Shown: positions 1 through 64,000 of the stretch, one piece after another
How positions within the stretch are numbered: position 1 is the first letter of the stretch
How the letters are laid out: the number at the start of each line of letters is the position of its first letter
Assembly (NCBI RefSeq): GCF_036365525.1
Contig: NW_027141721.1
Span: forward strand, 1 to 64,000
Source: Heterodontus francisci
Taxonomy: Eukaryota
DNA length: 64,000 nucleotides
Direction of reading: 5' to 3'
Position numbers and translations under genes: made by a program
Notes under the pieces: model-generated
The model's input: the letters and a program-made list of their open reading frames with translations, nothing else
Told to the model about the DNA's origin: nothing
Databases searched by the model: none

Positions 1-659
1 TTGTCTCAATTTCTATTCAATTCATTTAACCACTTGTCAGCTGGTTAGCTGAGCTGGTTAAGCTACTTTAACTAGTTGAGATGTCTCCTGTCCATCTTTG
101 ACCCGTTTGCACACTGAGCTTTATTTCTTTTAAGTTGAGCTTCTTCATGATGCACCCTTCTCTCTCTTGTGACATCAAGCAGGCTAATAAAAAGATCTGT
201 GGAAATGATACGCTGTGGTTTTAACTCTGCTTTTCGCACCTTTACACAACATTTCACCAGGCACTGCAGTTCGCCAGCTCGCAGGAGAAAATACAAAACA
301 GATACTGAGCAGAAAACAACATGAGAAACACACAGCAGGAACAGAGTCGAAAGGGGCTCCTGAGGATGGGAGGAAATAACACGGCGGGCACATCAGCATT
401 TTGGAGGAGTTTAGGATGGAGGGTCAATCGGGAATGTTACAAGGGATGCTGGGTGGGTGCCCAGCACAGCTTTTTGTTTGACCGACTGGCTTGCCCAGTC
501 ATTTCAGAGTCAGCCACATTGTTGCAGGAATGGAGTCACCTTTTAGGCCAGGCCGGTTAAAGATGACAGATTTCCTACTCTCAGTGAGAGATGGGTTTTT
601 CAGGCAATCCAGTAGTTTCATGCTCACCATGACTGAGACCAGCTTTTTATCATTTTTTA

Positions 660-1055
660 AATTCGTTCATAGGATGTGGGCGTCGCTGGCCAGGCCAGCA
701 TTTATTGCCCATCTCTAATTGCCCTGAGAAGGTGGTGGTGAGCTGCCTTCTTGAACCACTGCAGTCCATGTGTGGTAGTTACATCCACGAGTGCTGTTAG
801 AAGGGAGTTCCAGGATTTTGACCCAGCGACAGTGAAGGAACGGCGATATAGTTCCAAGTCAGGATGGTGTGTGACTTGGAGGGGAGCTTGCAGGTGGTGG
901 TGTCCCGATGCATCTGCTGCCCTTGTCATTCTAGTTGGTAGAGGTCGCGAGTTTGGAAGGTGCTGTCTAAGGAGACTTTGTGCATTGCTACAGTGCATCT
1001 TGTAGATGGTACACACTGCTGCCACTGTGCATCGGTGGTGGAGGGAGTGAATGTT
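660..1055 (-). mobile_element. LINE 3' fragment (same family as 62920-63470)
   Basis: AAVCTIYKMHCSN..SLLRQHLPN...FTVAGSKSWNSL. Confidence 0.82.
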
Positions 1056-2079
1056 TATCTAACTAAGTGAACGTACATTATCCACCTTGCTGGGATTCGA
1101 ATTCACGTCACCCAAGATATTAGCCCAGGCCTTTAGATTACTAGCCCAGTAATGTAACACTTTGCTACCTTACACTTCAACCTTCTTTGAGCCTCAGCCC
1201 TAGGAGTGGAAAATACAAATGTGGGCGGGTTTCTACGTGTGATTCACTCACTGTTAAACCCTCACACCAGCCTGTTTTTCTTTCTTAAGCTGTTTAAACG
1301 TTTGCAGCTGCACTCTGATAACCGCACATCCTGACTGCGTGTTTCCTGTCTCTGTGTCTCTCTGTATAATTCGATTCTGCTGCTGTGTTGTTCTGACAAA
1401 GTCTTTCCACAAAAAACATGGAAAGAAAGCAGTACAGAGGAATTTGCAGGTAGTTAGGGCGACGAATTGAATTAACAGGGGAGATAGGAGGAGTTGCACT
1501 AGCTGGGTTGATCTTGCAGAGAGCTGGAATTGACTCGATGGGCCAAATGGCCTCGTTCTGTACTGTAACCAGTCTCTGATTCTATGATAGATTCCCTGTG
1601 GTCGGAGAATCTGAAAATATATTTGATCAGTCAATCAAGTGTGAAGGAAATGCAACACCCAACATGTTTACATTGCTGACTCTTTATTCCCTCAGGTATA
1701 GAAGATTAAACGGTGATCTGACTGAGGTGTTTAAAATGACTGAATGTGTTGATAGAATAGATAGAGATAAACTATATCCTGTTGTTGGGGGCGGGGCACG
1801 GGGGCAGAACAAGTTGGTTTAAACCCAAACATCGAGCCAGGCTATTCAGGAGTGATGTCAGGAAGCATTTCTTCACACAAAGGGACGTGGAAATCTGTTT
1901 CCTGTGTGCAGATTAGTGTTTGTAAGGTCAATAAAATTTTGCACGAATGGTGTGGTAGTGATTCCTTTAGAAGAACAACACTTTATCTTTAAGACAAGCA
2001 GTTAAACTATAAATGTATGTGCCAGAGTAGCATTTACCCCCACATCACGGTATTGTTTTTCATTACACCTCTGTTCATT

Positions 2080-2305
2080 NNNNNNNNNNNNNNNNNNNNN
2101 NNNNNNNNNNNNNNNNNNNNNNNNNNNNNNNNNNNNNNNNNNNNNNNNNNNNNNNNNNNNNNNNNNNNNNNNNNNNNNNNNNNNNNNNNNNNNNNNNNNN
2201 NNNNNNNNNNNNNNNNNNNNNNNNNNNNNNNNNNNNNNNNNNNNNNNNNNNNNNNNNNNNNNNNNNNNNNNNNNNNNNNNNNNNNNNNNNNNNNNNNNNN
2301 NNNNN
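2080..2305. other. Assembly gap (N run)
   Basis: Run of N. Confidence 1.
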
Positions 2306-3205
2306 CTATCTGTCTCCCTCCCTATCTGTCTGTCTATGGCTATCTAATTATCTGTCTGTCTACCTATTTCACTCTCTATATAGAATCTTTATCCATCAAT
2401 ATTTATCTACAAATCTATCTGTTGATCCCTCTGTCTATCTATTCTCTAAACCACCTGCAGAACTCCCAATTCATTTCTTTCACTCTCTCTATCCAGTTAT
2501 TTATCTATCTGTCTAGCCATCTCTCTATCAATCTGTCTATCTCTTTCTCTATCTATTGATCCCTTTATCCAACTGTATCTCTATCTATCTTATATGCCTA
2601 TATATATATCTATACCTGCATTGCTCGATCTTTCTATTTAGTTCTCTATCATTATCTACCCACATATCACTCGATCTATCTATTGCTCTCTCCATCCATC
2701 ACTTTCTTTCTTTATATCCAACTATCTACCTATCCATTTATTCCAACAGTTCATCTATCCATTTATTCATAACTTTCTTTAACTAACTATTTACCCAACA
2801 CTCTGTCTATCTATTGATACCTCTATCCATCTATTTCGTTATATCCATCTATCTCTTCATCTCGATTTCTCTCCCTGTATCTCCCTCTCTATCTATTGAT
2901 ATCTCTATCTATTGACTTTTCTGTCCATCTATATCTCCTATATGTCTATATAGGTCTATATGATCTGATATGATATGCCTATATATGTCTCTAGAGATCG
3001 ATCTTTCTATCTAACGCCCTATCTCTCTATTAGTATCTATCTATCTACCACTTTATCAATTGATGTCTCCATCCAACTCTCTTTATATCTATCAATAGCT
3101 TTCTATATTTATATCTATCTATCAATCCCTTTCTACCTATCAGTCAATCCTTGTCTATCTATCCATCTAACTCTCTATCCGTCTATCCATCTATCTATCT
3201 ATTTT
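2306..3205. repeat. Degenerate (TATC)n low-complexity tract
   Basis: Repeated ctat/ctatc units following an N gap. Confidence 0.9.
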
Positions 3206-3809
3206 TCTGTACACCAGATTGACATTGGACTCTCATTGACAGGACCTGCATATAAGATCACAGACAGCAGGTGGCAGCAGAGATCAACATTTCATCCAAT
3301 TCCATCATCCTGAGCTCCAGTGAGAAAGACAGGATGGAGGAAGGACAGGGGGCAGGAAAAAAGAAAGTTTGTTTGGGTGAAAAAGGGGGAAAAAAGAGAT
3401 TGAAAGAACGTGACGAGAAAAGAGAGAAGAACTGCAAGAGAAATCCAAGGAAAGAGAAGAGTTTAGGAAAAAGGGGGCGGGAAGGAATGAGAAAGTAGAG
3501 AAAGAAAAAGAGAAGGGAAAGAAAATGGAGAGAAGAAATCAGAACAAGAAAGAAAGACAGAGAGGAAGAGAGATAGAGAGAAAGAAAGATAAACAATAAA
3601 GGAGAGGAGTAGATTGAAAGGAATGACAAAAGGTAGAAAATTGGTCGATACAATAACAGAAAGTTTGATTGGATGAAATAAAAAAATTGATGGAAGAAAA
3701 GAATTAAAGAAAGGATAAAAGAATGATGGGGAGGAAGAAAGATAATTAAAATAAGGAACTGAAGACTGAAAGCATAACTAAATGAATGATATAAAAATGC
3801 TGAAGAAGG

Positions 3810-4330
3810 AAATTCAGCTGCAATAGGCATCACAGACTTTGCTGCACTGACCCAGCAGCCACATTTCCTCTGCATGGAGGGGGCAGGTGCACGGGGCCCA
3901 GAGACAGCGTCTCACCCAGTAGGAAATGAGACAAACATGGGCTCAATCTGCCAGCCTCTGAGCGGAGAGCACAGCAACAATAACAGGTGGCACTTTCCGT
4001 TAAACCACAGGGTGAAACTCGGGCGCAATGACCTATTTTACAAACCGTGCAGCGCGCCTGCATGCAGAAAGCTGAGCTGCACCATTTGAAAGTTCACATC
4101 CCACGGCCTCCGTTTGATATCTTTCCGTGCAGCTGCACAATGTTATTTTCCAGCTCCAGTCTTGTTTTGAGTTAATATTTTCCGGAGGAAATGACACTGT
4201 AACCGAATTTTAAAGTCACAGCACATTATCGCTCCGGTTCACTCAAGCAGGCAATCACTTTAACAAGCAAAATGTTTACCCCCATACAGTATGTAAGATT
4301 TCAGTGAACGTTTGGCCGACTCTGCTCTGT
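3810..4330. promoter_or_regulatory. Candidate TCR beta 3' enhancer
   Basis: Unique-sequence island between purine-rich repeats, 3' of C, with clustered E-box, ETS, Myb and Runx motifs. Confidence 0.5.
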
Positions 4331-4464
4331 CTCATTGATATTTTCCAGTGTTACTGCTGAAATTTTTGCATTTCGGGTTGTTTTTTTTATATATGGAGAA
4401 TTGGAACGGGGAGTGAGCAAGTACTGGGAAAAAAGGGGAAGGGATGTGATTCGAGACCAGATTG

Positions 4465-5165
4465 TGTGTGTGAGAGAAAGAGCTAGGGAGAGCTGGGGAG
4501 AGAGACAAAGAGAGGGAGAGGGTGAGGGGAAGAGGGGGCAAGGGAGCGAGAGAGAGAGATAAACAAACAGAGGGGGCAAGATATGGAGAGAGAGAAAGAC
4601 AGAGGGAAAGAGAGGGGAAGGGATGGAGAGAGAGAAAGACAGAGGGAAAGAGAAGGGAAGCGATGGAGAGAGAGAAAGACAGAGGGAAAGAGAGGGGAAG
4701 GGATGGAGAGAGACAAATAGACAGACAGGATAGAATATGGAGAGAAAGACAGGCAGCGAGAGAGAGAGAGGGTTACAGAGAGACAGAAAGGCAGACAATG
4801 AAAAATACTGAGGAGTCAGCAACTTGGAAAACGGTAAGCGAGGTGATAGAGAGAGAGGGGGAGGGGAGAGAGAGAGACAAACATGGTGAGTGATGGGGAA
4901 TTAAGCAGGCAGCGCACAGGAAGAGGAAGAAATGGGATAGAAAGGAAAAGAGGTAGGGGAATGGCTGTATAAGAGATACAGAGAGAAAGAAGGGATAAAT
5001 GAAAGATACAGGGAGAGAAAAATAGAAAGAGAGAGGGAGAATGATAGTGGGGAATAGAAAAAGAGAGAAAGATGCAGGGCATAGAGAAAGGCAGGGGACG
5101 TATGGAGACAGAGAACTGGTGAGATAGAGAGACCAGGAGCTAGAATAGTGGGTAGATAGAGCTGA
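4465..5165. repeat. GA-rich low-complexity tract (also 3325-3810)
   Basis: Purine-rich degenerate (GA)n/GAGGG repeats. Confidence 0.9.
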
Positions 5166-6885
5166 CAAAAAAGAGTTTCCTATTACCAAAAATGCAACGC
5201 TTGTAGCCTTCGAAAGCTGGTTTAAAGATTGACTCGATATCTACGTACATCAATCGGCCTGATAATGAAGGTATCTTTCAATGTCTGTAGCCAGTGAGAA
5301 TGGGTTCATATTCCTGAGATGCAGGTCAGTGTGCACTGTTAGCCATCAGGAAAGAATGAACAGGCTGGGACACTTTTCTGTTGAATGAAGAAAGCTGAGG
5401 GGTGACCTGATAGACGTCTTTAGGCTTACGAAGGGGTTTGATAGGGGAGATGGGGCCATAAATATAAGACACATCACTATTGAATCCAATCAGGAGAGAC
5501 TTCTTTACCCAGAGAGTGGTGGGAACGTGGAACTCGCTACCACTGTAAGAAGAATAGCATCGATGCCTTTAAGGGGAAGTTGGGAAACCACTTGAAAGAG
5601 AACGGAATGGAAGGAGATGTGCTGGGGTGAGATGAAGCGTGGGTGGGAGGAGGCTCATGTGGAGCTGAAACACTGGCATGGACCAGACGGGCTGAATGGC
5701 CTGTTTCTGTGCTGAAATCTCTATGGAGCTGGGGTGCAGTTCAGACAAGGTATCACTGAATGGCAGAACAGATGCGAGGATCAAAATGGCTCCCCTCTTG
5801 TTCCTAGGTTTCTATGAACACAGCCTGGGTCTGGTGCAGTTAAACACAGAGGTGACTGGCTCGATCCCTCCCCAACAGCATTCCTCAGTAACCCCATAGG
5901 GCAGAAGGGAGACAGCAGCCACCTGTCATTACCCATCTCCCACGTGGACAATCCCTTGGCGACTGTGAGCGCCATTGCCCGCTCAGAGCAAACCATTTAC
6001 AAAGGAGGGGTGCAGCGTCCTGGGTGCCAAAGCCGGGGATGAAATTGCCCAAATCTAGAACAGTCTGGTAAAGCACTCATCGGTGAAATTGCTTGGAAGG
6101 ACAGCATTGTGGTAGGAATGCGCTGGGCTCATAATCCCAAGATATGAGTTCAAATCCCATCATGGTCGCTGGGGAATTTCAAATCAGCTAATTAGCTCAA
6201 AATGTGCAATAAATAGCTAACATCAGCAATGGCGACCTTGAAACTGCGAGAGATTTGTATCAAACTCCATCTGGTTAACTCATGTTCTTTTGGGGTGGAA
6301 ATCTGCAGCCGTTACCCGGCCTGGCCTACATGCAACTCCAGACCCACAGCAATGTGGTTGACTCATAACCGCTCTCTGAAATGGCCTAGAAAGACATTCA
6401 TTTGTATTCAGGAAAGTAGTACATCGACACCTTCTCAGTGGCTGTCAGGGATGGGTTACACATAGCAACAGGGAAACAGGAGACTATTTAGCCCACTCGA
6501 AGCTGCCACGTAGAGCGAGGAAGCGATTCTGCCCTCTCACGCCTGTTGCATAGAATTGGGTGGAGGAGGTCATTCAAACCAGGAGAGCCTGTTGCATTGC
6601 AACAGGAGGAGTCCAATTCAGCCCCTCGAGCCTATTACATAGGCATAGTGTGAGGAGTCCATTAAACCCCGGCACATGTTCCGCCATTCAATTAGATCAT
6701 GGAAGATCTGCACACCAACCCTATTTCCCCATCTTTGCTCAATATCCCTTGATCCCGTTACCCAATAAAATTCATCTAATGCCTACCTGCATATTTTAAT
6801 GTTGTTTGGAAATGTTGTGCCAAGCGCGTGGGGTAAAACTGAAATAATAGTGGAGAGAAACGGTTTTCTTTGTCGAAATATTCTA

Positions 6886-6891
6886 TTTATT
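6886..6891 (-). terminator. Candidate polyadenylation signal AATAAA for TRBC
   Basis: AATAAA about 780 nt past the stop codon. An ATTAAA variant at 7412-7417 is an alternative. Confidence 0.5.
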
Positions 6892-7665
6892 TCTTAACCA
6901 GTGAACAAGAAAAGAAAAAAAATATAGAAGATCACAAGCGAGCTGTCGATACTGGATCCACTGAGAACCCCACGACAAATAATGGACAATTATGAGCGCA
7001 TTTTCCATCTGCAATCGATGAGGTGTCTGATACAAATAGTAATAACATTATTGCATTAACAGAAAAGGGAAAAAAGACATTGATAGTTGCACTAAACAGA
7101 ACTTGAAGTTACAATTTGTTTACTACTGCTTAATATTATACACAGCTTTACTAGAATTGCACGGAATGAGGGACTTAAGTTTCATGGAGAGATCAGCAAA
7201 GCTGGAATTGATCGCCTTGGCATTAACAACTGGCTTTTTCAAAGAGCTAGCACTTGCACGATGGGCCAAGTGGCCTCCTTTCGTCCTGTAAGGTTGTATG
7301 TTTCTTTATAACGTTTCAAACAACACAGACTAACAATTAATAAACAGACAAAATAAACTGGAAAAAAAGTTTGCACGTTTCTCAAAGCTTCACCTACTGA
7401 GACAACAGGAATTTAATACATTGACGAGAATATGAAAGGACTTATTCGAGTGGAAAAGACAGACTGGGGCTTAAAATTTCCTCTGTTCGTTTCCCGCAGT
7501 GGTGATGGGTATTTAGGGTTGTCCGCCAAAGTTACGCGAGTACAGCGGGAGTGGTTTAGACGAAATTCACCCCCGAGATATTCACAATAATCGTATTTTC
7601 TCTCCCCTTGCTCCCTCGTGTGTTCTGCTGCTTATCCATCTTTTGAGTTCATTAATTTGCGACGA

Positions 7666-7692
7666 TCAGTCAAACCTTTTGCTGTAAGACGT
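7666..7692 (-). CDS. TRBC: TRBC exon 4 coding part (cytoplasmic tail TSYSKRFD*)
   Basis: Pyrimidine tract then ccag|ACG TCT TAC AGC AAA AGG TTT GAC TGA. Phase 0 matches the exon 3 donor. Confidence 0.9.
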   Translation of the reverse strand, partial: TSYSKRFD

Positions 7693-8637
7693 CTGGTATA
7701 TGATAAAAAAAAGAGGGAGTTATTATCGTCATGGAATTATGGACTGATACAGAACAGAAGGAGGCCATTCGTCCCGCGTGCCTATACTGGCATTTTGAAA
7801 GAGCTGTCCAATTAGTCCCATTTCACAGTTCTTTCCCCTATAGCCCTGAGACTATTCCCTCCCCCACTACCTCCACCCCCTCAAACAAGTATTCATCCAA
7901 TTCCCTCTTGAAAGTTACTACTGAATCAGCTTCCACCGCCCTTTCAGCCAGTGCATTCTCAACCACAACAACTCGCTGGCTCAAAATATATTTCTCACCT
8001 GCCCCTCTGCTCCCTTGGCTAATCACCTTACAGCTGTGTCCTTGGTTGGGCAATCCTGCTGCCTCTTTGAAGCTGTTACCCCATTCGCTGTCCTATCCAA
8101 ACCCTTCATCATTGTGCACACCTCTATTAAATCTCTCCTTAACCTTCCCTGATCCAAGGAGAACAATCCCAACTTCCGTATTCTCCTCACATCACTGAGG
8201 TCCCTCAACACTGTTACCGTTCAAGTAAATCGCCCCTTCACCCTCTCCAATGACTCGACATCACTGTCCTGACCAGATCATCATGTGCATGAATAATCGA
8301 GACGAACCATGCACATGCTCTTTCCTGCTCATGCATTCCTAACCTTGCATATAAAGTCTTGTAAAGTTACAATAAGTTCAATTATTTTCCAAGGGAAATT
8401 CCAGAACATTGACAATTGTGTTCAAATGGATTAAATTGGTTGGTTAGTGTTGTGGGCGCAGGAATGAATGGAAAGTGAATTGGTGTATTCCATCTGCGTG
8501 CAATAGGAATGCAAAACTAGGGCTCGTGAATATCGGATAGTCACTCGTAATTTCAGTCTGGAATTCAGGAGAAACTTCTTTACCCAGTTTCACCATGACA
8601 ATACCTATGTTAAGAACTTCAGTAATTTTAATCTTAC

Positions 8638-8744
8638 CTTAGTTTTCCAAGCAATTGTTGAGATGAAAATTGCATAAAAGATGCTTTTGCAGATGAGGAT
8701 CAGGTATGTCAGTTTTGCTGTTGCCATGCTTTGGATTTTCGCCT
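8638..8744 (-). CDS. TRBC: TRBC exon 3 (transmembrane)
   Basis: EAKIQSMATAKLTYLILICKSIFYAIFISTIAWKTK. Has the TRB transmembrane Y-x5-K-S-x2-Y motif with the CD3-contacting Lys. Acceptor ttacag|, donor |gtaaga. Confidence 0.96.
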
Positions 8745-9544
8745 CTGTAAAATAAATGTAACAGGAAATGTTGCAATCTCTGTTCTCTCAAGGCAAGAAA
8801 TGCTACTGCGTGAAAATGTAATGTGTGTCAGTGAAGGAGCCCAATGTAAGGGTCGAGCTGCGAAAGCAGAACTGATCTCCCTTTGACGCAAGGAGCCCTG
8901 GGGTATTCCTTACTACAAATGGAGTTCAGCAATATGGCCGATCTGAATTGGGGCCGCTGTAACTTATGTGTCAGCTATGGCTCACGTATGTATCAGCTCT
9001 AGCTGAGTGGGTAACGCTCTCCTGTCTGAGTCGTACGATTGTGGGTTCATGCCCCAGTCCAAAGACATGAACCCCATAATCCAGACTGACTCTCCCAGTG
9101 CCAGCAGACAGCGTGTGTGCTGCACTGCAACTTTGGAGGAACCTTCTTTGAGATGATGTGTTAAACTAATTTAACCTCTGGGAAGTGGAACTGTCCCTCT
9201 TATCTCCACGCCAGATTCACACTATCAACTCCCAAGGAATTGTAAGTTTTAAGACAGGTGTACACAGCTCCCTCCCCTCCCATCCCCAGGCGTCCCCTCT
9301 CCCTCATCACAGGGCAACATATTTCCCTGAGGTCGTGAACCCAAGAGGACCGTGAGGTTATATCATTCGACTAGGCTGGTCTCGAAATTCCAACGGCCTT
9401 TCCCTCCCAGAGGAGTTTTCTCATAAACTCGTTGTGCATGATAGTATGTATAACTGTAAAACTACAGCTTGGAAATGTTGAAATGAGTATATACATGAAA
9501 TGTCTGACACAGTAATAATTCCAGAATTATTGGTGAATATTTTT

Positions 9545-10090
9545 TGAGTCATGGAGTCATTACAGCACGGAAAGAGGTCATTCGGCCCATCGAGTCCATG
9601 CAGGATCTCTACAGAGCAATCCAATCAGTCCAGCTCTCCCCTTCCATCTCCATTGCCCTGCAAGTTAATTACCCTCAACAGTCCGTCCAGTTTCCTTATG
9701 AAATCATTCATTATCGCCATTTCCACCACCCTCGTAGACAGTGACTTCCAGGTCATTACCACTCGCTGCATAAAACACTTCTGCCTCACATCCCCCCCCA
9801 GTGCATCTTTTTCCCAAAGCCTGAAAACTGTGACCACCCCCCCCCCCCCCCCAGTCCTTATGCCAGCAACTCATGGGGACAACTTTTCTTTGTCTACCTA
9901 TTGTAAACCTGTCATAATCTTGTACAACTCTGTCAAATAGCCCCTCAATCTCCTTTCCTCCAAGGAGAACAACCCAGGTTCTCCAATGTAACTTTGTAGC
10001 TAAAATTCCTCATCTCTGGAACCATTGTGGTAAATCTCCTCTGCACCCTCTCAAGGACCTTCACCTCCTTTACAAAGTGTGGAGACCAGA
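9545..10090 (-). mobile_element. CR1-like LINE 3' fragment in C intron 2
   Basis: WSPHFVKEVKVLERVQRRFTTMVPE on the minus strand. Same family as 11200-11785. Confidence 0.85.
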
Positions 10091-10117
10091 TACAGATAGA
10101 AGCAGATAGATATTCAC

Positions 10118-10138
10118 CTTTACTTATACCGCACATTT
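10118..10138 (-). CDS. TRBC: TRBC exon 2 (connecting peptide, EMCGISK, interchain Cys)
   Basis: 21-nt exon, ttttcccag|AAATGTGCGGTATAAGTAAAG|gtgaat, in frame with exons 1 and 3. Confidence 0.95.
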
Positions 10139-10458
10139 CTGGGAAAAGAAAGAAAAATCAATAAACATTCAGCATCAGAATATTTTATGAAATCACTGTG
10201 TAAATGTAGATTATCACAATTGAGTCCCGCACTGTACTCTAATATATTGAGAGTCATTTTAATTGAGTGTTTAACCATATCTTCCCCTTTGCACTACAAT
10301 ATTGTTCTATTTCATGAATTATTTAATTATTTATTGACTTACTGATACATCTACTTGCTTATTCGTACTTTCATAAGAGCACAGGTACTATATAAATGCA
10401 ACTTTCTGATTTCTTTGAAGCTGAAATAAAATGGTATTGGTCTCACTAGTGTGCTTAC

Positions 10459-10809
10459 CTGCTTTGACAGCTAATGTTGAACTGCTTGTTGTAGGCACTG
10501 ATTCGTTAGTGTAGAGATCTACTCTGCACTCAACGTTCTTGGACCGAGCCCAATCTAGGGCGTCGAATCTCAGCCGGCTGCTGATGCTGTAAGATGTGTT
10601 TTCTTTTGATAGGATGGCATTGAGATCAGTGTGAATGTTCGTGTCATTGGCATCTTTCTCCTTGCCATCGACAAGCCAGTGGATCTTGATGTTGTCGGGG
10701 TAGAAGTCGCTTACGAGGCAGACCACAGTGGCTTTTTTCTTTTCTCTAATCTCTTCGGGAGAGGGCTCAAAGACAGTAACTTTGGCAGGCCTAATCGTAT
10801 CGTTTTCGC
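10459..10809 (-). CDS. TRBC: TCR beta constant region exon 1 (Ig C1 domain)
   Basis: Translates (G)ENDTIRPAKVTVFEPSPEEIREKKKATVVCLVSDFYPDNIKIHWLVDG...YSISSRLRF...W...VECRVDLY...AVKA. Contains the TRBC motifs VFEPS..EI...KAT.VCL..FYPD and SSRLR. Acceptor cctgcag| and donor |gtaagc, phase 1. Confidence 0.98.
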
Positions 10810-10902
10810 CTGCAGGAAAAGTAAATGGAGAGAATATGGATGAGTATGAAACCCGTCTTGAGAATTTTAAACCACCAAACAATATCAACCTTTCAATTCT
10901 AG

Positions 10903-10955
10903 CCAGAGCAGTTAATTTTGTGCCAACTCCAGAATAAACCTCTCTGTTTCCCGAA
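10903..10955 (-). pseudogene. TRBJ: Degenerate J segment (SGNREVYSGVGTKLTAL), no GT donor, in frame with C exon 1
   Basis: J-type xGxGTKLT motif and CAC-starting heptamer (plus caccgat 10956-10962). Nonamer is poor. Donor position reads G|ct. Confidence 0.7.
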
Positions 10956-11199
10956 CACCGATCAGTCATAAAACGTAGAATCAGTTTGCAACCTCGACCT
11001 GCTTTTGTACATTTTAACCCAAAGTGGCAGAAACTGATCATCTCAACCTCTTAGTCATTGAGTGAAGTACAAGTCTGTTTCACTATGAAAGAGGTTCTCC
11101 TGTCTATCTGAAAAGTGTTACCCTGAACTCTGGGCCAGCCTGTTCTCAATAACCAGGCTATCACTCACCTTGTCCCATTATCTAGAGCCCTTTCCTATC

Positions 11200-11785
11200 A
11201 GGGAAGTTATGGGGAACATTTCTAAAGCTCTGGTTCGGAAACAACTAGAGTTTTGCAGCCACTTCTGATCACCACATTTGAGGAAGGTTGTGAGTGTCCT
11301 TGAAAGGGTTCAGAGGATATTTAACAGAATGGTTCCAGGGATGAAGGATTTTAGCTACAAGGTTAGGTTGGAGAAGCTGGGATTGTTCTGCTTGGAACAA
11401 AGGAGATTGAGGGGAGATTTGATGGCAGCGTACAAGATTATGACGGATTTAGATAAGGTAGACAAAGAAATGCGTCACCTATTAGTTGTTGGTGCAAGGA
11501 CCAGAAGAGACAGATTTCTGGTGCTGTGCAAAAGATGCAGGGGGATGTGAGGAGGGACACTTTTATGCCACGTGTGGTAATGACCTGGAACTCGCTGCCT
11601 ACAAGGGTGGTGGAAGCGGAGACAATGAATGATTTCAGAAGGAAATTGGATGGACACTTGAGGCAAATTAACTTGCAGGGCCACAGGGATAGAGCGAGGG
11701 AGTGGGACTGATTGGATTGCCAGACAGAGAGCTGGCATGGACTCGATGGGCGGAATGGCCCCCCTGTGTGCTGCATTATGATTCT
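11200..11785 (+). mobile_element. CR1-like LINE 3' fragment
   Basis: LERVQRIFNRMVPG...LGLFCLEQRRLRGDL. Confidence 0.85.
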
Positions 11786-14159
11786 AATCCTACTCTTGTC
11801 TCTTCCCCCAAATGTAATATTTAATAATTAGTGCTACCATAAACTCACACATGAAAGGAGGGGACCATTCGGCCTGTTGTGTGAATTCCAGCTCTTTGGT
11901 AGAACTAGCCAATTAATCCTACTCCCCACCCTGTTCTTCTCACATAACCCAGTAAACTATGTACCTTCAAACTCTCTCTATTTCCCTTTTGAAAGCTACT
12001 ATTGAAGTGAAGCTACTATTGAATCTGCTTTCAGCACCATGTCAGGCATTACATTCCAAATCACAACAACTCGCTGTTTAAACAAAATATTTCCTCATCC
12101 CCCTTTTTTTTGCCAACGACCTTAAATCTGTGTCCTTCTGGTTACCGAACCTCCTCCCACTGGAAAAAAAGGTTTCTCCCTTTTAACTCTATCAAAAGCC
12201 TTCCTGAGTTTCAGCACCTCAATTAAAATTTTCCCTGTACCTTCTCTGCTCCAAGGAGAACAATCCCAGCTTCTACAATCTCTTCACGATATCTGAAGTG
12301 CCTCAACTCTGGAACCATTCCAGTCAATCTACTCTGCATTCTCTCTGGGGACTTAACCTGTTTTCCAAAGGGTGGCACCAGGATGGAATACAATGCTGCT
12401 ACTGAGGCCTAAACAGTGTTTTATAAATGTTCATGATAACAGCTTTGCTTTTGCCCTCTGTGCCTCTGTTTACAGAGCCAAAAGGATTCAGTGTGCATTT
12501 TGATAGCCTTTTGAACCTGCCCTGCCACCTTCATAGATTTATGAACATACATCCCCCTGGTTTCTCTGTTCCTGCACCCAATTTAAAATTGTACCGTTTG
12601 AGAAACAATGTATTGGCTCAAAGAAAATAAGGGGAGTGTGTCCGAGCCAATATTTATCCCTCATTCAGCACTTCACATCCACCATTTCCGGTTATCTGGT
12701 CATTTAGTGCAATGATGCTTGTGGGATCTTGCTGTGCGCATTTTGGCTGAAACCTTTCCCTACATTACAACAGTGACTACACTCCACAGTCAGTTCTTTA
12801 ACTCTAAAGCTCTATGAGCGTAATATTGCGAAAGAAATACCTGAACAGGTTTGGGTTTACAGTCAAGACTCTGTGAGAATGCCATGAATATTAAAATGAT
12901 ACAATCATTAACATAATGACTGATGCCTAATTTTGTTACATTTTTGTTCTGAATATTGAACCAATGGAGATTTCAGGAGACTCCTCTTCACCCAGAGAAT
13001 AGTGAGAATGTGGAATTCGCTTTTTTTTTTGACTCGGAGGTAAGAGTGTCACCACTGTGTAACTTCACTGAAATACTTAAACCCAAGATGTATTTTGAGA
13101 ACTGGTCTCTTTCTCAACCAGTTGAGCTGCAATTGACAGATGCAGTTTGACAATGGTGCGTCTTTACCAAGCACTCGTTCGTTTGGTACCTTTGCTGCAA
13201 TACACGAAAGTGCCTTGCGCACGTTGCTGTCCAAAATCTGCCTGTTTGCAAAGGGGCTGAACGCAAGTTTAATTTTGGTCTTAACAATTGTACTTTTATT
13301 GGGACTTCCTCCCTCCGGGATTCACCACGCTGTTGTTTGTCTTCAATTAATTTTCCCTTTATATTTTGTCTGCTTTTCCTGGTTACTTGCGAATGTGTCT
13401 TTATTTTAAGAATAAGTTTAATAAAACAACACTGATCTCCCCTTCGCCTTCTCTGCTCCAAGGAGAACAATCCCAGCTTCTCCCATTTCTAAACACAAGT
13501 GAAACCTCCCCATGTCTGGTACCATTCTAGTAAACATCTTCTGCACCCTCTCTATGGCCTTGACATCCTTCCTAAAGTGTGTTCGCCACGAATTGGTCAC
13601 AATACTCCAGGCGAGGCCTACCTGGTGATTAATAACAACAAAAAATTGCATTTAACTAGCACCGTTGATGCAGTGAAAAATCACACCATCAGAGCAACTC
13701 AGACAGCAACTTGATACCGAGTTATCGAAGTAGATATTAGGGACAGGTGACCTGTCAAAGAAGTAGGTTCTAAGATACTTCTCAAAGAAGGAGAGAGGGA
13801 GAGAAGCAGAGGTGTATAAGGAGGGAATTCCAGGGTTTAGGGCTCAGGCAGCTGAAGGCACAGCCGCCAATGGTGGGTTCGAGGGAGGGCAGGATGCACA
13901 AGAGGCCAGAATTGGAGGAGCACAGAGAAATCATCAGGGTTTCTTTTAGGTCCAGAGGAAGTTACAGAAATAAGGAGCCACCGCCTCACTGACAGAACAA
14001 TGCACGAATCCCGCGTAAATGTCCCCTACACGTGAAATGAATCCTCGTGTTCATCTGCTAAAATCCCTCCCCACAATTAGAGAACTGCATCCGTAGAACA
14101 ACAGCAGACTTCTGTCCATCCATCATTAACTGAGACCTCTTGTACTGTCAGCTACTCAC

Positions 14160-14210
14160 CCGAAACGCTTAGCTTCGTGCCCCCTCCAGAATACTGTTCA
14201 TATCCTGAAG
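14160..14210 (-). CDS. TRBJ: J segment SGYEQYSGGGTKLSVS (non-canonical SGGG)
   Basis: 12-RSS caccatg-12-actaaaact (14211-14238). Donor gtgagt. Confidence 0.9.
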
Positions 14211-15227
14211 CACCATGCTACAACCCTACACTAAAACTAACAAGAGTGTCTCTCCCCTCCAGATGGATGGAGTTGGTGCTGGGGATTTTACATCGAAATT
14301 CATTGAAATCGCAACAATCTAACCAAAGTTCTATATAAGTTTCATGTAACTTCTGTGCTTTGGAATGCTAGCTAATCCCCTGCAAAGGAAGCCCTGTGCT
14401 TTGCTTGCTGTTATTATTGGATATTAGTCAATATTAAAGATGCAGACAAGTACTATGTCGCACTGCATCAGGGGATACCAATTAGAATTAAGCCTTCAGG
14501 TTGCTCAATCTTCTGCGAACACCCAGAGCTTCTTGCTGCTTCACCATAACCCTACATTTGTTCGCCTTCAAGTATGCATCAAATGCATTGTTTGAGCTAT
14601 TTTCAGGCAGTGCATTCCACATCACAACAATTGGCTGTGTAAAAGCAAATACTCATCTCCCTCTTTGTTTCTTTTGCCAATCACAAATCTGTTCTCTTTG
14701 CTTACCGACTCTTCTCCCAGCAGAAATGAGTTATTCTTATTTACTCTATTACAAACCATATGATTTTGGACATTTTGAATATGATATTAATTCTCACCTT
14801 AACCTTCTCTTCTCTAAGGAGAACAACCCCAGTTTCTCCAGTATCTCCACACAATTGAAGTCATTCATCCCTGGTACCACACTGGCAAATCTTCTTTAAC
14901 CTTCTCTGCTCCAAGGAGAACAATATTCAGCTTTTCCAGTCTCTCTACAAAGCTGAAATCCTTTCTCCCTGGTATCAATCCTCCCACCACCACTTAATCT
15001 TCTCTGCTTTATCCTACTTGTTTTCAGAATACATCTTGCTGAAATATTGCGAAATAAATATAATAATTATTACGATAATTTGGTAATAAGTGGGGCAACG
15101 AGGGAAATCTGGGTAGCAGGGTCAGACATACAGCACTGTGCAGTTACGTACTGGAGTGCAATGCCATGGGTAAATATGCAACTAACTTAATTGACGCACT
15201 CAAAACGTTACATTTTTTAAAACTTAC

Positions 15228-15279
15228 CCAACACTGTTAATTTGGAACCGGGGCCAAAATGAAAGTTAGTAGTTACATC
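15228..15279 (-). CDS. TRBJ: J segment DVTTNFHFGPGSKLTVL
   Basis: FGXG motif. RSS cacaatg-12-cagaaaact (15280-15307). Donor gtaagt. Confidence 0.93.
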
Positions 15280-15915
15280 CACAATGCTACATTCCTATCA
15301 GAAAACTAGGATTGCCTAACAGTTCCCGTAGACTGCCAATGCAGTAGCTTGTTCCCTATATTTATTTAGTATGCCAAGAAAGCAAGTAGTGAAATTGTTA
15401 AACTGTTTGGACATTGCCAAGTACCTCTCACTTTGAATTCTGATTTGAAATAGTGTTTCAGCATAAATGTAAGTCAATTCCTTATGCACTCAATTTAGTT
15501 ATTTTCTTGAAGGAAGACTAGGTGAGTTTGCCATTTAGTATCTAATCTTCTACAACCTTGACTAGATCTAGTCTTTGTTTATTACATTCAATCATTTTTG
15601 TTGGGTCAGTGTGTTAAAGGTTATGGAACCAAAGACGGTAGCTGGAGCTAAGATAAAACTCAGCCATGATTTAAGTGAATGGTGTAAGAGGCTCAAGGGA
15701 TGAATGGTCCTTTGTGGCTTCTTGTGTTTGATTGGAGTCCTTTCAAAATCGTTGAGTCGGGTTTGCATCTGTTATAAACTCGACAGTGGCCCTTCCTGAG
15801 TTCAGCCTTTAAGATAATCACTACTAGTTGAGCCTTGCCTCTCTGCTTTTACATTGGTGAAGATTAATGCTTTTACATTGACCACTGGGGGGACACATCG
15901 CTCGGTTTTACATAC

Positions 15916-15971
15916 CCAGAACTGTTAATCTTGTCCCATCGCCAAAGCGGAGAGGTGTGCTGTTTCCAGCA
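15916..15971 (-). CDS. TRBJ: J segment AGNSTPLRFGDGTRLTVL
   Basis: FGXG motif. Heptamer cacagtg 15972-15978; best nonamer attaaaact follows an 11-nt spacer. Donor gtatgt. Confidence 0.93.
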
Positions 15972-16527
15972 CACAGTGTTACAAGCAGTATTAAAACTGC
16001 TGGGGACCAATGATTACACGATACTTCATCGAATGCTCTGACACCTTTGAACAATTATAATTCAACCAATTGCAATGTGTAGATTTGTCTGTCCTTTTCT
16101 CCACCATTCCATTTTAAAGCAGAGAAATTATGGTAAAATTTGCTTAGACGTTCTTGGAGCTCTGTGCACAGTTCTGGTCTCCATATCCCTCGGTTAGACC
16201 ACACTTGGATCACTGTGCACAGTTCTCGTCTTCATACATATTTACCTATCAGGAAAGACTGAATAGCCTTTATGATAGATAAGAGAAGGCTTAGAGGTGA
16301 CCTGAAAGAGGCGTCTAAGATTATGAAAGGGTTGGGGGGTTCCAGAGGGTAGACACAGAGAAGTCTGGTAACGTTGTCTTTGCAAAATTGTGCATCTTGG
16401 GATACAAATTTACTCAAGTTTTCCAGTATGTGGCCAGGTTTGTGAGTTTTGGCAGAATTACGAAGCAATGAATGAACACTTAGAGGGAATTAAATTTGAA
16501 TATTGAGATCTATTCTTGTTCACCTAC

Positions 16528-16576
16528 CTAGAACGTAATCCCAGAGCCAAAGTAAGAGATCGAGGTCCCAGCTGCA
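16528..16576 (-). pseudogene. TRBJ: J pseudogene (AAGTSISYFGSG then frameshift/stop)
   Basis: About 7 nt missing after FGSG, so that frame hits TAG. RSS cacaata-12-tgtaaaact and donor gtaggt are retained. Confidence 0.85.
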
Positions 16577-16609
16577 CACAATATCACAGGCCAGTTGTAA
16601 AACTACCAG

Positions 16610-17155
16610 GGCCCTCAGTTACGCCTGAGCTGGAGTCTCGTGCCCAATTCAGGGCACCACACTTTTGGAAGGATGTCAAGGTCTTGGAGAGCGTGCAGAG
16701 AGAGATTTACTGGAATGGTCCTAGAAATGAGGGACTCAGTTATGTGGACAGACTGGAGAAGGTGGGATTGTTCTCCCAGAGAAGGTGAAGGAGAGATTTA
16801 ATAGTTGATTTCAAAGCCACGAAGGGCTTTGTTAGAGTCAGTAGGGGGAGACTGATTCCACAGGCCGGAGATTTCACAACCAGAGAACATAGATTTAAGG
16901 CAATTGGCAAAAGATCCAGATGTTTATTGAGGGGCCATTTCTTTACACAACGACTTGTTATGATATGGAATGCATTACCTGAAAATGTGATAGATACTGA
17001 TTGCATATTGAACTTCAAAAAAGAATTGGAGCATAGTTCAAAAAGGCGAAAATTGCAGGGCTGTATAGAAAGAAAAGGGGTGAGGGAGGCGAATTGGAGA
17101 ACATTTCCCAACAGCCGACTCGAGTAAGATGGGCCGAGTGGTATTCTTGTGTCCA
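16610..17155 (+). mobile_element. CR1-like LINE 3' fragment
   Basis: APHFWKDVKVLESVQR and FFTQRLVMIWNALP. Confidence 0.8.
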
Positions 17156-17754
17156 ACATGCATACTTGTCGAATTATTTCCATCAACTGTTTTTTTTAGA
17201 AGTCTGTCCCATTATCAACAGTGAGCATTCATTCCAGAAGATCACTGTTTCAGGACGTTAATCATAACAAGCTGAACAAACTCTGTTTCAGAATGGGATT
17301 GAATTTTATACGGATGAAGGCAAAGCACAATCTTCTAAAACAAAATCGAAGCGGTCATTTTTATTAATTAGTGTGAGGTTAACAATTTTATGCGGCAACA
17401 GCTCAGAATTGTTGACTTAATTTTGGCTGCAAGCCCATAAAGTATGGATTGACAAAAGTATTAGGGTCATGTCTTTCCAGCCATGTCTATCCTGGATTCT
17501 ACTCCACCCAATAACCCTCCTGAGAAAAGAGCCTGAGGAATGTCTCCCAATTCCAAAACAATTCAGCCAATCACAAGAAGGCATTTCCAACATAACATTC
17601 TACGTTGGACAACCCAATGCACTTCTCTGTCGGTTTAATGTCACACAGCATTTTCTATATTTTTGAAAGGATAATAAGATTGTCGATGTGCTGGTTGATA
17701 ATTCGAAAACTGGACACTAATGGGAAACTACAGAATATGATGATAGACTATCCC

Positions 17755-18275
17755 TTCTTCTTTCTTTTCTTTCTTTTGGGCCTACTTATCTCGAGAGACA
17801 ATGGATACGCGCCTGGAGGTGGTCAGTGGTTTGTCAAGCAGCGCCTGGAGTGGCTATAAAGGCCAATTCTGGAGTGACAGGCTCTTCCACAGGTGCTGCA
17901 GAGAAATTTGTTTGTCGGGGCTGTTGCACAGTTGTCTGTCCCCTTGCGCCTCTGTCTTTTTTCCTGCCAACTACTAAGTCTCTTCGACTCGCCACAATTT
18001 AGCCCTGTCTTTATGGCTGCCCGCCAGCTCTGGCGAACGCTGGCAACTGACTCCCACGACTTGTGATCAATGTCACACGATTTCATGTCGCGTTTGCAGA
18101 CGTCTTTATAGCGGAGACATGGACAGCCAGTGGGTCTGATACCAGTGGCGAGCTCGCTGTACAATGTGTCTTTGGGGATCCTGCCATCTTCCATGCGGCT
18201 CACATGGCCAAGCCATCTCAAGCGCCGCTGACTCAATAGTGTGTATAAGCTGGGAGTGTTGGCCGCTTCAAGGAC
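17755..18275 (-). mobile_element. RTE-like LINE 3' end inserted in J cluster
   Basis: QRRLRWLGHVSRMEDGRIPKDTLYSEL...CSTCGRACHSRIGLYSH C-terminal motif followed by an (AAG)n-like tail. Confidence 0.88.
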
Positions 18276-18310
18276 TAGTTAGACAAACAAAGTCTTTAAC
18301 ATTTACATAC

Positions 18311-18366
18311 CCAAAACTGTGAGCTTGGTCCCTTGGCCAAAATATAATGGTTCGGTCTTTCCATAA
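18311..18366 (-). CDS. TRBJ: J segment YGKTEPLYFGQGTKLTVL
   Basis: FGXG motif. RSS cacagtg-12-tacaaaact (18367-18394). Donor gtatgt. Confidence 0.95.
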
Positions 18367-19036
18367 CACAGTGTTACACTCCCATTACAAAACTATTACC
18401 CTCCAGACAACCTATTGCACCAGGAGGCGGCCATTCAGCCCCTCTATCCTGCTCCTCTATTCAAAGGCTGATCTGTACCTCACTTCATTTACCATTCTGA
18501 TCTCGATATCCCTCGATAACCTCCCCAAACAAAGTTATTTCCATCTCAATTTTGTCAGGTCTAATCGCCCTCCAGGATTCACAGCTTTTTGTTGAAGAGG
18601 GAGTTCCAGAGATCTTTTACAATCAATTATTATCATGTACTTTTACTACGGATTCCTCTGCGAGAGGTGAAATCAGAGGGTTTTCCATCAAAATATCTGA
18701 TGTTCGACATCCCAGTACGGCGTTAGTTTCACATAAAAAGCTACAATGAGATTCTTGATATTCCCATTGATAACTAGAATACTGGAGAGTTGTGGGCAAT
18801 CACAGAATATAACAATAGACCAACAAATGGCTTTATCAAGTTTGACTATCCCAGTGGATAGTGAATGGAACAATTTAACAATAGTGTTACTCTAAAAGAG
18901 AAGCAAATTAATCTCTTTTAAAGGCAGGCTGGAGATTGGGTCAAATCATGAACTAAACCCTCTCCACTCCCCATTGCAGGCAACATAATAGCAATTAAAC
19001 TGTAAAATGAATACAATGGTGTAACCGTTCACCTAC

Positions 19037-19089
19037 CGAAAACTACTATCTTGGTCCCATCGCCAAAAGTATAATCGTAGTTATTTGAG
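19037..19089 (-). CDS. TRBJ: J segment SNNYDYTFGDGTKIVVF
   Basis: FGXG motif. RSS cacagtg-12-tttaaaact (19090-19117). Donor gtaggt. Confidence 0.95.
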
Positions 19090-19560
19090 CACAGTGATGC
19101 CTGTCAGTTTTAAAACTCCCATCTAGTTAGAAATGCTAAAATGCACCGTCTTCGAAATGATGTACTCAAATTGTAGATTTACATACTATTAATGTGTGAT
19201 GTAAAGACAGCGGCAATGCACCCGAGATATTGGACAGGAGAACAAAAGGTTAGTTATAGGGCCTGGTGGAGGTTACAGAGACAGCGAGATTTGTCGGGAT
19301 TGGAGGATGTTACAGGGATAAGGAGAGTTATAGAGGCTGGAGGCGGTTACAGGGATAGGGAGACAGCGAGGCCTTGGGGTGAGTTGAAAACAAAGGTGAA
19401 AGATGTTTAAACCAAGATATTGCAGGTTCTGCTGCCAATATAAATCGGCGAGGTGATCCTGTGACCGAGAACATGATGTATTTTAGAGCATCTAATTTCG
19501 TCTGAGAATCTCAAGGATCCTCATTGACGAAAACAACAAAAGCTTCAGTTCTGTGCTCAC

Positions 19561-19613
19561 CTAAAACAATCAATTTTGTCCCGTCACCGAAGTAATACAG
19601 AGTATTTCCTGTA
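19561..19613 (-). CDS. TRBJ: J segment TGNTLYYFGDGTKLIVL
   Basis: FGXG motif. RSS cacaatg-12-agtataact (19614-19641). Donor gtgagc. Confidence 0.95.
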
Positions 19614-20669
19614 CACAATGTTACATGACAATAGTATAACTACAGGTCGAAGAGCAATGAAGCTGGTGCACTGATGCAAAACTTCACACACAATGCACTG
19701 GCGATTTGACTCTTTATGTCAAGGGCATTATAATGTTAATTAGAAAATCATTGTGAGGAATAGAAAGGGAAGTTCGTTACTCAGATAGTGGTAATAATGT
19801 GGAATGCACTACCACAGGGAATGGGTTGAGGTGAATTGTGGAGATGCTTTCAAGGAGTGAGTTGGAAAAAGACATGGGAGAGAAAGGAATAGAAGATTGG
19901 ATGAAGTAAGGGTGAGAGGAGGCTCGTGTGCAGTTTCACCACTGGTTTGCTTACACACTGTAAATTCTATATAATTAAATGTAATTATGATGTTTTATTT
20001 CACTCATTCTGGGGGAAGAACGATGACAGCATTTTTTGGAAACAAATAATCTGCCCTCTGAGAAAACGGTTAATAAATCTGCTACTGCCTCCCTGACAGG
20101 ACTGCGGAAAGACCTACACCCCATTGAGTGCAGGGGCGATGGTTGCAAAGTGATAATGTTACTGTGCTAGTAATGTTCTGGTTCAAATCCCGAGGGTAGC
20201 TAGAGGAATTAAACTTCAACTGATAAATGAAAGTCTGGTTTAACTGCATGAAACTATCGTCAATTGTCAGAAAATCCCGCCTGTTGTCAGAGAAGTGACT
20301 TCAGACTTCAGTTGACTCGCAACTGCCTTCTGAAACATCAAACCACCCAGTCCAAGAGCAATTAGGGTTGGCCAACAAATCTTGGCCTTGCCAGCGACGC
20401 CCATATCTGATGAAAAAAAATGAGCTCGCAAACCACTCAGAGGGCAATTAGGGATGGGCAATAAATTCTGGTCCACATGCCACGAACGAATTAAAAAAAT
20501 GTCTTTCCCTGTGCATCTTAGTATTTTCCATGTATTCTGGCTTTTATGCACATTGGAAATGCTGCCTGAAATTTTTTTGTTACTTGTCAATGCAACATTT
20601 CAGTTGCAAACTGAAACTCAGAAACAGCGTGAGCTGCAATCATTGTTTTTCAAAGAACGTCCAACTCAC

Positions 20670-20722
20670 CCAACACAGTCAGTTTTGTCCCGTCACCAAA
20701 GAAATAGTCGTAGCTTCCAGAA
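20670..20722 (-). CDS. TRBJ: J segment SGSYDYFFGDGTKLTVL
   Basis: FGXG motif. RSS cacagtg-12-tactaaact (20723-20750). Donor gtgagt. Confidence 0.95.
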
Positions 20723-21024
20723 CACAGTGTTTCAGCCCTGTTACTAAACTAGACTGGTCCCTGAAAAGTTGCCGAATATTTGAGTGAATAATACAGCTCT
20801 TGTTTGTTTGTCCATAGTAAGCTAAATGGGAGAAATTTTCCCTTCTTTAAACACATATCCAGTTCAAGAATCAGTCTTTCTCCTTCTCTCTCTCTCTGTC
20901 TCTGTTTGTATCTTAAATGCATTGGAAAAATGTCTTTCACCAATGAACCCGGAGCCTTAAACATCTTTCCGACCATTTCAGACAACATGCATTCTCAGAA
21001 TTGGCCTAACATTCCTGGACTCAC

Positions 21025-21074
21025 CTGTCACAACTAACTTGGTACCGCTTCCGAAGTAATATTGATTGCCAGAA
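21025..21074 (-). CDS. TRBJ: J segment SGNQYYFGSGTKLVVT
   Basis: FGXG motif. RSS cacagtg-12-aacaaaacc (21075-21102). Donor gtgagt. Confidence 0.96.
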
Positions 21075-22121
21075 CACAGTGAGAGACCCTTGTAACAAAA
21101 CCTCACAAGGCGAGGTGCAGGTCTTGTCTATATCACACTTGGACCCTGTCCTCGAAAGCGTTTGTAGATCACATCTCCTTAGTTTATATATCTCCTAATT
21201 TACATTTGTGGCTCACGAGCAAGGTCATAGAATCAGAAATATCCATCACTGAAGGGGAGACCATTCGGCCCATAGGACCTCTGCTGGCTTTATGAAAGGT
21301 TTTACCATCGTCCTGTATATTTCCCTTCGAGTATCTATCAATTTCCATTTTGAAAGTTTCTACTGAACCAACTTCCACCACCAGTTCAGATATGCCTTCC
21401 CGATCCAGTAACTACCTCTGTGGGAGAATGTCTCTTCATCCCGCCACTGGTCCTTTATGTCAATTGCCTCAAAACCTGTGTCCTCTGGTTACCGACCCAT
21501 CTACCAATGGAGACTGTTTCTGATTATTAATTCTATCCAAAACCTTCACTAATTTGAACACCTCTATTCAATCTCCATTTAACCTTTTCTGTTCTCCAGT
21601 CTCTCCAACTATCTGAGGTCCCTCATCTCTGGTACAATTCTGGTGAATCATTTCTGCTCCCAATCTAAGGCCTCGACAACCGTCATAAAGTGTGGTACCC
21701 AGGACTGAACACAATACTCCAGCTGGGACCTTACCAGTGATTTGTAAATGTTAATCCTCACTTCCTCACTCAACACCTCGTGAATTCTTAACCAATAATG
21801 GTGCGTTCCAGCATCATCAACTGGTCACTTCAAACATCTTGACCCTTTTTTTGACCAAGCTCACTCTCTATCTCACTCCTCGTATTAAACCAATAGAGTA
21901 ACATTCGGGACAGGGGTAGGCCATTCAGAGTCTGATTTCCCAGACAGCTATCACTTGTTGATTTCCACACACACAATCGGTCACAGTGAAGAAACGGATG
22001 GCAGCTGAATAGGGAATTTGATTAGCGTTATCTTCATATATTAATCTTGTAAATTTCAATCAGACTATACCATATCAGACCGTGCGGAATGATTCTCACT
22101 GACGCCACGTTAATCAGTTAC

Positions 22122-22173
22122 CTAAAACCACGAGGTTTGTGCCATCGCCAAATGTGTAGTCATTGTTCCCTGA
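22122..22173 (-). CDS. TRBJ: J segment SGNNDYTFGDGTNLVVL
   Basis: FGXG motif. RSS cacaatg-12-aacaaagct (22174-22201). Donor gtaact. Confidence 0.94.
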
Positions 22174-22606
22174 CACAATGTTACACAGTTGTAACAAAGC
22201 TAGGGAATCTTTAACTCTCTACACGCCGGTTAATTAAGCGCAGTTGCATCGTTTTGTATTGGGTTGCATTTGTTACCCCGCCCTTTCCCTCTTTACCTCT
22301 TTTTGTTATTTCTTTTGTCTTTGTCTCGACCTCTCCCATCTTTGTCTCTCTAATTTTCCGTCCCCTTTTCCCTGCATTTTGCTCCCAATCTGTCTCTCTG
22401 TAGATAAGGTTTGCCTCCCTAACCTTCCTCCATTTCCACCTCGCCATTGCCCTATGTTTAGTTGTTTTAACTGTTGCTTCGTTACTCTTTGTTTTTTTCT
22501 AAAGTTTATGGTCTCTCCCCTTTCTTCAAACTGACGGGGACAAACTGGCCGACAGTTTTAATAATTGCTGAGACCACTGATATGTTTCAACAAATATCTC
22601 ACTCAC

Positions 22607-22664
22607 CCAGGACTGTTAACTTAGTGCCGTCTCCAAAATATGATAGCTGGGTATTTCCTGCACC
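22607..22664 (-). CDS. TRBJ: J segment GAGNTQLSYFGDGTKLTVL
   Basis: FGXG motif. RSS cacatca-12-acaaaaaca (22665-22692). Donor gtgagt. Confidence 0.95.
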
Positions 22665-23214
22665 CACATCATCATGTGACAACACAAAAACATTCCTCAA
22701 TAGCGCCCTGCCAGTTTTCAGTGTCCATCTCATTAATATTTGATATTGCCCTTTGACTAACATGAGCTGACCATACAACAAAGTACACGCATAAAATAAC
22801 CGGGTGGGGAGGTGGGGGAGAGGGGGCTTGACCATTAAAGCTAGCAACATTCACAGTGCCGTCTATCTATCCATCTGTGAATATGTTAGATGTCCACAGA
22901 TACAGTGCTTATAATACTGGAAGATTTTACATGGAGTTGTTCATAATTATTAATTAACTTCTACACACAAGTTGGGGACCAGATAGCTCAGTTGTCTAAC
23001 GTGCCAGTTAGAAAAATGCTTACAGAACGGGTTCATTTCTCACCGTGTCTGGGGAAGGCAAGGGGAAGCCTCCTCATAGACACTGCTCCAGATTCATGCT
23101 CCTCTCTCCTGCTGGAGAAAAGGAGCAGAGAGCCAGTACATCAGATGACCACCAGCCTGCACAGACAAGATGAACCCAGCATCCCTGGCTTCATTGAATG
23201 AAGGTCTAACTCAC

Positions 23215-23271
23215 CCAATACTGTTAGAGCCGAACGTTCTCCAAAATGTAAAGGCTGGTAGCTCCCGCCTG
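23215..23271 (-). CDS. TRBJ: J segment GGSYQPLHFGERSALTVL (non-canonical FGER)
   Basis: Open frame. RSS cactata-12-accaaaaca (23272-23299). Donor gtgagt. Confidence 0.88.
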
Positions 23272-23426
23272 CACTATACTAAACAACATTACCAAAACAC
23301 ACCTTTGGATAGACCGATACACCGACAGAAAAGTAGCTACGTAGATCGATAAACATAAAGATGGATACACAGACCGATACATTGTGGATGATGGAACAAT
23401 AGATGTTTATATCGACGGTAACGTAC

Positions 23427-23476
23427 CTAAAACAGTTAACTTGGTACCAGCTCCGAAGTAGTAAATATCAGAAGAG
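23427..23476 (-). CDS. TRBJ: J segment SSDIYYFGAGTKLTVL
   Basis: FGXG motif. RSS cacaaag-12-atcaaaacc (23477-23504). Donor gtacgt. Confidence 0.95.
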
Positions 23477-25012
23477 CACAAAGCTAAATCCCTGCATCAA
23501 AACCTCTCACCTCTCTCTGATTCTTGTCCTGAAGGAGCCTTTCACAACTAGAAAGAACCTACAGGAGTATTGGCACAAAGGAACATAGAAATACTGTAGC
23601 TGGAGTAGGCCATTCAGCCCGTCGAGCTTGTTCTGACATTCAGTGAGGTCATGAATCATCTGTATTGTAACCCCATTAGCCTGTTTGTGTTCCAGACCCT
23701 TTTCCTAACAAGGCTCTATCATTCTCAGATTGGGAAGTGACAATTGACCCTGTGGCCTCAGCAGTTTCATAGGGGAGAGAGGCCCAGATTTCCACCACCG
23801 TTTGTTCAGTTATGTCCTTTCTGGCATCACCCCTGAACGGCCAAGCTTTGAGGTTAAGCTAATGCTCCCCTCCACCCTCACCCTTGTTCTGGGCTCTGAC
23901 ACCCGTGTAAATTGCAGCTCTATCTACCCTATCGAATCCTCTCATTATCTTAAACACATCAGTTGGATCAATCCTTAATCTCCAATGCTCAACATCTCGA
24001 AGCAACCTGCCCCCATAATTTAATCCCGGCATCATTCTGGTAAATGAGGAAAGATCATTCGCAATCTGCCCTGGACTTTCCGCTCACGTTCCCCAGGCCG
24101 TTCAATGTGCATTCAACACCCAGTGTCCATTCACAAACAAAAAAATCCCCTTTGATACTTCTCATCCATTCAAACGCTTTAGGATAATGGGGAATACATC
24201 AAATCATATCGAGGATTCAGCAGCGAACCAGACCATTCAGCCCACTACGTCCTAGCCGATTAAATGCTCCACATGATCCTTCTCACACCCTCTTCATCTC
24301 ACCCCATCCTTTTAAAAGGTCCTTTTATTCCTTTCTCCCCCATATGTTTATCCAGCTTCCCTCTTAAATACATCTCTGCTATTCGCCTCAGCCCACTCCC
24401 TGTGGTAGTGAGTTCCACATTCTCGCCACTCTCTGGTTGAAAAGGCTTCTCCTGAATTCCATATTTGATTTATTAGTGACTGTCTTATATTGATGGTCCC
24501 CTGGTTCTGGTCTCCTCAACAAGTGGAATCATCTTGCCTCTGTCATAATCATAAAGACCTCGATCAGGTTATCCCCTCTGCCTTCTCTTTTCTGGAGAAA
24601 ACAGCACCAGCCTCTTCATTCTTGACCTGTGGTTATATCCTCTCAATTTTGGGAGCACACTTGTAAATATGTTTTGTTTTGCTCTATCCAGAGCCTCTGC
24701 TTTTTTAATCATATGCAGTTCATAACGGCATACTGAAGAATTGAATCTGACAGTTTTCGTTCTGTGTCTGTGTCCTCTTGTTTTGTTCTCATTTGCAGCT
24801 GCATTGCTGTTTGTACTGTTTATTTTAGAGACCCTCCCTTATGTCCCCACTCAAACCCCTTTCCAAATGAATTCAGCAGTTGTAGGTCTCCCTTTGTAAG
24901 CCCAAGAGTCGAAATTAATTCACCGAATTGCTAAATATTCACTCCCACAACCACCCCACGTGAATTCCCGAATTGAATCAACTTTTCCAGTGTTTGGAAG
25001 GCATTCACTCAC

Positions 25013-25026
25013 CTAAAACCACCAGT
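25013..25026 (-). pseudogene. TRBJ: J fragment (3' end LVVL plus splice donor only)
   Basis: Identical to the 3' end and intron of the J at 33287. The remainder was lost by deletion. Confidence 0.85.
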
Positions 25027-25088
25027 AAGCTTGGAATGCACACAGCTTGACATGAAGGTAGAGAGAACAAAATACCCCTTTATCTTAC

Positions 25089-25139
25089 CTAACACCGTCA
25101 GTTTGGTGCCGGTCCCGAAATTGAGTGGTGTGCTGGTAG
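25089..25139 (-). CDS. TRBJ: J segment TSTPLNFGTGTKLTVL (first J after D2)
   Basis: FGXG motif. Weak RSS cacatca-12-gcacgaacc (25140-25167). Donor gtaaga. Confidence 0.92.
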
Positions 25140-25644
25140 CACATCAGCAAATCATGTTGCACGAACCCAGTAGTGACCTGCTCAGCTTTTAGGAAGCACT
25201 GGTCAAGACAATCAGGACGCACAAAGCAGCTTACAGCCAATGAAGCAGTTTGTTTAGGAAGTGGTCACCACAGGGAGACAGAGCAACTGATATTGGACCA
25301 AGGAAGTCCCATCAAACAGCAGTGAGATTAATGAGTAGATCATTGTGATGTTGGTTGAGGGATCAATATTGGTCCCCGGACACCGGGGTGGTGTTTCAGG
25401 GGTTGAAGAGTAACCAGTTTTCACACAAATAACACACAGTTATTCTCTTTTCCAGAGGAATGCTCGACGTTATAAAGCTGGACCATTCTGAGGCATCTAC
25501 AAGATTGAAAGTGCCCAGCTCCCGCCATAATCCAGAGGAGATGTTTATTCGTTTACTCTGTTGCCACTGCTCTTCTGCTAATCTTCCTCGAGGTATGCAG
25601 AGCGAGGTTTTTGTACGAAGGCTGCATTGGATTCTATCACAGTG

Positions 25645-25657
25645 TCCCCCCTGTCCC
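25645..25657 (-). other. TRBD: D segment D2: GGGACAGGGGGGA
   Basis: 5' 12-RSS (plus cacggtg-12-acaaaaaag, 25658-25685) and 3' 23-RSS (minus CACTGTG-23-ACAAAAACC, 25644-25606). Near-identical to mammalian TRBD1 GGGACAGGGGGC. Confidence 0.97.
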
Positions 25658-27281
25658 CACGGTGATAGACACTCATACAAAAAAGAACGCGAATTTTGCA
25701 AGGTCCTGCCTCTCAAAAGACTCCCGAGGGCTTCACTTGGTGAAGTCAGTTTAGATTGAGCTGCTGAAAGTTTTTTAGTCCTTTGGACCATAATTAAAGG
25801 CCGTTCATTCCGTCTCAAAACTGTTAGCAGGAACAGGAGGTGGCCATTCCGCCCCTTCTCAGCCTGCGACACAGGTGCAGCAAGAGGCCATTCAGCCCCT
25901 CTAGACCTTGTTACACAGGAAGAAGAGGAGGCCCATTCAGCCCCTCTTGAGCTGCTTACACAGTAACAGGCCCATTCTTCCACTCAAGCCTCCTTCCTTT
26001 CCTCTACTTCCTTCCTTCCTTCCTTCCCTTCCGTCCTTCCGTCCTTCCTCCCTTCCTTCCTTTCATGCTTTTTTTTCTTGCTTGCTTTCTCTCTTGCTTT
26101 CTCTCTCTCCATTCCATCTCTCTGTTGCACCCCTTCTCCCCTTCCCCCTCCCCCATCCCTTACCGGCTTCATGATCCGCATTCTCTCTTCGACAACGTGC
26201 AGGACCTCAGGACATACCGGCCACGGGACCTCAAACAGAAGCCACTTACTCTAGACAGTAAATCGTTCACACTGCTATCTCTTATCTTATCACTCAGAGA
26301 GACCCATATCTGCCAAACTAGTGCAAGTTTCCCAGGTGTCGTGTTGATGTGCGTGGTGCTGTTATCACTCCTGCAGATCACTTTGCACACCAACACCCAT
26401 CGCCATGCACCTGACATCAGGGAGAAAGGAATAGAAGTTTAGATGGTGTAGTGGGGGGGAGAGGAGGCTCGTGTTCAGTATCACCACTGGCTTGATGACA
26501 CATTTCTGGGGGGATTCGAGCAATGTTTGAAAATGAATAAACCGCCCTCTGAGAAAATGGGTCAAAAAAGGAACTCCTTCCTGAACAGCACTGTGGAAAT
26601 ACCTAAACCACATTGAACGCAGGCGTGAGGCTAGCAAAATGATAATGTTGCTGGGCTAGTAATCCAGCAGCCCGGGCTAGTGTTCTGGTTGTGTGAATTC
26701 AAATGGCCGCAGATGGGATTTAAATTCAGCTGATTCATAAAAATCTGTCAGGGTGCCATGAAACTGTCGTCGATTGTCATAAAAACCCATCTACCATCTT
26801 ATATGGGACTCCAAACCTGCAGCATGCAGTTGACTGTTAACTGCCCTCTGAAATTGCAAAGCACTCAGTTCAAGGGCAATTAGGGATGGGCAACAAATGT
26901 TGGCCTTTCCATCGGTGCCCACATCCCATGACAAGAATAAAAACATGGCCTAACAAACCACTCAGAAGGCAATTATGGGTGGGCAATAAATGCATCCCAG
27001 CACGAATTAACAATGACTTTTCCTGTTCATTTTTGTCTGTATTTTGCTCCGCATCTGTGTCTCTCTGTATATGGTTGCCTCCCTAGCCTTCCTCCACTCT
27101 CCACCTCGCCTTTCCTCTATGTTTAATTGTTTTAACCTTTGCTTCTTTACTGTAATGCTTACGGTTTATTTTTACAAATTTCATGTTCTCTCCCCTTTCT
27201 TCAAACGGAAGGGAGCAAACTGCCCAACAGTTTCAGTGCTGATTGAGCCCACTGATATATTTCGACCAATATTCTACTCAC

Positions 27282-27339
27282 CCAGGACCGTTAACTTCGT
27301 GGCATCTCCAAAATATGATGGATGGTTACTTCCTGCTCC
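27282..27339 (-). pseudogene. TRBJ: J segment GAGSNHPSYFGDATKLTVL, RSS nonamer deleted
   Basis: FGDA instead of FGXG. Heptamer cacatca is present but the ACAAAAAC seen in paralogs 22607 and 31058 is missing. Confidence 0.85.
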
Positions 27340-27860
27340 CACATCACCATGTCACAACATTCCTCAATAGCGTCCTGCTTATTTGCATTGTCCCTATCAT
27401 TAATATTCGATATGGGCCTTTGAGTGACATAGGCCAAAGTAAACTCATAAACTAACCAGGGTGTTTGGCAATTAAAACTAGCAACATTCCCAATACTGGC
27501 TCTCCATCAATGTATGGACCAGTTAGTCAGATGTCCACAGAAACAGCTCTGACAATATTGGAAAATTTTACTTGGAGTTCGTCATAATTATTAAGTAAGT
27601 TGTGCATGTAGGATGGGGACCTATTAGTTCAGTTAGCTAGATGGTTCACGTGTGATTCAGAGCAAGGTCAACAGCAGGGGTTCAGTTATCGTCTTGTTCT
27701 GACGAAAGTAACGGGAAACCGCCTTACCTACCTTTTTCCCTTGTCATTCTCATATCTCCTGCTGGCGAAAAGGAGCAGAGAGCCATGGACGGAACATTTG
27801 CATGGCACAGGCAATATGAACCCAGCCATCCTGGCTTAATCGAATAAACATCTAACTCAC

Positions 27861-27917
27861 CCAAAACTGTTCGAGTCCAACCTTCCCAAAAATGCAGAGG
27901 CTGGGTGTTCCCGCCTA
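27861..27917 (-). CDS. TRBJ: J segment GGNTQPLHFWEGWTRTVL (non-canonical FWEG, probably non-functional)
   Basis: Open frame. RSS cactata-12-atcaaaaca. Donor gtgagt. Paralog of 23215 and 31460. Confidence 0.82.
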
Positions 27918-28076
27918 CACTATACTAAACAACAGTATCAAAACACAGCGTTGGGTAGACAGGTACAGTCTCAAACAAGTAATGTATCTATATCTAAACA
28001 CATAGATGGATGCACAGATACATTGTGGATCGATCGAACAATGGATATTTGCACATTTATGTCGATGGGATATTAC

Positions 28077-28118
28077 CTAAAACTTAGATCCAGTTCCGAA
28101 GTATTAATATCAGCAGAG
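28077..28118 (-). pseudogene. TRBJ: J pseudogene (SADI..YFGTGSK..)
   Basis: Paralog of 23427 and 31728 with small deletions, a frameshift and a broken heptamer (caaaag). Confidence 0.85.
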
Positions 28119-28669
28119 CAAAAGCTAAATCCCTGAATAAAACCTCTCACCTCTCTATGGTTCTATCCCAAGAGAGCCTTTCACAACAATGGAGAACATA
28201 CAAGTACAGGAATATTGGCTGACAGCAGCACGAGAGCATAAACTGACCGTTCAGCCCTTCGAGTGGGATCCGACATGCAAAAAGATCATGTATCTTCGTA
28301 TCGTCAAGGTGGATGGAAAGAAAGGTGCAGAGCTGAGTGGTTAAGTGCACAGCTCTCAATTGTGGATTGATGGAAATCGGACAGTCCAGAATTTCAGGAT
28401 CAGAAAGATCTCGGAGAGTTGTAGAGGCTGGAGGAGGTAACAGAGATAGGGAGGGTTGCAGGGGGCTGGAAGAGGTTACAGACATAGGGAGGGTTGTAGG
28501 TGGCTGGAGGAGGTTGAGGCCATTTTTTAAAACTCCTTCATGGGATGTGGATATCGCTGACAAGGCCAGCATTTGTTACCCATCCCTAGTTGCCCTTGAC
28601 AACTGAGTGTCTATTTTAGAAAGCAGTTAAGAGTAAAGCAAAATAGTTAATAGGTAGAATGAGGTAGAA

Positions 28670-29260
28670 GTCGTGTTTCAGTTATACAGAGCCTTGGTTA
28701 CACCACATCTGGAGTTCCTCTGAGCATTTATGGGCACCAGACATTAGGAAGGATATGTTGGTCTTGGGGGAAGTGTAGTGGACTTTAAAAAGACTGATAC
28801 TTGGACGCCAAGGGTTAAATTGCAAGGAAATATTACACATTTCATATTCTTTGGAAATGAGAAGGTTAAAGGGTGGTTTGATCAAAGTTTTCAAGATATT
28901 AAGGGGAATACATGATGTAGATAGAGAGAAACGATCTCCATTGGTTGGGCAGTCTAGATCTGCGGGGCAGAGTTTAAGAATTAGAGCCAGAACTTTTCAG
29001 GCGTGAAATTAGAAAACATCTTTTCACATAAAGGATGGTAGAAGTTTGGAACTCTCTTCTGCTGGAAAAAATCGTCAATTTTAAGTCTCAAATTGATAGA
29101 TTTTTGTTAACCACAGCTATTGAGGGATGATGGGGCAATGGGGGTGGATGGAGTTAGGTCACAGATCAGTCATGATCGTATTGATTGGCAGAGCAGACTC
29201 GAGGGGCCGAATGGCCTACTCCTGCTCCTGTGTACCGATGATCTTATGTTCCTGTAACTT
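28670..29260 (+). mobile_element. CR1-like LINE 3' fragment
   Basis: Degenerate LYRALV.PHLE, RRLKGGLIKVFKIL and ggccgaatggcctactcctgctcc tail. Confidence 0.75.
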
Positions 29261-30264
29261 CTATTTCAACATAGAGTCAGCATTCTGCTCCAGCTAGAAT
29301 GTCCCAAATTCTGACAACTCAGAGTGAAAAGGAATCTAGTAATTGTCCTTGTCGATCTTTTGTCAATGATTTTAAATATCTGACCTTTGTTTATTGACCC
29401 ACCCACCAGAGGAAATAATTTCCCCTTCAAATATTTGTCCAGTCGCCCTTTGAAAGTTACTATTGAGTCTGTTTGCACCACCCTTTCAGGCAGCGCATTC
29501 CAGATAACAACACACCGCATAATTGTTTTATTCTTCATATCACCCCTGTTTATTTTGTCAATTACCTCAACTCTGTGTCCTTTGTTTACCAACGCTTCGA
29601 GCATTGGAAATTGTTTCTGAGCATGTACTGTGTCCAAAACCTTCATTGCTTTGGACACCTCTGTCAAATCCCCCCTAAACTTTCTCTGCTCTAGTCTCTA
29701 GACGCAACTGAAGACCCTCATCGCTGGAACCAGTCGAATAAATCATTCGTGCAACCACTCTAAGGCCTTGACATCCATCCTAACATGTGACACCCACAAT
29801 TCTCCAGCTGGGACCAAACCAGCGATTCATCGAGGTTCAGCTTAACTCCCTTGCTCAACTCCTCGTCAATCCTTCATCAACGAAGGTGATTTCCAGCTTC
29901 CTCAACTCTTCATTCTAAATCTCTTGATCGTCACGTATTTGTCCCTGTACCTCACTCCTATCATCAACTCGTATTACGCCAATTTAGCCACATTAGGGAC
30001 TGGATTAGACCATTCAACCTCTGATATCCAAGGTACTCATCACATGTCGATTTCCACATGCACAATACGTCTCTCGTTCATTTCAGGAAATATTCCATAT
30101 GGGGCTCGGAAGTAATGCATGGAGTCTGAACACGAATACAAGGTGTATGTTTATATATAAGGTCCTCAGATCCACAACTAGGTTTGAATAATTTTAAATT
30201 TCAACCAGACATCCCTCTGATTCCACTTTCCTTTAAAGAGCTAATTCGATTCTATCTCACTTAC

Positions 30265-30316
30265 CTGAAACCATGAGTTTTAAACTGCCCCCAAAAGTAT
30301 AACCATCGTTGCCTGA
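30265..30316 (-). pseudogene. TRBJ: J segment SGNDGYTFGGSLKLMVS with defective heptamer
   Basis: Open frame but FGGS. Heptamer ctcaatg lacks the invariant CAC. Paralog of 22122. Confidence 0.82.
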
Positions 30317-31057
30317 CTCAATGTTATACTGTTGTAACACAACTTGCGTTTCTTCAACTCGATACACAATAGTTAATGAACATAGTTGGAACATTTTGTA
30401 TTGTGTTATATTCATTATTCCACCCTATTGCTCTTTATCTTATATTCTGCTGCAATTGATCTCCTCATCTCTGTCTCTTTTTTATTGTTTTAAATCTAAT
30501 TTCCCATCTCCCTCCAGTTCTGTCTGCTGTTTGCTCTCCATCTGGAGTTAAGAAGAATGGGAGATGATCTTCTGGGAAATTCTAAGATTCTGAGTGCGCT
30601 TGACAGGTTAAATGCTGAGAGGATGTTCCCCTGCAGAATTAAAGGGCACAGTTTCAGAATGAGGGGTCGCTCATTTAGGACGGAGTGGAGCAGGAATGTC
30701 TTCTATCAGGGAGTCGTGAATCTTTGGAATTCCCTCCTCCACAGCCCTGTGGAGACTGAGTCCGTGAATGCATTCAAGACTGAGATAGAGAGCGGAGCCA
30801 AGGATTATGGAGAACAGGTAGGAAAGAGGGATCGAGGCCAACATCAGATCAGCCATGATCTCTGGTTGCAAATTCCTCTCTCACCAGCTCTCCTCCAATC
30901 TCCTACATTTAGCTATTTACATTCTTGCTTCTTCAATGCAATGCTTACTCTTTTGCCTGTTTTCACATTCTCTCTCCTTTCTTTAAATTGAAGAGAGTAA
31001 ACTAGTCGACGTTTTCAATGCTAGTAAGAGACGTATTTTGACTAACATCTCACTTAC

Positions 31058-31115
31058 CCAGGACAGTTAATTTAGTGCCATCTCCAAAATACATAGGTTG
31101 AATACCCCCTGCTCC
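31058..31115 (-). CDS. TRBJ: J segment GAGGIQPMYFGDGTKLTVL
   Basis: FGXG motif. RSS cacatca-12-acaaaaaca (31116-31143). Donor gtaagt. Confidence 0.95.
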
Positions 31116-31459
31116 CACATCATCACCTCACATCACAAAAACATTCCCCAACTCTCTTCTGGAAGAAAAGAAATTCACTGCCCCATTCCTTAATATTTGA
31201 TAGTGGCCTCTGGTTAACGCAAGCTAACTGTAAGTTAATGTAAACTCGTGGACTAACCAGGCAGTTTGCAGTTATAACTCTCAGAATTCCCAAGACTGTC
31301 TGCCCCGTCCACATGTGTACCTGTTAGTCAGTTATCCACCGTGGCAGTCCTGACAATAGGAGATTTTCTGCAAGTCCCTCCCAATTATTCATTCAATCCT
31401 TCTTGCAAGATGTTTACAGGTGACCCTTGCTTCATTGAAAACAAAGAAACTGAACTCAC

Positions 31460-31516
31460 CCAAAATCGTCAACGTGGACCCTTCCCCAAAATGTAGCAGG
31501 TTGGTATACCCGCCCG
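31460..31516 (-). CDS. TRBJ: J segment GGYTNLLHFGEGSTLTIL
   Basis: FGXG motif. RSS cactgca-12-accaaaata (31517-31544). Donor gtgagt. Confidence 0.92.
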
Positions 31517-31727
31517 CACTGCACTAAACAACAATACCAAAATACAACGATGGGTAGACTGATGTCTGGACAAACAAATAGACAGATAGATGGACAAACA
31601 GACAGACAGATGGATCCACAGTCCAACAAATAGATAGGTACATTGATAGATAAAGAAATAGAAAGACTTACAGATGAAAAGATGTATTTACATATACAAA
31701 TATATACATGTGCAAACATAATCTTAC

Positions 31728-31777
31728 CTAAAACAGTGAGTTTAGTCCCAGCTCCGAAATAATAAATGTCACCAGAG
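31728..31777 (-). CDS. TRBJ: J segment SGDIYYFGAGTKLTVL
   Basis: FGXG motif. RSS cacaatg-12-attaaaaca (31778-31805). Donor gtaaga. Confidence 0.95.
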
Positions 31778-33286
31778 CACAATGATAAACTCATGTATTA
31801 AAACATCACCTGTCTTTGAGTCCTTTCCCGAAGTAGCCCCTCATAATAAGGGAGAACCGACAAGTATAAGGAAAATTTGTCCATAGGAACATAGCAACTG
31901 GGGAACAGGAGTTGACCATTCAGCCCTTCGTGCTTATTCCGACATTTAATTAGATTATAAATCATTTGTACCATAACCCCATCGACCTGCCTTCCTGGTT
32001 CCATAACCTTTAGCATCTTTGCCGATCAAAAAATAATCAACCACACATTTGAAATTTTCAATTGACCCCCTCAGCTTTCTGTGGGAGAGATTTCTGGATT
32101 CCACGGTGCATTTTGTAAACAGGTCCTTCTTGACATCACTCCTGAATGGTCTAGCTATCAGTGTAAGGTTTTGCTCTCTTGTTCTGGACCCGTCACACCA
32201 GAGGAAATATCAGATCCTATCATTATCTTAAACACATCAATTGGATCACTCCTGAATCTCCAATTCTCAATTTACTGCAATCCTACTTTAAACAACACAT
32301 CGTCATAAATTAAATTATTTTAATACCGGTATTATCCTGGTGAATGAGGAAAGGTCATGAGGCCCTTGACACCTCATTGTCCACTGGATATGGACAGCTC
32401 ACCAGTTCGATTAGTAACTTGAAAATAGTGTGTCTCAAAACAGTTTCATCCATTGCCACTCGAGGCCAAGAGGGAATATTTCGAATTGCATAGAATTTAC
32501 AACACACAAACAGGCCATTCAGCCCATCTGCTCCATACCAGTGTTTACACTCCACTTGAGACTCCTCTCATCCCCTTCATTTAATCCAATTTTTTTTATC
32601 CAATCTACTTTTTTAAACCCACTCCTTGTGGTAGTGAGTTCCACATTCGCACCACTGTCTGGGTAAAGAAATTTCTCCTGAATTCCCTTTTGAATTTATT
32701 ACTGAGTGTCTGACATTTATGCTCTCCCCGTTCTGGTCTCCCCACAAGTGGAAAAAACTTCGGTGTGTCTACCCTATCGAAACCCCTTTCAAAATCGTAC
32801 AGACCTCTACCAGGTCACCCCTCAAACTTTACTGCTCTCGAGAAAGGAGTTCCAGTCTGTCCGACCTTCCCCAATAGTTACAACGTCCCAGTTTGGGCAG
32901 CACAGCTGTTAATCTGTTTTGTTTTACCTTATCCAGAGCCTCTACATCATTTATTTTATAATATGCAGACCAGAACTGCATACTGAACGATGCAATCTGA
33001 CATTTTTCGTTCTATGTCTGTGTCCTCTTGTTTTGCTCTCACAAGCGCAATCATTCTATTTGTATCTACATTACTGTTTGTTCTGTTTATTTTCGCGACC
33101 CTCCCTTATGTATCTACTCAAAACCCTTCCCTGCAGTGAAACGAATTCGGCAGTTGTAGGTCTCCCCTTGTAAGCTGAAGAATTGAAATTAATTCACCAA
33201 ATTTCTATATTTTCACCCCCTCGACCACCCCACGTGAATTCCCAAATTGAATCAACTTTTCCAGTGTTAGGAATGCATTCACTCAC

Positions 33287-33336
33287 CTAAAACCACCAGT
33301 TTGGTCCCATCTCCGAAATATGCTTCGTAATTGGAA
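33287..33336 (-). CDS. TRBJ: J segment SNYEAYFGDGTKLVVL
   Basis: FGXG motif. RSS cacactg-12-cacaaaatc (33337-33364). Donor gtgagt. Confidence 0.95.
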
Positions 33337-33950
33337 CACACTGGTATGGGGCTGTCACAAAATCCCCTTCAATCCCTCTGGATTGTTAAGTCTGTTCCAC
33401 TGAAGTTACTATTATGTCAATGACCGTAAAGGTCGGTGGAACATGGGGACAGAAGGTGACCGTTCAGCCCTTTGATCAGTTCGATCAAGGTTGATCTGAA
33501 TCTTAACTCCATCAATCCGCCTTGGTTCTGTAACCCTCAATACTTTTGTTTTACACAGCTCTATGAATCTTGGATTTGTATTTATCAATTGATCCTCAGT
33601 CTCAACTGATTGTTTTTTATGGGGTCGGGGTGGAATCCATCATTTCCACTAACCTTTGCATGAAGAAGTGCTTCCTGATATCATCCCTGAATGGCAATAA
33701 TTTAAACTGTTCTGGACTCCCCCCAACCTGAGGAAGCAGTTTCTCTCTCTATCTATCCAACACCTCAAACCCCTCCATGATATCAGCCCTTAAAATTCTA
33801 TATTCGAGGGACTGTCAGCTTCGTCTGAGTAACCAGTCCTCATGAGTTAACCCTTTAATGTATCTAATATCTGAACATTACTCCTGGTGATTTTTTAACT
33901 GGACATAGATTCTGATCGATTGGAGGAACAGAAATACATAGTCGCCTTAC

Positions 33951-33998
33951 CCAACACTGTCAACTTGGTCCCATCGCTGAAGTAAGCTATCTCTGCTG
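33951..33998 (-). CDS. TRBJ: J segment AEIAYFSDGTKLTVL (non-canonical FSDG)
   Basis: Open frame. RSS cacggtg-12-tcatgaaca (33999-34026). Donor gtaagg. Confidence 0.88.
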
Positions 33999-34240
33999 CA
34001 CGGTGCTCTAAACTCAGTCATGAACAGACCCGGGAGATGTTCCCCTTGTAACTGAACGAGCCAGGACGGGGTGGTTTACAGACGAGGGTCACATTGGACT
34101 GGTCTTTGCAAACCAGAAAGAAGGGCCAGTGTCATCAGCCTGACTTTTTAAACCGCCCGCGGAGGGTTGGGGGGGAACAAGCTTGGAATGCAAACAGCTG
34201 GACATGAAGGGAGTGGGAAAAAAACGTCCCTTTTTCTTAC

Positions 34241-34291
34241 CTAACACCGTCAGTTTGGTGCCGGTCCCGAAGTTGAGTGGTGCGTTGTTAG
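34241..34291 (-). CDS. TRBJ: J segment NNAPLNFGTGTKLTVL (first J after D1)
   Basis: FGXG motif. RSS cacgtca-12-acatcaacc (34292-34319). Donor gtaaga. Confidence 0.93.
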
Positions 34292-34816
34292 CACGTCAGC
34301 AGATCTCGTTACATCAACCCGGTCGGAAACTGATTGCTAAAACTGACCTGCTCAGCATTTCGGAAGCACTGGTCAAGATTATCAGGACGTACAAAGCAGC
34401 TTACAGCCAATGAAGCAGTTTGTTTATGAAGTGGTCACCACAGGGAGACACAGCAACTGATATTGTACCAAGAAAGTCCCATCAAACAATAGTGAGATTA
34501 ATGAGCAGATCATTGTTTGTGATGTTGGTTGAGGGATCAATATTGGTCCCAGGACACCAGGGTGGGGTTTAAAGGTTAAAGAGTTACCAGTTTCCACACA
34601 AATGACACACAGTTATTCTCTTTTCCAGAGGAATATTCTAACTTATAAGGCTGGACCATTCTGAGACATCTTTATGATGAAAAGGGCCCAGTTCCCGCCA
34701 TAATCCTGGGCCATGTTGACTCGTTCACTCTGTTGTCACTGCTCTTCTGCTGATCCTCCACCAGGTGTGTAGAGCGAGGTTTTTGTACGGAGGTTGCATT
34801 GGATTTTATCACCGTG

Positions 34817-34829
34817 TCCCTGTTGTCCC
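34817..34829 (-). other. TRBD: D segment D1: GGGACAACAGGGA
   Basis: 5' 12-RSS (plus cacagtg-12-acaaaaaag, 34830-34857) and 3' 23-RSS (minus CACGGTG-23-ACAAAAACC, 34816-34778). Confidence 0.97.
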
Positions 34830-34974
34830 CACAGTGATAGACACTCATACAAAAAAGAGGAACGCGAAATTTACAAGTCCCCGCCGCTTAAACGGCTCCC
34901 GAGGCTTTCACCTGGTGACGGCAGTTGAGATTGAGGTGCTGAAATTTAGTTAGACCTTTGTAGCACAATTAAAG

Positions 34975-35943
34975 GGCATTCAGCCCCTCTCAAATCTGTT
35001 TCACATGAACAGGAGGAGGACATTCAACCCCTCTCCAGTCTGTTACACAGGAACAGGAGGAGGACATTCAACCCCTCTCCAGTCTGTTACACAGGAACAG
35101 AAGGAGGATATTCAGCCCTTCTCGAGCTTGCTACACAGGAACAGGAGGAGGACATTCAGCACCTCTCCAGTCTGCTACACAGGAACAGGAGGAGGACATT
35201 CAGCCCCTCTAGAGCCTGTTACACAGGAACAGGAGGAGGACATTCCGCCCCTCTCGAGCCTGTTACACAGGAACAGGAGGCGGACATTCAGCACCTCTCC
35301 AGTCTGTTACACAGGAACAGGAGGAGCACATTCAACCCCTCTCCAGTCTGTTACACAGGAACAGGAGGAGGACATTCAGCCCCTCTCCAGTCTGTTACAC
35401 AGGAACAGGAGGAGGACATTCAGCCCCTCTCCAGTGTGTTACACAGGAACAGAAGGAGGACATTCGGCCCCTCTCGAGCCTGTTACACAAGAACAGGAGG
35501 AGGACATTCAGCCCCTCTCGAGCCTGTTACACAGGAACAGGAGGAGGACATTCAGCCCCTCTCGAGCCTGTTACACAGGAACAGGAGGAGGTCATTCAGC
35601 CCCTCTCCAGTCTGTTACACAGGAACAGGAGGAGGACTTTCAGCCCCGCTCGAGCTTGTTACACAGGAAAAGGAGGAGGACTTTCAGACCCTCTCCAGTC
35701 TATTACACAGGAACAGGAGGAGGACATTCAGCCCCGCTAGAGCCTGTTACACAGAAACAGGAGGAGGACATTCAGCCCCTCTCCAGTCTGTTACACGGGA
35801 ACAGCAGGAGGACATTCAGCCACTCTCGAGTCTGTTACACAGGAACAGGAGCGGGACAATCAGGCCCTTTGCAGTCTGTTACACAGGAACAGGAGGAGGA
35901 CATTCAGCCCCTCTTGAATCTGTTACACCGGAACAGGAGGAGG
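34975..35943. repeat. 44-bp minisatellite (about 22 visible copies, runs into gap)
   Basis: Unit ggacattcagcccctctccagtctgttacacaggaacaggagga. About four degenerate copies at the paralogous site 25800-25975. Confidence 0.95.
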
Positions 35944-36190
35944 NNNNNNNNNNNNNNNNNNNNNNNNNNNNNNNNNNNNNNNNNNNNNNNNNNNNNNNNN
36001 NNNNNNNNNNNNNNNNNNNNNNNNNNNNNNNNNNNNNNNNNNNNNNNNNNNNNNNNNNNNNNNNNNNNNNNNNNNNNNNNNNNNNNNNNNNNNNNNNNNN
36101 NNNNNNNNNNNNNNNNNNNNNNNNNNNNNNNNNNNNNNNNNNNNNNNNNNNNNNNNNNNNNNNNNNNNNNNNNNNNNNNNNNNNNNNNNN
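35944..36190. other. Assembly gap (N run)
   Basis: Run of N at the end of the 44-bp minisatellite. Confidence 1.
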
Positions 36191-37399
36191 TCCCTCTCAA
36201 TTCACCCCTTATCCCAATCCCTGCCTCCGTTCCTTACCCTTTTCTTTACCTGCATTTTCCCTCCACAACCTGCAGGATCTCAGGAAGCACCGGCTACGGG
36301 TCCTCAAACAGAACACTCTTAATGTATACAGTAAATCGTGCACACTGCAATCTCTTAACCTATCACTCAGACAGTCCCAGGTCTGCCAAACCAGGGGTGT
36401 GCAAGTTCCCAGGTGTTCTGTTGCGGTGCTGTTATCATTTCAGCTGATCTGTCTGCACACCAACACCCAAAGCCCATGCACCTGGTCCTCAACTCTAACA
36501 TTAAGGGTTTTACTCTTTTGTTCGGTTCTTATGCTGTTTGCTCTTCAGATGAAGGTAACGCGAGGTTCTGGGTTGAAGAGGTTCAACAAATGTCTAACAA
36601 TAAAGGCGGACGTTGAATGAAGGATTGGGATATGGACACAAAACATTTTCAAAGAAAGGCGATTATGGAGTCATCAAAGTAAGTACATTTCCCTTTGTCC
36701 TTTTGCAAACATGGCACAAAGTAGGAATCCATTGCTGCTTCTAAATGTTCCCTGGACATTATAGAGCGATGAGAAGTCATGTTAAACTTGTATAGAATCT
36801 AGCTTAGACCACAGTTGGAACACTTTTCCCAGTTCTGGTATTCATTTTAAAGAGCTATAGAGATACAGGAGAAGGGGCAAAAAAATAATGACAAGGATGA
36901 TATCAGAACTGAGAGGTTATAATTATCAGGAAGGGCTGTGAAGAGAAGGCTGAGGGGGTGATCTGATGGAGGGATTTAAGATTATGAAAGAGTTTTTGAT
37001 AGGGTCGACGTGCAAAAGATGTTTTCACTTGTGGGGGAGTCAGGAACTCCGAACCATCAATAGAAAGATAGTCACTAATAAATAAAATCGGGAATTCAGG
37101 AGAAACTTCTTTACCCAGAGAGTGGGAGGATGTAAGGAGTGGGATAAGGCGAATAGCGGAGATGTATTCAAGAGGGAATTTGGATAAACAAATGGGGGTG
37201 GGGGAGATTTGGAAGGATCTACTGATGGGGTGAGATGAAGACGGGAGCGAGGAAGCTCGTGTGGAGGATGAACGCCAGCATGAATGTGTTGGGCCGAATG
37301 GCCTGTTTCTTTGCGATTTGCCTCAGGACACAGTCCAAGGGATAAAGTGTGTCTCACCTGAGAAGGCAGACAAGCCGCTGGTTTAAAATCTCAGGTGCA

Positions 37400-38046
37400 A
37401 ATTCAGCACTCCCTCTGTACTGACCCTCTGAGAGTGCAGCACTCCCACAGTACTGACCCTCGGACAGTGCAGCACTTCCTCAGTACTGACCCTCTGACAG
37501 TGCAGCACTCCCTCAGTACTGACCCTCTGACAGTGCAGCACTCCCTCAGTACTGACCCTCTGACAGTGCAGCACTCCCTCAGTTCGGACCATCTGAGAGT
37601 GCAGCACTCCCTCAGTACTGCCCCTCTGACAGTGCAGCACTCCCTCAGTACTGACACTCTGACAGAGCAGCACTCCCTCAGTACTGACCCTCTGACAGTG
37701 CTGCAATCCCTCAGTACAGACACTCTGACATGCAGCACTCCCTCAGTACAGACACTCTGCCAGTGCAGTGCTCCCTCAGTACTGACCCTCTGACAGTGCA
37801 GCATTACCTCAGTACTAACCCTCTGACAGTGCAGCACTCCCTCAGTACTGACACTCTGACATGCAGCACTCCCTCAGTACTGACCCTCGGACAGTGCAGC
37901 ACTCCCTCAGTGCTGACCATCTGATGGTGCGGCACTCCCTCAGTACTGACGCTCCAACAGTGCAGCACTCCCTCAGTGCTGACCCTCTGACAGTGCAGCA
38001 CTCCCTCAGTACTGACCCTCCAACAATGCAGCAAACCTCAGTACTG
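37400..38046. repeat. 33-bp minisatellite (about 20 copies)
   Basis: Unit cagtgcagcactccctcagtactgaccctctga. Explains the 11-aa periodic ORFs in the track. Confidence 0.95.
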
Positions 38047-38080
38047 AATTAACGAAATTGGCTGCATTGGCGATCGATGG

Positions 38081-39472
38081 GCGGTAGGTGGCGCTATTGC
38101 ACCACTAATCCTGATCATTTCTCGGCCGTTCCTTCCTCTGACAGCGACCTCAGGTCTGCCATTCCCTCCCAAAGCCCCTCCACATCTCTCTCCTCCAAAT
38201 CTTCCCAGCTTTGGCCCACACCTCCTAACAATTTCTGCTGTAACTCTGTGTCAAATAATTGGCAGATTTACGCTCTTCGGGCCGTTTATCTCGGGACGGT
38301 GAAGTCGGTATATAAATGCAAATTGCAGCTGTTTAATTACACGCTCGTGCTGACCTGTGAACAGGAGGTTTGGGACTTGGAACATGTCTTCCAGAAACGG
38401 ACTCTGTCGGCAGTTTCGCTTGACGTTTCTTCCACGAGGGGAGACGAATTAAACTCTGCATTCACAGAAAATTTGATTCGAATTTGTCACGACCGGGATT
38501 TCGCGTCCTGTTGCTATAGTTTTCAGCACTTGTATGTTGTCGCTTGATATAACGTCCTCTTAAAATCTATCACCATCCTCCTCACGGTTCACAATGCTGC
38601 AAAGTTTGCAAATGTGCCCTGCACACCCAAGTCTATGTTATTAATATCGATCAAGACAAGCAGTGGTCCCTGGAGAACCCCACTATAGACCTTCCTTCAG
38701 ACTGAACACCAACTGTTTACCACTACTCTGTTCCATGTTGCTTTGTATCCATGTTGCTAATGCCCCTTTTATTGCATGGGCTTTATCTTTGCTGACAAGC
38801 CTGTTATGTAGTACTTTATCAAACGCTTTTTTTGAAGTTCATGTACACCACATCAACAGCAATACCCTCATTAACCCTCTCTGTTACCTCATCAAAAAAT
38901 GTGTATCCGACTCTTGGTTTCCTGATTAGTCTACAGAGTGCTGGTTGTTTCAAAAGGCCATGCAGTATTCATCATCTCTACAGATGGGAGAACCTCAAAG
39001 CATCTTGTATGACTGACCACTTCCTCTGATGTGTCTTTATATATCAGACGTGGTTTAGTGGGGAGCACCTCGGCACTGAGTCAGAGGTTTGTGGGTTTAA
39101 GTCCCCGGACCGAGATTTAAGCATACAATCGAGGCTGACACCCCCAGTGCAGGACAGAGGAAGTGCTGCACCGTGTGGAGGTGTAGCACCGAGGTACTCT
39201 CTTTATTTTGGCTGAGATGTTAAAACGAGGTCCCGACTGCAGATGGGAAGAATGCCATAGCCACTATTTCGGAGAATAACAGGGGCATTCTCGAGGGTTA
39301 TCTGGGGCAATAGACATCCCTGAACCAACTTTACTAAAACAGATTATCTGGTCATTCTCAGTTTCCACCAGGAGATGGCGCAGTTCTCCATAGAACTCGT
39401 GGCTGCAAATAGAATTCGAGCAGATGTCAGACAATGAATTTCCATTCAGCGAGTGATCGCGCCCTCTAGCGG
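38081..39472. promoter_or_regulatory. Three CTCF-like motifs in the V-D interval
   Basis: GCGGTAGGTGGCGC (38081-38094, +), CCAGGAGATGGCGC (39368-39381, +) and CCGCTAGAGGGCGC (39459-39472, -). Confidence 0.6.
39050..39360 (+). mobile_element. tRNA-derived SINE-like element (related copy about 8970-9170)
   Basis: A/B-box-like head gtggtttagtgg...tgagtcag...gtgggtttaagtccc, then a core shared with other dispersed copies. Confidence 0.55.
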
Positions 39473-40219
39473 CCGCAGAGGGAATACGATGAAGTCTGAA
39501 TAATTTTCATCACCATTCACCATTTGGATCATTCTTCTGGCGTTACCGAGTCGCAGCCGGAGTGTGATCAATGCTACCTACTTCCAGTGAGATGTAGGAT
39601 TATTTATTGCCATGTGCAAAGATGACCAGATGGTGACAAGTGGAGCGAAACTCCCCCCCTCCCCCACCCACCCCTCCGCTACCAGTATTGGATCCAAGAT
39701 GCATCAGTTGGAATTCATTCCTGGTTATGTGCATTCACCTCACATTGAAATTTCGAGACAGGGTGCCGACCGGGAGTTTTATAACGCTGCTCGATATTGG
39801 ACCCTGCAAGTAAAGGGTTACTATCTTGTTGGCACGTGGAAAAGACTTCTGATCTGCGTCCCTGCAATTTTGCTTCAATCCTCAGAGAACACATCAGCTA
39901 AGGAACTCACTTTCGACTCCACTGGCATAATGGAGGTTGGAAATGTGCACAGCATCTCGAATCCGTAAAGGCTGGAGGACATCTGACCGTCAGGAGCCCA
40001 TTAAAAGTCTTCCACTTCATAAAAGCTAAAGAAAAGAAATGACGGAATGTTGTAGATTTCGGGAACTCCAGTCCAATCTGAAAATATCTGGGTCTGTAGT
40101 AAAAGTAGTCGAGCAACAGGGTGAGTAATTTCAATAACAACATTCTTCCCATTATTGATATTGCAAGAGGGACCCGTGTATATGAATGAGAGCAATTTTA
40201 CATCAATGTACAACAAGGA

Positions 40220-40870
40220 ATTAGGAAGGCGAGTAACATGTTAGCTTTTATTGTAAGGCGTTTGAAACACAAGAGTAAGGAAATCTTTCTGCAGCTAGTT
40301 GGGACTTTGGTAACAAAACAAATATAGTGTTGTGTCGAGTGTTGCTCTCCTTATCTACGGAAGCATGTATTTGCCTTAGAGGAGGTTGCAACGAAGGTTC
40401 ACTCAATTGGTTCCAAGGAGGAGAAGGCTGCCCAATGAGGAGAAATTGAGTCGAATGGGCTGTTATTCTCTGGAAGAATCAGAGGTGATCCATTTGAAAC
40501 GTACAAAATTATGAGAGTGTTTGACAGGGTACACACTGAGAGGCTGCTTCCCCCCTGGCTGGAGAACCTAGAAATAAGGGGAAGAAGCTTCAGGATAAGG
40601 GGTCCATCTACAACACTTAGATGAGGAGGAATGTCTTCACTCAGAGGGTTATGACTCTTTGGAATTCAGAGAGCTGTGGAATTCTCAGTCATTGAGAAAA
40701 TTGAAGACATGAGATCCATAGATTTTAGGCACCAAGGGAATCCAGGGATGTAGGAATATGGCGGGAAAGTGGAGTGAAGGTAGCAGATCTTCAAGATCTT
40801 CATTATGTGGAGGAGCAGACACGGCGGGCCGAATGGCTTACTCCTGCTCCTATTTTCTAATGTTCTGATG
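40220..40870 (+). mobile_element. Degenerate CR1-like LINE 3' fragment
   Basis: Nucleotide similarity to 47640-48090, including the ggccgaatggc...ctcctgctcctat tail. Confidence 0.75.
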
Positions 40871-42829
40871 TAAGTGGTTCCTGCGCGTTTGCAGTGTCAG
40901 ATCATTGTGTCATCACAGCACATACGGTCTAAAATATTATCTTTCTCTTCCGGTCTAACCCGTGTTTCACTTGACCATGAAGTCACGTCATGGCAAACCC
41001 TGAAGCCAGTTACAGGCCAAACCAGATCTTGATAAGGGAAGTTTGTCGATTTCAGTGCAATTTCCAGGCGATCGGAAAGAATTATAATCAGAGCAGAGAA
41101 GGTTAAGGGACCCAGCGGAAGGTGGTGTTGGAAATCAGGAAGGATTTTGATAAATTGAACAGGGAGAAGCTGTTTTCTGAGGCAGGAAGGTCGCTAACCA
41201 GGGAGGCGCTGATTTAGGGTCAGTGGCAAAAGAACCAGAAGCGGGACGAGGAGAAAGATTCTGAGTGGGACGGGTATTATCGATCTTGAACGCATCGCCT
41301 GAAACGGCAGTGGAATGGGATTCCGCTTTCAAAAGGGAATTGGATAGATCCTTGGAGCAGAAGATTTCCAGGGCTAGGGCAAAAGGGCAGGAGAGTGGGA
41401 CTAACTGGATAGATTTTTCACAAAAGCAAGCAGAGACGGGATGATCTCCTTTGTGTTGAATCTTTCTGTGATGCTATAATGTGTACAGATCAGAAAGGAA
41501 CAACTTGACATCATTGCCTTTATTCAATAAAAGTAAAACTATTCTCCACCCTTTGGCATATGAAGCATGACAACCAAGCTATTGGGAGACGGTGAACCTT
41601 ATCTGTTATCTCTATGGGTGCATTCTCACTGCAGACCGGGTTCCAGTCAAGCAAACCCTACTTATATGGCTGTGTTGGAGTTGGAACTGCCCTGGGACAA
41701 ATTCCTCCCGGTACACCAGGGAATTCTGTCAAGAGCAGGCTGGTTATCATCTCAACAGGTCAGTGTTGAAGAGGTTTAACATGACATGTGGAAGTATGTC
41801 AATGAGACACCGGTCATTCTTTATTCAATAGGGGCCCTAAGACTGTGTTTGCCTCGTGGTATTGATCCATCCATATCCAGATTTGATAGATTTCCTTCAG
41901 TGAGGAACATTTTGGGATTAAGTTGAGACATGACATGTGACAAGAGTTGCCTGCTTGGGAGGAACAGGGACTTTGGGCCTGACATTTTGGTGCTTTCCAC
42001 ACCTCATGCCTGGGCCCTGTTGTAGATCAAGTAACCGCAATTGGTTTATTTCTGTTCTGTTACGGGATGTGGGCTGGCGAGGGCTACGTTTATTTCCAAG
42101 TCTAACCGCTCTTGAGCAGACTTCTTCTTGAATGCAACTGCGTGGCTGACTAGGCCCATTCCTCAGGGCAGTGAAGGGTGAACAGCATTGCTGCCGGGGT
42201 CTGGAGTTACTGAGTGTCCAGACTGGGTGAGGGAGGCAAAATTCCTTCCCCAAAGGATATCACTGAACCAGGTGGCTCTTTCCGCCAATCCAGCAGCTTT
42301 ATGCTGAGCATCATTGCTGGAATACAACTACTGTTACAAAGGCTACCATCATCAACAACTACATTATTGGTCTACAAGGATACCAGAAGTTGAACGAGGT
42401 GTCCTGGTTTTTTTTTGGCATCTAGCAAATCCTGCATTCCGAAGCCTGCCTGTTTAGCTTAGTGCTGGAACCCAACACAGTTTAATTCAGAGAGTACAGA
42501 GCTGAGAGATGCCAGATAAACCTTATTCTTCAGATTCACTGTGACACCAGTGACAGCCTCATTCAACTTGATGGACCGTCCCCCAGTTGGACCAAGTTTC
42601 AGCTGAAAGACCGGCCCCAGCGCCTGGGAGTTCCTGCTGCGCCTTCGTTAGACCAAAGTACGTGAATTGAATGCAGTTATGAGACAGTGCATTCCAGGAA
42701 GGTGGGGATTGCTCTACCGAGGGATATCGGAATATAATTTCTGAAAATGAGATGGATAAGTTAGCGGTTTGTCAATAAAAAGATACTGATACGCAGATTA
42801 ACCACAAGCATTATTCATGGTTGGCGCTG

Positions 42830-43495
42830 GACAGGTTGAGAGAGCAGTTAATAAAGCATACAGTATCCTGGGCTTTATTAAAAGAGGCAGAGAGTACAAG
42901 AGCATGGAAGTAAGTTGCACTTGTACAAGACACTAGTTCGACTTCAGCCGGAGTATTGTGTCCAGTTCTGGGAGCTGCACTTGAGGAAAGAAATGAAAGC
43001 ATTGGAGAGAGTGAGGAAAAGATTCAGGAGAATGGTTCCACGGGTGAGGGACCTCTGTTATGATGATAGTTTGGAGAAGTTGGGATTGTTTTCCTTGGAG
43101 AAGAGAAGGCTGAGAGGTGATTTGATAGAGGGATTCAAAATCATGAGGTGTCGGGACAGAACAGATAGAGAGAAACTGCTCCCACTCGTGAAAGGATGGA
43201 GAATGAGAGGGCACACATTTAAACTAATTGGAAACAGAAGTAAAAGTGACATGAGGAAAACATTGTTTCACAAAGCGAATGGTTAATGTCTGGAGTGCAT
43301 GCTCAGAGAGTATGGTGCAGGCAGGTGCAATCGGGGCATTCAAAATGGAATTATGAAAAGGAAGAATGTGCAGGGTTACGGGTAGAAGGCGAGGGAATGG
43401 GACTGAGTGAATTGCTCATTCGGAGGGCCGGTTCAGACACAATGGGTCGAATTGCCTTCTTGTGTACTGTTCCAATTTTCTGATTCTGTGATTAG
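42830..43495 (+). mobile_element. CR1-like LINE 3' fragment
   Basis: LYKTLVRLQPEYCVQFW...LGLFSLEKRRLRGDLIE. Confidence 0.88.
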
Positions 43496-44030
43496 GAATA
43501 TCGATGATAAGTGGCAGTAACTTGATTGCTAACCTGATGATCAAGGTTGGGTAAAATTTGTGATAAACACAACAATGTTCAGTTTAAATGGTACAGGGTG
43601 ATATTCTAAGATAATAAGATGTATCTATCCATCGGGACTTTGATAGCTCTATCTTTCAGCAGAACCAAGCCATCTATTTATCACTTTAAGAGCTGCTTGC
43701 AAGCTGTAAGATACAGATGCAGACTCACACAGACAACACCAGCACAGACGAAGAGATTTTTCTTTTAACTTGTTGAGTTATTCTGATCAGGAATGCGATG
43801 CCTGAAAGGATGGAGCAAGCAGATTCAACAGTAACTTAGAAAGGAGATTGGGAAATATATTTGAACAGGAAATATCTACACTCTGAAAGTTGATGGAAAA
43901 CTCTGCAAAGTTTCATCAATGAACAGCTGTCTTTATGAACTCTGCTTACTTGAGTTTTCCTCTCGAACACTCACAGTATAAGAGGGTGGTATGTTTTTGA
44001 CCCAGCCCTGCACCTGTTTGAATCACTGTG

Positions 44031-44332
44031 ATCACTAGCAGCACAGTAATACACCGCCCTGTCAGTCTGATCCACCCTCAGTATTTTCAGGCTGCAGGTT
44101 TTAAGATCGGGTCTGGTGACCTTAAATCTCTCCTTGAAACCCTCTTCAGGGCTGGTATCAGAGGTGCCAATCGAGGTCACTATGAGCAGTAACCCTGCTC
44201 CGCTCTGCTGGCGATACCAGTACATGTAACTGTCGCTGGTGTCATTCTGGAAACAGTGCATTTCCACCGTTTTCCCCTCTGCGACCGTCAGCCGGTTCCC
44301 CCACTGGGTAACGAGAGTGCTCCTGGACCGGG
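44031..44332 (-). CDS. TRBV: V exon, family A copy 1 (D-proximal)
   Basis: ARSRSTLVTQWGNRLTVAEGKTVEMHCFQNDTSDSYMYWYRQQSGAGLLLIV...DRAVYYCAASD with both Cys, WYRQ and YYC. 23-RSS CACAGTG-23-TCAAAAACA (44030-43992). Acceptor ccacag|. Confidence 0.97.
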
Positions 44333-44646
44333 CTGTGGAGGAACATGAGAAACAGATCGGGTCAAAGAGAACAGACACAATAAGGAGAGAGAGAGAGATT
44401 TAATGGTAAAGCTCACGATGCACACCACAGTCGATCAGCTCGCTGCCGCCCCAGCACAGGGGTCATGTGCTGATTCCCAGAATCGCTGGGCACAACTGCA
44501 GCGGTGCTAAATAACGACACTTGTCCTCAACAGTAAAACCAAACCAGTAAATCTCTAACTGATTGGAGCCCTTCGATATCAACAGGAATTGTGTCTCAAA
44601 GCTGATTAACTGGGGCCTGAATTTCCCTCCAAGTAGGAGCAGTAAC

Positions 44647-44692
44647 CTGGGAGCAGCAGAAACAGTAGATGGAGGTAAACAGGACACAGCAT
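44647..44692 (-). CDS. TRBV: Leader exon for V at 44031 (MLCPVYLHLLFLLLP)
   Basis: 46-nt hydrophobic signal exon. Phase-1 donor CCAG|gttact is compatible with the V exon. Confidence 0.88.
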
Positions 44693-44760
44693 GATGCAGG
44701 AATGTGAACCCTTCTTTCAACCTTCCAGCTTGGTCCAGCTCTTATGCACACTGCAGTCCT

Positions 44761-44823
44761 ATTGGTGCACAGCCTGCTTTTGTGATGCAGTGCGGAAGTG
44801 ACGTCATTGCAAGGGCAACCAAT
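44761..44823 (-). promoter_or_regulatory. V promoter: ETS-CRE composite (CGGAAGTGACGTCA 44793-44806) flanked by two CCAAT boxes
   Basis: AGTGACGTCA matches the CRE decamer of mammalian V-beta promoters, about 110 nt upstream of the ATG. CCAAT at 44761-44765 (-) and 44819-44823 (+). Confidence 0.75.
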
Positions 44824-44959
44824 AGAACCTTCCTTGTGTATCCAACAAAGCAGATGGTTCTTTCACCTGTGTGGATGTAGGAATTAGAATGACACAAGAT
44901 TGACTTGCAAAGTCCCATCTATTGCAGGGTTTGGGGATATGCATAACGATTGGAATGGT

Positions 44960-46210
44960 TGACATATATACCAACTTGATTGAATTTTTCGTGGCGGTGA
45001 CTTGATGTGTAGATAAGGGTCAAGCAGTTGATATAGTCTACATGGCTTTTGATAAAGTCCCGCATGGGAGATTGGTTAGGAAGGTCAGAGCCCATGGGAT
45101 CCAGGGCAGTTTGGGAAAATGGATTCAAAATTGGTTTCTTCGCAGGAGGCAGAGGGTGATGGTCGAGGGTTTTTTTTCTGAGTGGAATCCTGTGAACAGT
45201 GGTGTACCACAGGGATCAGTGCTGGGACCCTTGCTGTTTGTGGTGTACATTAATGAATGAAGTGTGAATATAGGAGGTATGTTACGTAAGTTCGCAGATG
45301 ACACAAAAATTGGTGGTGTCGCAAACAGTGAGGAGGAAAGCCTTAGATTACAGGACAATATAGATGGGCTGGTCGGATGGGCAGAGCAGTGGCAAATGGA
45401 GTTTAATCCTGGGAATTGTGAGGTGATGCATTTTGGGAGGACTAACAAGGCAAGGGAATATCCAATGGATGGTAGGACCCTAGGAAGTACAGGGTGTCAG
45501 ATGGATCTTTGTGTACTTGTCCATAGATCACTGAAGGCAGCAGCACAGGTAGATAAGGTGGTTAGGAAGGTATATGCGATACTTGCCTTTATCAACCGAG
45601 GTATAGAATATAAGAACAGGGAGGTTATGATGGAGCTGTATAAAACACTAGTTAGGCCACATCTGGAGTACTGTGTACAGTTCTGGGCACCACACTATAG
45701 GAAGGATGTGATTGCACTGGAGAGGGTGCAGAGGAGATTCACCAGGATGTTGCCTGGGATGGAGCATTTCAGCTGTGAAGAGAGACGGAAAACACTATGG
45801 TCGTTTTCCTCAGAGCAGAGCATTCTGAGGGGTTACATTATTGTGTTTTTTGAAATTATGCGGGGTACTGATAGGTTAGTTAGGAAGACATTTATCCCGT
45901 TCTTGGAGGGGTCAATAACCAGGTGGCATAGATTTAAGGTAAGAAGCAGGAGGTTTAGAGGGGATTTCATGAAAAAATGCTTCACACAGAGGGTGGTTGG
46001 AATCTAGAACACACTGCCTGAAGAGGTGGTAGAGGCAGGAACCCTCACAACATTTCAGAAGTATTTAGATGAGAACTTGTAACGCCATAGCATACAACGC
46101 TACGGGCCACGTGCTGCAAAATTTGATTAAAATAGTCAGGTCCTTGATGGCCGGCACAGACAGGATGGGCAGAATGGCCTGCTTCTGTGCTGTGTAACTG
46201 TATGACTCTA
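44960..46210 (+). mobile_element. CR1-like LINE, 5'-truncated RT/3' end
   Basis: [44 protein letters not shown] and ERVQRRFTRM motifs, with stops and frameshifts. Confidence 0.93.
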
Positions 46211-46959
46211 GATGTGCTTTATAGAGAGATATCTCACCTGAAGTGATTGTAGAAACTCCTGGGGGAGACCTCATTTCACCGCTCGGAATCTCAGGAGTGC
46301 AGTGAGCAGACAGTCAAACAAGGCGTCCCCTTATAAAGATTTCCAATCACAGGACAGCACTTTTAGTAATGTAGAAACTGGGACTGTTCTCCGGAGAGCA
46401 GAGAAGGTTAAGAGGAGATTTGATAGTGAGGTTCAAAATCAGGAAGGGTTTAGACAGAGTAAATAAGGAGAAACTGTTTGCAGTGGCAGAAGGGTCGGTA
46501 AAGAGAGGACAAGAATTAAAGGATTCACAAAAGAGGAAGAGGGAAGATTAGGAGTTTTTTCTTTAACTTGGTGAGTTATTCTGATCAGGAATGCACTGCC
46601 TGAAAGGATGGAGGAAGCAGATTCAACAGTCACTTTCAAAAGAGATTAGGATGTATATTTGAACAGGAAATATCTGCCACCCATTGAGGATAGTGTGTAG
46701 AGTGGGATGAAACAAGTAGATCTTTCAAAATGTTGGCACAGGAACAATGGGCCGAATAGCCTCCTCTGCCCTCTATGATTTTCAACTTATCTGGAGATTA
46801 TTTCCTCTGCTTTGGAAAGTACTGAAATGAGTCTTTGGATATTGAACTGTCACTCAGGGAGCACTTAGAATCTATTGGAATATCCCACACTCTGCTGGGT
46901 TTGGAAAACTTCTCAAAGCTCCATCCATGAACGGTTGACTTTATGATCTCTCCTGGAAA

Positions 46960-48100
46960 GTATAAACAGGATTGGACCAAGTCAGCATGGGTTTGCGAAA
47001 GGGAAATCATGCTGAACAAATCTACTGCAGTTGTTTGAGGACTTAACAAGTAGAATAGATAAGGGAGAACCAGTGGATCTGGTGCATTTGGATTTTCAAA
47101 AAGCTTTTAATAAGGTCCCACATAAGAGGTAAGCATGCAAAATTAAAGCACATGGGATTGGGGGCAATATACTGGCATGGATTGAAAATTGGTTGACAGA
47201 CATGAAACAGAGAGTAGGAATAAACGGGTCTTTTTTCCAGGAAGCAGACAGTGACCAGTGGGATATCACAGGGATCAGTGCTTGGGCCCCAGCTATTCAC
47301 AATATATATTAATGACTTGGGTGAGGGAACTAAATGTAACATTTCCAAGTTTGCAGATGACACAAAGCTGGGGGTAATGTGAGCTGTGAGGAGGATGCAA
47401 AAAGACTCCAATATGATTTGGACAAGTTGGGTGAGTGGGCAAATGCATGGTAGATGCAGTATAATGTGGATAAATGTGAGGTTATCCACTTTGGTTGTAA
47501 AAACAGAAAGGCAAATGATTATCTGAATGGTGATCGACTGGGAAAGGGGAGGTTCAGTGAGACCTGGGGATCCTTGTACCCCAGTTGCTGAAAGCAAGCA
47601 TTCAGGTGCAGAAAGCAATTAGGAAGGAGAATGGTATGTTGGCCTTCGTTGCAGGAGGATTTGAGTACAGGAGCAAGGATGTCTTACTGCAGTTATACAG
47701 AGCCTTGGTGAGATCAGATCTGGAGTATTGTGTGCAGTTTTGGTCTCATTATCTGAGAAAGGATGTTCTTGCCATGGAGGGAGTACAAATAAGATTTACT
47801 AGGCTGATTCCTGGGATGGCAGGATTGACGTATGAGGAGAGATTGGGCCGACTCGGCCTATATTAACTAGAGTTTAAAAGAATGAGAGGGAATCTCGTAG
47901 AAACGTCTAACATTCTAACAGGACTATTCAGGCAAGAAGCAGGAAGGATGTTCCCGATGGCTGGGGAGTCCAGAACCAGGGGTCACAGTCTCAGAATACA
48001 GGGTATGTCATTTACAGCAGAGATGAGGAGAAATGTCTTCACTCAGAGGGTGGTGAACCTGTGGAATTCTCCTGCTCCTATTTTCTGTGTTTCCATGTTT
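46960..48100 (+). mobile_element. CR1-like LINE fragment
   Basis: QHGF, DFQKAF, QGSVLGP, KFADDTK and LEYCVQFW remnants, degenerate. Confidence 0.9.
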
Positions 48101-48188
48101 CCCTACTTGAATTTTCCTCTCTAACAGCTCACAGTATAAGAGGGTGGTATGTTTTTGACCCAGCCCTGCACCTGTTTGAATCACTGTG

Positions 48189-48490
48189 ATCACGAGCAGC
48201 GCAGTAATACACCGCCCTGTCAGTCTGCTCCACCCTCAGTATTTTCAGGCTGCAGGATTTAAAATCGGGTCTGGTGATTTTAAATCTCTCCTTGAAACCC
48301 TCTTCAGGCCTGGGATCAGATGTACCAATCGAGTTCACTATGAGCTGCAACCCTGCTCCGCTCTGCTGGCGATACCAGTACATGTAACTCTCGCTGGTGT
48401 CATTCTGGAAACAGTGCATTTCCGCAGTTGTCCCCTCTGCGACCATCAACCGGTTCCCCCACTGAGTAAGGAGGGCACTCCTGGACCGGG
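48189..48490 (-). CDS. TRBV: V exon, family A copy 2
   Basis: ARSRSALLTQWGNRLMVAEGTTAEMHC...WYRQQSG...AVYYCAARD. 23-RSS CACAGTG-23-TCAAAAACA (48188-48150). Confidence 0.97.
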
Positions 48491-49304
48491 CTGTGGAGAA
48501 ACATGAGAAACAGATCGGATCAAACATTTAAACAGGCACAGTAAGGACAGAGAGATACTTAATGTTTAAAATTGCGATGCACACCACAGTCGATCTGAGC
48601 CAACATACAGACCGGTCATCTCTGGAGGCTCAGTATCCGCTGGGCACACCTGCAGCTGCGCCCAAATCGCTGCACTTGGCCTCAGTGCCCATTGCTGGGG
48701 AGGACAAAAGTCAGCCAGCTTGCCCACATTCCCCGCCGCCAACACTAGCTCTATTGCAATGTCCTTGCACCGTCCGCCAGTCCAGCGACACTGACTGGGT
48801 CAGCTCATTGACATTGTGGGCAATGTGCCCAAAATCAGCTGCCTAGGACTGGCCAACCTTCAGGTAATGGGCAGGGCGAACAAGGCAAGTTACATTTATT
48901 ATTGAACAGAGTAAGAAACAATTAGGACCCAAAAGAAAGGCATTTCCAGAGCCAGAGAATGATACAGCTCAGCAGGAAGCCCTTCGGCCAATCGCGCCTG
49001 TGCTAGCTCTTTGAAGAACCTTTCCAAATATTCCAACTCCCCTGCTCTTTACCCAGAGTCCTGCAAATATTGCCCATTCAGGAATTTATCCAGGTCTCCC
49101 TTTTTTTTTAAAAGAAAAGGTTGCAATTGCATCCACCCGGCTTTCAGACAATGTATTTCAGAGCAGAACAATTCACTGCTTCAAACAGTGAAGAATCCTC
49201 CAAGTGATCGAACTGTTTGAAGACTTTCTGCAACAACGAGAATTGATGTTGCCCAGGAGCAGATTAATCCGGGCCCGGATTTCCCTAAAAGTAGGAGCAG
49301 TAAC

Positions 49305-49350
49305 CTGGGAGCAGCAGAAACAGTAGATGGAGGTAAACAGTACACAGCAT
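49305..49350 (-). CDS. TRBV: Leader exon for V at 48189 (MLCTVYLHLLFLLLP)
   Basis: Paralog of the 44647 leader with the same donor. Upstream AGTGACGTTA (49455-49464) and CCAAT boxes. Confidence 0.85.
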
Positions 49351-50131
49351 GATGCAGGAATGTGAACCGTGCTCTCCACCTTCCAGATTTGTCCGGCTTT
49401 CACACACACTGCAGTCCTATTGGTCCTGCACATGTCTTTGTCATCTAGGGTGCAAGTGACGTTATTGCAAGGGCAACCAATAGAACGACCCTTGTGTATC
49501 CAAGCAAATCAGATCCTCCTTTCCAATGTCTGAATGTAAGAATTAGAATGACACAGGATTGACTTGCAAAGTCCCATCTATTGCAGGGTTTGGGGATGTT
49601 CAGAAAGATTGAAACGGTTGACAAATGTGTACTTTATAGAGAGATATGTGATGTGAAGAGACTGTAGAAACTCCCGGGGGAGAACTAATTTCACCAATCA
49701 GCATTTCAGGTGGCCAGTGAGTGGATAGTTAAGTCAGACCTCTCTATATAAACCTTCCCCATCATAGGACAGCTGTACTAGTAATGGAGAAACTGGGACT
49801 GTTTTCCTTAGAGCAGAGAAGGTTAATTGGAGATTTGATAGAGAGGTTCAAAATCAGGAAGGGTTTTGATAGAGTAAATAAGGAGAATCTGTTTGCAGTG
49901 GTAGAAGGGTCAGTAAACATGGGACACGGATTGAAGATGATTCATCAAAGAACCAGAGAATGTCTGGAGGCTCGGTGTCCGCTGAACAGAACTGAATCTG
50001 CTCGAAATCAATAGCAAAACCAAAGCTCTGAAGGATTTAACTGATTGGAACCTTTTCATATCAACAAGAGTTGCTGATGTTCAAAGCTGATTAACCGGGG
50101 CCCGAATTAACCTCCAAATCGGAGCAGTAAC

Positions 50132-50177
50132 CTGGGAGCAGCAGAAACAGCAGGTGTAGGTAAACAGTACACAACAT
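50132..50177 (-). CDS. TRBV: Extra (orphan/alternative) family A leader exon MLCTVYLHLLFLLLP
   Basis: Intact ATG, frame and donor. No V exon lies between it and the 49305 leader. Confidence 0.75.
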
Positions 50178-50659
50178 GATGTGGGGATTTGAAGCCTCCT
50201 ATCTCAGCCCCCTTGTCACACTCTGCAGCCCTCTCTCCCTCCCTCTGCGCCTCCTCTGGTGTTGCAGTGCGGAGATGCCGTCACTGCATGACCGTCCAAC
50301 AGAACCTCTTGTTTATCAATGCAAAGCACATTGTTCCTCCTTAGTTGTGAAGAATATTGAATGTACAGCAATGACTTGCAATGTGCAAGCAATTCCAGAG
50401 GTTCGGGAATCTCCTGAAGGGTGCAATGTGTGGAGGTGTAGATTATTTGGAGAGTTTGGAAGAGTTAGGACTGTCTTCCTCTTCACAGAGAAGGTTAAGA
50501 GGAGATTCAATAGAGGTGTTCACAACCATGAGGGGTTTTGATAGGGTAAGTAATGAGACACTGTTTGCAGTGACAGGAGGGTCGGTAACCAGAGGGGCAC
50601 AGATTTGAGATCATGGGCAAAAGAACCAGTGTCCCCTAATCCTTGTACCATCAGCTCAT

Positions 50660-51330
50660 GAGAAAAACACCAAAAAAATCAACAAAAGCCTCAGCAGGTG
50701 AAAAACACCAATAAATTCAACAACATTAGCAGGAAAATAAATCAACAATTTCAACAACAATTTCAACAGGAGAAAAACACCAACAAATTCAACAACAACC
50801 TCACCAGGTGAAAAACACCAACAAACTCAACAACAACCTCAGCAGGGAAAAACACCAAAACATTCAACAACAACTTCAACAGGTGATAAACACCAACTAA
50901 TTCAACAGAAGCCTCAGCAGGTGAAAACCACCAATAAATTCAACGACATTAGCAGGAAACAAAATCAACAATTTCAGCAGGAGGAAAACACCAACAAATT
51001 CAACAACAACCTCAACAGATGAAAAACACCAACAAATTCAACAGCTTCAGCAGGAAAAATCACCACAAAATTCAACAACAACCTCAACAGGTGAAAAACA
51101 CCATCAAATGCAACAACAACTTCAGCAGGTGAAAAACAGCAACAAATTGAACAACAACTTCAGCAGGAGATAAACACCAACAAATTCAACAACAACCTCA
51201 ACAGGTGAAAAACAGCAACAATTTCAACAACAACTTCAATCAGAAGAAGGCACCAACAAATACAACAACAATTTCAGTCGGAGAAAAACACCAAAAAATT
51301 CAACAACAACCTCAGCAGGTGAAAACCCCC
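50660..51330. repeat. About 38-bp CAA-rich tandem repeat
   Basis: Unit approximately aacaacaacctcagcaggtgaaaaacaccaacaaattc, degenerate copies. Confidence 0.9.
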
Positions 51331-52689
51331 AACATATTGAGAGTGGAAAGGGATTGGTGAAGCTGGTAGAAATAACACAGCAGGCACATAAGCATTTTGT
51401 GGGAGTTTAGGATGGAGGGTTACTGGGGAATGTAAATAAGGGATGCTGGATGCCAAGTAACTGTGCATGTATCGTGTGAATGGAGGAGGCTGGGGTTAGC
51501 TACAGAGCAGTGAGGGGAAAGATTGAAACAGACCAGATGATGTGTCGGGGGGTGAGGACAGGCCACGCAGTGTAAAAACACCCGTGTTCAGGACTCTATT
51601 CTATTATATTTCTCAATCTCTCTATCTGCTTTCAGTCACAGGATGTGGTTGCGCCTGTGATGTGCAGCATTCAGTGCCCACCACCTCACTGTCCTTGAGA
51701 AGGCGGCGATGAGCCCACCCCCATTGCTGTCTGTGCCCATCACAGCTTTTGTACGAGCGACATTCTTGCCCGGCCAATTCAGAGGGCCCTTCAAGAATCA
51801 ACCATATTGTTGTGGGACTGGAGTCACCTCTTCAGCCAGACCGGATAAGGATGGCAGGTATCCTTCTCTCTGTGACAGATGAGGTTTTAGTCCAATGCAG
51901 TAGGTTAATGTTCACCGTGACTGAGAGCAGCTTTTCATCAATTCCAGCTTTATCTAATGAAGGGAATAGAAATAATCTAGCATGCTGGGATTTGAATTCA
52001 CATCTCCAGGTTATTAGCCCAGGCCTTTAGATTACTAGCCCAGTAACATAACACTTTGCTACCTTACCCTTTAACCTACTGTTTTGCCTCAGCCCTAGGA
52101 GTGGAAAAATAAAAATGTGTGTCGGGTAAACCCACAGAACAGGCTGTTTATCTTTCTTGCTGCATCCGTGAACATGTTTAAACATTTGCAGCTGCACTCT
52201 GATAACCACACATCCTGACGGTGCCTTTCCTGTCTCTGTGTCTCTCTGTACAATGCGATTCTGTTGCTGTATTGTGCTGACAAAGTCCTTCCACAACAGC
52301 ATGCAAAGGAAACAGTGCAGAGGAATTTACAGGTGGTTAAGGCGACAAATTGAATGAACAGGGGAGATAGGAGGAGTTGCACTAGCTGGGTTGATCTTGC
52401 AGAGAGCTGGCATGGACTCGATGGGCCGAATGGCCTCCTTCTATACTGTAACCAGTCTCTGATTCTTTGATCGATTTCCTGTGGTCGGAGAATCTGAAAA
52501 TATCTTTGATCAGTCAATCAAGTGTGAAGGAAATGCAACACCCAACATGTTTACATTGCTTGTTCTTTATTCCCTCAGGTGGAGAAGATTAAACGGTGAT
52601 CTGACTGAGGTGTTTAAAATGATTGAATGGGTTGACAGGGTAGATAGAGATAAACTGCTTCCTCTTGTTGGGGGCGGGGTACGGGGGCA

Positions 52690-53520
52690 GAACAGCAGAG
52701 AAGGAGCCTGTTCGGCCCTTCGAGTCTATGCGGGCTCTCTGTACAGCAATCCAGTTTGTCCCATTCCTCAAGCAAGTTTATTTCTCTCTAAGTTCCTATC
52801 TATTTTCATATTGAAATCATTCATTCTCTCTGATTCCACCACCCTGGTAGGCAGTGAGTTCCAGGTCATTACACCTCGCTGCGTAAACAACATATTCCTC
52901 ACTTCGCCCCTGTATCTCTTGCCCAAAACCGTACATCTGTGTCCCCGAGCCATTCAGCACCATTCGCAACTTCACAAATAGTGAAGCAGTCCATACCTGC
53001 ATGCAGCAAGACCTGGACAATATTTGTAACCATCAGCTCATGGGAACAGCTTTTCATTGTCTACTTTACCTAAACCTCTCTTCATTTTGTACACTTCTAT
53101 CAAATCTCCCCTCAATTTCCTTTGCTCCAAGGAGAACAACCCCAGCTTCAACAACCTAATCATGTAGCTAAAATCTCTCATCCCTGGAACCATCCCAGTC
53201 CATCTCCTTTACACCCTCTCAAGGACCCTACAACCTTCCTCAAGTGTAGTGACCAGAACTGGACTCAATACTCAAGTTGGGGCCGAACAAGAGCCTTATA
53301 AATGTTTCGCTCAATCTCTCTGCTTTTGAACTCTACACCTCTATTTATAAATCTCGAGATCCCATAAGCTTTGTGAACCTCTCTCTCCATATGTCCTGCC
53401 ACCTTCAAAGATCTATGCACATTAACCCCCAGGTCCCTCTGTCCTTGAACACTCTTCAGGCCTGTGTCATTAAGTCTGTATTTCCTCTCTGTCTCCCTTC
53501 TGCCAAAATGAATCACCTGA
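52690..53520 (-). mobile_element. CR1-like LINE 3' fragment
   Basis: RDLGVNVHRSLK...YKALVRPQLEY on the minus strand, plus the family 3' tail. Confidence 0.82.
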
Positions 53521-56428
53521 TAGCAATGTAGTTCACTGTTAACTGCCTCTGAAATGGGCTGGCAAGTCATTCAGTTCAGGGCAATTCGGCATAGGTAATG
53601 AATTCTGACCTTGTCAGTGATGTGCACATCCCTGAATATGTGCTTCTTTATATAAAATTCCTCCTTCTCCATTTTTCTTTCACTGTTTTCTGACTTTGCT
53701 TCCCCTCTTTACTTCCTTCAGATCATCTGTTTTAGTATATCACAAGTGTTGGTCAAACCAGTCACTATGAACGAGCAGACTTGGGGAAATCCAGTTGTCC
53801 ATTTTGTGTGGAATGGTTATGATTTTAATCTGTTTCAGAGTTAGTGGAATTGACTATTAGGTAGATGGGTCAAGTCACTGCTGCATTGCTCGCTCAGTCT
53901 CTCCAGAAGCAAGTGGGACTCAGGCTGCGGTGGAGCTCCATCCCCATCTCGTGGCTGTAATGTGTAACTACAGGCACCTGAGATTTGCAAAGTGCAATTG
54001 ATAAAATAGGCATTATGAAGACATGCTTTGAAATTGCTCCGTCTTCCCATTTTTTATCCATTGCTTCAGCTGGTGACGCTAGTGACATCGAATTAGATAG
54101 AAATTGCAGCACAGATTCAGGCTATTCGGCCCGATGGCCCCACGTTCCAGACTAGCCTGGGGCAGATGGTGATGTCGTTGTCATGTCACTGAGCTGGTGT
54201 ACCAGAAGCGGGGATGAATCTCCAGGGGACATGCGTTAGAATCCCACCAGGTCAGATGGTGGAATTTAAATTCAATTAATGAATAAATGCAATTATTTCA
54301 TCAGAAAATCTGCAATTGAAAACTAGTCTCAGTTCAGGTGTCCTGACACCCAGCTGGCTCACTCATGTCTTTTCGGGAAGGAAATCATCCGTCCAAACCC
54401 GCTCTGAAAACCTCAACATACTGAGTTTCACCTCCTCAATGAACAGACCTGATTAATACAGCCCCTTCACCAGCGCAGTGAGGATATCACAACATGTCAG
54501 TGTGAAGCCTTCTGTTCTGAAAACTGTCTCTCACTTGATCACATGAAGTGAGCACCAGATCTCCCGTTATTCCACCTGGAAACAGGGAGCACGGGAGTGG
54601 GGGGCGGGGGGAATGTTCCTTTAGACTTGGCACGATAGATGTGGGAGTTGTGCTAAAGTCACGATGGAAATTCAGGCTCTCTCCTAGTTTCCTACAAACA
54701 CCTGGGCCAATGTAATTGCAAAATAGAACCTGGAAATCTACAAACTGGCATCTGGGTGCAAATATTTCAAGTTTGGAATGATATAAATGTCACTTAATGC
54801 CCCCTAAACAATCATATTAAAGGCTCATCTACGGGATATCAAATCATTGAGTTTTTTTTTCGCATTGCCGGAATATATTGTGTGAAATAGGTGAGAAGTG
54901 AAAAATTTCAGAAGCAGCCAAGTTGACCTGTGGAGCTGCTGTGGGGAAAGCTCACTCTGTCTGAGCATGTTCTCGGCAGCGGCTGCAGTGGAGTAACACT
55001 GGCACCTAGTGGCTCCAGCTGCAACTGCAAGCACCGATTCTGCAGGCGTTTCAGTGTCAGACCCTGAACCTGTTTCAGTCATTAGTTATCTTCTCCTACT
55101 CGACTCGTTTTGGCGCTTGTGGCACAGAACTAGATGGAAGTTAGTGCACAGATCCGCGCCATTCGGCCTGACAGCTCCCTGCTTCACTCAAGCCTCAGCC
55201 AGTCAAATACATATTGAAGTGCACTGTTGTCATGTCGGTAAGGAGGCAGACAAGCTGCAAGATCAAGTGCAGCGTTATTCATAAAGAAAAGGGAGTGGGA
55301 GTAATTGGACAGGGAGGGTGAAAACCAGGGATCATAAATGTAAGGTAGTCCTTAATAAATCCAATTCGGAATTCAGGAGGAGGTTCTTTAATCCAGGGAA
55401 CGTTGAGAATGTAGAATTGACGACCAAATGGAATGGGTTGAGATCGAATAGAGACGATGCAGTTAAGGGGGGAGCTGATTAAATACATGAGTGAGAAAGG
55501 AATAGAAGAATCTGCTGATGGTGCAAGATAGAGAGAGATGGGAGGAGGTCGCTCTTTCGAACAGCCAGGCCAGGATCGTTGGGCTGAATGGCCTGGATCT
55601 ATCCTGCATGATTCTATGATCCAATAAGACCCGTCAACCTGCTGCCTTGTTTCAGGGCCAAGCCAGTTTCATTTCCCCCCTTGTGCTAAACGGGAGTTAA
55701 AGGGTTAAGTTCTTCACCGCACTGAACTCCAGTCACTGTGAAAATTCTTCAAAAGACCCCGAGAGACTGAGAGACAAATGGGTTAACAGTTTTGAACAGA
55801 TGCTGAAGCCGCCATCTGGAGGCAGGTGTTCCAGTCAGAGACGGATCTGGAGAGGTTTCTCGCCTTTGCACTGTATGAATCATCAGAGACATGATTAAAG
55901 GTTCCAAGATCAACCATTTCCTATTTGTATGGACGTGAGTCCATTAGAGTAATGAGGGTAAGCGGAGATTTGAAAGACGTGGTCAGATGTGTCTTGATAG
56001 AGAAACTGTATCCAGAGGGTGGTATCGTCTGTCAGGAGGGTCGATAAACCAGGGACCAAGAATTGAAGGTAATTGGGAAAGGAACCAGAGTGGGAGATGA
56101 GTGGAATCTTTCTCCTCAGTGAATTGTTATCATGTGGAGGGCACTGACTGAAAGGGCGGTGGAAGACCATCCAATAGTAACTTCCAGATGTCAATTGGAG
56201 AAGTAGATGAAGGGGAGATTTATTAGTGCAATGGAGAACTAGTCAGTGAATGGGAACTAGTTAGACAACTCTGTCAAAGAGCCAGTTCATTCAACAGCAG
56301 ACATAGAAACTGACAGATAGTCAGAGTGATAGAATAACACCCCAGATAGACAGGTCTATCTCCCATAAGTGAGTTCTGTCAATGTTTAGAGTTTTTGCTG
56401 AACTCCGGCGCCTTTCTGAGTCACTGTG

Positions 56429-56727
56429 CTGACTCCAGGCACAGTAATACACGGCTGATTGATTCGCCAACAGGCTGGAGGACTCCAGGTAAAAATGGGT
56501 GTTGTCGGGTATCCTAGCGGTGAAACCGTCCACCTCACCGGAGGGGTTGACCGTTCCGGCGGGGTAGGAATAGAAAAGATTCTCGGGCTCACGGTCCGGA
56601 TGCCACCGGTACCAGTAGAAATAGGACGTAGCAGTTGCTTCAGTGTAAATACACTGGATCCTGACTGGAGATCCTGGGGAATGGGATATGGAAGCAGGAG
56701 TCTGTTGGATCAACACGGCCCCCACTT
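56429..56727 (-). CDS. TRBV: V exon, family B copy 1 (CAWS type)
   Basis: EVGAVLIQQTPASISHSPGSPVRIQC...WYRW...LFYS...FYLESSSLLANQSAVYYCAWS. 23-RSS CACAGTG-23-GCAAAAACT (56428-56390). Confidence 0.97.
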
Positions 56728-56999
56728 CTGTAAAACAGAGAGGGAACGAGGGAGATAAACCCAAGGACAATGTCAATAAAGATATCAACAAGAAGAGGTA
56801 GAGGCGGGCAGACAGAGAGATAAAGAGAGAGGTGGGGACCTGTTGGAGGCAGAGATAAAGGCAGAGAGAGAGATAGAGAGAGAATGAGAGACAGAGAAAG
56901 AATTATAGAGGGAGAAGGAGAGAGACAAAGACAGACAGAGACTGAGAAGCAGAGACACATGTACATCATTGTCACCTCACAGTTCAGACACCTCCTTAC

Positions 57000-57042
57000 C
57001 CGTTAACACCAACAACACAACCCAGAGCTGAGACAAAGACAT
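57000..57042 (-). CDS. TRBV: Leader exon for V at 56429 (MSLSQLWVVLLVLT)
   Basis: 43 nt, phase-1 donor gtaagg. TATAAAA and Runx AACCACA lie at 57064-57075. Confidence 0.9.
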
Positions 57043-58319
57043 CTCTGGAGGGTGAAGGATCCGTGTGGTTTTATATGAAATGACTGAGCACTTTTATTGT
57101 CGAGTATCTCAAAGTTCTGGGCACTGACTGAAATTCACAGCTTCCTTCTCCATCACTTTATCATTCAGATAGGCGGGACCCAGTTTTCTTTCATTTCCGG
57201 GGAGGGACCAATGTTAGACTCCTGGTAATCGCTTTCTGGAACTGCAGTTCTGTGTCATTGACATCTGCAGCCCGATCATTCGGAGCTCTCTCCAAATATG
57301 TGCACCTAGTACTCCAGGTGTGTTCTCACCAAGACCCAATACAAGTGTAATACGACTTCCTTATTCTTGTACTCCCATCCCCCTTGCAATAAAGACCAAC
57401 ATGCCTGAAATTCAACAGAAGCACTTCATTGGCTGTAGAACCCCTTGGGAAGTTCCAGATCGGCTTTCCAACTTTCTCCCCTCTTTCAGATACTGACGTT
57501 GACTATATAGAATTGCAGACAATATAGAACACAGCATCAGGTGAACGGATCTATACAGGTGTTGATGTTCCACAGATACATCCTTTCATCCCTCTTTATC
57601 TCATCTTCTCAGCATCTCCTGTCAATCCTTTCTGCCTCGTATGTCTACTAGTATCCCACTGAATACTATTTGCCTCCACCACTGCCTATGGTGGTTCGTT
57701 CCCCATTCTCACCAATCTCTGGGTAATGAAGTTTGTCCTGAATTCACGTCTGGATTTGTACTGAGTATTTTATACCTTATAGTTCTGGTCTTGGGCCTCA
57801 AGTGAAAATATCTTCTCTACGACTATCCTATCAAACCTATTAATAATATTAAAGACTTCTTATCTGGGCACCCCTCATTTCTAGAGAAGGACCCCTGCCT
57901 GTTCGATCTCTACTGTTATGTATAATTATACCGTGATCTAAATGTGGTCTAACCAATGTATGTAGACGCCAGAACTGTGCACAGTGCTCCAGTTGTGATC
58001 TAACCAATGTATAATGAGAATGGAACAGTGCACAGTTCTCCAAATGAAGTCTAACCAAGGAATGAGGAGTCCTGAAATGTTCACAGTGCACCCAGTGTGT
58101 TTTAACCAAGGAGGTTGGAGGCCAAACATGTGCAAATTCCAATTTTGGAACCCAGGTACATGAAGATAAAACTGTGGATGAGGCCCTGCTCTTTGAGTTC
58201 GTGTAAAAATTACGTGAGTTTGAGGTCAGTCTGTATGTGGTTCTTTGTCTAGACAGTGGATAGCTCTGAACTGCTTTGTCCTGTCAGTCACTGTAAATAA
58301 ATGCACCTCCACATTGATC

Positions 58320-58930
58320 TTACCTTGGAGAACCTACAGTCGACACCTCAAAGCACAGGAGAAGTAACACCAGAGGTGCCTCCGCATTAACCTCCAAATC
58401 CAGTGGCAAAACAGGTAGTCCAACAGCATCGTCCTCTCCCAAACCAATCTGTCTAGTGTCAGGGTTCGAGTCACCCAAAACCAGCTCCACTGGCTGGGAC
58501 ATGTCGTTCACATTCCTGCCACCAGACTCCCCAAAGAAGCAGTTCTACTCAGAACTTAGCCGTGTCAGGAGACTCCCAGGAGGACAGCGGAAACGTTTTA
58601 GAGATGTCCTCACAGCATCCCTGGAGAGATGAAACATCCGCATTGACTCCTGGGAGAACATGGCTCCTGAACATCCCAGTTGGAGAAAGGACATACGGGA
58701 AGGCATCGGACACCTCGAGGAACTTAAGGAACATGCAGAGGCAAGGCCGAGGCATCGGAGGGAGCGCACAAACCTGCAAACTACTCACCTGCCTGATCCT
58801 CAAAGCACCACCTGCCCATCATGTGACAGAGTCTGCAGATCATACACTGGACTCATCAGCCATCTCAGAACCCATTGAACCGGAGTGGAAGCAAGTCATC
58901 CTCAATCCAGGGGGAACTGCCTAAGAAGGT
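58320..58930 (+). mobile_element. RTE-like LINE 3' fragment
   Basis: QLHWLGHV...RLPK...YSEL...GGQRKRFRDVL and TCPSCDRVCRSYTGLISHLRTH. Confidence 0.8.
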
Positions 58931-61031
58931 GAACTCTCTCCAGCTTCCGGGTTAATTTATTATTTTGCACCATTCTGCAAAAGCAAACCCGCTGTTAAAA
59001 CCTCAACATACTGAGTTTCACCTCCTCAAAGAACAGACCTGATTAATACAGCACCTCCACCAGCGGGGTGAGGATATCACAACATGTCATTGTGAAGCCT
59101 TCTGTTCTGAAAACTGTCCCTCACTTGATCACATGAAGTGAGCACCAGATCTCCCGTTTTCCACCTGGAAACAGGGAGCATGGGGGGCAAATGTTACTTT
59201 AGACTTGGCACGATAGATGTGGGAGTTGTGCTAAAGTCAGGATGGACATTCAGGCTCTCTCCTAGTTTCCTATAAACTCCTGGGACTATGTAATTGTAAA
59301 ATACAAACTGGAAATCTACAAACAGGCATCTGGCTGCAACTATTTCAAGGTTGGACTGATATTAATGTCACTTAATGACCCCAAAAGGATCCGATTTAAA
59401 GCTCATCTACCTGATATCAAATCATTGATTTGTTTGACATTGCCAGAATATTTTGTGTGAAATAGTTGAGAAGTGAAACATTTCAGAAGCAGCCAAGTTG
59501 ACCTGCAGAGCTGCTGTGGGTAAAGCTCACTCTGTCTGAGCATGTTCTGGGCAGCGGCGACAGGAGAGTAACACTGGCACCTAGTGGCTCCACGTGCAAC
59601 TGCAAGCATCGATTCTGCAGGCGTTTCAGTCTCAGACTCTAAAATTGTATCAGTCATTGGCTTTATCCTCCTACTCGACTCCCGTTTGCGCTTGTGGCAT
59701 AGAACCAGATGGAAGTTAATGCACTCTTCCGCGCCATTCGGCCCGACAGCTCTCTGCTTCACTCAAGCCGCAACCAGTCAAATACATTTTGAAGTGCAGT
59801 CACTGTTGTAATGTCGGGAAGGAGGCAGACAAGCTGCAAGATCAAGTGCAGGGTTATTCAGAAAGAATAGGGAGTGGGAGTAATTGGACAGGGAAGGTGA
59901 ACACCAGGCATCATAAATGTAAGGTTGTCCTTAATAAATCCAATTGGGAATTCAGGAGGAGGTTCTTTAACCCAGGGAGCGGTCAGAATGTGGAATTGGC
60001 GAACAACTGGAATGGGTTGAGGTCGAATAGAGACGATACTGTTAAGGGGGGAGCTCAATAAATACATGAGTGAGAAAGGAATAGGAGAATCTGTTGATAG
60101 GGTAGGATGAAGAGAGATGGGAGGAGGTCGCTCTTTCGAACAGCCAGGCCAGGATCGATGGGCTGAATGGCCTGGATTTGTCCTGCATGATTCCATGATC
60201 CAATAAGAGCCGTCAACCTGCTGCCTTGTTTCAGGGCCAAGACAGTTTCATTCCCCACCCACACCTCCCCCCCCTTCCCCCACTTATACTAAACGGGAGC
60301 TAAAGGGTTAAGTTCTTCACCGCACTGAACTCCAGTCATTGTGAAAATTCTTCAAAAGACACCGAGAGACTGAGAGACAAGTGGGTTAACAGTTTTGAAC
60401 AGATGCTGAAGCCGCTGTCTGGAGGCAGGTGTTCCAGTCAGAGACGGATCTGGAGAGGTTTCTCGCCTTTGCACTTTATGAATCATCAGAGACATGATTA
60501 AAGGTTCCAAGATCTACCATTTCCTATTTGTATAGACTTGTGTCCATTAGAGTAATGAGGGTAAGGGGAGATTTTAAAGATGTTGTCAGAAGTGTCTTGA
60601 TAGAGAAACTGTATCCAGAGGGTCGTATCTACTGTCAGGAGGGTCGATAAACCAGGGACCAAGAATTGAAGGTAATTGGGAAAGGAACCAGAGTGGGAGA
60701 TGAGTGGAATCTTTCTCCTCAGTGAATTGTTATCATGTGGAGGGCACTGACTGAAAGGGCGGTGGAAGACCATCCAATCGTAACTTCCAGATGTCAATTG
60801 GAGAAGTAGATGAAGGGGAGATTTATTAATGTAATGGAGAAATAGTCAGTGAATGGGAACTAGTCAGACAACTCTGTCAAAGAGCCAGTTCATTCAACAG
60901 TAGACATAGAAACTGACAGATCGTCAGAGTGTTAGAATGACACCCCAGATAGACAGGTCTATCTCCCACAAGTGAGCTCTGTCAATGTATAGAGTTTTTG
61001 CTGAACTCCGGCGCCTTTCTGAGTCACTGTG

Positions 61032-61330
61032 CTGACTCCAGGCACAGTAATACACGGCTGATTGATTCACCCACAGGCTGGAGGACTCCAGGTAAAAATG
61101 GGTGTTGTCGGGTCTCCTGGCGGTGAAACCGTCCACCACACCTGAGGGGTTGACCGTTCCGGCGTAGCTGGAATAGAAAAGGTCCTGAGGCTCACGGTCC
61201 AGATGCCATCGGTACCAGTAGAAACAGGAGCCTGCTGTTGCTTCTGTGTAAATACATTGGATCCTGACTGGAGAGCCTGGGGCATGGGATATGGAAGCGG
61301 GAGTCTGTTGGATCAACACAGCCCCCACAT
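61032..61330 (-). CDS. TRBV: V exon, family B copy 2
   Basis: VGAVLIQQTPASISHAPGSPVRIQC...WYRW...AVYYCAWS. 23-RSS CACAGTG-23-GCAAAAACT (61031-60993). Confidence 0.97.
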
Positions 61331-61607
61331 CTGTAAGACAAAGAGGGAGAGAGAGAGAGAGAGAAATAGAGAGATAAACCCAGGGACAATGTCCATATCG
61401 TTACCAACAAGAAGAGGTAGAAGTGGGCAGACAGACAGAGATAGAGAGAGCGGTGGGGACCAGTTAGAGGCAGAGAGGCAGAGAGAGAGAGATGAGAGAC
61501 AGAGAACGAAATATGGAGGGAGAAGGAGAGAGACAAAGACAGCCAGAGACTGAGAAGCAGAGACACATGTACATCATTGTAACCTCACAGTTCAGGCACC
61601 TCCTTAC

Positions 61608-61650
61608 TCGTTAACACCAACAACACAACCCAGAGCTGAGACACAGCCAT
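61608..61650 (-). CDS. TRBV: Leader exon for V at 61032 (MAVSQLWVVLLVLT)
   Basis: 43 nt, donor gtaagg. Same TATA/Runx block upstream as at 57064. Confidence 0.9.
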
Positions 61651-62919
61651 CTCTGGAGGGTGAAGGATCCGTGTGGTTTTATATGAAACGACTGAGCACT
61701 TTTATTGTCGAGTATCCCAAAGTTCTGGGCACTGACTGGAATTTATAGCTTCCGTCTCCATCATCTTCAACACTTGCCTAGGCGGAGCCAAGCTTTCTTT
61801 CTTTGCTCATGGGCTCACCGAGGACTCGTCATTTCTGGGGAGGGACCAATGTTTGACCCCTAGCTCATCGGTTTCTATGCCTGCTTTTCTGTTTCATGTC
61901 TTTGAAAGTTGCAGAAGGGAAGGGAGTAAATGTGATTTAAACTATCTTCTGTGGTGGAGAGGTGATTAAATGGGCGGGTGTGTTGGGATCATCAATACCT
62001 TCAGTACTCCCCTGATCATAACCACATTCATCCTGACACCATCCTCACACTCATCATTACCATCTGAGGACACATTATCACCCTCGTCCCGACCGCCAGT
62101 ATCTGTGTCAGCCTTACCCTCAGCAGCCTCATCACCATAAAGAGATTCTCACTCCATCATCATTATCAAGCTTGTTCACTTCCAATTGTATCTGAATGTA
62201 TTCAGTGATGGGATGTGTGCATTGCTGGGAGGGTCATTTCAGAAAAGCTGAGATGTTACAAGAGTAAATGTTCACTATCTTTCTTAAATATCCATCAGGA
62301 CTCGGTAACAATGGAAATGTTAAAGGTTAGACCAGGAGTGGGAGTGACAACTTAACTATTCCATAAATGTACTTGACATGAAGTGGGAAGACCATGGATG
62401 AAATGGGAAACATTCCAATGTATGTGGATTGAATGAGCAGTGGTCTGGTCCATCATCGCACCTCTAACCTTCTGGATTGGGCTCTGGGACTTTTTGGAAC
62501 CTTGTTTTTTCCAATGCACAGCTTCTCCCACATCTCCACATAGCTGAAACCTCTCACACCCGGTCACCTCCTTGTAAATCTCCTTTGCACCCTCTCCATC
62601 CTCCCTACAATGTCATGTACAGAAGTGGACACGCTAAACCAGTTAGGCCAAAACAGGCTTTTTATAAAGGGTTTAGCATCAATTTGTTGCGTTTATGTTG
62701 CATTCAAAATTGCGTTAATTCTGCTTAATCAGAGAAAATAGTATGAAATATGCATTTCGGTACGACATTTTTGGTCGGTGGATTTGGTTTGACTTACCTG
62801 AATTATTTTGGCACTGAAGTGTCAGCCTTTTTATTGGCTCCAGTCTGCGGAGTGGGTCCTTCTAACTTCGAGAGGAGAGTTCTACCCACTCAGGCAGCGC
62901 AAGTTGATTCTTGAGTACC

Positions 62920-63470
62920 TCACCTCCTGACTCCCCAAAGCCTGTCCACCATCTATAAGGTACAAGTCAGGAGTGTGTTGGAATACTCTCCACTCGAGTG
63001 CAGCTCCAACAACAGTGAAGAAGCTCGACAGCATCCAGGACAAAACAGCCCGCTGGATTGGCACCCCATTCACAAACATTCACTCCCTCCACCACCAACG
63101 CACTGTGGTAGCAGTGTGGACTATATACAAAATGCACTGCAGCAACTCCCAAAGGCTCCTTCGACAACACCTTCCAAACCCGCGACCTCTGCCACCTAGA
63201 AGGACAAGGACAGCAGATGCATGGGAACACCACCACCTGCAGGTTCCCCTTCAAGCCACATGCCATCCTGACTTGGAACTATACCGCCGTTCCTTCACTG
63301 TCGCTCTGTCAGAATCCTGGAACTCCCTTCTTTACAGGACTGTGGGTGTAGATACCCCACATGGACTGCAGTGGTTCAAGAAGGCAGCTCACCACCACCT
63401 TCTCAAGGGCAATTTGGGATGGATAGCAAATGTTGGACTGGTCAGCGATGCTCACATCTCAATAAAGAAT
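62920..63470 (+). mobile_element. LINE 3' fragment (CR1/L2 clade)
   Basis: KKLDSIQDKTARWIG...HSLHHQRTVVAV.TIYKMHC...FTVA.S.SWNSL. Same family as 660-1055. Confidence 0.82.
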
Positions 63471-63844
63471 TTTTATAAATCTGTAAATGAAGCGAAACGG
63501 CTTCCGTAGGCAGAAGGCAACCGGGAGACATTGATTAAATGTAACTGGCAGATGCATTAGTGGGGGGAGGGGGGAGAAGTGACGTTTTATTTAAGCAGCG
63601 AGTTGTTATGATGTGGCTAGCACTGTCTGAAAGGGTGTTGGAAGCACTTTGAACAAGAACGTTCAAAAGGGAATGGATTGTACACGTGAATGGAAACAAT
63701 GTGCACGGCTATGGGAGAGTAGCAGGGGCGAAGAGCATTAACTGGATAGTTCTTTCAAATAATGCAGAGATGGGCCGAATGGTCTCCTTCTCTGCTGTTA
63801 TCCAAGATGATTCCATGACCTGTTTGCAGAAAATGAGCGGAGAG

Positions 63845-64000
63845 TCAATCTACTGCCTCCCCCTGCCGGTGGAAGATGAGCACCGAGATTCAATGTACTG
63901 CTGCCCCCCCTGCTGGTGGAAGATGAGCACTGAGATGCAATCTACTGCTGCCCCCTGCCGGTGGAAGATGAGCACTGAGATTCAATGTACCGCTGCCCCC
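63845..64000. repeat. About 45-bp tandem repeat carrying a CTCF-like motif, truncated by window end
   Basis: Unit approximately aatctactgctgccccctgccggtggaagatgagcactgagattc, 3.5 copies visible. Confidence 0.88.

Follow-up and report, generated by a model that had tools for sequence, protein, structure and literature searches.

Does DNA that lies behind the constant (C) gene of a shark locus for T-cell receptor beta (TRB), and that recurs within the V array of the same locus, announce the next receptor cassette, or does it belong to the C gene itself? The question was raised by an earlier note on 64,000 nucleotides of Heterodontus francisci (contig NW_027141721.1, positions 1 to 64,000, forward strand; hereafter the window). 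Reviews describe the TCR genes of cartilaginous fish as translocons, as in mammals (PMC6795676).

Gene content and order of the TRB locus

The window holds a Heterodontus TRB locus encoded on the minus strand (Table 1). It contains V segments with 23-RSS, D segments with 12- and 23-RSS, J segments with the FGxG motif and a four-exon C gene. In the direction of transcription, two family B V genes are followed by a copy of the block found behind C, a 38-bp tandem array and an orphan family A leader; two V genes of family A are next, then two D segments with J segments after each, and one four-exon C ending at 7666.

The frame of TRBC is open throughout, AG/GT borders are present at the exons, and an AATAAA lies at 6891. 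Its product matches the Pfam family C1-set (E 2e-19). C exon 1 is 99-100% identical to six H. francisci proteins, P0004 to P0009 (14 hits from 262 candidates), and 54-62% identical to other sharks; TRBC as a whole differs from each of the six at 1-2 of 167 residues. The T-cell receptor cDNA protein P0004 (AAA61563.1) agrees fully with the C domain over a 116-aa query and with C exon 1 over 117 residues, and its V is family A V2; one residue of the transmembrane exon differs. Family A V1 matches P0005 at 103/103 residues. C residues 107 and 149 vary, and all four combinations occur among the window and the six proteins; such mixing suggests conversion or recombination between C copies.

Seventeen FGxG J motif hits were found in the window, one of them with stops. 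The D-J region 22354-35145 is duplicated (79-85% identity) without a second C, whereas the mammalian repeats are D-J-C. Long tandem arrays flank the first D segment (34973-35943 and 37396-38047), and one of them reaches the second N gap (35944-36190). The CRE-like decamer core of family A V2 is at 44799-44806. The promoter of the orphan leader is without CRE-like and CCAAT motifs, and the next leader is encountered before any V exon; the frame and donor site of the orphan are intact, and it may be spliced to the V exon at 48490. A 2.8-kb duplication accommodates the family B V genes; it lies upstream of the block, and no C intervenes.

Table 1 Features of the window (positions 1 to 64,000; strand "." where no strand applies)
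Feature	Position	Strand	Details
Low-copy flank	1..243	.	CRE-like 170-177, RUNX 214, E-box 38; family A promoter and leader absent
Possible unexpanded seed of the 38-bp tandem array	244..342	.	Aligns with 51212-51319 in register with the block; weak
Block copy 3' of C	343..1811	.	Three aligned segments and one private repeat insertion
High-copy repeat, 3' copy only	659..1056	.	86% like 63074-63472
Enhancer-like core, 3' copy	1305..1347	-	E-box 1305, GATA 1316, RUNX 1321, ETS (CAGGATGT) 1326, second ETS 1342
Repeat tail in both copies	1488..1590	.	96/103 identical between copies
LINE fragment (presumed)	1697..1894	+	Right homology edge falls inside; V-array copy cut at 52694 by another repeat
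Assembly gap, 226 N	2080..2305	.	Separates block from C; no piece spans it
TRBC, four exons	7666..10809	-	Exons 10809-10459, 10138-10118, 8744-8638, 7692-7666
Two D-J groups	15200..34830	-	D at 34817-34829 and 25645-25657, 12- and 23-RSS
Family A V2	43992..44692	-	Leader 44692-44647, V exon 44332-44031, 23-RSS
Family A V1	48150..49350	-	Leader 49350-49305, V exon 48490-48189, 23-RSS
Orphan family A leader	50132..50408	-	Leader 50177-50132, promoter decayed, no V exon
38-bp tandem array, 18.5 copies	50662..51338	.	Junction of block and family A unit
Block copy in V array	51340..52694	.	Aligned to the 3' copy
Exact CAGGATGTGGT	51639..51649	+	Sole one in the window; inside the insertion private to the V-array copy
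Enhancer-like core, V-array copy	52189..52231	-	Same motifs and spacing; RUNX site TGTGGT
Two family B V	56390..61650	-	Leaders 57042, 61650; exons 56727-56429, 61330-61032; 23-RSS

The block behind C is duplicated in the V array

The earlier note had proposed a direct-orientation duplication, and self-blastn of the window recovered it as three collinear matches whose edges agree with the proposal to within about 40 bp. Positions 343-455 match 51340-51452 (81.6%, E 6e-24), 457-655 match 51733-51943 (74.1%, E 3e-34) and 1054-1811 match 51949-52694 (84.5%, E about 0). With substitutions alone counted, identity is 902/1042 aligned bases (86.6%) overall and 652/732 in the main segment; the identity of individual segments ranges from 79% to 95%, a spread beyond chance (chi-square p 0.002). 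The two copies are 51 kb apart, and their divergence of 13% is about that of other local duplications (identities of 84.8% for D-J, 88.2% for family A V and 84.7% for the family A promoter).

The copies were also said to share non-repeat sequence and repeat junctions, and indeed low-copy DNA is interleaved with repeat pieces common to both (about 1054-1160, 1488-1590 and 1697-1811). About 40% of 343-1811 is repeat-derived. A 280-bp insertion (51453-51732) is found only in the V-array copy. We take the tail at 1488-1590 to be a LINE-like 3' end and the fragment at 1697-1894 to be a CR1-like LINE; the repeat family names (CR1, SINE, LINE tail) are tentative assignments. To the right of the repeat at 52695 the homology does not resume: comparison of 1812-7600 with 52695-64000 gave five short hits, none collinear with the block.

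The block had been placed just 5' of a family A leader. It does end 1163 bp 5' of an ATG (50177), but this ATG belongs to the orphan leader. The paired open reading frames reported in the two copies exist only as stop-to-stop frames, reading LTDQ... and ...VVGESENIFDQ. A coding role was rejected after three of them were scanned and no Pfam family was found at E 0.1; among five block or flank frames searched, none matched Pfam up to the cut-off. An Rfam scan of 1-2079 gave 0 matches at E 1, and a structured RNA reading was dropped.

Depth of the block in public sequencing runs

Contigs of four public runs were placed on 1-2079 at 80% likeness. X1 is a DNA run, X5 comes from the same sample and is RNA by our guess, and X8 and X11 represent two other species. 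Contig depth, which is no copy number, was 40-66 over 1-490 and 73-101 over 1191-1470 in X1, and 1e4 to 5.7e6 in the repeat parts. The repeat at 659-1056 reached a summed contig depth of about 1e6 in three DNA-type runs. The unique parts of the block match only once elsewhere in the window. A high-copy dispersed repeat, the outcome that the earlier note had named beforehand as fatal to its proposal, does not fit unique parts at depth 40-100 against repeats at 1e4-1e6. Low X1 depth outside the repeats thus makes the block a patchwork in which low-copy DNA alternates with repeat fragments common to both copies.

Three single contigs (2-439, 441-690 and 1124-1503; depth 40, 46 and 48), with three other letters each, represent the 3'-type copy in X1, and V-type contigs add about 52-68 over the core in several variants. 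The 3'-type contigs thus share the homogeneity of the C exons, and the V-type contigs the variability of the V-D-J part. Within the high-copy repeat, contig depths were 3.8, 9.0, 9.7 and 10.2, and a fifth contig (1182) is collapsed; if a depth of about 10 is a single copy, there is a hint, depth being no copy number, of about five copies of each block type.

X5 contains a third, V-array-like variant of the block. Among its 17 differences outside an indel-rich stretch, taken from the 40 of 282 differences that are listed, 10 match the V-array copy of the window and 7 are new. The V-array-like variant is covered (equivalent to 51949-52694) without a splice. V-type contigs have a depth of 51-82 in this run and 3'-type contigs of 3-6; if X5 is RNA, the V-type copy would be transcribed far more than the 3' copy. 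The other species gave scattered, short cover in 8/13 (X8) and 5/13 (X11) low-copy bins. In the core region X8 gives low-depth cover to part of 1261-1400, X11 none to 1261-1330; other low-copy bins are similar.

An enhancer-like core in both copies

The earlier note saw the duplication and missed an enhancer-like core within it. In both copies E-box, GATA, RUNX and ETS motifs lie inside 28 bp (1305-1332 and 52189-52216), with a second ETS motif 10 bp on. The copies agree at 28 of 29 motif positions, the single change keeping the RUNX consensus TGYGGT, and CAGGATGT is kept in both. With the two copies removed, the tightest span of the four classes elsewhere in the window is 122 bp. A 28-bp span arose in 0/400 order 1 and 3/400 order 2 shuffled windows, counts that are optimistic since the four classes were picked from TCR-enhancer knowledge after the core had been seen. 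The core is not conserved in excess of its unique flanks (mismatches 8/79 vs 30/223, p 0.56), and repeat-derived parts of the block are equally or more alike (89.6-95%). The 3' core lies 6.3 kb behind the C stop at 7666, counted across the 226-N gap.

The mammalian TCR-beta enhancer, E-beta, has GATA and E-box sites. It lies downstream of C-beta2 and requires RUNX1 and ETS1 (PMC7696796), and PMC2787013 gives CAGGATGT as an ETS1 specificity element and CAGGATGTGGT as the ETS/RUNX site of the human enhancer. The shark block resembles E-beta in being a few kb downstream of the last C and in its clustered RUNX and ETS sites, including the ETS1 element (PMC7696796, PMC2787013). Unlike E-beta, the core holds no composite ETS/RUNX site with CAGGATGTGGT spacing: its RUNX site is 2 bp off the CAGGATGTGGT composite, the one spacing found enriched in PMC2787013, and it has one ETS/RUNX pair against two composites per E-beta. 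Nor is it a single copy per locus; E-beta is described as unique, and the shark block has a second copy in the V array. The block is in these respects a candidate for E-beta that falls short of membership, and from its motifs the shared core is likely to be a TCR-beta enhancer behind C. The unique DNA at 3800-4400, between C and the gap, contains scattered RUNX, ETS-like and E-box motifs without a tight cluster and is an alternative enhancer candidate.

Several probable V-D-J-C cassettes in one shark

RefSeq holds five gene models of H. francisci with this C, spread over four records (1.11, 1.57, 1.67 and 1.99 Mb), two of the models sharing the 1.99-Mb record as judged from equal record length. 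The models are automatic and have non-physiological exon joins, and so serve here as samples of genomic DNA; some records may be uncollapsed haplotypes. P0005 matches the window almost exactly, and no other C was found on its record of 1.11 Mb. Three of the five models start with a family A leader and V; in P0008 and P0009 the V is 83-88% like that of the window. P0008 is collinear with the window through V-D-J at 68-93% amino-acid identity in 7 of 8 segments, one gapped segment reaching 56%, and P0009 at 71-100% in 9 segments, three weaker hits of 45-57% being left out. In C exon 1 both are 99% identical to the window, with one or two residues of C different. The J region of P0006 resembles that of P0009, and the front of P0007 matches a repeat only.

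These models make it likely that this shark repeats the whole receptor unit several times. Of the clustered organisation put forward in the earlier note, the repeated V-D-J-C units are thus indicated by the five C models, and the likeness to Ig miniclusters is loose. With no fewer than 4 V, 2 D and 17 J-motif hits, the unit is more like a repeated small translocon than an Ig minicluster. Shark Ig miniclusters are likewise repeated units with their own C (PMC6795676, PMC1845163), but each consists of a single V, two or three D and a single J, in up to about 100 copies; the one V and one J of the minicluster are not what the window holds (4 V exons, 17 J-motif hits), and the TRB unit, present about five times, combines several V with two D and 17 or more J motifs. 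In Heptranchias, too, two C genes of 98.8% identity lie on one record, with V sequence ahead of each. Blot work of the 1990s reportedly suggested several TCR-beta C genes in the horn shark, and the present result may therefore confirm an older report.

The left flank and the assembly gap

The narrower proposal, of a family A V or cluster beginning immediately beyond the left edge, finds no backing in positions 1-342, which are low-copy (X1 depth about 40) and contain neither promoter, leader nor flanking repeat of family A. Remnants of such a leader or promoter in this stretch were rejected, as 146, 79 and 75 of 200 shuffles reach the scores of the three units. Likeness to the family B promoter was not accepted either; it rests on one 10-mer among six targets, and 6 and 9 of 200 shuffles reach the score. 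The likeness of 244-342 to the tandem unit is reached by 16 of 200 shuffles. An X5 contig, depth about 109, extends over approximately 1-110 and past the left end, near a CRE-like motif (170-177), the neighbouring 3'-type depth being 0-6; it could mark a transcribed unit left of the window, possibly a V of another family. One X1 contig extends 344 letters past the left end. Positions 1961-2079 have no cover in X1 and X5.

Origin of the block

In our judgement the chances are even that the block began as an enhancer-like element behind C, gave rise to a copy ahead of the proximal V genes of family A, and was amplified with its cassette into about five V-D-J-C units. An old local duplication, of about the same time as the other 85-88% duplications, would have placed the second copy immediately before these V genes. 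Copying would have run from behind C into the V array, through duplication of a cassette with loss of the upstream D-J-C or through a direct segmental copy. An origin on the 3' side of C fits the lack of a family A unit in 1-342, the finding of P0005 as the sole C of its record, the homogeneity of the 3'-type contigs and the variation of the V-type contigs. Binding of RUNX and ETS factors at the core would make the D-J region accessible to recombination. Later, the unit with both copies would have been amplified into about five cassettes, every one with both copies; that each unit carries a C-linked and a V-linked copy is suggested by the C-linked contigs, which are single and near-identical, and by the V-type contigs, which come in several variants. 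A bolder form, in which each of about five cassettes is framed by a pair of active paralogous enhancers, located behind C and just ahead of the proximal V genes of family A, seems to us unlikely. If true, the upstream copy would be a V-activating element of each cassette's own, and the first shark TCR-beta enhancer would have been located.

The earlier note took the block for the 5' flank of family A units, so that the copy behind C would head the next tandem cassette; unequal crossing over between the LINE fragments near 1811-1890 and 52694 would be the route. The direct orientation and the position of the right homology edge within a LINE fragment agree with this, as do the two C models on one record, the linked C genes and V sequences of Heptranchias and the X5 contig (RNA by guess) that leaves the left end. 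Diverged cassettes (type II) exist as well, and they differ from the window about as much as the two blocks differ from each other, which fits this account in addition to the preferred one. Positions 1-342 speak against it, with no trace of the family A promoter, leader and flanking repeat, as does P0005, the model closest to the window, with no other C found on 1.11 Mb; and the about equal X1 depths (48 vs 52-68) are a misfit for one type I and four type II cassettes with a single block each. We consider this account rather improbable. The block could also be a neutral 1.4-kb segmental duplicate with a chance cluster of motifs, the real enhancer being elsewhere (e.g. 3800-4400 or 1-243). The core is not conserved above its flanks, its ETS/RUNX spacing is non-canonical, the cross-species cover in X8 and X11 is only scattered and short, and many other duplications in the window are of similar age. 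Yet four motif classes within 28 bp (0 and 3 of 400 shuffles, the next span being 122 bp), the expected position behind C and the lack of any disruptive change at 29 motif positions make a neutral duplicate improbable in our view. Far less credible is an artefact, either a dispersed repeat or a contig misplaced left of the gap. It could draw on the large repeat-derived share of the block, on the bare stretch at 1961-2079 and on the unspanned gap; the unique parts, however, have a depth of 40-100 against 1e4-1e6 for repeats in the same run, the 13% divergence and private insertions mean that the block is no assembly duplicate, and a misplaced contig would hardly be expected to be paralogous to DNA of this very locus 50 kb away.

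Comparison with other loci and other sharks

Repeated TCR units are known from TRG, in which V-J-C cassettes with a 3' enhancer each are described for mouse, ruminants, carnivores and salmon (PMC7349638, PMC7696796). The shark units are alike in being repeated and in having a 3' enhancer of their own, here a candidate; they differ in being TRB units with D, in having two D-J groups and one C per unit, and in the extra enhancer-like copy 5' of the proximal V. Several complete V-D-J-C units per genome also make up the TRB of salmonids and pike (PMC10464911); those units are head-to-head and their C subgroups are about 70% identical, whereas the C copies of Heterodontus differ at 0-2 residues. 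Repeated TCR units with their own 3' enhancers being already known from other loci and other fish, the surprise is limited.

About five near-identical TCR-beta cassettes in the horn shark would be an exception to the translocon description, and with about ten C alleles they would raise the question of allelic exclusion. A copy retained inside the V array would be an arrangement not described for mammalian TRB, and the 45-bp candidate core offers a target for testing RUNX/ETS control of TCR-beta back to the base of the jawed vertebrates. A literature search largely confined to open-access main texts found no shark TRB genomic locus and no shark TCR-beta enhancer, and the available parts of PMC11754216, PMC5931798, PMC1845163, PMC11405840, PMC11372145 and PMC2192082 contain nothing on shark TRB genomic structure; supplements of genome papers may annotate these loci.

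Scyliorhinus torazame and Mustelus asterias have two TRBC each, 59-61% identical and on different chromosome-scale records, and Pristiophorus has two TRBC at 71% (proteins of the three species: P0001/P0003 with P0019/P0021, P0002/P0010, P0011/P0013). Such pairs suggest that some sharks have two unlinked TRB loci, the tree support for two lineages being weak. Family A V, searched at 56-179 aa, returned one bamboo-shark protein among 3 candidates and no V-only model of Heterodontus. In Chiloscyllium punctatum (P0017, P0018) a family A-like V of 64% identity stands on the TRBC record, three locus tags away from that gene, and family A may be old as the C-proximal V.

What the first reader, a model, noticed from the sequence alone, without database searches (positions are those of the whole stretch)
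3264..63965. Oriented CTCF motifs resemble mammalian antigen-receptor loop architecture
Seen, against consensus CCRSYAGRKGGCRS: plus-strand sites at 3264-3277 (3' of C and the candidate enhancer), 38081-38094 and 39368-39381. Minus-strand sites at 39459-39472 (exact match) and in the V array at 55000-55012, 55809-55822, 59575-59587 and 63948-63961. V-array sites point toward D, the V-D interval has an opposed pair about 80 bp apart, and 39459 with 3264 bracket the D-J-C domain convergently. Known: the same logic applies to Igh IGCR1/3'CBEs, Igk Cer/Sis and Tcrd INT elements. Inference: loop-extrusion control of V(D)J recombination already existed in sharks.
Basis: partly seen in the sequence, partly recalled or inferred. 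Interest (0 to 1): 0.75.

Follow-up and report, generated by a model that had tools for sequence, protein, structure and literature searches.

The report
Mouse-like CTCF layout at shark TCRβ
A horned-shark T-cell receptor beta locus carries seven independent CTCF-type motifs, about seven times the chance count, placed and mostly oriented as in the mouse locus, so they likely fence off the D-J-C region by chromatin loops, although binding, cross-species conservation and any effect on gene rearrangement are untested.

Summary
The window is a horned shark TCRβ locus on the minus strand. All eight cited motifs are present; two start one base earlier than stated. A full scan gives 10 matches at ≤1 mismatch against 0.9 expected. 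After removing a cassette duplicate and a tandem array, 7 independent sites remain against about 1 expected. Three of the 7 carry TGCA at the offset of the upstream motif read by CTCF fingers 9-11.

The IGCR1/Cer-Sis comparison fails on geometry: the 39368/39459 pair is convergent, not divergent.

Orientation bias is not significant (6 of 7, P=0.06). One site is destroyed in its duplicate. No second species or ChIP data was reachable. The V segments lie only 9-26 kb from D1, so insulation is more likely than long-range contraction. CTCF-oriented looping is already reported in skate. The sites are probably real; control of V(D)J recombination remains an inference.

The parts
3264..3277 (+). CTCF core motif facing V, 4.4 kb 3' of the Cβ stop codon; TGCA at offset -17 (3247), 5 of 9 match to the upstream motif; positional analogue of mouse CBE3
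   Evidence: stop codon read directly at 7666-7668
38081..38094 (+). CTCF core motif facing V, 3.25 kb upstream of D1; TGCA at offset -18 (38063), 6 of 9; positional analogue of mouse CBE1
   Evidence: low-depth bins
39368..39381 (+). CTCF core motif facing V, 4.5 kb upstream of D1; starts about 12 bp beyond the end of a high-copy repeat; no upstream motif
   Evidence: repeat-derived contigs diverge at 39356 (table 7)
39459..39472 (-). Strongest CTCF core motif, exact match, facing D; convergent with 39368 (77 bp away) and with 3264 (36 kb away); no counterpart among the three mouse Tcrb D-J-flanking sites
54999..55029 (-). Two-part CTCF site facing D: core 54999-55012 plus upstream motif 55021-55029 (8 of 9 match at offset -17); about 0.4 kb 5' of a V-like remnant
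   Evidence: spacing from probes
59574..59604 (-). Duplicate of the 54999 site; core and upstream motif identical, 2 substitutions in the 8-bp spacer
55809..55822 (-). CTCF core motif facing D, 69 bp from an orphan 23-RSS-like element; the paralogous position 60412 has 3 mismatches, so this site is doubtful
63840..64000 (-). 45-bp tandem array, 3.5 copies up to the window edge; each full unit holds a D-facing CTCF core (63856, 63903, 63948)
10460..10810 (-). TCRβ constant exon 1, 100% identical to a Heterodontus francisci T-cell receptor protein (P0005)
8638..8745 (-). TCRβ transmembrane exon
15230..34310 (-). Jβ region (15 FGxG-type matches) with D2 inside it; no ≤1-mismatch CTCF motif between 3278 and 38080; ends approximate
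34817..34829 (-). Dβ1 between 12- and 23-spacer RSSs
25645..25657 (-). Dβ2 between 12- and 23-spacer RSSs; no strong CTCF motif upstream of it
44031..44333 (-). Vβ segment nearest D (RSS at 44030, 9.2 kb from D1); 98% identical to the V part of P0005
48189..48491 (-). Second Vβ segment, same family (RSS at 48188)
56429..56719 (-). Third V segment, a distant family (RSS at 56428)
61032..61322 (-). Fourth V segment, duplicate of the third (RSS at 61031, 26.2 kb from D1)

Best explanation
The window is a horned-shark TCRβ locus with seven independent CTCF-type motifs laid out much as in mouse Tcrb; most are likely bound by CTCF and would stop cohesin so as to fence the D-J-C domain off from the nearby V segments and from flanking DNA. 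In this model 39459(-) and 3264(+) would anchor a 36-kb loop holding D, J, C and one enhancer candidate. 39368(+), 38081(+) and 3264(+) would catch loops from the D-facing V-array sites (54999, 59574, the 63840 array). The convergent pair would work as a two-way boundary whose loops overlap by about 100 bp. Because V segments lie only 9-26 kb from D1, the main job is more likely insulation (D-to-J joining first, damping the nearest V) than bringing distant V segments in. Shown: locus identity, motifs, enrichment, positions, orientations. Inferred: binding, loops, any effect on recombination, and common ancestry with the mouse layout.
For: Enrichment: 7 independent sites vs about 1; with a recalled JASPAR-like matrix, 10 sites score ≥14 vs 1.2, 0 of 150 block shuffles. 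Upstream motif: published probes place TGCAGTTCC 17 bases before the core. TGCA stands at -17 or -18 in 3 of 7 independent sites against a 1.3% background (P=8e-5), and at no offset from 12 to 22 in the 20 weaker matrix hits. In the duplicated cassette (8.1% substitutions) the 54999 core plus upstream motif has 0 changes in 23 bases against 13 in 88 spacer and flank bases (Fisher P=0.04, post hoc). 38081 and 39459 lie in bins of depth about 90-180 while repeats in the same stretch reach 1e3-2e5, so they are not high-copy repeat sequence. Mouse Tcrb has all V sites facing D, and 5'PC, CBE1 (3 kb upstream of Dβ1) and CBE3 facing V; 6 of 7 sites here fit that rule. Lamprey CTCF binds the same two-part motif and skate TAD borders show oriented CTCF motifs.
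Against: Orientation alone is not significant (P=0.0625). 55809 carries the only 2 substitutions in 55780-55850 between the duplicates, both in its core. The 63840 array may be an ordinary minisatellite. Neither member of the 39368/39459 pair has the upstream motif (4 and 5 of 9); matches at 3264 (5 of 9) and 38081 (6 of 9) are reached by 10.7% and 2.6% of background positions; -18 is not the spacing of the probes seen. Against the cassette-wide rate, 0 changes in 23 bases has P=0.14. The genome-wide density of such motifs in sharks is unknown; at an assumed 3 per 60 kb, 7 has P=0.03. The two D-proximal V segments have no strong motif. The strongest site (39459) points the opposite way to all three mouse D-J-flanking sites. 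No second species held the stretch. In mouse Igh, inverting the VH81X element only modestly lowered its use, so orientation need not predict function.
Confidence: 0.55

Rival explanations
1. The sites are real CTCF elements whose main job is to wall off neighbouring, near-identical TRB units from each other: 3264(+) closes one unit and the tandem array or the next unit's sites close the other side, keeping recombination and enhancer action inside one unit.
For: Five H. francisci gene models carry a 99-100% identical constant exon; two share the same longest-contig length. Three of them (P0006, P0008, P0009) run through the same V-D interval. Window 343-1811, beyond 3264, is collinear with the V-array stretch 51340-52694 at 74-84% identity.
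Against: An N gap at 2080-2305 separates that stretch from 3264. The gene models may be haplotypes or assembly versions. No V, D, J or C of a next unit lies in the window. A review describes cartilaginous-fish TCR genes as translocons. This reading is compatible with the best explanation and not exclusive of it.
Confidence: 0.2
2. The sites are bound but are ordinary genome-architecture elements with no role in V(D)J recombination; the resemblance to mouse Tcrb is coincidence from few sites.
For: P=0.0625 for the orientation pattern. V-D distances of 9-26 kb need no long-range folding (inference). No motif lies beside the two nearest V segments. 55809 is lost in its duplicate.
Against: Three sites fall within 1.4 kb in the V-D interval and none in the 35-kb D-J-C domain. 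38081 matches mouse CBE1 in side, distance and direction.
Confidence: 0.17
3. The motifs are unbound chance or repeat-borne matches.
For: Three matches come from one minisatellite and two from one duplication. A further 2-mismatch hit (63230) lies in a dispersed repeat with a copy at 826-960. There is no binding evidence.
Against: 7 independent sites vs about 1 under four kinds of null. Upstream-motif signature. Flanks of 3264, 38081, 39368 and 39459 have no other copy in the window, and two of them lie in low-depth bins.
Confidence: 0.08

Closest known systems
Mouse Tcrb CTCF-element layout (18 V-region CBEs; 5'PC, CBE1, CBE3); PMC10772921, PMC5859386
   Same: Same receptor chain. V-region sites face D-J-C. 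A V-facing site about 3 kb upstream of the first D. A second V-facing site further upstream. A V-facing site 3' of C.
   Different: The shark has an extra D-facing site (39459) in the V-D interval, where all three mouse sites face V. The second V-facing site is 4.5 kb from D1, not 27 kb. V segments are 9-26 kb away. Mouse sites are ChIP- and Hi-C-proven; these are motifs only. Which side of 3264 the enhancer lies on is unsettled.
Mouse Igh IGCR1 with 3'CBEs; PMC6439775, PMC5859386
   Same: Two oppositely oriented sites a few kb upstream of the first D. The D-facing one is convergent with a 3' site across the D-J-C domain, and the V-facing one with V-region sites.
   Different: IGCR1 is divergent with sites about 2.6 kb apart (3.1 and 5.7 kb from DFL16.1); this pair is convergent and 77 bp apart. 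One 3' site is seen here, not a cluster of nine.
Mouse Igk Cer/Sis; PMC10121685, PMC5859386
   Same: CTCF sites of both directions between V and (D)J; a small regulatory loop around J-C-enhancer.
   Different: Cer (V side) faces V and Sis (J side) has J-facing sites, so they point apart; here the order is reversed. Igk V-region sites are in both orientations.
CTCF-oriented TADs in little skate (PMC10115646); two-part CTCF motif in lamprey (PMC5504073)
   Same: They show that the motif and the orientation code exist in this part of the vertebrate tree.
   Different: The passages seen do not treat antigen-receptor loci.

Membership tests
Vertebrate CTCF-binding element | Core motif match above chance | tested here: met
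   10 vs 0.92; 7 independent vs 0.58-1.17
Vertebrate CTCF-binding element | Upstream motif at the finger 9-11 offset in a subset of sites | tested here: met
   TGCA at -17/-18 in 3 of 7; a strong match (8 of 9) only at 54999/59574; offset
Vertebrate CTCF-binding element | Occupied by CTCF and cohesin in vivo | not testable with these tools
   None of the 8 runs listed was labelled as ChIP (4 had no library on record)
Vertebrate CTCF-binding element | Conserved above flanks | tested here: inconclusive
   54999 kept in its duplicate (P=0.04-0.14), 55809 lost. None of 40 listed differences fell in the three V-D cores, but 48 more were not shown. No second species.
Mouse Tcrb CBE layout | Locus is TCRβ with V-D-J-C order | tested here: met
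Mouse Tcrb CBE layout | All V-region sites face D-J-C | tested here: inconclusive
   3 of 3 independent sites (6 of 6 matches), P=0.125; the V region may extend beyond the window
Mouse Tcrb CBE layout | All sites flanking the D-J region face V | tested here: not met
   3 of 4; 39459 faces D
Mouse Tcrb CBE layout | V-facing site about 3 kb upstream of D1, and one 3' of C | tested here: met
   38081 is 3251 bp from D1; 3264 is 4390 bp past the stop codon
Mouse Tcrb CBE layout | 3' site lies beyond the enhancer | tested here: inconclusive
   Motif scans flag one candidate at about 3700-4200 (inside) and another at about 1300 (outside)
Mouse Tcrb CBE layout | Loops between V and D-J sites; loss alters V usage | not testable with these tools
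   Needs Micro-C and editing
Igh IGCR1 | Pair of divergent CBEs between V and D | tested here: not met
   39368(+) then 39459(-) is convergent; IGCR1 is divergent
Igh IGCR1 | D-facing member convergent with a 3' site across D-J-C | tested here: met
   39459(-) and 3264(+)
Igh IGCR1 | Prevents V-to-D joining before D-to-J and damps proximal V use | not testable with these tools
   Functional test
Igk Cer/Sis | V-facing sites on the V side, J-facing sites on the J side | tested here: not met
   Order reversed here
Tcrd INT1/INT2 | CBEs that loop to TEA to bound the Dδ-Jδ domain (partly recalled) | not tested
   Only passing mentions seen; not the orthologous locus

The most novel reading that the evidence does not exclude
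The CTCF layout of Tcrb (D-facing V sites, a CBE1-like site 3 kb upstream of D1, a CBE3-like site 3' of C) is inherited from the common ancestor of sharks and mammals. Its first job was insulation in compact, tandemly repeated TRB units: a convergent pair 77 bp apart separates V from D, and 3' and tandem-array sites keep each unit's recombination centre away from its neighbours. Long-range contraction in mammals would be a later use of the same elements.
Probability: 0.22. Interest if true: 0.78.

Novelty: new variant of a known kind. Interest (0 to 1): 0.5.

Why it matters
CTCF control of V(D)J recombination is worked out in mouse, and five searches found no paper on CTCF sites at a shark antigen-receptor locus (open-licence library only, listings read). 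If these sites are bound and conserved, the architecture goes back to the base of jawed vertebrates. A locus with V segments 9-26 kb from D would separate the insulating role of these elements from the contraction role. It also gives a concrete handle on how sharks might confine rearrangement within repeated receptor units. The general point that cartilaginous fish use oriented CTCF loops is already reported for skate, which limits the surprise.

Tried and rejected
No whole genome is held for this window, so the shark genome-wide motif background could not be measured. Cross-species conservation: the one run search (38050-40200) listed 8 runs of a single coded organism; 4 of 8 hold the stretch, all one sample. 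Laying those 4 on 38030-39900 showed 40 differences, none in the three cores or the 38081 upstream motif, but 48 more were not shown and about one hit was all that 40 could be expected to give, so this is inconclusive. Gene model P0009 translates through 39318-39497 with the residues over both cores unchanged and changes just beside 39368; the whole stretch is too similar for this to count. Weaker + hits at 44662, 49320 and 50147 read as V leader coding exons (read directly) and were set aside; 63230(-) lies in a dispersed repeat and was set aside. Counting them would add three sites against and one for the D-facing rule. At ≤2 mismatches, enrichment is marginal. CpG content is raised at 39368/39459 (0.80-0.86, above the 95th percentile of 300-bp windows) but not at the other sites; not used as support. 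Absence of strong motifs in the 35-kb D-J-C domain is not significant alone, since under one is expected. Two papers sought (one on the upstream motif, one shark genome paper recalled to hold CTCF ChIP) are not held. Earlier scan notes held nothing.
Full report
LOCUS. The window is a T-cell receptor beta locus on the minus strand. The exon at 10460-10810 translates to a constant domain 100% identical to a Heterodontus francisci T-cell receptor protein, P0005, and 52-61% identical to the other sharks' hits in that search. An RSS scan found two D segments flanked by 12- and 23-spacer signals (25645-25657 and 34817-34829) and V-type 23-spacer signals at 44030, 48188, 56428 and 61031. Fifteen J-type matches lie between about 15.2 and 34.3 kb. 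The transmembrane exon is at 8638-8745 and the stop codon reads at 7666-7668. The V segments are 9.2, 13.4, 21.6 and 26.2 kb from D1. N gaps lie at 2080-2305 and 35944-36190.

OBSERVATION. All eight cited motifs are present; two cited intervals are one base short. A full scan at ≤1 mismatch gives 10 matches against 0.92 expected, with 0 of 100 shuffles reaching 10. At ≤2 mismatches it gives 21 against 13.8, with 5 of 100 reaching it. With a matrix recalled from JASPAR MA0139.1 (from no call, approximate), the same 10 sites are the only ones scoring ≥14, against 1.2 expected (0 of 150). They are not all independent: 54999 and 59574 sit in a duplicated cassette, and 63856, 63903 and 63948 are units of a 45-bp tandem array that reaches the window edge. 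Collapsed to 7 sites, the excess holds against three Markov nulls (0 of 300 each) and against column-permuted motifs on the real sequence (2 of 2000). These nulls do not include the genuine CTCF sites that any vertebrate window carries; at an assumed 2 or 3 per 60 kb, 7 has P=0.005 or 0.03. The shark background could not be measured.

ARE THEY REAL SITES? Published probes place the finger 9-11 upstream motif 17 bases before the core (passages of PMC12885311 and bioRxiv 10.1101/2023.12.05.569896); the first paper says the linker varies from 2 to 7 bp, and my use of -18 as the second common spacing is recalled. TGCA stands at -17 or -18 in 3 of the 7 independent sites (3264, 38081, 54999/59574) against a 1.3% background, P=8e-5, and in none of the 20 weaker hits. 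I noticed this pattern before testing it. Only 54999/59574 is a strong match (8 of 9); the other two are 5 and 6 of 9, and the 39368/39459 pair has none. Between the duplicated cassettes, the 54999 core and upstream motif have 0 changes in 23 bases against 13 in 88 spacer and flank bases (P=0.04; P=0.14 against the cassette-wide 8.1%). Against this, 55809 has both of the only two local substitutions in its core, and its paralogue has 3 mismatches. Public contigs of one sample put 38081 and 39459 in low-depth bins (about 90-180) beside repeats at 1e3-2e5, and repeat homology ends at 39356, just before 39368. The flanks of 3264, 38081, 39368 and 39459 have no second copy in the window. No second species held the V-D stretch, and the list of differences was cut at 40 of 88, so conservation is unresolved.

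ORIENTATION. Every + site lies at or left of 39381 and every - site at or right of 39459. I use the usual convention that a motif written on the + strand points to higher coordinates (established knowledge, consistent). Then 3264, 38081 and 39368 face V, and 39459 and the V-array sites face D. The ordered pattern has P=8/128, and 6 of 7 sites fitting the mouse rule has P=0.0625: suggestive, not significant. The pair at 39368/39459 faces inward with 77 bp between cores.

COMPARISON. The better match is mouse Tcrb. It has 18 V-region elements all convergent with three that flank the D-J region: 5'PC (27 kb upstream of Dβ1), CBE1 (3 kb upstream) and CBE3 (between Eβ and Trbv31) (passages of PMC10772921; passages and the first part of the Discussion of PMC5859386). 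Here 38081 is 3251 bp upstream of D1 and faces V, and 3264 is 4.4 kb 3' of the stop codon and faces V. The differences are the extra D-facing site 39459, the strongest in the window, and the small scale. CTCF binds the same two-part motif in lamprey (passages of PMC5504073), and skate TAD borders carry oriented motifs (passages of PMC10115646), so loop extrusion as such is already reported for this group.

MECHANISM (inferred). Cohesin moving from the D-J-C side would pass 39368 and stop at 39459, giving with 3264 a 36-kb loop around D, J, C and the enhancer candidate at about 3.7-4.2 kb. Cohesin from the V side would pass 39459 and stop at 39368 or 38081. The pair would thus be a two-way boundary in spite of its reversed order. 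With the nearest V only 9 kb from D1 and lacking a strong motif, insulation is the likelier purpose than contraction. A related reading is that the sites wall off repeated TRB units. That rests on a join across an N gap and on gene models that may be haplotypes; a review calls cartilaginous-fish TCR loci translocons (passages of PMC6795676).

NOVELTY AND VERDICT. Five searches found no paper on CTCF sites at shark antigen-receptor loci (listings and abstract starts only, open-licence library). The one axolotl paper checked mentions CTCF only as background (passage of PMC9911811). No supplements were read; supplements of shark genome papers might list such peaks. The sites are probably functional CTCF elements in a variant of the mouse Tcrb layout. 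That they control V(D)J recombination, or share ancestry with the mouse elements, is untested. Interest 0.5.

Noticed in passing
window 1305-1350 and 52190-52240: A duplicated 60-bp cluster of E-box, GATA, RUNX and two ETS-type motifs; the RUNX site survives a substitution between the copies (motif labels recalled). A candidate T-cell enhancer; one copy lies beyond CBE 3264, the other in the V array.
   Followed up: partly
window 343-1811 vs 51340-52694: Sequence 3' of the constant gene is collinear with V-array spacer at 74-84% identity, which suggests tandem TRB units or a relic of one; an N gap lies at 2080-2305.
   Followed up: partly
window 63840-64000: A 45-bp tandem repeat with a CTCF core in each unit reaches the window edge; it could be a multi-site anchor or an ordinary minisatellite.
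   Followed up: partly
window 55740 and 60343: 23-spacer RSS-like elements with no V reading frame upstream in any minus-strand frame of the first copy.
   Followed up: partly
window about 54390-54590 and its copy near 58985: V-like remnant with stop codons at the start of each duplicated cassette; weak matches to other sharks' V domains.
   Followed up: partly
window about 50130-50175: A V leader-like exon similar to those at 44662 and 49320, with no V exon found beside it.
   Followed up: no
window 25027-25970 vs 34179-35145: The D-plus-first-J block is duplicated at 82% identity, giving two D-J clusters that share one constant gene; the duplication does not include the CTCF sites upstream of D1.
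   Followed up: partly
proteins P0006-P0010: Five horned shark gene models with a 99-100% identical Cβ exon; several other sharks also give two hits, which suggests more than one TRB unit is usual in sharks.
   Followed up: partly
window 44799-44808 and 49457: CRE-like sequence upstream of the first two V leaders, resembling the Vβ promoter decamer (label recalled).
   Followed up: no
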